DNA of 64,000 nucleotides from Auanema rhodensis (GCA_964057225.1 OZ059900.1:15066001-15130000), one strand, 5' to 3'. Positions 1 to 64,000 are shown, counted from the stretch's first letter. Notes: generated by a model from the sequence alone, not told the origin. Numbers and translations: made by a program.

Positions 1-94
1 TTTAAAACAACCTTTTTTCTAATAATTATCTTTTTAATTCGACTTTTGGAAGAAAACAAAAATAGCATAACATTCAATAACGATGAATCAGAAC

Positions 95-99
95 AAAAA
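95..99 (-). terminator. RNA polymerase III oligo-T terminator, repeated in each unit
   Basis: Minus strand reads G73-AATG-TTTTT, a T5 run 4 nt after the discriminator base. It is shortened to T4 in unit 2 (plus-strand acgaaaac near 533). Confidence 0.85.
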
Positions 100-103
100 C
101 ATT

Positions 104-175
104 CTCCCCGGCCGGGAATTGAACCCGGGTCTCGCATGTGACAGACGCGGATACTCACCACTATACTACCGAGGA
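104..175 (-). tRNA. tRNA-Asp-GTC: tRNA-Asp(GUC), representative consensus copy (first in window)
   Basis: Reverse complement is TCCTCGGTAGTATAGTGGTGAGTATCCGCGTCTGTCACATGCGAGACCCGGGTTCAATTCCCGGCCGGGGAG (72 nt). It folds into a full cloverleaf: acceptor TCCTCGG/CCGGGGA with discriminator G73, D stem GTAT/GTAT, anticodon stem CGCGT/ATGCG with loop CT-GTC-AC, 4-nt variable loop, T stem CCGGG/CCCGG with loop TTCAATT. No intron and no encoded CCA. Internal A box (TAGTATAGTGG) and B box (GGTTCAATTCC) are present. Confidence 0.98.
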
Positions 176-541
176 TTGAATTTGCACTTAGAAACTTTCA
201 TTCAGAGTGTGAGTTTGAATTATAGTAGAAAAATGAAACACTGTCTCTAACATATCTTGATTTATGGCCTACTTTACTCAAAGAGCTAATTGAAGTTTGG
301 TGTTAGAATGAACAATTGATTAACGCTGACGTTTCAATTTTTTTCATCGTAATTGAGATAGAACATTTAAATTAAATGGAAATGTTTAAAAATTTAGAAA
401 AAATCACAAGCTCAAATCACTTTTGAAAAAACAGAAAGTTTAAAACAACCTTTTTTCTAATAATTATCTTTTTTATCCGACTTTTGTAAAAAAACAAAAA
501 TAGCATAACATTCAATAACGATGAATCAGAACGAAAACATT

Positions 542-613
542 CTCCCCGGCCGGGAATTGAACCTGGGTCTCGCATGTGACAGACGCGGATACTCACCACT
601 ATACTACCGAGGA
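542..613 (-). tRNA. tRNA-Asp-GTC: tRNA-Asp(GUC), variant G51A (A51:C63 mismatch in T stem)
   Basis: Plus strand acctgggtct instead of acccgggtct, change at 564. Confidence 0.9.
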
Positions 614-979
614 TTGAATTTGCACTTAGAAACTTTCATTCAGAGTGTGAGTTCGAATTATAGTAGAAAAATGAAACACTGTCTCTAACATATCTTGATT
701 TATGGCCTACTTTACTCAAAGAGCTAATTGAAGTTTGGTGTTAAAATGAACAATTGATTAACGCTGACGTTTCAATTTTTTTCATCGTAATTGAGATAGA
801 ACATTTAAATTAAATGGAAATGTTTAAAAATTTAGAAAAAATCACAAGCTCAAATCACTTTTGAAAAAACAGAAAGTTTAAAACAACCTTCTTTCTAATA
901 ATTATCTTTTTAATTCGACTTTTGGAAGAAAACAAAAATAGCATAACATTCAATAACGATGAATCAGAACAAAAACATT

Positions 980-1051
980 CTCCCCGGCCGGGAATTGAAC
1001 CCGGGTCTCGCATGTGACAGACGCGGAAACTCACCACTATACTACCGAGGA
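980..1051 (-). tRNA. tRNA-Asp-GTC: tRNA-Asp(GUC), variant A24U (breaks the U11-A24 D-stem pair)
   Basis: Plus strand acgcggaaac instead of acgcggatac, change at 1028. Confidence 0.9.
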
Positions 1052-4000
1052 TTGAATTTGCACTTAGAAACTTTCATTCAGAGTGTGAGTTCGAATTATA
1101 GTAGAAAAATGAAACACTGTCTCTAACATATCTTGATTTATGGCCTACTTTACTCAAAGAGCTAATTGAAGTTTGGTGTTAAAATGAACAATTGATTAAC
1201 GCTGACGTTTCAATTTTTTTCATCGTAATTGAGATAGAACATTTAAATTAAATGGAAATGTTTAAAAATTTAGAAAAAATCACAAGCTCAAATCACTTTT
1301 GAAAAAACAGAAAGTTTAAAACAACCTTTTTTCTAATAATTATCTTTTTTATCCGACTTTTGTAAAAAAACAAAAATAGCATAACATTCAATAACGATGA
1401 ATCAGAACAAAAACATTCTCCCCGGCCGGGAATTGAACCCGGGTCTCGCATGTGACAGACGCGGATACTCACCACTATACTACCGAGGATTGAATTTGCA
1501 CTTAGAAACTTTCATTAAGAGTGTGAGTTTGAATTATAGTAGAAAAATGAAACACTGTCTCTAACATATCTTGATTTATGGCCTACTTTACTCAAAGAGC
1601 TAATTGAAGTTTGGTGTTAAAATGAACAATTGATTAACGCTGACGTTTCAATTTTTTTCATCGTAATTGAGATAGAACATTTAAATTAAATGGAAGTGTT
1701 TAAAAATTTAGAAAAAATCACAAGCTCAAATCACTTTTGAAAAAACAGAAAGTTTAAAACAACCTTTTTTCTAATAATTATCTTTTTAATTCGACTTTTG
1801 GAAGAAAACAAAAATAGCATAACATTCAATAACGATGAATCAGAACAAAAACATTCTCCCCGGCCGGGAATTGAACCCGGGTCTCGCATGTGACAGACGC
1901 GGATACTCACCACTATACTACCGAGGATTGAATTTGCACTTAGAAACTTTCATTCAGAGTGTGAGTTCGAATTATAGTAGAAAAATGAAACACTGTCTCT
2001 AACATATCTTGATTTATGGCCTACTTTACTCAAAGAGCTAATTGAAGTTTGGTGTTAAAATGAACAATTGATTAACGCTGACGTTTCAATTTTTTTCATC
2101 GTAATTGAGATAGAACATTTAAATTAAATGGAAATGTTTAAAAATTTAGAAAAAATCACAAGCTCAAATCACTTTTGAAAAAACAGAATGTTTAAAACAA
2201 CCTTTTTTCTAATAATTATCTTTTTTATCCGACTTTTGTAAAAAAACAAAAATAGCATAACATTCAATAACGATGAATCAGAACAAAAACATTCTCCCCG
2301 GCCGGGAATTGAACCCGGGTCTCGCATGTGACAGACGCGGATACTCACCACTATACTACCGAGGATTGAATTTGCACTTAGAAACTTTCATTAAGAGTGT
2401 GAGTTTGAATTATAGTAGAAAAATGAAACACTGTCTCTAACATATCTTGATTTATGGCCTACTTTACTCAAAGAGCTAATTGAAGTTTGGTGTTAAAATG
2501 AACAATTGATTAACGCTGACGTTTCAATTTTTTTCATCGTAATTGAGATAGAACATTTAAATTAAATGGAAGTGTTTGAAAATTTAGAAAAAATCACAAG
2601 CTCAAATCACTTTTGAAAAAACAGAAAGTTTAAAACAACCTTTTTTCTAATAATTATCTTTTTAATTCGACTTTTGGAAGAAAACAAAAATAGCATAACA
2701 TTCAATAACGATGAATCAGAACAAAAACATTCTCCCCGGCCGGGAATTGAACCCGGGTCTCGCATGTGACAGACGCGGATACTCACCACTATACTACCGA
2801 GGATTGAATTTGCACTTAGAAACTTTCATTAAGAGTGTGAGTTTGAATTATAGTAGAAAAATGAAACACTGTCTCTAACATATCTTGATTTATGGCCTAC
2901 TTTACTCAAAGAGCTAATTGAAGTTTGGTGTTAAAATGAACAATTGATTAACGCTGACGTTTCAATTTTTTTCATCGTAATTGAGATAGAACATTTAAAT
3001 TAAATGGAAGTGTTTAAAAATTTAGAAAAAATCACAAGCTCAAATCACTTTTGAAAAAACAGAAAGTTTAAAACAACCTTTTTTCTAATAATTATCTTTT
3101 TAATTCGACTTTTGGAAGAAAACAAAAATAGTATAACATTCAATAACGATGAATCAGAACAAAAACATTCTCCCCGGCCGGGAATTGAACCCGGGTCTCG
3201 CATGTGACAGACGCGGATACTCACCACTATACTACCGAGGATTGAATTTGCACTTAGAAACTTTCACTAAGAGTGTGAGTTTGAATTATAGTAGAAAAAT
3301 GAAACACTGTCTCTAACATATCTTGATTTATGGCCTACTTTACTCAAAGAGCTAATTGAAGTTTGGTGTTAGAATGAACAATTGATTAACGCTGACGTTT
3401 CAATTTTTTTCATCGTAATTGAGATAGAACATTTAAATTAAATGGAAATGTTTAACGACTTAGAAAAAAAACACAAGCTCAAATCACTTTTGAAAAAACA
3501 GAAAGTTTAAAACAACCTTTTTTCTAATAATTATCTTTTTTATCGGACTTTTGGAAGAAAACAAAAATAGCATAACATTCAATAACGATGAATCAGAACA
3601 AAAACATTCTCCCCGGCCGGGAATTGAACCCGGGTCTCGCATGTGACAGACGCGGATACTCACCACTATACTACCGAGGATTGAATTTGCACTTAGAAAC
3701 TTTCATTAAGAGTGTGAGTTTGAATTATAGTAGAAAAATGAAACACTGTCTCTAACATATCTTGATTTATGGCCTACTTTACTCAAAGAGCTAATGGAAG
3801 TTTGGTGTTAGAATGAACAATTGATTAACGCTGACGTTTCAATTTTTTTCATCGTACTTGAGATAGAACATTTAAATTAAATGGAAATGTTTAAAAATTT
3901 AGAAAAAATCACAAGCTCAAATCACTTTTGAAAAAACAGAAAGTTTAAAACAACTTTTTTTCTAATAATTATCTTTTTTATCCAACTTTTGTAAAAAAAC

Positions 4001-6099
4001 AAAAATAGCATAACATTCAATAACGATGAATCAGAACAAAAACATTCTCCCCGGCCGGGAATTGAACCCGGGTCTCGCATGTGACAGACGCGGATACTCA
4101 CCACTATACTACCGAGGATTGAATTTGCACTTAGAAACTTTCATTAAGAGTGTGAGTTTGAATTATAGTAGAAAAATGAAACACTGTCTCTAACATATCT
4201 TGATTTATGGCCTACTTTACTCAAAGAGCAAATTGAAGTTTGGTGTTAGAATGAACAATTGATTAACGCTGACGTTTCAATTTTTTTCATCGTAATTGAG
4301 ATAGAACATTTAAATTAAATGGAAATGTTTAAAAATTTAGAAAAAATCACAAGCTCAAATCACTTTTGAAAAAACAGAAAGTTTAAAACAACCTTTTTTC
4401 TAATAATTATCTTTTTTATCCGACTTTTGTAAAAAAACAAAAATAGCATAACATTCAATAACGATGAATCAGAACAAAAACATTCTCCCCGGCCGGGAAT
4501 TGAACCCGGGTCTCGCATGTGACAGACGCGGATACTCACCACTATACTACCGAGGATTGAATTTGCACTTAGAAACTTTCATTAAGAGTGTGAGTTTGAA
4601 TTATAGTAGAAAAATGAAACACTGTCTCTAACATATCTTGATTTATGGCCTACTTTACTCAAAGAGCTAATTGAAGTTTGGTGTTAGAATGAACAATTGA
4701 TTAACGCTGACGTTTCAATTTTTTTCATCGTAATTGAGATAGAACATTTAAATTAAATGGAAATGTTTAAAAATTTAGAAAAAATCACAAGCTCAAATCA
4801 CTTTTGAAAAAACAGAAAGTTTAAAACAACCTTTTTTCTAATAATTATCTTTTTTATCCGACTTTTGGAAGTAAACAAAAATAGCATAACATTCAATAAC
4901 GATGAATCAGAACAAAAACATTCTCCCCGGCCGGGAATTGAACCCGGGTCTCGCATGTGACAGACGCGGATACTCACCACTATACTACCGAGGATTGAAT
5001 TTGCACTTAGAAACTTTCATTAAGAGTGTGAGTTTGAATTATAGTAGAAAAATGAAACACTGTCTCTAACATATCTTGATTTATGGCCTACTTTACTCAA
5101 AGAGCTAATGGAAGTTTGGTGTTAGAATGAACAATTGATTAACGCTGACGTTTCAATTTTTTTCATCGTACTTGAGATAGAACATTTAAATTAAATGGAA
5201 ATGTTTAAAAATTTAGAAAAAATCACAAGCTCAAATCACTTTTGAAAAAACAGAAAGTTTAAAACAACTTTTTTTCTAATAATTATCTTTTTTATCCAAC
5301 TTTTGTAAAAAAACAAAAATAGCATAACATTCAATAACGATGAATCAGAACAAAAACATTCTCCCCGGCCGGGAATTGAACCCGGGTCTCGCATGTGACA
5401 GACGCGGATACTCACCACTATACTACCGAGGATTGAATTTGCACTTAGAAACTTTCATTAAGAGTGTGAGTTTGAATTATAGTAGAAAAATGAAACACTG
5501 TCTCTAACATATCTTGATTTATGGCCTACTTTACTCAAAGAGCTAATTGAAGTTTGGTGTTAGAATGAACAATTGATTAACGCTGACGTTTCAATTTTTT
5601 TCATCGTAATTGAGATAGAACATTTAAATTAAATGGAAATGTTTAAAAATTTAGAAAAAATCACAAGCTCAAATCACTTTTGAAAAAACAGAAAGTTTAA
5701 AACAACCTTTTTTCTAATAATTATCTTTTTTATCCGACTTTTGTAAAAAAACAAAAATAGCATAACATTCAATAACGATGAATCAGAACAAAAACATTCT
5801 CCCCGGCCGGGAATTGAACCCGGGTCTCGCATGTGACAGACGCGGATACTCACCACTATACTACCGAGGATTGAATTTGCACTTAGAAACTTTCATTAAG
5901 AGTGTGAGTTTGAATTATAGTAGAAAAATGAAACACTGTCTCTAACATATCTTGATTTATGGCCTACTTTACTCAAAGAGCTAATTGAAGTTTGGTGTTA
6001 GAATGAACAATTGATTAACGCTGACGTTTCAATTTTTTTCATCGTAATTGAGATAGAACATTTAAATTAAATGGAAATGTTTAAAAATTTAGAAAAAAT

Positions 6100-9000
6100 C
6101 ACAAGCTCAAATCACTTTTGAAAAAACAGAAAGTTTAAAACAACCTTTTTTCTAATAATTATCTTTTTTATCCGACTTTTGTAAAAAAACAAAAATAGCA
6201 TAACATTCAATAACGATGAATCAGAACAAAAACATTCTCCCCGGCCGGGAATTGAACCCGGGTCTCGCATGTGACAGACGCGGATACTCACCACTATACT
6301 ACCGAGGATTGAATTTGCACTTAGAAACTTTCATTAAGAGTGTGAGTTTGAATTATAGTAGAAAAATGAAACACTGTCTCTAACATATCTTGATTTATGG
6401 CCTACTTTACTCAAAGAGCTAATTGAAGTTTGGTGTTAAAATGAACAATTGATTAACGCTGACGTTTCAATTTTTTTCATCGTAATTGAGATAGAACATT
6501 TAAATTAAATGGAAGTGTTTAAAAATTTAGAAAAAATCACAAGCTCAAATCACTTTTGAAAAAACAGAAAGTTTAAAACAACCTTTTTTCTAATAATTAT
6601 CTTTTTTATCCGACTTTTGGAAGTAAACAAAAATAGCATAACATTCAATAACGATGAATCAGAACAAAAACATTCTCCCCGGCCGGGAATTGAACCCGGG
6701 TCTCGCATGTGACAGACGCGGATACTCACCACTATACTACCGAGGATTGAATTTGCACTTAGAAACTTTCATTAAGAGTGTGAGTTTGAATTATAGTAGA
6801 AAAATGAAACACTGTCTCTAACATATCTTGATTTATGGCCTACTTTACTCAAAGAGCTAATGGAAGTTTGGTGTTAGAATGAAGAATTGATTAACGCTGA
6901 CGTTTCAATTTTTTTCATCGTACTTGAGATAGAACATTTAAATTAAATGGAAATGTTTAAAAATTTAGAAAAAATCACAAGCTCAAATCACTTTTGAAAA
7001 AACAGAAAGTTTAAAACAACTTTTTTTCTAATAATTATCTTTTTTATCCGACTTTTGTAAAAAAACAAAAATAGCATAACATTCAATAACGATGAATCAG
7101 AACAAAAACATTCTCCCCGGCCGGGAATTGAACCCGGGTCTCGCATGTGACAGACGCGGATACTCACCACTATACTACCGAGGATTGAATTTGCACTTAG
7201 AAACTTTCATTAAGAGTGTGAGTTTGAATTATAGTAGAAAAATGAAACACTGTCTCTAACATATCTTGATTTATGGCCTACTTTACTCAAAGAGCTAATT
7301 GAAGTTTGGTGTTAGAATGAACAATTGATTAACGCTGACGTTTCAATTTTTTTCATCGTAATTGAGATAGAACATTCAAATTAAATAGAAATGTTTAAAA
7401 ATTTAGAAAAAATCACAAGCTCAAATCACTTTTGAAAAAACAGAAAGTTTAAAACAACCTTTTTTCTAATAATTATCTTTTTTATCCGACTTTTGTAAAA
7501 AAACAAAAATAGCATAACATTCAATAACGATGAATCAGAACAAAAACATTCTCCCCGGCCGGGAATTGAACCCGGGTCTCGCATGTGACAGACGCGGATA
7601 CTCACCACTATACTACCGAGGATTGAATTTGCACTTAGAAACTTTCACTAAGAGTGTGAGTTTGAATTATAGTAGAAAAATGAAACACTGTCTCTAACAT
7701 ATCTTGATTTATGGCCTACTTTACTCAAAGAGCTAATTGAAGTTTGGTGTTAAAATGAACAATTGATTAACGCTGACGTTTCAATTTTTTTCATCGTAAT
7801 TGAGATAGAACATTTAAATTAAATGGAAATGTTTAAAAATTTAGAAAAAATCACAAGCTCAAATCACTTTTGAAAAAACAGAAAGTTTAAAACAACCTTT
7901 TTTCTAATAATTATCTTTTTAATTCGACTTTTGGAAGAAAACAAAAATAGCATAACATTCAATAACGATGAATCAGAACAAAAACATTCTCCCCGGCCGG
8001 GAATTGAACCCGGGTCTCGCATGTGACAGACGCGGATACTCACCACTATACTACCGAGGATTGAATTTGCACTTAGAAACTTTCATTAAGAGTGTGAGTT
8101 TGAATTATAGTAGAAAAATGAAACACTGTCTCTAACATATCTTGATTTATGGCCTACTTTACTCAAAGAGCTAATTGAAGTTTGGTGTTAAAATGAACAA
8201 TTGATTAACGCTGACGTTTCAATTTTTTTCATCGTTATTGAGATAGAACATTTAAATTAAATGGAAGTGTTTAAAAATTTAGAAAAAATCACAAGCTCAA
8301 ATCACTTTTGAAAAAACAGAAAGTTTAAAACAACCTTTTTTCTAATAATTATCTTTTTAATTCGACTTTTGGAAGAAAACAAAAATAGCATAACATTCAA
8401 TAACGATGAATCAGAACAAAAACATTCTCCCCGGCCGGGAATTGAACCCGGGTCTCGCATGTGACAGACGCGGATACTCACCACTATACTACCGAGGATT
8501 GAATTTGCACTTAGAAACTTTCATTAAGAGTGTGAGTTCGAATTATAGTAGAAAAATGAAACACTGTCTCTAACATATCTTGATTTATGGCCTACTTTAC
8601 TCAAAGAGCTAATTGAAGTTTGGTGTTAAAATGAACAATTGATTAACGCTGACGTTTCAATTTTTTTCATCGTAATTGAGATAGAACATTTAAATTAAAT
8701 GGAAGTGTTTAAAAATTTAGAAAAAATCACAAGCTCAAATCACTTTTGAAAAAACAGAAAGTTTAAAACAACCTTTTTTCTAATAATTATCTTTTTTATC
8801 CGACTTTTGTAAAAAAACAAAAATAGCATAACATTCAATAACGATGAATCAGAACAAAAACATTCTCCCCGGCCGGGAATTGAACCCGGGTCTCGCATGT
8901 GACAGACGCGGATACTCACCACTATACTACCGAGGATTGAATTTGCACTTAGAAACTTTCATTAAGAGTGTGAGTTTGAATTATAGTAGAAAAATGAAAC

Positions 9001-12000
9001 ACTGTCTCTAACATATCTTGATTTATGGCCTACTTTACTCAAAGAGCTAATTGAAGTTTGGTGTTAAAATGAACAATTGATTAACGCTGACGTTTCAATT
9101 TTTTTCATCGTAATTGAGATAGAACATTTAAATTAAATGGAAGTGTTTAAAAATTTAGAAAAAATCACAAGCTCAAATCACTTTTGAAAAAACAGAAAGT
9201 TTAAAACAACCTTTTTTCTAATAATTATCTTTTTAATTCGACTTTTGGAAGAAAACAAAAATAGCATAACATTCAATAACGATGAATCAGAACAAAAACA
9301 TTCTCCCCGGCCGGGAATTGAACCCGGGTCTCGCATGTGACAGACGCGGATACTCACCACTATACTACCGAGGATTGAATTTGCACTTAGAAACTTTCAC
9401 TAAGAGTGTGAGTTTGAATTATAGTAGAAAAATGAAACACTGTCTCTAACATATCTTGATTTATGGCCTACTTTACTCAAAGAGCTAATTGAAGTTTGGT
9501 GTTAGAATGAACAATTGATTAACGCTGACGTTTCAATTTTTTTCATCGTAATTGAGATAGAACATTTAAATTAAATGGAAATGTTTAACGACTTAGAAAA
9601 AAAACACAAGCTCAAATCACTTTTGAAAAAACAGAAAGTTTAAAACAACTTTTTTTCTAATAATTATCTTTTTTATCCGACTTTTGTAAAAAAACAAAAA
9701 TAGCATAACATTCAATAACGATGAATCAGAACAAAAACATTCTCCCCGGCCGGGAATTGAACCCGGGTCTCGCATGTGACAGACGCGGATACTCACCACT
9801 ATACTACCGAGGATTGAATTTGCACTTAGAAACTTTCACTAAGAGTGTGAGTTTGAATTATAGTAGAAAAATGAAACACTGTCTCTAACATATCTTGATT
9901 TATGGCCTACTTTACTCAAAGAGCTAATTGAAGTTTGGTGTTAGAATGAACAATTGATTAACGCTGACGTTTCAATTTTTTTCATCGTAATTGAGATAGA
10001 ACATTTAAATTAAATGGAAATGTTTAACGACTTAGAAAAAAAACACAAGCTCAAATCACTTTTGAAAAAACAGAAAGTTTAAAACAACTTTTTTTCTAAT
10101 AATTATCTTTTTTATCCGACTTTTGTAAAAAAACAAAAATAGCATAACATTCAATAACGATGAATCAGAACAAAAACATTCTCCCCGGCCGGGAATTGAA
10201 CCCGGGTCTCGCATGTGACAGACGCGGATACTCACCACTATACTACCGAGGATTGAATTTGCACTTAGAAACTTTCATTAAGAGTGTGAGTTTGAATTAT
10301 AGTAGAAAAATGAAACACTGTCTCTAACATATCTTGATTTATGGCCTACTTTACTCAAAGAGCTAATTGAAGTTTGGTGTTAAAATGAACAATTGATTAA
10401 CGCTGACGTTTCAATTTTTTTCATCGTAATTGAGATAGAACATTTAAATTAAATGGAAGTGTTTAAAAATTTAGAAAAAATCACAAGCTCAAATCACTTT
10501 TGAAAAAACAGAAAGTTTAAAACAACCTTTTTTCTAATAATTATCTTTTTAATTCGACTTTTGGAAGAAAACAAAAATAGTATAACATTCAATAACGATG
10601 AATCAGAACAAAAACATTCTCCCCGGCCGGGAATTGAACCCGGGTCTCGCATGTGACAGACGCGGATACTCACCACTATACTACCGAGGATTGAATTTGC
10701 ACTTAGAAACTTTCACTAAGAGTGTGAGTTTGAATTATAGTAGAAAAATGAAACACTGTCTCTAACATATCTTGATTTATGGCCTACTTTACTCAAAGAG
10801 CTAATTGAAGTTTGGTGTTAGAATGAACAATTGATTAACGCTGACGTTTCAATTTTTTTCATCGTAATTGAGATAGAACATTTAAATTAAATGGAAATGT
10901 TTAACGACTTAGAAAAAAAACACAAGCTCAAATCACTTTTGAAAAAACAGAAAGTTTAAAACAACCTTTTTTCTAATAATTATCTTTTTTATCCGACTTT
11001 TGGAAGTAAACAAAAATAGCATAACATTCAATAACGATGAATCAGAACAAAAACATTCTCCCCGGCCGGGAATTGAACCCGGGTCTCGCATGTGACAGAC
11101 GCGGATACTCACCACTATACTACCGAGGATTGAATTTGCACTTAGAAACTTTCATTAAGAGTGTGAGTTTGAATTATAGTAGAAAAATGAAACACTGTCT
11201 CTAACATATCTTGATTTATGGCCTACTTTACTCAAAGAGCTAATGGAAGTTTGGTGTTAGAATGAACAATTGATTAACGCTGACGTTTCAATTTTTTTCA
11301 TCGTACTTGAGATAGAACATTTAAATTAAATGGAAATGTTTAAAAATTTAGAAAAAATCACAAGCTCAAATCACTTTTGAAAAAACAGAAAGTTTAAAAC
11401 AACTTTTTTTCTAATAATTATCTTTTTTATCCAACTTTTGTAAAAAAACAAAAATAGCATAACATTCAATAACGATGAATCAGAACAAAAACATTCTCCC
11501 CGGCCGGGAATTGAACCCGGGTCTCGCATGTGACAGACGCGGATACTCACCACTATACTACCGAGGATTGAATTTGCACTTAGAAACTTTCACTAAGAGT
11601 GTGAGTTTGAATTATAGTAGAAAAATGAAACACTGTCTCTAACATATCTTGATTTATGGCCTACTTTACTCAAAGAGCTAATTGAAGTTTGGTGTTAGAA
11701 TGAACAATTGATTAACGCTGACGTTTCAATTTTTTTCATCGTAATTGAGATAGAACATTTAAATTAAATGGAAATGTTTAACGACTTAGAAAAAAAACAC
11801 AAGCTCAAATCACTTTTGAAAAAACAGAAAGTTTAAAACAACCTTTTTTCTAATAATTATCTTTTTTATCCGACTTTTGGAAGAAAACAAAAATAGCATA
11901 ACATTCAATAACGATGAATCAGAACAAAAACATTCTCCCCGGCCGGGAATTGAACCCGGGTCTCGCATGTGACAGACGCGGATACTCACCACTATACTAC

Positions 12001-15000
12001 CGAGGATTGAATTTGCACTTAGAAACTTTCATTAAGAGTGTGAGTTTGAATTATAGTAGAAAAATGAAACACTGTCTCTAACATATCTTGATTTATGGCC
12101 TACTTTACTCAAAGAGCTAATGGAAGTTTGGTGTTAGAATGAACAATTGATTAACGCTGACGTTTCAATTTTTTTCATCGTACTTGAGATAGAACATTTA
12201 AATTAAATGGAAATGTTTAAAAATTTAGAAAAAATCACAAGCTCAAATCACTTTTGAAAAAACAGAAAGTTTAAAACAACTTTTTTTCTAATAATTATCT
12301 TTTTTATCCAACTTTTGTAAAAAAACAAAAATAGCATAACATTCAATAACGATGAATCAGAACAAAAACATTCTCCCCGGCCGGGAATTGAACCCGGGTC
12401 TCGCATGTGACAGACGCGGATACTCACCACTATACTACCGAGGATTGAATTTGCACTTAGAAACTTTCACTAAGAGTGTGAGTTTGAATTATAGTAGAAA
12501 AATGAAACACTGTCTCTAACATATCTTGATTTATGGCCTACTTTACTCAAAGAGCTAATTGAAGTTTGGTGTTAGAATGAACAATTGATTAACGCTGACG
12601 TTTCAATTTTTTTCATCGTAATTGAGATAGAACATTTAAATTAAATGGAAATGTTTAACGACTTAGAAAAAAAACACAAGCTCAAATCACTTTTGAAAAA
12701 ACAGAAAGTTTAAAACAACCTTTTTTCTAATAATTATCTTTTTTATCCGACTTTTGGAAGAAAACAAAAATAGCATAACATTCAATAACGATGAATCAGA
12801 ACAAAAACATTCTCCCCGGCCGGGAATTGAACCCGGGTCTCGCATGTGACAGACGCGGATACTCACCACTATACTACCGAGGATTGAATTTGCACTTAGA
12901 AACTTTCATTAAGAGTGTGAGTTTGAATTATAGTAGAAAAATGAAACACTGTCTCTAACATATCTTGATTTATGGCCTACTTTACTCAAAGAGCTAATGG
13001 AAGTTTGGTGTTAGAATGAACAATTGATTAACGCTGACGTTTCAATTTTTTTCATCGTACTTGAGATAGAACATTTAAATTAAATGGAAATGTTTAAAAA
13101 TTTAGAAAAAATCACAAGCTCAAATCACTTTTGAAAAAACAGAAAGTTTAAAACAACTTTTTTTCTAATAATTATCTTTTTTATCCAACTTTTGTAAAAA
13201 AACAAAAATAGCATAACATTCAATAACGATGAATCAGAACAAAAACATTCTCCCCGGCCGGGAATTGAACCCGGGTCTCGCATGTGACAGACGCGGATAC
13301 TCACCACTATACTACCGAGGATTGAATTTGCACTTAGAAACTTTCACTAAGAGTGTGAGTTTGAATTATAGTAGAAAAATGAAACACTGTCTCTAACATA
13401 TCTTGATTTATGGCCTACTTTACTCAAAGAGCTAATTGAAGTTTGGTGTTAGAATGAACAATTGATTAACGCTGACGTTTCAATTTTTTTCATCGTAATT
13501 GAGATAGAACATTTAAATTAAATGGAAATGTTTAACGACTTAGAAAAAAAACACAAGCTCAAATCACTTTTGAAAAAACAGAAAGTTTAAAACAACCTTT
13601 TTTCTAATAATTATCTTTTTTATCCGACTTTTGTAAAAAAACAAAAATAGCATAACATTCAATAACGATGAATCAGAACAAAAACATTCTCCCCGGCCGG
13701 GAATTGAACCCGGGTCTCGCATGTGACAGACGCGGATACTCACCACTATACTACCGAGGATTGAATTTGCACTTAGAAACTTTCATTAAGAGTGTGAGTT
13801 TGAATTATAGTAGAAAAATGAAACACTGTCTCTAACATATCTTGATTTATGGCCTACTTTACTCAAAGAGCTAATTGAAGTTTGGTGTTAAAATGAACAA
13901 TTGATTAACGCTGACGTTTCAATTTTTTTCATCGTAATTGAGATAGAACATTTAAATTAAATGGAAGTGTTTAAAAATTTAGAAAAAATCACAAGCTCAA
14001 ATCACTTTTGAAAAAACAGAAAGTTTAAAACAACCTTTTTTCTAATAATTATCTTTTTTATCCGACTTTTGGAAGTAAACAAAAATAGCATAACATTCAA
14101 TAACGATGAATCAGAACAAAAACATTCTCCCCGGCCGGGAATTGAACCCGGGTCTCGCATGTGACAGACGCGGATACTCACCACTATACTACCGAGGATT
14201 GAATTTGCACTTAGAAACTTTCATTAAGAGTGTGAGTTTGAATTATAGTAGAAAAATGAAACACTGTCTCTAACATATCTTGATTTATGGCCTACTTTAC
14301 TCAAAGAGCTAATGGAAGTTTGGTGTTAGAATGAAGAATTGATTAACGCTGACGTTTCAATTTTTTTCATCGTACTTGAGATAGAACATTTAAATTAAAT
14401 GGAAATGTTTAAAAATTTAGAAAAAATCACAAGCTCAAATCACTTTTGAAAAAACAGAAAGTTTAAAACAACTTTTTTTCTAATAATTATCTTTTTTATC
14501 CGACTTTTGTAAAAAAACAAAAATAGCATAACATTCAATAACGATGAATCAGAACAAAAACATTCTCCCCGGCCGGGAATTGAACCCGGGTCTCGCATGT
14601 GACAGACGCGGATACTCACCACTATACTACCGAGGATTGAATTTGCACTTAGAAACTTTCATTAAGAGTGTGAGTTTGAATTATAGTAGAAAAATGAAAC
14701 ACTGTCTCTAACATATCTTGATTTATGGCCTACTTTACTCAAAGAGCTAATTGAAGTTTGGTGTTAGAATGAACAATTGATTAACGCTGACGTTTCAATT
14801 TTTTTCATCGTAATTGAGATAGAACATTCAAATTAAATAGAAATGTTTAAAAATTTAGAAAAAATCACAAGCTCAAATCACTTTTGAAAAAACAGAAAGT
14901 TTAAAACAACCTTTTTTCTAATAATTATCTTTTTTATCCGACTTTTGTAAAAAAACAAAAATAGCATAACATTCAATAACGATGAATCAGAACAAAAACA

Positions 15001-18000
15001 TTCTCCCCGGCCGGGAATTGAACCCGGGTCTCGCATGTGACAGACGCGGATACTCACCACTATACTACCGAGGATTGAATTTGCACTTAGAAACTTTCAC
15101 TAAGAGTGTGAGTTTGAATTATAGTAGAAAAATGAAACACTGTCTCTAACATATCTTGATTTATGGCCTACTTTACTCAAAGAGCTAATTGAAGTTTGGT
15201 GTTAAAATGAACAATTGATTAACGCTGACGTTTCAATTTTTTTCATCGTAATTGAGATAGAACATTTAAATTAAATGGAAATGTTTAAAAATTTAGAAAA
15301 AATCACAAGCTCAAATCACTTTTGAAAAAACAGAAAGTTTAAAACAACCTTTTTTCTAATAATTATCTTTTTAATTCGACTTTTGGAAGAAAACAAAAAT
15401 AGCATAACATTCAATAACGATGAATCAGAACAAAAACATTCTCCCCGGCCGGGAATTGAACCCGGGTCTCGCATGTGACAGACGCGGATACTCACCACTA
15501 TACTACCGAGGATTGAATTTGCACTTAGAAACTTTCATTAAGAGTGTGAGTTTGAATTATAGTAGAAAAATGAAACACTGTCTCTAACATATCTTGATTT
15601 ATGGCCTACTTTACTCAAAGAGCTAATTGAAGTTTGGTGTTAAAATGAACAATTGATTAACGCTGACGTTTCAATTTTTTTCATCGTTATTGAGATAGAA
15701 CATTTAAATTAAATGGAAGTGTTTAAAAATTTAGAAAAAATCACAAGCTCAAATCACTTTTGAAAAAACAGAAAGTTTAAAACAACCTTTTTTCTAATAA
15801 TTATCTTTTTAATTCGACTTTTGGAAGAAAACAAAAATAGCATAACATTCAATAACGATGAATCAGAACAAAAACATTCTCCCCGGCCGGGAATTGAACC
15901 CGGGTCTCGCATGTGACAGACGCGGATACTCACCACTATACTACCGAGGATTGAATTTGCACTTAGAAACTTTCATTAAGAGTGTGAGTTCGAATTATAG
16001 TAGAAAAATGAAACACTGTCTCTAACATATCTTGATTTATGGCCTACTTTACTCAAAGAGCTAATTGAAGTTTGGTGTTAAAATGAACAATTGATTAACG
16101 CTGACGTTTCAATTTTTTTCATCGTAATTGAGATAGAACATTTAAATTAAATGGAAGTGTTTAAAAATTTAGAAAAAATCACAAGCTCAAATCACTTTTG
16201 AAAAAACAGAAAGTTTAAAACAACCTTTTTTCTAATAATTATCTTTTTTATCCGACTTTTGTAAAAAAACAAAAATAGCATAACATTCAATAACGATGAA
16301 TCAGAACAAAAACATTCTCCCCGGCCGGGAATTGAACCCGGGTCTCGCATGTGACAGACGCGGATACTCACCACTATACTACCGAGGATTGAATTTGCAC
16401 TTAGAAACTTTCATTAAGAGTGTGAGTTTGAATTATAGTAGAAAAATGAAACACTGTCTCTAACATATCTTGATTTATGGCCTACTTTACTCAAAGAGCT
16501 AATTGAAGTTTGGTGTTAAAATGAACAATTGATTAACGCTGACGTTTCAATTTTTTTCATCGTAATTGAGATAGAACATTTAAATTAAATGGAAGTGTTT
16601 AAAAATTTAGAAAAAATCACAAGCTCAAATCACTTTTGAAAAAACAGAAAGTTTAAAACAACCTTTTTTCTAATAATTATCTTTTTAATTCGACTTTTGG
16701 AAGAAAACAAAAATAGCATAACATTCAATAACGATGAATCAGAACAAAAACATTCTCCCCGGCCGGGAATTGAACCCGGGTCTCGCATGTGACAGACGCG
16801 GATACTCACCACTATACTACCGAGGATTGAATTTGCACTTAGAAACTTTCACTAAGAGTGTGAGTTTGAATTATAGTAGAAAAATGAAACACTGTCTCTA
16901 ACATATCTTGATTTATGGCCTACTTTACTCAAAGAGCTAATTGAAGTTTGGTGTTAGAATGAACAATTGATTAACGCTGACGTTTCAATTTTTTTCATCG
17001 TAATTGAGATAGAACATTTAAATTAAATGGAAATGTTTAACGACTTAGAAAAAAAACACAAGCTCAAATCACTTTTGAAAAAACAGAAAGTTTAAAACAA
17101 CTTTTTTTCTAATAATTATCTTTTTTATCCGACTTTTGTAAAAAAACAAAAATAGCATAACATTCAATAACGATGAATCAGAACAAAAACATTCTCCCCG
17201 GCCGGGAATTGAACCCGGGTCTCGCATGTGACAGACGCGGATACTCACCACTATACTACCGAGGATTGAATTTGCACTTAGAAACTTTCACTAAGAGTGT
17301 GAGTTTGAATTATAGTAGAAAAATGAAACACTGTCTCTAACATATCTTGATTTATGGCCTACTTTACTCAAAGAGCTAATTGAAGTTTGGTGTTAGAATG
17401 AACAATTGATTAACGCTGACGTTTCAATTTTTTTCATCGTAATTGAGATAGAACATTTAAATTAAATGGAAATGTTTAACGACTTAGAAAAAAAACACAA
17501 GCTCAAATCACTTTTGAAAAAACAGAAAGTTTAAAACAACTTTTTTTCTAATAATTATCTTTTTTATCCGACTTTTGTAAAAAAACAAAAATAGCATAAC
17601 ATTCAATAACGATGAATCAGAACAAAAACATTCTCCCCGGCCGGGAATTGAACCCGGGTCTCGCATGTGACAGACGCGGATACTCACCACTATACTACCG
17701 AGGATTGAATTTGCACTTAGAAACTTTCATTAAGAGTGTGAGTTTGAATTATAGTAGAAAAATGAAACACTGTCTCTAACATATCTTGATTTATGGCCTA
17801 CTTTACTCAAAGAGCTAATTGAAGTTTGGTGTTAAAATGAACAATTGATTAACGCTGACGTTTCAATTTTTTTCATCGTAATTGAGATAGAACATTTAAA
17901 TTAAATGGAAGTGTTTAAAAATTTAGAAAAAATCACAAGCTCAAATCACTTTTGAAAAAACAGAAAGTTTAAAACAACCTTTTTTCTAATAATTATCTTT

Positions 18001-20798
18001 TTAATTCGACTTTTGGAAGAAAACAAAAATAGTATAACATTCAATAACGATGAATCAGAACAAAAACATTCTCCCCGGCCGGGAATTGAACCCGGGTCTC
18101 GCATGTGACAGACGCGGATACTCACCACTATACTACCGAGGATTGAATTTGCACTTAGAAACTTTCACTAAGAGTGTGAGTTTGAATTATAGTAGAAAAA
18201 TGAAACACTGTCTCTAACATATCTTGATTTATGGCCTACTTTACTCAAAGAGCTAATTGAAGTTTGGTGTTAGAATGAACAATTGATTAACGCTGACGTT
18301 TCAATTTTTTTCATCGTAATTGAGATAGAACATTTAAATTAAATGGAAATGTTTAACGACTTAGAAAAAAAACACAAGCTCAAATCACTTTTGAAAAAAC
18401 AGAAAGTTTAAAACAACCTTTTTTCTAATAATTATCTTTTTTATCCGACTTTTGGAAGTAAACAAAAATAGCATAACATTCAATAACGATGAATCAGAAC
18501 AAAAACATTCTCCCCGGCCGGGAATTGAACCCGGGTCTCGCATGTGACAGACGCGGATACTCACCACTTTACTACCGAGGATTGAATTTGCACTTAGAAA
18601 CTTTCATTAAGAGTGTGAGTTTGAATTATAGTAGAAAAATGAAACACTGTCTCTAACATATCTTGATTTATGGCCTACTTTACTCAAAGAGCTAATGGAA
18701 GTTTGGTGTTAGAATGAACAATTGATTAACGCTGACGTTTCAATTTTTTTCATCGTACTTGAGATAGAACATTTAAATTAAATGGAAATGTTTAAAAATT
18801 TAGAAAAAATCACAAGCTCAAATCACTTTTGAAAAAACAGAAAGTTTAAAACAACTTTTTTTCTAATAATTATCTTTTTTATCCAACTTTTGTAAAAAAA
18901 CAAAAATAGCATAACATTCAATAACGATGAATCAGAACAAAAACATTCTCCCCGGCCGGGAATTGAACCCGGGTCTCGCATGTGACAGACGCGGATACTC
19001 ACCACTATACTACCGAGGATTGAATTTGCACTTAGAAACTTTCACTAAGAGTGTGAGTTTGAATTATAGTAGAAAAATGAAACACTGTCTCTAACATATC
19101 TTGATTTATGGCCTACTTTACTCAAAGAGCTAATTGAAGTTTGGTGTTAGAATGAACAATTGATTAACGCTGACGTTTCAATTTTTTTCATCGTAATTGA
19201 GATAGAACATTTAAATTAAATGGAAATGTTTAACGACTTAGAAAAAAAACACAAGCTCAAATCACTTTTGAAAAAACAGAAAGTTTAAAACAACCTTTTT
19301 TCTAATAATTATCTTTTTTATCCGACTTTTGGAAGAAAACAAAAATAGCATAACATTCAATAACGATGAATCAGAACAAAAACATTCTCCCCGGCCGGGA
19401 ATTGAACCCGGGTCTCGCATGTGACAGACGCGGATACTCACCACTATACTACCGAGGATTGAATTTGCACTTAGAAACTTTCATTAAGAGTGTGAGTTTG
19501 AATTATAGTAGAAAAATGAAACACTGTCTCTAACATATCTTGATTTATGGCCTACTTTACTCAAAGAGCTAATGGAAGTTTGGTGTTAGAATGAACAATT
19601 GATTAACGCTGACGTTTCAATTTTTTTCATCGTACTTGAGATAGAACATTTAAATTAAATGGAAATGTTTAAAAATTTAGAAAAAATCACAAGCTCAAAT
19701 CACTTTTGAAAAAACAGAAAGTTTAAAACAACTTTTTTTCTAATAATTATCTTTTTTATCCAACTTTTGTAAAAAAACAAAAATAGCATAACATTCAATA
19801 ACGATGAATCAGAACAAAAACATTCTCCCCGGCCGGGAATTGAACCCGGGTCTCGCATGTGACAGACGCGGATACTCACCACTATACTACCGAGGATTGA
19901 ATTTGCACTTAGAAACTTTCACTAAGAGTGTGAGTTTGAATTATAGTAGAAAAATGAAACACTGTCTCTAACATATCTTGATTTATGGCCTACTTTACTC
20001 AAAGAGCTAATTGAAGTTTGGTGTTAGAATGAACAATTGATTAACGCTGACGTTTCAATTTTTTTCATCGTAATTGAGATAGAACATTTAAATTAAATGG
20101 AAATGTTTAACGACTTAGAAAAAAAACACAAGCTCAAATCACTTTTGAAAAAACAGAAAGTTTAAAACAACCTTTTTTCTAATAATTATCTTTTTTATCC
20201 GACTTTTGGAAGAAAACAAAAATAGCATAACATTCAATAACGATGAATCAGAACAAAAACATTCTCCCCGGCCGGGAATTGAACCCGGGTCTCGCATGTG
20301 ACAGACGCGGATACTCACCACTATACTACCGAGGATTGAATTTGCACTTAGAAACTTTCATTAAGAGTGTGAGTTTGAATTATAGTAGAAAAATGAAACA
20401 CTGTCTCTAACATATCTTGATTTATGGCCTACTTTACTCAAAGAGCTAATGGAAGTTTGGTGTTAGAATGAACAATTGATTAACGCTGACGTTTCAATTT
20501 TTTTCATCGTACTTGAGATAGAACATTTAAATTAAATGGAAATGTTTAAAAATTTAGAAAAAATCACAAGCTCAAATCACTTTTGAAAAAACAGAAAGTT
20601 TAAAACAACTTTTTTTCTAATAATTATCTTTTTTATCCAACTTTTGTAAAAAAACAAAAATAGCATAACATTCAATAACGATGAATCAGAACAAAAACAT
20701 TCTCCCCGGCCGGGAATTGAACCCGGGTCTCGCATGTGACAGACGCGGATACTCACCACTATACTACCGAGGATTGAATTTGCACTTAGAAACTTTCA
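6100..20798. repeat. Higher-order tandem duplication of 17 tRNA units (7452-bp period)
   Basis: Rare variants recur at exactly +7452: gaagaatt at 6884/14336, catcgttatt at 8236/15688, and ORF-variant pairs 6550/14002, 10494/17946, 10933/18385, 13125/20577. Confidence 0.92.
18510..18581 (-). tRNA. tRNA-Asp-GTC: tRNA-Asp(GUC), variant U13A (A box / D stem)
   Basis: Plus strand tcaccacttt instead of tcaccactat, change at 18569. Confidence 0.9.
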
Positions 20799-23700
20799 TT
20801 AAGAGTGTGAGTTTGAATTATAGTAGAAAAATGAAACACTGTCTCTAACATATCTTGATTTATGGCCTACTTTACTCAAAGAGCTAATTGAAGTTTGGTG
20901 TTAAAATGAACAATTGATTAACGCTGACGTTTCAATTTTTTTCATCGTAATTGAGATAGAACATTTAAATTAAATGGAAGTGTTTAAAAATTTAGAAAAA
21001 ATCACAAGCTCAAATCACTTTTGAAAAAACAGAAAGTTTAAAACAACCTTTTTTCTAATAATTATCTTTTTAATTCGACTTTTGGAAGAAAACAAAAATA
21101 GCATAACATTCAATAACGATGAATCAGAACAAAAACATTCTCCCCGGCCGGGAATTGAACCCGGGTCTCGCATGTGACAGACGCGGATACTCACCACTAT
21201 ACTACCGAGGATTGAATTTGCACTTAGAAACTTTCACTAAGAGTGTGAGTTTGAATTATAGTAGAAAAATGAAACACTGTCTCTAACATATCTTGATTTA
21301 TGGCCTACTTTACTCAAAGAGCTAATTGAAGTTTGGTGTTAGAATGAACAATTGATTAACGCTGACGTTTCAATTTTTTTCATCGTAATTGAGATAGAAC
21401 ATTTAAATTAAATGGAAATGTTTAACGACTTAGAAAAAAAACACAAGCTCAAATCACTTTTGAAAAAACAGAAAGTTTAAAACAACCTTTTTTCTAATAA
21501 TTATCTTTTTTATCCGACTTTTGGAAGAAAACAAAAATAGCATAACATTCAATAACGATGAATCAGAACAAAAACATTCTCCCCGGCCGGGAATTGAACC
21601 CGGGTCTCGCATGTGACAGACGCGGATACTCACCACTATACTACCGAGGATTGAATTTGCACTTAGAAACTTTCATTAAGAGTGTGAGTTTGAATTATAG
21701 TAGAAAAATGAAACACTGTCTCTAACATAGCTTGATTTATGGCCTACTTTACTCAAAGAGCTAATGGAAGTTTGGTGTTAGAATGAACAATTGATTAACG
21801 CTGACGTTTCAATTTTTTTCATCGTACTTGAGATAGAACATTTAAATTAAATGGAAATGTTTAAAAATTTAGAAAAAATCACAAGCTCAAATCACTTTTG
21901 AAAAAACAGAAAGTTTAAAACAACTTTTTTTCTAATAATTATCTTTTTTATCCGACTTTTGTAAAAAAACAAAAATAGCATAACATTCAATAACGATGAA
22001 TCAGAACAAAAACATTCTCCCCGGCCGGGAATTGAACCCGGGTCTCGCATGTGACAGACGCGGATACTCACCACTATACTACCGAGGATTGAATTTGCAC
22101 TTAGAAACTTTCTTTAAGAGTGTGAGTTTGAATTATAGTAGAAAAATGAAACACTGTCTCTAACATATCTTGATTTATGGCCTACTTTACTCAAAGAGCT
22201 AATTGAAGTTTGGTGTTAAAATGAACAATTGATTAACGCTGACGTTTCAATTTTTTTCATCGTACTTGAGATAGAACATTTAAATTAAATGGAAGTGTTT
22301 AAAAATTTAGAAAAAATCACAAGCTCAAATCACTTTTGAAAAAACAGAAAGTTTAAAACAACTTTTTTTCTAATAATTATCTTTTTTATCCAACTTTTGT
22401 AAAAAAACAAAAATAGCATAACACTCAATAACGATGAATCAGAACAAAAACATTCTCCCCGGCCGGGAATTGAACCCGGGTCTCGCATGTGACAGACGCG
22501 GATACTCACCACTATACTACCGAGGATTGAATTTGCACTTAGAAACTTTCATTAAGAGTGTGAGTTTGAATTATAGTAGAAAAATGAAACACTGTCTCTA
22601 ACATATCTTGATTTATGGCCTACTTTACTCAAAGAGCTAATTGAAGTTTGGTGTTAGAATGAACAATTGATTAACGCTGACGTTTCAATTTTTTTCATCG
22701 TAATTGAGATAGAACATTTAAATTAAATGGAAATGTTTAAAAATTTAGAAAAAATCACAAGCTCAAATCACTTTTGAAAAAACAGAAAGTTTAAAACAAC
22801 CTTTTTTCTAATAATTATCTTTTTTATCCGACTTTTGTAAAAAAACAAAAATAGCATAACATTCAATAACGATGAATCAGAACAAAAACATTCTCCCCGG
22901 CCGGGAATTGAACCCGGGTCTCGCATGTGACAGACGCGGATACTCACCACTATACTACCGAGGATTGAATTTGCACTTAGAAACTTTCACTAAGAGTGTG
23001 AGTTTGAATTATAGTAGAAAAATGAAACACTGTCTCTAACATATCTTGATTTATGGCCTACTTTACTCAAAGAGCTAATTGAAGTTTGGTGTTAGAATGA
23101 ACAATTGATTAACGCTGACGTTTCAATTTTTTTCATCGTAATTGAGATAGAACATTTAAATTAAATGGAAATGTTTAACGACTTAGAAAAAAAACACAAG
23201 CTCAAATCACTTTTGAAAAAACAGAAAGTTTAAAACAACCTTTTTTCTAATAATTATCTTTTTTATCCGACTTTTGGAAGAAAAAAAAATAGCATAACAT
23301 TCAATAACGATGAATCAGAACAAAAACATTCTCCCCGGCCGGGAATTGAACCCGGGTCTCGCATGTGACAGACGCGGATACTCACCACTATACTACCGAG
23401 GATTGAATTTGCACTTAGAAACTTTCATTAAGAGTGTGAGTTTGAATTATAGTAGAAAAATGAAACACTGTCTCTAACATATCTTGATTTATGGCCTACT
23501 TTACTCAAAGAGCTAATGGAAGTTTGGTGTTAGAATGAACAATTGATTAACGCTGACGTTTCAATTTTTTTCATCGTACTTGAGATAGAACATTTAAATT
23601 AAATGGAAATGTTTAAAAATTTAGAAAAAATCACAAGCTCAAATCACTTTTGAAAAAACAGAAAGTTTAAAACAACTTTTTTTCTAATAATTATCTTTTT

Positions 23701-24206
23701 TATCCGACTTTTGTAAAAAAACAAAAATAGCATAACATTCAATAACGATGAATCAGAACAAAAACATTCTCCCCGGCCGGGAATTGAACCCGGGTCTCGC
23801 ATGTGACAGACGCGGATACTCACCACTATACTACCGAGGATTGAATTTGCACTTAGAAACTTTCTTTAAGAGTGTGAGTTTGAATTATAGTAGAAAAATG
23901 AAACACTGTCTCTAACATATCTTGATTTATGGCCTACTTTACTCAAAGAGCTAATTGAAGTTTGGTGTTAAAATGAACAATTGATTAACGCTGACGTTTC
24001 AATTTTTTTCATCGTAATTGAGATAGAACATTTAAATTAAATGGAAATGTTTAAAAATTTAGAAAAAATCACAAGCTCAAATCACTTTTGAAAAAACAGA
24101 AAGTTTAAAACAACCTTTTTTCTAATAATTATCTTTTTAATTCGACTTTTGGAAGAAAACAAAAATAGCATAACATTCAATAACGATGAATCAGAACAAA
24201 AACATT

Positions 24207-24278
24207 CTCCCCGGCCGGGAATTGAACCCGGGTCTCGCATGTGACAGACGCGGATACTCACCACTATACTACCGAGGA
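24207..24278 (-). tRNA. tRNA-Asp-GTC: tRNA-Asp(GUC), consensus copy whose 5' flank is interrupted by the 300-bp insertion
   Basis: Identical to the consensus; the insertion TSD begins 59 bp upstream of its 5' end. Confidence 0.97.
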
Positions 24279-24336
24279 TTGAATTTGCACTTAGAAACTT
24301 TCATTAAGAGTGTGAGTTTGAATTATAGTAGAAAAA

Positions 24337-24646
24337 TGAAATGTCGCTTTGGCGAAGGTATTCGGTTGTCGGTATTCCGCTGAGAATTAATAGAACAGAT
24401 AGTCAGTGGTAGAATGCTTTATTAAAGAGAAAGTTAACAATATCAACAAAATATAGATCGTCTATACTCCGTTGAAGTAAGTTGAGGTATATCGTATTTT
24501 CCGATCCCAAAGATGAAGATATGGGAAGGCGGGCCGAAAAGTACAATCTGAAATAGACAAAGTAAAGGAAAACGATAAAAACAAAACTGAAATGGAACAA
24601 AACATAGAAAAAAGAATAAAAAATAATCGCTAACCGCGACATGAAA
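24337..24646. repeat. 5-bp target-site duplication TGAAA flanking the insertion
   Basis: Empty site: gaaaaa-TGAAA-cactgt. Filled site: gaaaaa-TGAAA-[tgtcgc...gcgaca]-TGAAA-cactgt. Confidence 0.95.
24342..24641 (-). mobile_element. 300-bp insertion, probable solo LTR of an LTR retrotransposon (BEL/Pao or Ty3/gypsy type); strand is tentative
   Basis: Unit spacing jumps from 438 to 743 bp (+305). The element starts TGTCGC and ends GCGACA (TG..CA termini, 6-bp inverted repeat). TGAAA flanks it at 24337-24341 and 24642-24646 and occurs once at the empty site. AATAAA is present on minus at 24418-24423 and on plus at 24615-24620, so orientation is not certain. No PBS, PPT or internal coding sequence adjoins it. 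Confidence 0.85.
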
Positions 24647-27600
24647 CACTGTCTCTAACATATCTTGATTTATGGCCTACTTTACTCAAAGAGCTAATTG
24701 AAGTTTGGTGTTAGAATGAACAATTGATTAACGCTGACGTTTCAATTTTTTTCATCGTAATTGAGATAGAACATTCAAATTAAATAGAAATGTTTAAAAA
24801 TTTAGAAAAAATCACAAGCTCAAATCACTTTTGAAAAAACAGAAAGTTTAAAACAACCTTTTTTCTAATAATTATCTTTTTTATCCGACTTTTGTAAAAA
24901 AACAAAAATAGCATAACATTCAATAACGATGAATCAGAACAAAAACATTCTCCCCGGCCGGGAATTGAACCCGGGTCTCGCATGTGACAGACGCGGATAC
25001 TCACCACTATACTACCGAGGATTGAATTTGCACTTAGAAACTTTCATTAAGAGTGTGAGTTTGAATTATAGTAGAAAAATGAAACACTGTCTCTAACATA
25101 TCTTGATTTATGGCCTACTTTACTCAAAGAGCTAATTGAAGTTTGGTGTTAAAATGAACAATTGATTAACGCTGACGTTTCAATTTTTTTCATCGTAATT
25201 GAGATAGAACATTTAAATTAAATGGAAGTGTTTAAAAATTTAGAAAAAATCACAAGCTCAAATCACTTTTGAAAAAACAGAAAGTTTAAAACAACCTTTT
25301 TTCTAATAATTATCTTTTTAATTCGACTTTTGGAAGAAAACAAAAATAGCATAACATTCAATAACGATGAATCAGAACAAAAACATTCTCCCCGGCCGGG
25401 AATTGAACCCGGGTCTCGCATGTGACAGACGCGGATACTCACCACTATACTACCGAGGATTGAATTTGCACTTAGAAACTTTCATTAAGAGTGTGAGTTT
25501 GAATTATAGTAGAAAAATGAAACACTGTCTCTAAGATATCTTGATTTATGGCCTACTTTACTCAAAGAGCTAATTGAAGTTTGGTGTTAAAATGAACAAT
25601 TGATTAACGCTGACGTTTCAATTTTTTTCATCGTAATTGAGATAGAACATTTAAATTAAATGGAAATGTTTAAAAATTTAGAAAAAATCACAAGCTCAAA
25701 TCACTTTTGAAAAAACAGAAAGTTTAAAACAACCTTTTTTCTAATAATTATCTTTTTAATTCGACTTTTGGAAGAAAACAAAAATAGCATAACATTCAAT
25801 AACGATGAATCAGAACAAAAACATTCTCCCCGGCCGGGAATTGAACCCGGGTCTCGCATGTGACAGACGCGGATACTCACCACTATACTACCGAGGATTG
25901 AATTTGCACTTAGAAACTTTCATTAAGAGTGTGAGTTTGAATTATAGTAGAAAAATGAAACACTGTCTCTAAGATATCTTGATTTATGGCCTACTTTACT
26001 CAAAGAGCTAATTGAAGTTTGGTGTTAAAATGAACAATTGATTAACGCTGACGTTTCAATTTTTTTCATCGTAATTGAGATAGAACATTTAAATTAAATG
26101 GAAATGTTTAAAAATTTAGAAAAAATCACAAGCTCAAATCACTTTTGAAAAAACAGAAAGTTTAAAACAACCTTTTTTCTAATAATTATCTTTTTAATTC
26201 GACTTTTGGAAGAAAACAAAAATAGTATAACATTCAATAACGATGAATCAGAACAAAAACATTCTCCCCGGCCGGGAATTGAACCCGGGTCTCGCATGTG
26301 ACAGACGCGGATACTCACCACTATACTACCGAGGATTGAATTTGCACTTAGAAACTTTCATTAAGAGTGTGAGTTTGAATTATAGTAGAAAAATGAAACA
26401 CTGTCTCTAAGATATCTTGATTTATGGCCTACTTTACTCAAAGAGCTAATTGAAGTTTGGTGTTAAAATGAACAATTGATTAACGCTGACGTTTCAATTT
26501 TTTTCATCGTAATTGAGATAGAACATTTAAATTAAATGGAAATGTTTAAAAATTTAGAAAAAATCACAAGCTCAAATCACTTTTGAAAAAACAGAAAGTT
26601 TAAAACAACCTTTTTTCTAATAATTATCTTTTTAATTCGACTTTTGGAAGAAAACAAAAATAGCATAACATTCAATAACGATGAATCAGAACAAAAACAT
26701 TCTCCCCGGCCGGGAATTGAACCCGGGTCTCGCATGTGACAGACGCGGATACTCACCACTATACTACCGAGGATTGAATTTGCACTTAGAAACTTTCATT
26801 AAGAGTGTGAGTTTGAATTATAGTAGAAAAATGAAACACTGTCTCTAACATATCTTGATTTATGGCCTACTTTACTCAAAGAGCTAATTGAAGTTTGGTG
26901 TTAAAATGAACAATTGATTAACGCTGACGTTTCAATTTTTTTCATCGTAATTGAGATAGAACATTTAAATTAAATGGAAATGTTTAAAAATTTAGAAAAA
27001 ATCACAAGCTCAAATCACTTTTGAAAAAACAGAAAGTTTAAAACAACCTTTTTTCTAATAATTATCTTTTTAATTCGACTTTTGGAAGAAAACAAAAATA
27101 GCATAACATTCAATAACGATGAATCAGAACAAAAACATTCTCCCCGGCCGGGAATTGAACCCGGGTCTCGCATGTGACAGACGCGGATACTCACCACTAT
27201 ACTACCGAGGATTGAATTTGCACTTAGAAACTTTCACTAAGAGTGTGAGTTTGAATTATAGTAGAAAAATGAAACACTGTCTCTAACATATCTTGATTTA
27301 TGGCCTACTTTACTCAAAGAGCTAATTGAAGTTTGGTGTTAGAATGAACAATTGATTAACGCTGACGTTTCAATTTTTTTCATCGTAATTGAGATAGAAC
27401 ATTTAAATTAAATGGAAATGTTTAACGACTTAGAAAAAAAACACAAGCTCAAATCACTTTTGAAAAAACAGAAAGTTTAAAACAACCTTTTTTCTAATAA
27501 TTATCTTTTTTATCCGACTTTTGGAAGAAAACAAAAATAGCATAACATTCAATAACGATGAATCAGAACAAAAACATTCTCCCCGGCCGGGAATTGAACC

Positions 27601-30600
27601 CGGGTCTCGCATGTGACAGACGCGGATACTCACCACTATACTACCGAGGATTGAATTTGCACTTAGAAACTTTCATTAAGAGTGTGAGTTTGAATTATAG
27701 TAGAAAAATGAAACACTGTCTCTAACATATCTTGATTTATGGCCTACTTTACTCAAAGAGCTAATGGAAGTTTGGTGTTAGAATGAACAATTGATTAACG
27801 CTGACGTTTCAATTTTTTTCATCGTACTTGAGATAGAACATTTAAATTAAATGAAAATGTTTAAAAATTTAGAAAAAATCACAAGCTCAAATCACTTTTG
27901 AAAAAACAGAAAGTTTAAAACAACTTTTTTTCTAATAATTATCTTTTTTATCCGACTTTTGTAAAAAAACAAAAATAGCATAACATTCAATAACGATGAA
28001 TCAGAACAAAAACATTCTCCCCGGCCGGGAATTGAACCCGGGTCTCGCATGTGACAGACGCGGATACTCACCACTATACTACCGAGGATTGAATTTGCAC
28101 TTAGAAACTTTCTTTAAGAGTGTGAGTTTGAATTATAGTAGAAAAATGAAACACTGTCTCTAACATATCTTGATTTATGGCCTACTTTACTCAAAGAGCT
28201 AATTGAAGTTTGGTGTTAAAATGAACAATTGATTAACGCTGACGTTTCAATTTTTTTCATCGTACTTGAGATAGAACATTTAAATTAAATGGAAGTGTTT
28301 AAAAATTTAGAAAAAATCACAAGCTCAAATCACTTTTGAAAAAACAGAAAGTTTAAAACAACCTTTTTTCTAATAATTATCTTTTTAATTCGACTTTTGG
28401 AAGAAAACAAAAATAGCATAACATTCAATAACGATGAATCAGAACAAAAACATTCTCCCCGGCCGGGAATTGAACCCGGGTCTCGCATGTGACAGACGCG
28501 GATACTCACCACTATACTACCGAGGATTGAATTTGCACTTAGAAACTTTCACTAAGAGTGTGAGTTTGAATTATAGTAGAAAAATGAAACACTGTCTCTA
28601 ACATATCTTGATTTATGGCCTACTTTACTCAAAGAGCTAATTGAAGTTTGGTGTTAAAATGAACAATTGATTAACGCTGACGTTTCAATTTTTTTCATCG
28701 TAATTGAGATAGAACATTTAAATTAAATGGAAATGTTTAAAAATTTAGAAAAAATCACAAGCTCAAATCACTTTTGAAAAAACAGAAAGTTTAAAACAAC
28801 CTTTTTTCTAATAATTATCTTTTTAATTCGACTTTTGGAAGAAAACAAAAATAGCATAACATTCAATAACGATGAATCAGAACAAAAACATTCTCCCCGG
28901 CCGGGAATTGAACCCGGGTCTCGCATGTGACAGACGCGGATACTCACCACTATACTACCGAGGATTGAATTTGCACTTAGAAACTTTCACTAAGAGTGTG
29001 AGTTTGAATTATAGTAGAAAAATGAAACACTGTCTCTAACATATCTTGATTTATGGCCTACTTTACTCAAAGAGCTAATTGAAGTTTGGTGTTAAAATGA
29101 ACAATTGATTAACGCTGACGTTTCAATTTTTTTCATCGTAATTGAGATAGAACATTTAAATTAAATGGAAATGTTTAAAAATTTAGAAAAAATCACAAGC
29201 TCAAATCACTTTTGAAAAAACAGAAAGTTTAAAACAACCTTTTTTCTAATAATTATCTTTTTAATTCGACTTTTGGAAGAAAACAAAAATAGCATAACAT
29301 TCAATAACGATGAATCAGAACAAAAACATTCTCCCCGGCCGGGAATTGAACCCGGGTCTCGCATGTGACAGACGCGGATACTCACCACTATACTACCGAG
29401 GATTGAATTTGCACTTAGAAACTTTCATTAAGAGTGTGAGTTTGAATTATAGTAGAAAAATGAAACACTGTCTCTAACATATCTTGATTTATGGCCTACT
29501 TTACTCAAAGAGCTAATTGAAGTTTGGTGTTAGAATGAACAATTGATTAACGCTGACGTTTCAATTTTTTTCATCGTAATTGAGATAGAACATTCAAATT
29601 AAATAGAAATGTTTAAAAATTTAGAAAAAATCACAAGCTCAAATCACTTTTGAAAAAACAGAAAGTTTAAAACAACCTTTTTTCTAATAATTATCTTTTT
29701 TATCCGACTTTTGTAAAAAAACAAAAATAGCATAACATTCAATAACGATGAATCAGAACAAAAACATTCTCCCCGGCCGGGAATTGAACCCGGGTCTCGC
29801 ATGTGACAGACGCGGATACTCACCACTATACTACCGAGGATTGAATTTGCACTTAGAAACTTTCATTAAGAGTGTGAGTTTGAATTATAGTAGAAAAATG
29901 AAACACTGTCTCTAACATATCTTGATTTATGGCCTACTTTACTCAAAGAGCTAATTGAAGTTTGGTGTTAAAATGAACAATTGATTAACGCTGACGTTTC
30001 AATTTTTTTCATCGTAATTGAGATAGAACATTTAAATTAAATGGAAGTGTTTAAAAATTTAGAAAAAATCACAAGCTCAAATCACTTTTGAAAAAACAGA
30101 AAGTTTAAAACAACCTTTTTTCTAATAATTATCTTTTTAATTCGACTTTTGGAAGAAAACAAAAATAGCATAACATTCAATAACGATGAATCAGAACAAA
30201 AACATTCTCCCCGGCCGGGAATTGAACCCGGGTCTCGCATGTGACAGACGCGGATACTCACCACTATACTACCGAGGATTGAATTTGCACTTAGAAACTT
30301 TCACTAAGAGTGTGAGTTTGAATTATAGTAGAAAAATGAAACACTGTCTCTAACATATCTTGATTTATGGCCTACTTTACTCAAAGAGCTAATTGAAGTT
30401 TGGTGTTAGAATGAACAATTGATTAACGCTGACGTTTCAATTTTTTTCATCGTAATTGAGATAGAACATTTAAATTAAATGGAAATGTTTAACGACTTAG
30501 AAAAAAAACACAAGCTCAAATCACTTTTGAAAAAACAGAAAGTTTAAAACAACCTTTTTTCTAATAATTATCTTTTTTATCCGACTTTTGGAAGAAAACA

Positions 30601-33600
30601 AAAATAGCATAACATTCAATAACGATGAATCAGAACAAAAACATTCTCCCCGGCCGGGAATTGAACCCGGGTCTCGCATGTGACAGACGCGGATACTCAC
30701 CACTATACTACCGAGGATTGAATTTGCACTTAGAAACTTTCATTAAGAGTGTGAGTTTGAATTATAGTAGAAAAATGAAACACTGTCTCTAACATATCTT
30801 GATTTATGGCCTACTTTACTCAAAGAGCTAATGGAAGTTTGGTGTTAGAATGAACAATTGATTAACGCTGACGTTTCAATTTTTTTCATCGTACTTGAGA
30901 TAGAACATTTAAATTAAATGAAAATGTTTAAAAATTTAGAAAAAATCACAAGCTCAAATCACTTTTGAAAAAACAGAAAGTTTAAAACAACTTTTTTTCT
31001 AATAATTATCTTTTTTATCCGACTTTTGTAAAAAAACAAAAATAGCATAACATTCAATAACGATGAATCAGAACAAAAACATTCTCCCCGGCCGGGAATT
31101 GAACCCGGGTCTCGCATGTGACAGACGCGGATACTCACCACTATACTACCGAGGATTGAATTTGCACTTAGAAACTTTCTTTAAGAGTGTGAGTTTGAAT
31201 TATAGTAGAAAAATGAAACACTGTCTCTAACATATCTTGATTTATGGCCTACTTTACTCAAAGAGCTAATTGAAGTTTGGTGTTAAAATGAACAATTGAT
31301 TAACGCTGACGTTTCAATTTTTTTCATCGTAATTGAGATAGAACATTTAAATTAAATGGAAATGTTTAAAAATTTAGAAAAAATCACAAGCTCAAATCAC
31401 TTTTGAAAAAACAGAAAGTTGAAAACAACCTTTTTTCTAATAATTATCTTTTTAATTCGACTTTTGGAAGAAAACAAAAATAGCATAACATTCAATAACG
31501 ATGAATCAGAACAAAAACATTCTCCCCGGCCGGGAATTGAACCCGGGTCTCGCATGTGACAGACGCGGATACTCACCACTATACTACCGAGGATTGAATT
31601 TGCACTTAGAAACTTTCATTAAGAGTGTGAGTTTGAATTATAGTAGAAAAATGAAACACTGTCTCTAACATATCTTGATTTATGGCCTACTTTACTCAAA
31701 GAGCTAATGGAAGTTTGGTGTTAGAATGAACAATTGATTAACGCTGACGTTTCAATTTTTTTCATCGTACTTGAGATAGAACATTTAAATTAAATGGAAA
31801 TGTTTAAAAATTTAGAAAAAATCACAAGCTCAAATCACTTTTGAAAAAACAGAAAGTTTAAAACAACTTTTTTTCTAATAATTATCTTTTTTATCCGACT
31901 TTTGTAAAAAAACAAAAATAGCATAACATTCAATAACGATGAATCAGAACAAAAACATTCTCCCCGGCCGGGAATTGAACCCGGGTCTCGCATGTGACAG
32001 ACGCGGATACTCACCACTATACTACCGAGGATTGAATTTGCACTTAGAAACTTTCATTAAGAGTGTGAGTTTGAATTATAGTAGAAAAATGAAACACTGT
32101 GTCTAACATATCTTGATTTATGGCCTACTTTACTCAAAGAGCTAATTGAAGTTTGGTGTTAGAATGAACAATTGATTAACGCTGACGTTTCAATTTTTTT
32201 CATCGTAATTGAGATAGAACATTTAAATTAAATGGAAATGTTTAAAAATTTAGAAAAAATCACAAGCTCAAATCACTTTTGAAAAAACAGAAAGTTTAAA
32301 ACAACCTTTTTTCTAATACTTATCTTTTTTATCCGACTTTTGTAAAAAAACAAAAATAGCATAACATTCAATAACGATGAATCAGAACAAAAACATTCTC
32401 CCCGGCCGGGAATTGAACCCGGGTCTCGCATGTGACAGACGCGGATACTCACCACTATACTACCGAGGATTGAATTTGCACTTAGAAACTTTCATTAAGA
32501 GTGTGAGTTTGAATTATAGTAGAAAAATGAAACACTGTCTCTAACATATCTTGATTTATGGCCTACTTTACTCAAAGAGCTAATTGAAGTTTGGTGTTAA
32601 AATGAACAATTGATTAACGCTGACGTTTCAATTTTTTTCATCGTAATTGAGATAGAACATTTAAATTAAATGGAAGTGTTTAAAAATTTAGAAAAAATCA
32701 CAAGCTCAAATCACTTTTGAAAAAACAGAAAGTTTAAAACAACCTTTTTTCTAATAATTATCTTTTTAATTCGACTTTTGGAAGAAAACAAAAATAGCAT
32801 AACATTCAATAACGATGAATCAGAACAAAAACATTCTCCCCGGCCGGGAATTGAACCCGGGTCTCGCATGTGACAGACGCGGATACTCACCACTATACTA
32901 CCGAGGATTGAATTTGCACTTAGAAACTTTCACTAAGAGTGTGAGTTTGAATTATAGTAGAAAAATGAAACACTGTCTCTAACATATCTTGATTTATGGC
33001 CTACTTTACTCAAAGAGCTAATTGAAGTTTGGTGTTAGAATGAACAATTGATTAACGCTGACGTTTCAATTTTTTTCATCGTAATTGAGATAGAACATTT
33101 AAATTAAATGGAAATGTTTAAAAATTTAGAAAAAATCACAAGCTCAAATCACTTTTGAAAAAACAGAAAGTTTAAAACAACCTTTTTTCTAATACTTATC
33201 TTTTTTATCCGACTTTTGTAAAAAAACAAAAATAGCATAACATTCAATAACGATGAATCAGAACAAAAACATTCTCCCCGGCCGGGAATTGAACCCGGGT
33301 CTCGCATGTGACAGACGCGGATACTCACCACTATACTACCGAGGATTGAATTTGCACTTAGAAACTTTCATTAAGAGTGTGAGTTTGAATTATAGTAGAA
33401 AAATGAAACACTGTCTCTAACATATCTTGATTTATGGCCTACTTTACTCAAAGAGCTAATTGAAGTTTGGTGTTAAAATGAACAATTGATTAACGCTGAC
33501 GTTTCAATTTTTTTCATCGTAATTGAGATAGAACATTTAAATTAAATGGAAGTGTTTAAAAATTTAGAAAAAATCACAAGCTCAAATCACTTTTGAAAAA

Positions 33601-34588
33601 ACAGAAAGTTTAAAACAACCTTTTTTCTAATAATTATCTTTTTAATTCGACTTTTGGAAGAAAACAAAAATAGCATAACATTCAATAACGATGAATCAGA
33701 ACAAAAACATTCTCCCCGGCCGGGAATTGAACCCGGGTCTCGCATGTGACAGACGCGGATACTCACCACTATACTACCGAGGATTGAATTTGCACTTAGA
33801 AACTTTCACTAAGAGTGTGAGTTTGAATTATAGTAGAAAAATGAAACACTGTCTCTAACATATCTTGATTTATGGCCTACTTTACTCAAAGAGCTAATTG
33901 AAGTTTGGTGTTAGAATGAACAATTGATTAACGCTGACGTTTCAATTTTTTTCATCGTAATTGAGATAGAACATTTAAATTAAATGGAAATGTTTAACGA
34001 CTTAGAAAAAAAACACAAGCTCAAATCACTTTTGAAAAAACAGAAAGTTTAAAACAACCTTTTTTCTAATAATTATCTTTTTTATCCGACTTTTGGAAGA
34101 AAACAAAAATAGCATAACATTCAATAACGATGAATCAGAACAAAAACATTCTCCCCGGCCGGGAATTGAACCCGGGTCTCGCATGTGACAGACGCGGATA
34201 CTCACCACTATACTACCGAGGATTGAATTTGCACTTAGAAACTTTCATTAAGAGTGTGAGTTTGAATTATAGTAGAAAAATGAAACACTGTCTCTAACAT
34301 ATCTTGATTTATGGCCTACTTTACTCAAAGAGCTAATTGAAGTTTGGTGTTAGAATGAACAATTGATTAACGCTGACGTTTCAATTTTTTTCATCGTAAT
34401 TGAGATAGAACATTCAAATTAAATAGAAATGTTTAAAAATTTAGAAAAAATCACAAGCTCAAATCACTTTTGAAAAAACAGAAAGTTTAAAACAACCTTT
34501 TTTCTAATAATTATCTTTTTTATCCGACTTTTGTAAAAAAACAAAAATAGCATAACATTCAATAACGATGAATCAGAACAAAAACATT

Positions 34589-34660
34589 CTCCCCGGCCGG
34601 GTATTGAACCCGGGTCTCGCATGTGACAGACGCGGATACTCACCACTATACTACCGAGGA
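34589..34660 (-). tRNA. tRNA-Asp-GTC: tRNA-Asp(GUC), variant U60A (T loop / B box)
   Basis: Plus strand gtattgaacc instead of gaattgaacc, change at 34602. Confidence 0.9.
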
Positions 34661-35026
34661 TTGAATTTGCACTTAGAAACTTTCATTAAGAGTGTGAGTT
34701 TGAATTATAGTAGAAAAATGAAACACTGTCTCTAACATATCTTGATTTATGGCCTACTTTACTCAAAGAGCTAATTGAAGTTTGGTGTTAGAATGAACAA
34801 TTGATTAACGCTGACGTTTCAATTTTTTTCATCGTAATTGAGATAGAACATTCAAATTAAATAGAAATGTTTAAAAATTTAGAAAAAATCACAAGCTCAA
34901 ATCACTTTTGAAAAAACAGAAAGTTTAAAACAACCTTTTTTCTAATAATTATCTTTTTTATCCGACTTTTGTAAAAAAACAAAAATAGCATAACATTCAA
35001 TAACGATGAATCAGAACAAAAACATT

Positions 35027-35098
35027 CTCCCCGGCCGGGAATTGAACCCGGGTCTCGCATGTGACAGACGCGGATACTCACCACTATACTACCGAGGA
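35027..35098 (-). tRNA. tRNA-Asp-GTC: tRNA-Asp(GUC), last copy before the satellite; consensus sequence
   Basis: Identical to the consensus and retains 103 bp of normal 5' flank before the junction. Confidence 0.97.
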
Positions 35099-35201
35099 TT
35101 GAATTTGCACTTAGAAACTTTCATTAAGAGTGTGAGTTTGAATTATAGTAGAAAAATGAAACACTGTCTCTAACATATCTTGATTTATGGCCTACTTTAC
35201 T

Positions 35202-35205
35202 ACTA
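35202..35205. other. 4-nt filler (ACTA) at the tRNA-array/satellite junction
   Basis: The tRNA unit matches up to ...cctactttact (35201; normally followed by caaag). The satellite matches from aaatactgtg (35206; normally preceded by ggg). Confidence 0.85.
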
Positions 35206-38200
35206 AAATACTGTGTTTTTGTATTTTTCTAGTGTTCAGCATGTAAAATGCTTCATTTTAGTATGTAACACGCTGAAATTCGTTGCATTTGACGACTCAT
35301 ATGAACAAAAATCGATTTAATCAATATTAGCCATAAGGGGCGTGCCCTCAGAATATGCTAATTTCCTTAATTTTCTAACCCCTGTTTTTTGTCGTGAAAG
35401 TGGAACTAGACGTTGTACGAACAATTTTGAGCTAGGTTTCATTGACATTGCATGAGTTTGAACACATGAAATCGTAAGTCAAAACCTTGTTTACAGCGAA
35501 ATTTCTAAAAACTGGTTTTCCAGCATAATAAAATATTTCTCATGGGAAATACTGTGTTTTTGTATTTTTCTAGTGTTCAGCATGTAAAATGCTTCATTTT
35601 AGTATGTAACACGCTGAAATTCGTTGCATTTGACGACTCATATGAACAAAAATCGATTTAATCAATATTAGCCATAAGGGGCGTGCCCTCAGAATATGCT
35701 AATTTCCTTAATTTTCTAACCCCTGTTTTTTTGTCGTGAAAGTGGGACTAGACGTTGTACAAACAATTTTGAGCTAGGTTTCATTGACATTGCATGAGTT
35801 TGAACACATGAAATCGTAAGTCAAAACCTTGTTTACAGCGAAATTTCCAAAAACTGGTTTTCCAGCATAATAAAATATTTCTCATGGGAAATACTGTGTT
35901 TTTGTATTTTTCTAGTGTTCAGCATGTAAAATGCTTCATTTTAGTATGTAACACGCTGAAATTCGTTGCATTTGACGACTCATATGAACAAAAATCGATT
36001 TAATCAATATTAGCCATAAGGGGCGTGCCCTCAGAATATGCTAATTTCCTTAATTTTCTAACCCCTGTTTTTTTGTCGTGAAAGTGGGACTAGACGTTGT
36101 ACAAACAATTTTGAGCTAGGTTTCATTGACATTGCATGAGTTTGAACACATGAAATCGTAAGTCAAAACCTTGTTTACAGCGAAATTTCCAAAAACTGGT
36201 TTTCCAGCATAATAAAATATTTCTCATGGGAAATACTGTGTTTTTGTATTTTTCTAGTGTTCAGCATGTAAAATGCTTCATTTTAGTATGTAACACGCTG
36301 AAATTCGTTGCATTTGACGACTCATATGAACAAAAATCGATTTAATCAATATTAGCCATAAGGGGCGTGCCCTCAGAATATGCTAATTCCCTTAATTTTC
36401 TAACCCCTGTTTTTTTGTCGTGAAAGTGGAACTAGACGTTGTACGAACAATTTTGAGCTAGGTTTCATTGACATTGCATGAGTTTGAACACATGAAATCG
36501 TAAGTCAAAACCTTGTTTACAGCGAAATTTCCAAAAACTGGTTTTCCAGCATAATAAAATATTTCTCATGGGAAATACTGTGTTTTTGTATTTTTCTAGT
36601 GTTCAGCATGTAAAATGCTTCATTTTAGTATGTAACACGCTGAAATTCGTTGCATTTGACGACTCATATGAACAAAAATCGATTTAATCAATATTAGCCA
36701 TAAGGGGCGTGCCCTCAGAATATGCTAATTCCCTTAATTTTCTAACCCCTGTTTTTTCGTCGTGAAAGTGGAACTAGACGTTGTACAATCAATTTTGAGC
36801 TAGGTTTCATTGACATTGCATGAGTTTGAACACATGAAATCGTAAGTCAAAACCTTGTTTACAGCGAAATTTCCAAAAACTGGTTTTCCAACATATTAAA
36901 ATATTTCTCATGGGAAATACTGTGTTTTTGTATTTTTCTAGTGTTCAGCATGTAAAATGCTTCATTTTAGTATGTAACACGCTGAAATTCGTTGCATTTG
37001 ACGACTCATATGAACAAAAATCGATTTAATCAATATTAGCCATAAGGGGCGTGCCCTCAGAATATGCTAATTTCCTTAATTTTCTAACCCCTGTTTTTTG
37101 TCGTGAAAGTGGAACTAGACGTTGTACGAACAATTTTGAGCTAGGTTTCATTGACATTGCATGAGTTTGAACACATGAAATCGTAAGTCAAAACCTTGTT
37201 TACAGCGAAATTTCTAAAAACTGGTTTTCCAGCATAATAAAATATTTCTCATGGGAAATACTGTGTTTTTGTATTTTTCTAGTGTTCAGCATGTAAAATG
37301 CTTCATTTTAGTATGTAACACGCTGAAATTCGTTGCATTTGACGACTCATATGAACAAAAATCGATTTAATCAATATTAGCCATAAGGGGCGTGCCCTCA
37401 GAATATGCTAATTTCCTTAATTTTCTAACCCCTGTTTTTTTGTCGTGAAAGTGGAACTAGACGTTGTACGAACAATTTTGAGCTAGGTTTCATTGACATT
37501 GCATGAGTTTGAACACATGAAATCGTAAGTCAAAACCTTGTTTACAGCGAAATTTCCAAAAACTGGTTTTCCAACATATTAAAATATTTCTCATGGGAAA
37601 TACTGTGTTTTTGTATTTTTCTAGTGTTCAGCATGTAAAATGCTTCATTTTAGTATGTAACACGCTGAAATTCGTTGCATTTGACGACTCATATGAACAA
37701 AAATCGATTTAATCAATATTAGCCATAAGGGGCGTGCCCTCAGAATATGCTAATTCCCTTAATTTTCTAACCCCTGTTTTTTTGTCGTGAAAGTGGGACT
37801 AGACGTTGTACGAACAATTTTGAGCTAGGTTTCATTGACATTGCATGAGTTTGAACACATGAAATCGTAAGTCAAAACCTTGTTTACAGCGAAATTTCCA
37901 AAAACTGGTTTTCCAGCATAATAAAATATTTCTCATGGGAAATACTGTGTTTTTGTATTTTTCTAGTGTTTAGCATGTAAAATGCTTCATTTTAGTATGT
38001 AACACGCTGAAATTCGTTGCATTTGACGACTCATATGAACAAAAATCGATTTAATCAATATTAGCCATAAGGGGCGTGCCCTCAGAATATGCTAATTTCC
38101 TTAATTTTCTAACCCCTGTTTTTTTGTCGTGAAAGTGGAACTAGACGTTGTACGAACAATTTTGAGCTAGGTTTCATTGACATTGCATGAGTTTGAACAC

Positions 38201-41200
38201 ATGAAATCGTAAGTCAAAACCTTGTTTACAGCGAAATTTCCAAAAACTGGTTTTCCAGCATAATAAAATATTTCTCATGGGAAATACTGTGTTTTTGTAT
38301 TTTTCTAGTGTTCAGCATGTAAAATGCTTCATTTTAGTATGTAACACGCTGAAATTCGTTGCATTTGACGACTCATATGAACAAAAATCGATTTAATCAA
38401 TATTAGCCATAAGGGGCGTGCCCTCAGAATATGCTAATTCCCTTAATTTTCTAACCCCTGTTTTTTTGTCGTGAAAGTGGAACTAGACGTTGTACGAACA
38501 ATTTTGAGCTAGGTTTCATTGACATTGCATGAGTTTGAACACATGAAATCGTAAGTCAAAACCTTGTTTACAGCGAAATTTCCAAAAACTGGTTTTCCAG
38601 CATAATAAAATATTTCTCATGGGAAATACTGTGTTTTTGTATTTTTCTAGTGTTCAGCATGTAAAATACTTCATTTTAGTATGTAACACGCTGAAATTCG
38701 TTGCATTTGACGACTCATATGAACAAAAATCGATTTAATCAATATTAGCCATAAGGGGCGTGCCCTCAGAATATGCTAATTTCCTTAATTTTCTAACCCC
38801 TGTTTTTTTGTCGTGAAAGTGGAACTAGACGTTGTACGAACAATTTTGAGCTAGGTTTCATTGACATTGCATGAGTTTGAACACATGAAATCGTAAGTCA
38901 AAACCTTGTTTACAGCGAAATTTCCAAAAACTGGTTTTCCAGCATAATAAAATATTTCTCATGGGAAATACTGTGTTTTTGTATTTTTCTAGTGTTCAGC
39001 ATGTAAAATGCTTCATTTTAGTATGTAACACGCTGAAATTCGTTGCATTTGACGACTCATATGAACAAAAATCGATTTAATCAATATTAGCCATAAGGGG
39101 CGTGCCCTCAGAATATGCTAATTCCCTTAATTTTCTAACCCCTGTTTTTTCGTCGTGAAAGTGGAACTAGACGTTGTACAATCAATTTTGAGCTAGGTTT
39201 CATTGACATTGCATGAGTTTGAACACATGAAATCGTAAGTCAAAACCTTGTTTACAGCGAAATTTCCAAAAACTGGTTTTCCAACATATTAAAATATTTC
39301 TCATGGGAAATACTGTGTTTTTGTATTTTTCTAGTGTTCAGCATGTAAAATGCTTCATTTTAGTATGTAACACGCTGAAATTCGTTGCATTTGACGACTC
39401 ATATGAACAAAAATCGATTTAATCAATATTAGCCATAAGGGGCGTGCCCTCAGAATATGCTAATTCCCTTAATTTTCTAACCCCTGTTTTTTTGTCGTGA
39501 AAGTGGGACTAGACGTTGTACGAACAATTTTGAGCTAGGTTTCATTGACATTGCATGAGTTTGAACACATGAAATCGTAAGTCAAAACCTTGTTTACAGC
39601 GAAATTTCCAAAAACTGGTTTTCCAGCATAATAAAATATTTCTCATGGGAAATACTGTGTTTTTGTATTTTTCTAGTGTTTAGCATGTAAAATGCTTCAT
39701 TTTAGTATGTAACACGCTGAAATTCGTTGCATTTGACGACTCATATGAACAAAAATCGATTTAATCAATATTAGCCATAAGGGGCGTGCCCTCAGAATAT
39801 GCTAATTTCCTTAATTTTCTAACCTCTGTTTTTTTGTCGTGAAAGTGGGACTAGACGTTGTACGAACAATTTTGAGCTAGGTTTCATTGACATTGCATGA
39901 GTTTGAACACATGAAATCGTAAGTCAAAACCTTGTTTACAGCGAAATTTCCAAAAACTGGTTTTCCAACATATTAAAATATTTCTCATGGGAAATACTGT
40001 GTTTTTGTATTTTTCTAGTGTTCAGCATGTGAAATGCTTCATTTTAGTATGTAACACGCTGAAATTCGTTGCATTTGACGACTCATATGAACAAAAATCG
40101 ATTTAATCAATATTAGCCATAAGGGGCGTGCCCTCAGAATATGCTAATTCCCTTAATTTTCTAACCCCTGTTTTTTTGTCGTGAAAGTGGGACTAGACGT
40201 TGTACGAACAATTTTGAGCTAGGTTTCATTGACATTGCATGAGTTTGAACACATGAAATCGTAAGTCAAAACCTTGTTTACAGCGAAATTTCCAAAAACT
40301 GGTTTTCCAGCATAATAAAATATTTCTCATGGGAAATACTGTGTTTTTGTATTTTTCTAGTGTTCAGCATGTAAAATGCTTCATTTTAGTATGTAACACG
40401 CTGAAATTCGTTGCATTTGACGACTCATATGAACAAAAATCGATTTAATCAATATTAGCCATAAGGGGCGTGCCCTCAGAATATGCTAATTCCCTTAATT
40501 TTCTAACCCCTGTTTTTTTGTCGTGAAAGTGGAACTAGACGTTGTACGAACAATTTTGAGCTAGGTTTCATTGACATTGCATGAGTTTGAACACATGAAA
40601 TCGTAAGTCAAAACCTTGTTTACAGCGAAATTTCCAAAAACTGGTTTTCCAGCATAATAAAATATTTCTCATGGGAAATACTGTGTTTTTGTATTTTTCT
40701 AGTGTTCAGCATGTAAAATGCTTCATTTTAGTATGTAACACGCTGAAATTCGTTGCATTTGACGACTCATATGAACAAAAATCGATTTAATCAATATTAG
40801 CCATAAGGGGCGTGCCCTCAGAATATGCTAATTTCCTTAATTTTCTAACCCCTGTTTTTTTGTCGTGAAAGTGGAACTAGACGTTGTACGAACAATTTTG
40901 AGCTAGGTTTCATTGACATTGCATGAGTTTGAACACATGAAATCGTAAGTCAAAACCTTGTTTACAGCGAAATTTCCAAAAACTGGTTTTCCAGCATAAT
41001 AAAATATTTCTCATGGGAAATACTGTGTTTTTGTATTTTTCTAGTGTTCAGCATGTAAAATGGTTCATTTTAGTATGTAACACGCTGAAATTCGTTGCAT
41101 TTGACGACTCATATGAACAAAAATCGATTTAATCAATATTAGCCATAAGGGGCGTGCCCTCAGAATATGCTAATTTCCTTAATTTTCTAACCCCTGTTTT

Positions 41201-44200
41201 TTGGCCGTGAAAGTGGGACTAGACGTTGTAAAAACAATTTTGAGCTAGGTTTTATTGACATTGCATGAGTTTGAACACATGAAATCGTAAGTCAAAACCT
41301 TGTTTACAGCGAAATTTCCAAAAACTGGTTTTCCAGCATAATAAAATATTTCTCATGGGAAATACTGTGTTTTTGTATTTTTCTAGTGTTCAGCATGTAA
41401 AATGCTTCATTTTAGTATGTAACACGCTGAAATTCGTTGCATTTGACGACTCATATGAACAAAAATCGATTTAATCAATATTAGCCATAAGGGGCGTGCC
41501 CTCAGAATATGCTAATTTCCTTAATTTTCTAACCCCTGTTTTTTTGTCGTGAAAGTGGGACTAGACGTTGTACGAACAATTTTGAGCTAGGTTTCATTGA
41601 CATTGCATGAGTTTGAACACATGAAATCGTAAGTCAAAACCTTGTTTACAGCGAAATTTCCAAAAACTGGTTTTCCAGCATAATAAAATATTTCTCATGG
41701 GAAATACTGTGTTTTTGTATTTTTCTAGTGTTCAGCATGTAAAATGCTTCATTTTAGTATGTAACACGCTGAAATTCGTTGCATTTGACGACTCATATGA
41801 ACAAAAATCGATTTAATCAATATTAGCCATAAGGGGCGTGCCCTCAGAATATGCTAATTTCCTTAATTTTCTAACCCCTGTTTTTTTGTCGTGAAAGTGG
41901 GACTAGACGTTGTACGAACAATTTTGAGCTAGGTTTCATTGACATTGCATGAGTTTGAACACATGAAATCGTAAGTCAAAACCTTGTTTACAGCGAAATT
42001 TCCAAAAACTGGTTTTCCAGCATAATAAAATATTTCTCATGGGAAATACTGTGTTTTTGTATTTTTCTAGTGTTCAGCATGTAAAATGCTTCATTTTAGT
42101 ATGTAACACGCTGAAATTCGTTGCATTTGACGACTCATATGAACAAAAATCGATTTAATCAATATTAGCCATAAGGGGCGTGCCCTCAGAATATGCTAAT
42201 TTCCTTAATTTTCTAACCCCTGTTTTTTTGTCGTGAAAGTGGGACTAGACGTTGTACGAACAATTTTGAGCTAGGTTTCATTGACATTGCATGAGTTTGA
42301 ACACATGAAATCGTAAGTCAAAACCTTGTTTACAGCGAAATTTCCAAAAACTGGTTTTCCAGCATAATAAAATATTTCTCATGGGAAATACTGTGTTTTT
42401 GTATTTTTCTAGTGTTCAGCATGTAAAATGCTTCATTTTAGTATGTAACACGCTGAAATTCGTTGCATTTGACGACTCATATGAACAAAAATCGATTTAA
42501 TCAATATTAGCCATAAGGGGCGTGCCCTCAGAATATGCTAATTTCCTTAATTTTCTAACCCCTGTTTTTTTGTCGTGAAAGTGGGACTAGACGTTGTACG
42601 AACAATTTTGAGCTAGGTTTCATTGACATTGCATGAGTTTGAACACATGAAATCGTAAGTCAAAACCTTGTTTACAGCGAAATTTCCAAAAACTGGTTTT
42701 CCAGCATAATAAAATATTTCTCATGGGAAATACTGTGTTTTTGTATTTTTCTAGTGTTCAGCATGTAAAATGCTTCATTTTAGTATGTAACACGCTGAAA
42801 TTCGTTGCATTTGACGACTCATATGAACAAAAATCGATTTAATCAATATTAGCCATAAGGGGCGTGCCCTCAGAATATGCTAATTCCCTTAATTTTCTAA
42901 CCCCTGTTTTTTTGTCGTGAAAGTGGAACTAGACGTTGTACAAACAATTTTGAGCTAGGTTTCATTGACATTGCATGAGTTTGAACACATGAAATCGTAA
43001 GTCAAAACCTTGTTTACAGCGAAATTTCCAAAAACTGGTTTTCCAGCATAATAAAATATTTCTCATGGGAAATACTGTGTTTTTGTATTTTTCTAGTGTT
43101 CAGCATGTAAAATGCTTCATTTTAGTATGTAACACGCTGAAATTCGTTGCATTTGACGACTCATATGAACAAAAATCGATTTAATCAATATTAGCCATAA
43201 GGGGCGTGCCCTCAGAATATGCTAATTTCCTTAATTTTCTAACCCCTGTTTTTTTGTCGTGAAAGTGGAACTAGACGTTGTACGAACAATTTTGAGCTAG
43301 GTTTCATTGACATTGCATGAGTTTGAACACATGAAATCGTAAGTCAAAACCTTATTTACAGCGAAATTTCCAAAAACTGGTTTTCCAGCATAATAAAATA
43401 TTTCTCATGGGAAATACTTTGTTTTTGTATTTTTCTAGTGTTCAGCATGTAAAATGGTTCATTTTAGTGTATGTTACACGCTGAAATTCGTTGCATTTGA
43501 CGACTCATATGAACAAAAATCGATTTAATCAATATTAGCCATAAGGGGCGTGCCCTCAGAATATGCTAATTTCCTTAATTTTTTAACCCCTGTTTTTTTG
43601 TCGTGAAAGTGGAACTAGACGTTGTACGAACAATTTTGAGCTAGGTTTCATTGACATTGCATGAGTTTGAACACATGAAATCGTAAGTCAAAACCTTGTT
43701 TACAGCGAAATTTCCAAAAACTGGTTTTCCAGCATAATAAAATATTTCTCATGGGAAATACTGTGTTTTTGTATTTTTCTAGTGTTCAGCATGTAAAATG
43801 CTTCATTTTAGTATGTAACACGCTGAAATTCGTTGCATTTGACGACTCATATGAACAAAAATCGATTTAATCAATATTAGCCATAAGGGGCGTGCCCTCA
43901 GAATATGCTAATTTCCTTAATTTTCTAACCCCTGTTTTTTGTCGTGAAAGTGGAACTAGACGTTGTACGAACAATTTTGAGCTAGGTTTCATTGACATTG
44001 CATGAGTTTGAACACATGAAATCGTAAGTCAAAACCTAGTTTACAGCGAAATTTCCAAAAACTGGTTTTCCAGCATAATAAAATATTTCTCATGGGAAAT
44101 ACTGTGTTTTTGTATTTTTCTAGTGTTCAGCATGTGAAATGCTTCATTTTAGTATGTAACACGCTGAAATTCGTTGCATTTGACGACTCATATGAACAAA

Positions 44201-47200
44201 AATCGATTTAATCAATATTAGCCATAAGGGGCGTGCCCTCAGAATATGCTAATTTCCTTAATTTTCTAACCCCTGTTTTTTGTCGTGAAAGTGGAACTAG
44301 ACGTTGTACAAACAATTTTGAGCTAGGTTTTATTGACATTGCATGAGTTTGAACACATGAAATCGTAAGTCAAAACCTTGTTTAGAGCGAAATTTCCAAA
44401 AACTGGTTTTCCAGCATAATAAAATATTTCTCATGGGAAATACTGTGTTTTTGTATTTTTCTAGTGTTCAGCATGTAAAATGCTTCATTTTAGTATGTAA
44501 CACGCTGAAATTCGTTGCATTTGACGACTCATATGAACAAAAATCGATTTAATCAATATTAGCCATAAGGGGCGTGCCCTCAGAATATGCTAATTTCCTT
44601 AATTTTCTAACCCCTGTTTTTTTGTCGTGAAAGTGGAACTAGACGTTGTACGAACAATTTTGAGCTAGGTTTCATTGACATTGCATGAGTTTGAACACAT
44701 GAAATCGTAAGTCAAAACCTTGTTTACAGCGAAATTTCCAAAAACTGGTTTTCCAGCATAATAAAATATTTCTCATGGGAAATACTGTGTTTTTGTATTT
44801 TTCTAGTGTTCAGCATGTAAAATGCTTCATTTTAGTATGTAACACGCTGAAATTCGTTGCATTTGACGACTCATATGAACAAAAATCGATTTAATCAATA
44901 TTAGCCATAAGGGGCGTGCCCTCAGAATATGCTAATTCCCTTAATTTTCTAACCCCTGTTTTTTTGTCGTGAAAGTGGAACTAGACGTTGTACAATCAAT
45001 TTTGAGCTAGGTTTCATTGACATTGCATGAGTTTGAACACATGAAATCGTAAGTCAAAACCTTGTTTACAGCGAAATTTCCAAAAACTGGTTTTCCAGCA
45101 TAATAAAATATTTCTCATGGGAAATACTGTGTTTTTGTATTTTTCTAGTGTTCAGCATGTAAAATGCTTCATTTTAGTATGTAACACGCTGAAATTCGTT
45201 GCATTTGACGACTCATATGAACAAAAATCGATTTAATCAATATTAGCCATAAGGGGCGTGCCCTCAGAATATGCTAATTCCCTTAATTTTCTAACCCCTG
45301 TTTTTTTGTCGTGAAAGTGGAACTAGACGTTGTACAATCAATTTTGAGCTAGGTTTCATTGACATTGCATGAGTTTGAACACATGAAATCGTAAGTCAAA
45401 ACCTTGTTTACAGCGAAATTTCCAAAAACTGGTTTTCCAGCATATTAAAATATTTCTCATGGGAAATACTGTGTTTTTGTATTTTTCTAGTGTTCAGCAT
45501 GTAAAATGCTTCATTTTAGTATGTAACACGCTGAAATTCGTTGCATTTGACGACTCATATGAACAAAAATCGATTTAATCAATATTAGCCATAAGGGGCG
45601 TGCCCTCAGAATATGCTAATTTCCTTAATTTTCTAACCCCTGTTTTTTGTCGTGAAAGTGGAACTAGACGTTGTACGAACAATTTTGAGCTAGGTTTCAT
45701 TGACATTGCATGAGTTTGAACACATGAAATCGTAAGTCAAAACCTAGTTTACAGCGAAATTTCCAAAAACTGGTTTTCCAGCATAATAAAATATTTCTCA
45801 TGGGAAATACTGTGTTTTTGTATTTTTCTAGTGTTCAGCATGTGAAATGCTTCATTTTAGTATGTAACACGCTGAAATTCGTTGCATTTGACGACTCATA
45901 TGAACAAAAATCGATTTAATCAATATTAGCCATAAGGGGCGTGCCCTCAGAATATGCTAATTTTCTTAATTTTCTAACCCCTGTTTTTTGTCGTGAAAGT
46001 GGAACTAGACGTTGTACAAACAATTTTGAGCTAGGTTTTATTGACATTGCATGAGTTTGAACACATGAAATCGTAAGTCAAAACCTTGTTTAGAGCGAAA
46101 TTTCCAAAAACTGGTTTTCCAGCATAATAAAATATTTCTCATGGGAAATACTGTGTTTTTGTATTTTTCTAGTGTTCAGCATGTAAAATGCTTCATTTTA
46201 GTATGTAACACGCTGAAATTCGTTGCATTTGACGACTCATATGAACAAAAATCGATTTAATCAATATTAGCCATAAGGGGCGTGCCCTCAGAATATGCTA
46301 ATTTCCTTAATTTTCTAACCCCTGTTTTTTTGTCGTGAAAGTGGAACTAGACGTTGTACGAACAATTTTGAGCTAGGTTTCATTGACATTGCATGAGTTT
46401 GAACACATGAAATCGTAAGTCAAAACCTTGTTTACAGCGAAATTTCCAAAAACTGGTTTTCCAGCATAATAAAATATTTCTCATGGGAAATACTGTGTTT
46501 TTGTATTTTTCTAGTGTTCAGCATGTAAAATGCTTCATTTTAGTATGTAACACGCTGAAATTCGTTGCATTTGACGACTCATATGAACAAAAATCGATTT
46601 AATCAATATTAGCCATAAGGGGCGTGCCCTCAGAATATGCTAATTCCCTTAATTTTCTAACCCCTGTTTTTTTGTCGTGAAAGTGGAACTAGACGTTGTA
46701 CAATCAATTTTGAGCTAGGTTTCATTGACATTGCATGAGTTTGAACACATGAAATCGTAAGTCAAAACCTTGTTTACAGCGAAATTTCCAAAAACTGGTT
46801 TTCCAGCATATTAAAATATTTCTCATGGGAAATACTGTGTTTTTGTATTTTTCTAGTGTTCAGCATGTAAAATGCTTCATTTTAGTATGTAACACGCTGA
46901 AATTCGTTGCATTTGACGACTCATATGAACAAAAATCGATTTAATCAATATTAGCCATAAGGGGCGTGCCCTCAGAATATGCTAATTCCCTTAATTTTCT
47001 AACCCCTGTTTTTTTGTCGTGAAAGTGGGACTAGACGTTGTACGAACAATTTTGAGCTAGGTTTCATTGACATTGCATGAGTTTGAACACATGAAATCGT
47101 AAGTCAAAACCTTGTTTACAGCGAAATTTCCAAAAACTGGTTTTCCAGCATAATAAAATATTTTTCATGGGAAATACTGTGTTTTTGTATTTTTCTAGTG

Positions 47201-50200
47201 TTCAGCATGTAAAATACTTCATTTTAGTATGTAACACGCTGAAATTCGTTGCATTTGACGACTCATATGAACAAAAATCGATTTAATCAATATTAGCCAT
47301 AAGGGGCGTGCCCTCAGAATATGCTAATTTCCTTAATTTTCTAACCTCTGTTTTTTTGTCGTGAAAGTGGGACTAGACGTTGTACGAACAATTTTGAGCT
47401 AGGTTTCATTGACATTGCATGAGTTTGAACACATGAAATCGTAAGTCAAAACCTTGTTTACAGCGAAATTTCCAAAAACTGGTTTTCCAGCATAATAAAA
47501 TATTTCTCATGGGAAATACTGTGTTTTTGTATTTTTCTAGTGTTCAGCATGTGAAATGCTTCATTTTAGTATGTAACACGCTGAAATTCGTTGCATTTGA
47601 CGACTCATATGAACAAAAATCGATTTAATCAATATTAGCCATAAGGGGCGTGCCCTCAGAATATGCTAATTCCCTTAATTTTCTAACCCCTGTTTTTTTG
47701 TCGTGAAAGTGGAACTAGACGTTGTACGAACAATTTTGAGCTAGGTTTCATTGACATTGCATGAGTTTGAACACATTAAATCGTAAGTCAAAACCTTGTT
47801 TACAGCGAAATTTCCAAAAACTGGTTTTCCAGCATAATAAAATATTTCTCATGGGAAATACTGTGTTTTTGTATTTTTCTAGTGTTCAGCATGTAAAATG
47901 CTTCATTTTAGTATGTAACACGCTGAAATTCGTTGCATTTGACGACTCATATGAACAAAAATCGATTTAATCAATATTAGCCATAAGGGGCGTGCCCTCA
48001 GAATATGCTAATTTCCTTAATTTTCTAACCCCTGTTTTTTTGTCGTGAAAGTGGGACTAGACGTTGTACGAACAATTTTGAGCTAGGTTTCATTGACATT
48101 GCATGAGTTTGAACACATGAAATCGTAAGTCAAAACCTTGTTTACAGCGAAATTTCCAAAAACTGGTTTTCCAGCATAATAAAATATTTCTCATGGGAAA
48201 TACTGTGTTTTTGTATTTTTCTAGTGTTCAGCATGTAAAATGCTTCATTTTAGTATGTAACACGCTGAAATTCGTTGCATTTGACGACTCATATGAACAA
48301 AAATCGATTTAATCAATATTAGCCATAAGGGGCGTGCCCTCAGAATATGCTAATTTCCTTAATTTTCTAACCCCTGTTTTTTTGTCGTGAAAGTGGAACT
48401 AGACGTTGTACGAACAATTTTGAGCTAGGTTTCATTGACATTGCATGAGTTTGAACACATGAAATCGTAAGTCAAAACCTTGTTTACAGCGAAATTTCCA
48501 AAAACTGGTTTTCCAGCATAATAAAATATTTCTCATGGGAAATACTGTGTTTTTGTATTTTTCTAGTGTTCAGCATGTAAAATGCTTCATTTTAGTATGT
48601 AACACGCTGAAATTCGTTGCATTTGACGACTCATATGAACAAAAATCGATTTAATCAATATTAGCCATAAGGGGCGTGCCCTCAGAATATGCTAATTTCC
48701 TTAATTTTCTAACCGCTGTTTTTTGGCCGTGAAAGTGGGACTAGACGTTGTACAAACAATTTTGAGCTAGGTTTTATTGACATTGCATGAGTTTGAACAC
48801 ATGAAATCGTAAGTCAAAACCTTGTTTACAGCGAAATTTCCAAAAACTGGTTTTCCAGCATAATAAAATATTTCTCATGGGAAATACTGTGTTTTTGTAT
48901 TTTTCTAGTGTTCAGCATGTAAAATGCTTCATTTTAGTATGTAACACGCTGAAATTCGTTGCATTTGACGACTCATATGAACAAAAATCGATTTAATCAA
49001 TATTAGCCATAAGGGGCGTGCCCTCAGAATATGCTAATTTCCTTAATTTTCTAACCCCTGTTTTTTTGTCGTGAAAGTGGGACTAGACGTTGTACGAACA
49101 ATTTTGAGCTAGGTTTCATTGACATTGCATGAGTTTGAACACATGAAATCGTAAGTCAAAACCTTGTTTACAGCGAAATTTCCAAAAACTGGTTTTCCAG
49201 CATAATAAAATATTTCTCATGGGAAATACTGTGTTTTTGTATTTTTCTAGTGTTCAGCATGTAAAATGCTTCATTTTAGTATGTAACACGCTGAAATTCG
49301 TTGCATTTGACGACTCATATGAACAAAAATCGATTTAATCAATATTAGCCATAAGGGGCGTGCCCTCAGAATATGCTAATTCCCTTAATTTTCTAACCCC
49401 TGTTTTTTTGTCGTGAAAGTGGGACTAGACGTTGTACGAACAATTTTGAGCTAGGTTTCATTGACATTGCATGAGTTTGAACACATGAAATCGTAAGTCA
49501 AAACCTTGTTTACAGCGAAATTTCCAAAAACTGGTTTTCCAGCATAATAAAATATTTCTCATGGGAAATACTGTGTTTTTGTATTTTTCTAGTGTTCAGC
49601 ATGTAAAATGCTTCATTTTAGTATGTAACACGCTGAAATTCGTTGCATTTGACGACTCATATGAACAAAAATCGATTTAATCAATATTAGCCATAAGGGG
49701 CGTGCCCTCAGAATATGCTAATTTCCTTAATTTTCTAACCCCTGTTTTTTTGTCGGGAAAGTGGGACTAGACGTTGTACGAACAATTTTGAGCTAGGTTT
49801 CATTGACATTGCATGAGTTTGAACACATGAAATCGTAAGTCAAAACCTTGTTTACAGCGAAATTTCCAAAAACTGGTTTTCCAGCATAATAAAATATTTC
49901 TCATGGGAAATACTGTGTTTTTGTATTTTTCTAGTGTTCAGCATGTAAAATGCTTCATTTTAGTATGTAACACGCTGAAATTCGTTGCATTTGACGACTC
50001 ATATGAACAAAAATCGATTTAATCAATATTAGCCATAAGGGGCGTGCCCTCAGAATATGCTAATTTCCTTAATTTTCTAACCCCTGTTTTTTGGCCGTGA
50101 AAGTGGGACTAGACGTTGTACAAACAATTTTGAGCTAGGTTTTATTGACATTGCATGAGTTTGAACACATGAAATCGTAAGTCAAAACCTTGTTTACAGC

Positions 50201-53200
50201 GAAATTTCCAAAAACTGGTTTTCCAGCATAATAAAATATTTCTCATGGGAAATACTGTGTTTTTGTATTTTTCAAGTGTTCAGCATGTAAAATGCTTCAT
50301 TTTAGTATGTAACACGCTGAAATTCGTTGCATTTGACGACTCATATGAACAAAAATCGATTTAATCAATATTAGCCATAAGGGGCGTGCCCTCAGAATAT
50401 GCTAATTTCCTTAATTTTCTAACCCCTGTTTTTTTGTCGTGAAAGTGGGACTAGACGTTGTACGAACAATTTTGAGCTAGGTTTCATTGACATTGCATGA
50501 GTTTGAACACATGAAATCGTAAGTCAAAACCTTGTTTACAGCGAAATTTCCAAAAACTGGTTTTCCAGCATAATAAAATATTTCTCATGGGAAATACTGT
50601 GTTTTTGTATTTTTCTAGTGTTCAGCATGTAAAATGCTTCATTTTAGTATGTAACACGCTGAAATTCGTTGCATTTGACGACTCATATGAACAAAAATCG
50701 ATTTAATCAATATTAGCCATAAGGGGCGTGCCCTCAGAATATGCTAATTCCCTTAATTTTCTAACCCCTGTTTTTTTGTCGTGAAAGTGGAACTAGACGT
50801 TGTACAAACAATTTTGAGCTAGGTTTCATTGACATTGCATGAGTTTGAACACATGAAATCGTAAGTCAAAACCTTGTTTACAGCGAAATTTCCAAAAACT
50901 GGTTTTCCAGCATAATAAAATATTTCTCATGGGAAATACTGTGTTTTTGTATTTTTCTAGTGTTCAGCATGTAAAATGCTTCATTTTAGTATGTAACACG
51001 CTGAAATTCGTTGCATTTGACGACTCATATGAACAAAAATCGATTTAATCAATATTAGCCATAAGGGGCGTGCCCTCAGAATATGCTAATTTCCTTAATT
51101 TTCTAACCCCTGTTTTTTTGTCGTGAAAGTGGAACTAGACGTTGTACGAACAATTTTGAGCTAGGTTTCATTGACATTGCATGAGTTTGAACACATGAAA
51201 TCGTAAGTCAAAACCTTATTTACAGCGAAATTTCCAAAAACTGGTTTTCCAGCATAATAAAATATTTCTCATGGGAAATACTTTGTTTTTGTATTTTTCT
51301 AGTGTTCAGCATGTAAAATGGTTCATTTTAGTGTATGTTACACGCTGAAATTCGTTGCATTTGACGACTCATATGAACAAAAATCGATTTAATCAATATT
51401 AGCCATAAGGGGCGTGCCCTCAGAATATGCTAATTTCCTTAATTTTTTAACCCCTGTTTTTTTGTCGTGAAAGTGGAACTAGACGTTGTACGAACAATTT
51501 TGAGCTAGGTTTCATTGACATTGCATGAGTTTGAACACATGAAATCGTAAGTCAAAACCTTGTTTACAGCGAAATTTCCAAAAACTGGTTTTCCAGCATA
51601 ATAAAATATTTCTCATGGGAAATACTGTGTTTTTGTATTTTTCTAGTGTTCAGCATGTAAAATGGTTCATTTTAGTGTATGTTACACGCTGAAATTCGTT
51701 GCATTTGACGACTCATATGAACAAAAATCGATTTAATCAATATTAGCCATAAGGGGCGTGCCCTCAGAATATGCTAATTTCCTTAATTTTTTAACCCCTG
51801 TTTTTTTGTCGTGAAAGTGGAACTAGACGTTGTACGAACAATTTTGAGCTAGGTTTCATTGACATTGCATGAGTTTGAACACATGAAATCGTAAGTCAAA
51901 ACCTTGTTTACAGCGAAATTTCCAAAAACTGGTTTTCCAGCATAATAAAATATTTCTCATGGGAAATACTGTGTTTTTGTATTTTTCTAGTGTGCAGCAT
52001 GTAAAATGCTTCATTTTAGTATGTAACACGCTGAAATTCGTTGCATTTGACGACTCATATGAACAAAAATCGATTTAATCAATATTAGCCATAAGGGGCG
52101 TGCCCTCAGAATATGCTAATTTCCTTAATTTTCTAACCCCTGTTTTTTGTCGTGAAAGTGGAACTAGACGTTGTACGAACAATTTTGAGCTAGGTTTCAT
52201 TGACATTGCATGAGTTTGAACACATGAAATCGTAAGTCAAAACCTAGTTTACAGCGAAATTTCCAAAAACTGGTTTTCCAGCATAATAAAATATTTCTCA
52301 TGGGAAATACTGTGTTTTTGTATTTTTCTAGTGTTCAGCATGTGAAATGCTTCATTTTAGTATGTAACACGCTGAAATTCGTTGCATTTGACGACTCATA
52401 TGAACAAAAATCGATTTAATCAATATTAGCCATAAGGGGCGTGCCCTCAGAATATGCTAATTTCCTTAATTTTCTAACCCCTGTTTTTTGTCGTGAAAGT
52501 GGAACTAGACGTTGTACAAACAATTTTGAGCTAGGTTTTATTGACATTGCATGAGTTTGAACACATGAAATCGTAAGTCAAAACCTTGTTTAGAGCGAAA
52601 TTTCCAAAAACTGGTTTTCCAGCATAATAAAATATTTCTCATGGGAAATACTGTGTTTTTGTATTTTTCTAGTGTTCAGCATGTAAAATGCTTCATTTTA
52701 GTATGTAACACGCTGAAATTCGTTGCATTTGACGACTCATATGAACAAAAATCGATTTAATCAATATTAGCCATAAGGGGCGTGCCCTCAGAATATGCTA
52801 ATTTTCTTAATTTTCTAACCCCTGTTTTTTTGTCGTGAAAGTGGAACTAGACGTTGTACGAACAATTTTGAGCTAGGTTTCATTGACATTGCATGAGTTT
52901 GAACACATGAAATCGTAAGTCAAAACCTTGTTTACAGCGAAATTTCCAAAAACTGGTTTTCCAGCATAATAAAATATTTCTCATGGGAAATACTGTGTTT
53001 TTGTATTTTTCTAGTGTTCAGCATGTAAAATGCTTCATTTTAGTATGTAACACGCTGAAATTCGTTGCATTTGACTACTCATATGAACAAAAATCGATTT
53101 AATCAATATTAGCCATAAGGGGCGTGCCCTCAGAATATGCTAATTTCCTTAATTTTCTAACCCCTGTTTTTTTGTCGTGAAAGTGGAACTAGACGTTGTA

Positions 53201-56200
53201 CGAACAATTTTGAGCTAGGTTTCATTGACATTGCATGAGTTTGAACACATGAAATCGTAAGTCAAAACCTAGTTTACAGCGAAATTTCCAAAAACTGGTT
53301 TTCCAGCATAATAAAATATTTCTCATGGGAAATACTGTGTTTTTGTATTTTTCTAGTGTTCAGCATGTAAAATGCTTCATTTTAGTATGTAACACGCTGA
53401 AATTCGTTGCATTTGACGACTCATATGAACAAAAATCGATTTAATCAATATTAGCCATAAGGGGCGTGCCCTCAGAATATGCTAATTTCCTTAATTTTCT
53501 AACCCCTGTTTTTTGTCGTGAAAGTGGAACTAGACGTTGTACGAACAATTTTGAGCTAGGTTTCATTGACATTGCATGAGTTTGAACACATGAAATCGTA
53601 AGTCAAAACCTAGTTTACAGCGAAATTTCCAAAAACTGGTTTTCCAGCATAATAAAATATTTCTCATGGGAAATACTGTGTTTTTGTATTTTTCTAGTGT
53701 TCAGCATGTGAAATGCTTCATTTTAGTATGTAACACGCTGAAATTCGTTGCATTTGACGACTCATATGAACAAAAATCGATTTAATCAATATTAGCCATA
53801 AGGGGCGTGCCCTCAGAATATGCTAATTTCCTTAATTTTCTAACCCCTGTTTTTTGTCGTGAAAGTGGAACTAGACGTTGTACAAACAATTTTGAGCTAG
53901 GTTTTATTGACATTGCATGAGTTTGAACACATGAAATCGTAAGTCAAAACCTTGTTTAGAGCGAAATTTCCAAAAACTGGTTTTCCAGCATAATAAAATA
54001 TTTCTCATGGGAAATACTGTGTTTTTGTATTTTTCTAGTGTTCAGCATGTAAAATGCTTCATTTTAGTATGTAACACGCTGAAATTCGTTGCATTTGACG
54101 ACTCATATGAACAAAAATCGATTTAATCAATATTAGCCATAAGGGGCGTGCCCTCAGAATATGCTAATTTCCTTAATTTTCTAACCCCTGTTTTTTTGTC
54201 GTGAAAGTGGAACTAGACGTTGTACGAACAATTTTGAGCTAGGTTTCATTGACATTGCATGAGTTTGAACACATGAAATCGTAAGTCAAAACCTTGTTTA
54301 CAGCGAAATTTCCAAAAACTGGTTTTCCAGCATAATAAAATATTTCTCATGGGAAATACTGTGTTTTTGTATTTTTCTAGTGTTCAGCATGTAAAATGCT
54401 TCATTTTAGTATGTAACACGCTGAAATTCGTTGCATTTGACGACTCATATGAACAAAAATCGATTTAATCAATATTAGCCATAAGGGGCGTGCCCTCAGA
54501 ATATGCTAATTTCCTTAATTTTCTAACCCCTGTTTTTTTGTCGTGAAAGTGGAACTAGACGTTGTACGAACAATTTTGAGCTAGGTTTCATTGACATTGC
54601 ATGAGTTTGAACACATGAAATCGTAAGTCAAAACCTTGTTTACAGCGAAATTTCCAAAAACTTCTTTTCCAGTATAATAAAATATTTCTCATGGGAAATA
54701 CTGTGTTTTTGTATTTTTCTAGTGTTCAGCATGTAAAATGCTTCATTTTAGTATGTAACACGCTGAAATTCGTTGCATTTGACGACTCATATGAACAAAA
54801 ATCGATTTAATCAATATTAGCCATAAGGGGCGTGCCCTCAGAATATGCTAATTTCCTTAATTTTCTAACCCCTGTTTTTTTGTCGTGAAAGTGGAACTAG
54901 ACGTTGTACGAACAATTTTGAGCTAGGTTTCATTGACATTGCATGAGTTTGAACACATGAAATCGTAAGTCAAAACCTTGTTTACAGCGAAATTTCCAAA
55001 AACTGGTTCTCCAGCATAATAAAATATTTCTCATGGGAAATACTGTGTTTTTGTATTTTTCTAGTGTTCAGCATGTAAAATGGTTCATTTTAGTGTATGT
55101 AACACGCTGAAATTCGTTGCATTTGACGACTCATATGAACAAAAATCGATTTAATCAATATTAGCCATAAGGGGCGTGCCCTCAGAATATGCTAATTTCC
55201 TTAATTTTCTAACCCCTGTTTTTTTGTCGTGAAAGTGGAACTAGACGTTGTACGAACAATTTTGAGCTAGGTTTCATTGACATTGCATGAGTTTGAACAC
55301 ATGAAATCGTAAGTCAAAACCTTGTTTACAGCGAAATTTCCAAAAACTGGTTTTCCAGCATAATAAAATATTTCTCATGGGAAATACTGTGTTTTTGTAT
55401 TTTTCTAGTGTTCAGCATGTAAAATGCTTCATTTTAGTTTGTAACACGCTGAAATTCGTTGCATTTGACGACTCATATGAACAAAAATCGATTTAATCAA
55501 TATTAGCCATAAGGGGCGTGCCCTCAGAATATGCTAATTTCCTTAATTTTTTAACCCCTGTTTTTTTGTCGTGAAAGTGGAACTAGACGTTGTACGAACA
55601 ATTTTGAGCTAGGTTTCATTGACATTGCATGAGTTTGAACACATGAAATCGTAAGTCAAAACCTTGTTTACAGCGAAATTTCCAAAAACTGGTTTTCCAG
55701 CATAATAAAATATTTCTCATGGGAAATACTGTGTTTTTGTATTTTTCTAGTGTTCAGCATGTAAAATGCTTCATTTTAGTATGTAACACGCTGAAATTCG
55801 TTGCATTTGACGACTCATATGAACAAAAATCGATTTAATCAATATTAGCCATAAGGGGCGTGCCCTCAGAATATGCTAATTTCCTTAATTTTCTAACCCC
55901 TGTTTTTTGTCGTGAAAGTGGAACTAGACGTTGTACGAACAATTTTGAGCTAGGTTTCATTGACATTGCATGAGTTTGAACACATGAAATCGTAAGTCAA
56001 AACCTTGTTTACAGCGAAATTTCCAAAAACTGGTTTTCCAGCATAATAAAATATTTCTCATGGGAAATACTGTGTTTTTGTATTTTTCTAGTGTTCAGCA
56101 TGTGAAATGCTTCATTTTAGTATGTAACACGCTGAAATTCGTTGCATTTGACGACTCATATGAACAAAAATCGATTTAATCAATATTAGCCATAAGGGGC

Positions 56201-59200
56201 GTGCCCTCAGAATATGCTAATTTCCTTAATTTTCTAACCCCTGTTTTTTGTCGTGAAAGTGGAACTAGACGTTGTACAAACAATTTTGAGCTAGGTTTTA
56301 TTGACATTGCATGAGTTTGAACACATGAAATCGTAAGTCAAAACCTTGTTTAGAGCGAAATTTCCAAAAACTGGTTTTCCAGCATAATAAAATATTTCTC
56401 ATGGGAAATACTGTGTTTTTGTATTTTTCTAGTGTTCAGCATGTAAAATGCTTCATTTTAGTATGTAACACGCTGAAATTCGTTGCATTTGACGACTCAT
56501 ATGAACAAAAATCGATTTAATCAATATTAGCTATAAGGGGCGTGCCCTCAGAATATGCTAATTTCCTTAATTTTCGAACCCCTGTTTTTTTTGTCGTGAA
56601 AGTGGAACTAGACGTTGTACGAACAATTTTGAGCTAGGTGTCATTGACATTGCATGAGTTTGAACACATGAAATCGTAAGTCAAAACCTTGTTTACAGCG
56701 AAATTTCCAAAAACTGGTTTTCCAGCATAATAAAATATTTCTCATGGGAAATACTGTGTTTTTGTATTTTTCTAGTGTTCAGCATGTAAAATGCTTCATT
56801 TTAGTATGTAACACGCTGAAATTCGTTGCATTTGACGACTCATATGAACAAAAATCGATTTAATCAATATTAGCCATAAGGGGCGTGCCCTCAGAATATG
56901 CTAATTTCCTTAATTTTCTAACCCCTGTTTTTTTGTCGTGAAAGTGGAACTAGACGTTGTACGAACAATTTTGAGCTAGGTTTCATTGACATTGCATGAG
57001 TTTGAACACATGAAATCGTAAGTCAAAACCTTGCTTACAGCGAAATTTCCAAAAACTGGTTTTCCAGCATAATTAAATATTTCTCATGGGAAATACTGTG
57101 TTTTTGTATTTTTCTAGTGTTCAGCATGTAAAATGTTTCATTTTAGTATGTAACACGCTGAAATTCGTTGCATTTGACGACTCATATGAACAAAAATCGA
57201 TTTAATCAATATTAGCCATAAGGGGCGTGCCCTCAGAATATGCTAATTTCCTTAATTTTCTAACCCCTGTTTTTTTGTCGTGAAAGTGGAACTAGACGTT
57301 GTACGAACAATTTTGAGCTAGGTTTCATTGACATTGCATGAGGTTGAACACATGAAATCGTAAGTCAAAACCTTGTTTACAGCGAAATTTCCAAAAACTG
57401 GTTTTCCAGCATAATAAAATATTTCTCATGGGAAATACTGTGTTTTTGTATTTTTCTAGTGTTCAGCATGTAAAATGCTTCATTTTAGTATGTAACACGC
57501 TGAAATTCGTTGCATTTGACGACTCATATGAACAAAAATCGATTTAATCAATATTAGCCATAAGGGGCGTGCCCTCAGAATATGCTAATTTCCTTAATTT
57601 TCTAACCCCTGTTTTTTTTGTCGTGAAAGTGGAACTAGACGTTGTACGAACAATTTTGAGCTAGGTTTCATTGACATTGCATGAGGTTGAACACATGAAA
57701 TCGTAAGTCAAAACCTTGTTTACAGCGAAATTTCCAAAAACTGGTTTTCCAGTATAATAAAATATTTCTCATGGGAAATACTGTGTTTTTGTATTCTTCT
57801 AGTGTTCAGCATGTAAAATGCTTCATTTTAGTATGTAACACGCTGAAATTCGTTGCATTTGACGACTCATATGAACAAAAATCGATTTAATCAATATTAG
57901 CCATAAGGGGCGTGCCCTCAGAATATGCTAATTTCCTTAATTTTCTAACCCCTGTTTTTTTTGTCGTGAAAGTGGAACTAGACGTTGTACAAACAATTTT
58001 GAGCTAGGTTTCATTGACATTGCATGAGTTTGAACACATGAAATCGTAAGTCAAAACCTTGTTTACAGCGAAATTTCCAAAAACTGGTTTTCCAGCATAA
58101 TAAAATATTTCTCATGAGAAATACTGTGTTTTTGTATTTTTCTAGTGTTCAGCATGTAAAATGCTTCATTTAAGTATGTAACACGCTGAAATTCGTTGCA
58201 TTTGACGACTCATATGAACAAAAATCGATTTAATCAATATTAGCCATAAGGGGCGTGCCCTCAGAATATGCTAATTTCCTTAATTTTCTAACCCCTGTTT
58301 TTTTGTCGTGAAAGTGGAACTAGACGTTGTACGAACAATTTTGAGCTAGGTTTCATTGACATTGCATGAGGTTGAACACATGAAATCGTAAGTCAAAACC
58401 TTGTTTACAGCGAAATTTCCAAAAACTGGTTTTCCAGCATAATAAAATATTTCTCATGGGAAATACTGTGTTTTTGTATTTTTCTAGTGTTCAGCATGTA
58501 AAATGCTTCATTTTAGTATGTAACACGCTGAAATTCGTTGCATTTGACGACTCATATGAACAAAAATCGATTTAATCAATATTAGCCATAAGGGGCGTGC
58601 CCTCAGAATATGCTAATTTCCTTAATTTTCTAACCCCTGTTTTTTTTGTCGTGAAAGTGGAACTAGACGTTGTACGAACAATTTTGAGCTAGGTTTCATT
58701 GACATTGCATGAGGTTGAACACATGAAATCGTAAGTCAAAACCTTGTTTACAGCGAAATTTCCAAAAACTGGTTTTCCAGTATAATAAAATATTTCTCAT
58801 GGGAAATACTGTGTTTTTGTATTCTTCTAGTGTTCAGCATGTAAAATGCTTCATTTTAGTATGTAACACGCTGAAATTCGTTGCATTTGACGACTCATAT
58901 GAACAAAAATCGATTTAATCAATATTAGCCATAAGGGGCGTGCCCTCAGAATATGCTAATTTCCTTAATTTTCTAACCCCTGTTTTTTTTGTCGTGAAAG
59001 TGGAACTAGACGTTGTACAAACAATTTTGAGCTAGGTTTCATTGACATTGCATGAGTTTGAACACATGAAATCGTAAGTCAAAACCTTGTTTACAGCGAA
59101 ATTTCCAAAAACTGGTTTTCCAGCATAATAAAATATTTCTCATGAGAAATACTGTGTTTTTGTATTTTTCTAGTGTTCAGCATGTAAAATGCTTCATTTA

Positions 59201-62200
59201 AGTATGTAACACGCTGAAATTCGTTGCATTTGACGACTCATATGAACAAAAATCGATTTAATCAATATTAGCCATAAGGGGCGTGCCCTCAGAATATGCT
59301 AATTTCCTTAATTTTCTAACCCCTGTTTTTTTGTCGTGAAAGTGGAACTAGACGTTGTACGAACAATTTTGAGCTAGGTTTCATTGACATTGCATGAGTT
59401 TGAACACATGAAATCGTAAGTCAAAACCTTGTTTACAGCGAAATTTCCAAAAACTGGTTTTCCAGCATAATAAAATATTTCTCATGGGAAATACTGTGTT
59501 TTTGTATTTTTCTAGTGTTCAGCATGTAAAATGCTTCATTTTAGTATGTAACACGCTGAAATTCGTTGCATTTGACGACTCATATGAACAAAAATCGATT
59601 TAATCAATATTAGCCATAAGGGGCGTGCCCTCAGAATATGCTAATTTCCTTAATTTTCTAACCCCTGTTTTTTTGTCGTGAAAGTGGAACTAGACGTTGT
59701 ACGAACAATTTTGAGCTAGGTTTCCATGACATTGCATGAGTTTGAACACATGAAATCGTAAGTCAAAACCTTGTTTACAGCGAAATTTCCAAAAACTGGT
59801 TTTCCAGCATAATAAAATATTTCTCATGAGAAATACTGTGTTTTTGTATTTTTCTAGTGTTCAGCATGTAAAATGCTTCACTTAAGTATGTAACACGCTG
59901 AAATTCGTTGCATTTGACGACTGATATGAACAAAAATCGATTTAATCAATATTAGACATAAGGGGCGTGCCCTCAGAATATGCTAATTTCCTTAATTTTC
60001 TAACCCCTGTTTTTTGTCGTGAAAGTGGAACTAGACGTTGTACGAACAATTTTGAGCTAGGTTTCATTGACATTGCATGAGTTTGAACACATGAAATCGT
60101 AAGTCAAAACCTTGTTTACAGCGAAATTTCCAAAAACTGGTTTTCCAGCATAATAAAATATTTCTCATGGGAAATACTGTGTTTTTGTATTTTTCTAGTG
60201 TTCAGCATGTGAAATGCTTCATTTTAGTATGTAACACGCTGAAATTCGTTGCATTTGACGACTCATATGAACAAAAATCGATTTAATCAATATTAGCCAT
60301 AAGGGGCGTGCCCTCAGAATATGCTAATTTCCTTAATTTTCTAACCCCTGTTTTTTGTCGTGAAAGTGGAACAAGACGTTGTACAAACAATTTTGAGCTA
60401 GGTTTTATTGACATTGCATGAGTTTGAACACATGAAATCGTAAGTCAAAACCTTGTTTAGAGCGAAATTTCCAAAAACTGGTTTTCCAGCATAATAAAAT
60501 ATTTCTCATGGGAAATACTGTGTTTTTGTATTTTTCTAGTGTTCAGCATGTAAAATGCTTCATTTTAGTATGTAACACGCTGAAATTCGTTGCATTTGAC
60601 GACTCATATGAACAAAAATCGATTTAATCAATATTAGCCATAAGGGGCGTGCCCTCAGAATATGCTAATTTCCTTAATTTTCTAACCCCTGTTTTTTTGT
60701 CGTGAAAGTGGAACTAGACGTTGTACGAACAATTTTGAGCTAGGTTTTATTGACATTGCATGAGTTTGAACACATGAAATCGTAAGTCAAAACCTTGTTT
60801 ACAGCGAAATTTCCAAAAACTGGTTTTCCAGCATAATAAAATATTTCTCATGGGAAATACTGTGTTTTTGTATTTTTCTAGTGTTCAGCATGTAAAATGC
60901 TTCATTTTAGTATGTAACACGCTGAAATTCGTTGCATTTGACGACTCATATGAACAAAAATCGATTTAATCAATATTAGCCATAAGGGGCGTGCCCTCAG
61001 AATATGCTAATTTCCTTAATTTTCTAACCCCTGTTTTTTTGTCGTGAAAGTGGAACTAGACGTTGTACGAACAATTTTGAGCTAGGTTTCATTGACATTG
61101 CATGAGTTTGAACACATGAAATCGTAAGTCAAAACCTTGCTTACAGCGAAATTTCCAAAAACTGGTTTTCCAGCATAATTAAATATTTCTCATGGGAAAT
61201 ACTGTGTTTTTGTATTTTTCTAGTGTTCAGCATGTAAAATGCTTCATTTTAGTATGTAACACGCTGAAATTCGTTGCATTTGACGACTCATATGAACAAA
61301 AATCGATTTAATCAATATTAGCCATAAGGGGCGTGCCCTCAGAATATGCTAATTTCCTTAATTTTCTAACCCCTGTTTTTTTGTCGTGAAAGTGGAACTA
61401 GACGTTGTACGAACAATTTTGAGCTAGGTTTCATTGACATTGCATGAGGTTGAACACATGAAATCGTAAGTCAAAACCTTGTTTACAGCGAAATTTCCAA
61501 AAACTTCTTTTCCAGTATAATAAAATATTTCTCATGGGAAATACTGTGTTTTTGTATTCTTCTAGTGTTCAGCATGTAAAATGCTTCATTTTAGTATGTA
61601 ACACGCTGAAATTCGTTGCATTTGACGACTCATATGAACAAAAATCGATTTAATCAATATTAGCCATAAGGGGCGTGCCCTCAGAATATGCTAATTTCCT
61701 TAATTTTCTAACCCCTGTTTTTTTTGTCGTGAAAGTGGAACTAGACGTTGTACAAACAATTTTGAGCTAGGTTTCATTGACATTGCATGAGTTTGAACAC
61801 ATGAAATCGTAAGTCAAAACCTTGTTTACAGCGAAATTTCCAAAAACTGGTTTTCCAGCATAATTAAATATTTCTCATGGGAAATACTGTGTTTTTGTAT
61901 TTTTCTAGTGTTCAGCATGTAAAATGCTTCATTTTAGTATGTAACACGCTGAAATTCGTTGCATTTGACGACTCATATGAACAAAAATCGATTTAATCAA
62001 TATTAGCCATAAGGGGCGTGCCCTCAGAATATGCTAATTTCCTTAATTTTCTAACCCCTGTTTTTTTGTCGTGAAAGTGGAACTAGACGTTGTACGAACA
62101 ATTTTGAGCTAGGTTTCATTGACATTGCATGAGGTTGAACACATGAAATCGTAAGTCAAAACCTTGTTTACAGCGAAATTTCCAAAAACTTCTTTTCCAG

Positions 62201-64000
62201 TATAATAAAATATTTCTCATGGGAAATACTGTGTTTTTGTATTCTTCTAGTGTTCAGCATGTAAAATGCTTCATTTTAGTATGTAACACGCTGAAATTCG
62301 TTGCATTTGACGACTCATATGAACAAAAATCGATTTAATCAATATTAGCCATAAGGGGCGTGCCCTCAGAATATGCTAATTTCCTTAATTTTCTAACCCC
62401 TGTTTTTTTTGTCGTGAAAGTGGAACTAGACGTTGTACAAACAATTTTGAGCTAGGTTTCATTGACATTGCATGAGTTTGAACACATGAAATCGTAAGTC
62501 AAAACCTTGTTTACAGCGAAATTTCCAAAAACTGGTTTTCCAGCATAATAAAATATTTCTCATGAGAAATACTGTGTTTTTGTATTTTTCTAGTGTTCAG
62601 CATGTAAAATGCTTCATTTAAGTATGTAACACGCTGAAATTCGTTGCATTTGACGACTCATATGAACAAAAATCGATTTAATCAATATTAGCCATAAGGG
62701 GCGTGCCCTCAGAATATGCTAATTTCCTTAATTTTCTAACCCCTGTTTTTTTGTCGTGAAAGTGGAACTAGACGTTGTACGAACAATTTTGAGCTAGGTT
62801 TCATTGACATTGCATGAGTTTGAACACATGAAATCGTAAGTCAAAACCTTGTTTACAGCGAAATTTCCAAAAACTGGTTTTCCAGCATAATAAAATATTT
62901 CTCATGGGAAATACTGTGTTTTTGTATTTTTCTAGTGTCCAGCATGTAAAATGCTTCATTTTAGTATGTAACACGCTGAAATTCGTTGCATTTGACGACT
63001 CATATGAACAAAAATCGATTTAATCAATATTAGCCATAAGGGGCGTGCCCTCAGAATATGCTAATTTCCTTAATTTTCTAACCCCTGTTTTTTTGTCGTG
63101 AAAGTGGAACTAGACGTTGTACGAACAATTTTGAGCTAGGTTTCCATGACATTGCATGAGTTTGAACACATGAAATCGTAAGTCAAAACCTTGTTTACAG
63201 CGAAATTTCCAAAAACTGGTTTTCCAGCATAATAAAATATTTCTCATGAGAAATACTGTGTTTTTGTATTTTTCTAGTGTTCAGCATGTAAAATGCTTCA
63301 CTTAAGTATGTAACACGCTGAAATTCGTTGCATTTGACGACTGATATGAACAAAAATCGATTTAATCAATTTTAGACATAAGGGGCGTGCCCTCAGAATA
63401 TGCTAATTTCCTTAATTTTCTAACCCCTGTTTTTTTGTCGTGAAAGTGGAACTAGACGTTGTACGAACAATTTTGAGCTAGGTTTCATTGACATTGCATG
63501 AGTTTGAACACATGAAATCGTAAGTCAAAACCTTGTTTACAGCGAAATTTCCAAAAACTGGTTTTCCAGCATAATAAAATATTTCTCATGAGAAATACTG
63601 TGTTTTTGTAACTTTCTAGTGTTCAGCATGTAAAATGCTTCATTTAAGTATGTAACACGCTGAAATTCGTTGCATTTGACGACTCATATGAACAAAAATC
63701 GATTTAATCAATATTAGCCATAAGGGGCGTGCCCTCAGAATATGCTAATTTCCTTAATTTTCTAACCCCTGTTTTTTTGTCGTGAAAGTGGAACTAGACG
63801 TTGTACGAACAATTTTGAGCTAGGTTTCATTGACATTGCATGAGTCTGAACACATGAAATCGTAAGTCAAAACCTTGTTTACAGCGAAATTTCCAAAAAC
63901 TGGTTTTCCAACATAATAAAATATTTCTCATGGGAAATACTGTGTTTTTGTTTTTTTCTAGTGTTCAGCATGTAAAATGCTTCATTTTAGTATGTAACAC
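35206..64000. repeat. Satellite DNA, ~342-bp monomer (341-344), about 84 head-to-tail copies, truncated by the right edge
   Basis: aaatactgtgtttttgta recurs at 35206, 35547, 35889 and onward. Length variation comes from a T6-T8 tract and a 2-bp GT insertion. I recognise no tRNA, 5S rRNA, snRNA or coding signature in it. Confidence 0.97.

Follow-up and report, generated by a model that had tools for sequence, protein, structure and literature searches.

Tandem arrays of a single tRNA isotype are known from the hydroid Hydractinia, where they range from tens of near-identical copies to 254, separated by spacers a few hundred bp long. In seven isotypes an array reaches 100 copies or more, and the largest comprises 254 tRNA-Pro genes with 192- to 272-nt spacers; smaller single-isotype arrays occur in Nematostella (Genome Res 2024, PMC11067881). 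In zebrafish, maternally deposited tRNAs derive from repetitive clusters, with tRNA-Asp-GTC the most abundant tRNA (the paper on these maternal tRNAs also mentions maternal 5S clusters). Arrays of this kind are already known from hydroids, Entamoeba, and zebrafish, and the 438-bp tRNA-Asp array described here is a further example. An initial interpretation of this DNA (the sequence-only reading) gave an incomplete background on tRNA arrays, leaving out the single-isotype arrays of Hydractinia, the smaller ones of Nematostella, and the zebrafish clusters. Literature searches returned nothing specific on tRNA-Asp arrays or satellites or on nematode tRNA arrays; tRNA arrays are undescribed in two nematode genome papers and in a paper on DNA elimination in Caenorhabditis, and queries with pieces of the tRNA sequence turned up no papers.

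The window (the whole 64-kb stretch of DNA that was analyzed) is 100% tandem repeat according to TRF. Its left part, positions 1 to 35201, is a minus-strand array of 80 tRNA-Asp(GTC) units of 438 or 439 bp, with the first gene at 104–175 and the last at 35027–35098 (ARAGORN). Rfam RF00005 recovered the same 80 genes, 76 of them at 55.4 bits and four at 48.6 to 52.5 bits, all above the gathering score of 29. The claim of at least 80 co-oriented tRNA-Asp genes, one per 438 bp, is thus borne out by both ARAGORN and Rfam, and the number is a lower bound, since the left edge of the window cuts the array. Each 438-bp unit consists of one complete gene and a 366-bp AT-rich spacer; units follow one another strictly head-to-tail, without target duplications of their own. 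The distance from one gene start to the next is 438 bp in 62 cases, 439 bp in 16, and 743 bp in one, and TRF detects the 438-bp repeat, at 98% matches, over 1–24341 and 24641–35201. Under the definition used in the Hydractinia paper (a run of 10 or more contiguous same-strand predictions of a single isotype, in which no fewer than 75% of the spacers are within 100 nt of each other in length), the locus is a tRNA tandem array: the run here is 80 predictions long, and all but one of its 79 spacings measure 438 or 439 bp. It is a genuine, satellite-like tRNA-Asp array.

The single 743-bp spacing exists because a 299-bp element (24342–24640) has inserted there, in the spacer 63 bp upstream of the 5′ end of the gene at 24207–24278. 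The insertion is flanked by a 6-bp duplication, ATGAAA (24336–24341 and 24641–24646), ends in imperfect terminal inverted repeats of ~13 bp, has no Rfam match, and is probably a small nonautonomous mobile element. The description in the sequence-only reading was right, although it mentioned neither this insertion nor the minus-strand orientation of the array.

The 72-nt gene is identical in 76 of the 80 copies; the representative copy, at 1856–1927 on the minus strand, matches the full Rfam model (positions 1–71) at 55.4 bits. Its A box (TAGTATAGTGG, gene positions 8–18, window 1910–1920) and B box (GGTTCAATTCC, gene positions 51–61, window 1867–1877) both match consensus, and a T5 Pol III terminator (1847–1851) lies 4 nt past the 3′ end. 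The trailer, AATGTTTTTG, carries the T5 run in 79 of the 80 units (T4 in the remaining one), and every one of the 80 leaders ends in ...AAATTCAA, such that the A box, B box, and T5 terminator attributed to these genes are indeed present. In sum, the copies match the tRNA covariance model, bear the anticodon GTC, and have both boxes and a T run, as expected of type-2 Pol III tRNA genes. The anticodon stem may be of nematode type, as the sequence-only reading had it. A tRNA-derived SINE is ruled out: the gene is full length, the T5 run lies within 4 nt of its end, and the copies are strictly tandem. Permissive Rfam scans of the spacer, 1.4 kb of the 342-bp satellite described below, and the 299-bp insertion detected no RNA gene besides the tRNAs, and exact look-ups with three spurious open reading frames (ORFs) from the unit and the insertion gave no record.

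The four remaining genes, all on the minus strand, differ from the common sequence by one substitution apiece: G50A (window position 564; gene 542–613, 49.9 bits), which creates an A-C mismatch in the T stem; A24T (1028; gene 980–1051, 48.6 bits), which breaks a D-stem pair; T13A (18569; gene 18510–18581, 52.5 bits) in the D stem; and T59A (34602; gene 34589–34660, 51.9 bits) in the T loop. The description of the genes as intact therefore holds strictly for 76 and only loosely for all 80. Three of the four substitutions break a stem pair, and the array therefore tolerates damaged copies.

The units are homogenized to the degree of a satellite, as had been proposed. The 78 comparable monomers fall into 37 distinct sequences; pairwise identity averages 98.3% and does not drop off as units lie farther apart. 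A 17-unit block of 7,452 bp is present twice (6100–13551, followed by a nearly complete second copy at 13552–20880), with 2 mismatches over ~7.3 kb at a lag of 7,452 bp and with the haplotype strings of monomers m15 to m30 equal to those of m32 to m47. The T13A substitution postdates this duplication. A dimer pattern of 439 + 438 bp (877 bp) also recurs. With at least 35.2 kb of sequence at 98% matches and higher-order block duplications, the array has the properties of a satellite under concerted evolution: it has grown and been homogenized by unequal exchange in blocks of one to 17 units. At only 1.7% divergence, intact genes could also reflect merely a young amplification.

At its right end, the array breaks off 103 bp upstream of the gene of the last, truncated unit, and ~4 filler bases (35202–35205) separate it from a 342-bp satellite that begins at 35206 and runs past the right edge of the window (35206–64000, ~84 copies by TRF). 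The satellite is unrelated to the tRNA unit, confirming that the array abuts a true satellite: the best blastn match between them has an E value of 0.07 over 26 nt, so that descent of the 342-bp repeat from the 438-bp unit can be rejected. A set of 80 of its monomers comprises 51 distinct sequences, on average 98.6% identical in pairwise comparison, and it contains local repeats of 2 to 5 monomers; concerted evolution of the tRNA gene (tDNA) units is at the level of this unrelated, neighboring satellite (98.3% versus 98.6%). No ORF of at least 50 aa was found in the 2.3 kb of satellite sampled (35200–37500), and a scan of 1.4 kb (35206–36600) matched no Rfam family. With a plain satellite adjoining it, the array may well be heterochromatic, a setting in which Pol III genes can be silent. 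A CpG observed/expected ratio of 0.8 to 1.0 argues only against a heavily CpG-methylated genome.

We consider it moderately probable that the locus is a tandemly amplified nuclear tRNA-Asp(GUC) family that was built and is maintained by unequal exchange in the manner of 5S rDNA. The arrayed genes can probably be transcribed: TFIIIC would bind the internal boxes, TFIIIB and Pol III would start directly upstream of ...TTCAA, and the pre-tRNA would stop in the T5 run before being processed and CCA-tailed, with the array copies feeding the pool that decodes GAC and GAU. Selection would hold the gene and about 25 to 35 nt on each side constant while the spacers drift. Because the array appears to lie in a satellite-rich, probably heterochromatic domain, its output would probably be regulated or stage restricted; plausibly, it would meet a high demand in the germline or oocyte, for which zebrafish offers a parallel.

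Evidence for such selection comes from the distribution of variants along the unit. Of the 28 columns with variants shared by at least two units, none falls in the 72-nt gene (p = 0.006), and around the circular unit the longest stretch free of such variants runs to 134 nt, taking in the gene, 24 nt on its upstream side, and 37 nt on its downstream side (p = 0.001). Singletons, by contrast, are no scarcer in the gene (4 of 72 columns) than elsewhere (11 of 367), and mutations therefore arise there but have not spread. When linked variants are collapsed to single events (16 events), the test for constraint returns a p value of about 0.05, a weak signal. This borderline, cluster-aware value also favors a possible, if rather unlikely, alternative: that a neutral or selfish satellite captured one tRNA gene and was recently amplified by unequal exchange or rolling-circle replication, with the genes intact by youth and largely silent in heterochromatin. 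Such an origin would account for homogeneity and block dynamics that are indistinguishable from those of the nongenic 342-bp satellite, for the toleration of stem-breaking singletons, and for a copy number (at least 80 of one isoacceptor) that seems to exceed translational need. It does not readily explain why shared variants are absent from the gene and its near flanks when singletons there are at least as frequent as in the spacer.

Further evidence bearing on this alternative derives from other metagenome contigs in which the identical 72-nt tRNA-Asp gene occurs (L001, L009, and L010). L001 holds it as a single-copy locus with the trailer AATCTTTTTG, along with intron-like segments of ~45 nt (GTAAG...TTCCAG) and putative exons too short to serve as queries, whereas L009 and L010, one of which is from wastewater, represent a second tandem array family with a 313-bp period. 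In this second family, the gene is unchanged bar one C-to-T substitution, and adjacent spacers are only 88% alike; in local alignment, these spacers and those of the window score no better than shuffled controls. The arrayed gene is the canonical tRNA-Asp of its lineage, since its 72 nt recur unchanged in unrelated contexts. Retention of the gene in the 313-bp family, where neighboring spacers have diverged by 12% and cannot be aligned with those of the window, is expected under selection on arrayed copies and runs counter to the capture of a tRNA gene by a neutral or selfish satellite. The intron-like segments of L001 and the wastewater contig weakly favor the nematode-type assignment. Exact searches with 24-nt and 51-nt pieces of the gene gave no matches in 241 million JGI metagenome records, which speaks against that assignment, nor any in GTDB genomes or IMG/VR. 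None of the contigs resembled human DNA.

5S rDNA undergoes concerted evolution in which the gene stays constant and the spacer changes quickly between lineages. With the tRNA-Asp gene arrayed alongside unrelated spacers in at least two organisms, one could go further and propose a dedicated, 5S-like tDNA-Asp locus that is conserved across an invertebrate (possibly nematode) clade as a germline or oocyte stockpile or as germline-restricted DNA, rather than a one-off satellite; we regard this broader proposal as doubtful.

The position of the array, exactly at the edge of another satellite, might point to a structural or chromatin role, whereby dense TFIIIC sites would act as a barrier, a zone of condensin or cohesin loading, or a nucleolar or pericentric tether, regardless of how much tRNA is made. 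Barrier and insulator activities are documented for tDNAs, and the human tDNA repeat at 1q23.3 has been proposed as a boundary element. The case proceeds by analogy only, however: one B box per 438 bp follows simply from amplification of a tRNA gene, and the sequence offers nothing that separates such a role from gene dosage, for which reasons we judge it improbable. Still less probable is that a block including both the tDNA array and the 342-bp satellite is lost from the soma by programmed elimination, leaving the tRNAs to serve the germline only (an idea that could be combined with either an amplified tRNA family or a captured gene). Eliminated DNA is enriched in satellites in ascaridids, Mesorhabditis, and early-branching Caenorhabditis, and the window is entirely tandem repeat; but the eliminated satellites described in the paper on Caenorhabditis have units of 150 to 160 bp, tRNA genes go unmentioned there, and most satellites of most animals escape elimination. 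The sequence-only reading, which had raised germline restriction, suggested looking for TTAGGC-addition sites at the block ends: neither TTAGGC or its complement nor any of four further telomere-type motifs occurs in the 64-kb window, where addition sites are likewise absent, leaving the idea unsupported here, with the caveat that the block ends may lie beyond the window. That a far shorter array was over-expanded by the assembler is scarcely credible, for although two 7.45-kb blocks differing at only 2 positions are a structure that assemblers can wrongly duplicate, an array that had been collapsed or artificially repeated should consist of one block repeated exactly, and this one has 37 distinct monomers among 78 in nonperiodic order, a unique 299-bp insertion, and a clean satellite junction.

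Should the source be a nematode, or another animal with normally dispersed tRNA genes, the amplified tRNA-Asp family would represent one isoacceptor at about the size of a whole ordinary gene family, raising questions about the control of Pol III gene dosage, stage-specific tRNA pools, and tDNA chromatin. Transcripts of the array can be told apart by its specific leader and trailer, and whether the genes are used or silent is therefore directly testable; if silent, the locus would be merely another satellite that carries a tRNA gene along. With an identical gene, fast-changing spacers, and two array families, it offers a clean natural system in which to view selection versus drift under concerted evolution.

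Among known systems, Entamoeba resembles the locus in that nearly all of its tRNA genes are in satellite-like tandem arrays, amounting to more than 10% of the genome, but it is a protist whose arrays are the sole source of tRNA. The human 1q23.3 variable-number repeat and the Ser-Tyr-Tyr cluster on Arabidopsis chromosome 1 are likewise tandem tRNA units with copy variation from unequal exchange and transcribed genes, and the human unit includes tRNA-Asp; neither, however, is a short single-gene satellite, the former having a 7.3-kb unit with five different tRNA genes in 9 to 43 copies and the latter 27 triplet units. The clusters on zebrafish chromosome 4, which encode the maternally deposited tRNAs, are also highly repetitive tRNA genes in a repeat-rich, heterochromatic arm, although a survey found zebrafish tDNA pairs to be mostly heterogeneous (mixed isotypes), with no single 438-bp unit. 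5S rDNA, including the oocyte-type genes of Xenopus and zebrafish, shares with the array a short Pol III gene, an internal promoter, a T-run terminator, and a unit of a few hundred bp, and its constant gene and changing spacer are the pattern seen between the window and the 313-bp family; as it has a type-1 promoter and depends on TFIIIA, unlike a type-2 tRNA gene, the likeness is one of functional analogy and not of family membership. Hydractinia has arrays for all 20 isotypes and several snRNAs, as opposed to the one isoacceptor visible here, and Asp is minor there (84 to 100 predictions in total, a minority of them in arrays), which makes Hydractinia an unlikely source of the present array; its arrays nonetheless match the present one in having one tRNA gene per unit, a single strand, and nearly identical spacers, in a genome that is rich in other tandem repeats.

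ARAGORN predicts 80 tRNA-Asp genes with anticodon GTC in the array at 1-35201, all on the minus strand (first 104-175, last 35027-35098), and the same 80 intervals are recovered by RF00005, the only Rfam family detected in the whole window at gathering thresholds (29 bits for RF00005). Scores are 55.4 bits in 76 of the 80 genes and 48.6 to 52.5 bits in the remaining four; the count is a minimum, as the array runs past the left edge of the window. Gene starts lie 438 bp apart in 62 cases, 439 bp apart in 16, and 743 bp apart in one, and Tandem Repeats Finder assigns a 438-bp period (98% matches) to 1-24341 and 24641-35201. The tRNA-Asp array described in a sequence-only reading of this DNA is thus borne out by two gene-finding approaches and by the period, and we add to that description the minus-strand orientation of the genes, four slightly damaged copies, and an insertion in one spacer.

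The gene sequence is identical in 76 of the 80 copies, each of the other four carrying a single substitution: G50A (window position 564), A24T (1028), T13A (18569, in the gene at 18510-18581), and T59A (34602). Three of these four variants break a stem pair. Both the A box and the B box agree with consensus, the leader ends in AAATTCAA in every one of the 80 units, and the trailer AATGTTTTTG is present in 79; the sequence shows every unit to be a full type-2 Pol III transcription unit. TFIIIC would bind the two internal boxes, with Pol III placed just upstream by TFIIIB; transcripts would terminate at the T5 run, and after trimming and CCA tailing of the precursor, the mature product would enter the pool reading GAC and GAU.

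When the array is divided into 78 comparable monomers, aligned in tRNA orientation, 37 distinct sequences are found (pairwise identity averages 98.3% and is never below 96.1%). Monomers far apart in the array are no less similar than neighbouring ones, and variants recur as haplotypes: pairs made up of one 439-bp and one 438-bp unit occur many times, and monomers 15-30 recur as monomers 32-47. Comparison of the array with itself at a 7,452-bp offset shows only two mismatches between 6100 and about 13430, corresponding to a 17-unit, 7,452-bp block present in two tandem copies (6100-13551 and 13552-20880) with 2 base differences. One of these is the stem-breaking T13A at 18569, which therefore arose after the 17-unit duplication. 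Blocks this similar reflect either very recent unequal exchange or, possibly, a duplication introduced during assembly.

One spacer is interrupted by a 299-bp insertion (24342-24640), with 63 bp between it and the 5′ end of the downstream tRNA gene. A 6-bp target duplication (ATGAAA, at 24336-24341 and 24641-24646) flanks the insertion, whose ends form imperfect inverted repeats of about 13 bp (TGTCGC...GCGACA). It has the appearance of a small non-autonomous DNA element. Insertion ahead of a Pol III gene could reflect targeting, though this is one case only.

The adjoining satellite (35206-64000) has a 342-bp period with 98% matches by Tandem Repeats Finder, and its 80 monomers comprise 51 distinct sequences (mean identity, 98.6%), with local higher-order patterns that range from 2 to 5 monomers (e.g., repeated runs of 2, 3, and 5). 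The 342-bp and 438-bp units show no relationship by blastn (best E, 0.07); no open reading frame (ORF) of at least 50 aa occurs in the 2.3 kb of satellite sampled, and a permissive scan of 1.4 kb of it detected no RNA family. The 342-bp unit is AT-rich apart from a near-palindromic, GC-rich core, GGGGCGTGCCCTC. At the junction, which is abrupt, the final tDNA unit keeps 103 bp upstream of its gene, and about four filler bases separate it from the satellite. The unit lengths, 438 and 342, are each divisible by 3, with no frame open for more than 60 codons. Both units also have a CpG observed/expected ratio of 0.8 to 1.0, which speaks against heavy genomic CpG methylation of the kind found in vertebrates. 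Nothing in the window looks human. Because multi-monomer repeats mark both arrays, the earlier statement that the tRNA genes evolve like satellite DNA is a fair one: block-wise unequal exchange, typical of satellites, operates in each, and the repeat patterns make upkeep of the tRNA-Asp array by this process evident.

Variants shared by two or more units occupy 28 alignment columns of the unit, none of which falls within the 72-nt gene. With the unit treated as a circle, the longest arc without a shared variant spans 134 nt and contains the gene plus 24 nt upstream and 37 nt downstream. Under random placement of sites, the probabilities of such an arc and of a variant-free gene are 0.001 and 0.006, respectively; after merging linked adjacent variants into 16 events, both rise to about 0.05. 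Variants seen in one unit only (singletons) show no deficit within the gene (4 of 72 columns, versus 11 of 367 elsewhere; Fisher P = 0.28). Mutations strike the arrayed genes, yet none has spread, a pattern that fits purifying selection on the arrayed copies and that, from the window alone, is only suggestive.

Exact pattern scans with a 51-nt and a 24-nt piece of the gene gave no match in JGI metagenomes (241 million records), GTDB genomes or IMG/VR; the absence from the JGI records speaks against a sequence that is widespread among soil nematodes. Related contigs among ENA metagenomes were reached through a word-based protein search with short spurious ORFs that cross the tRNA. Of these, L001 (1,723 bp) has one copy of the 72-nt gene, identical in sequence, whose leader differs and whose trailer is AATCTTTTTG. 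Its flank contains intron-like segments of about 45 nt that start with GTAAG or GTGAG and end with TTCCAG or TTAAAG, as well as two TTGGCGGGAAA-like motifs; the putative exons are very short. Short rhabditid introns have ends of this kind. The features of this flank suggest a nematode-like genome, weak support for the nematode source that the sequence-only reading proposed from the anticodon stem.

In two other contigs, L009 (588 bp, ERZ28614435) and L010 (531 bp, ERZ964827), the identical gene is tandemly arrayed with a 313-bp period. Bacterivorous nematodes are common in wastewater, and L010 originates from a wastewater project (PRJEB27054), likewise weak support for a nematode source; the same upstream flank occurs in two more proteins from other samples. 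Within this 313-bp array, adjacent spacers are only 88% identical, and the gene is unchanged save for one C-to-T substitution that gives a G-U pair. A GC-rich stretch of ~70 nt directly upstream of the gene is more conserved than the remaining spacer and may represent an upstream control element. The spacer cannot be aligned with that of the window, its local score falling within the range of shuffled controls. Other recovered contigs contain different tRNA-Asp sequences, which are 86 to 90% identical to the window gene. The gene is thus kept exactly at a single-copy locus and in two families of arrays lacking detectable spacer similarity, and its identity amid unrelated spacers provides the strongest argument for selection on the arrayed copies.

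That a single isoacceptor is present in at least 80 copies next to a plain satellite suggests that the output of the array is regulated or limited to a stage of high demand. The idea of an oocyte stockpile, raised in the sequence-only reading, has, by analogy, a real precedent in zebrafish, where repetitive clusters supply the egg-deposited tRNAs and no tRNA is more abundant than tRNA-Asp-GTC. The main rival explanation, which we consider possible but doubtful, is that the array is a young, mostly silent satellite carrying a tRNA gene along. A structural role, by likeness to tDNA barriers, is possible and finds no support within the window. The same is true of restriction to the germline, possible only by likeness to the satellite-rich eliminated DNA of some nematodes: TTAGGC, its complement, and four other telomere-type motifs have zero copies in the 64-kb window, such that the proposal of programmed elimination is not supported. 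An assembly artefact is unlikely given the 37 monomer types in nonperiodic order, the unique 299-bp insertion, and the clean junction to the 342-bp satellite, with the near-identical 7.45-kb duplication remaining a point of caution.

Arrays of this type are already known. The sequence-only reading, accurate in its description of the array and partly supported in its interpretation, overlooked the published single-isotype arrays of cnidarians: in Hydractinia, these consist of tens to hundreds of near-identical copies and spacers at roughly even spacing, with seven isotypes in arrays of at least 100 genes (the largest containing 254 tRNA-Pro genes with spacers of 192 to 272 nt), and smaller arrays occur in Nematostella. 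The window array satisfies the formal definition of a tandem array used for Hydractinia. The arrays of Entamoeba, zebrafish chromosome 4, Arabidopsis, and the human 1q23.3 VNTR (whose unit contains a tRNA-Asp gene) are, unlike the Asp-only array of the window, of mixed genes. In having a constant gene beside a fast-changing spacer, as seen across the window and 313-bp arrays, the system resembles 5S rDNA. The significance of the array would be greater if it proves germline specific. New here are the at least 80 Asp-only copies in 438-bp units that directly abut another satellite and, as judged from the metagenome contigs, the arraying of the same gene with unrelated spacers in a second organism.
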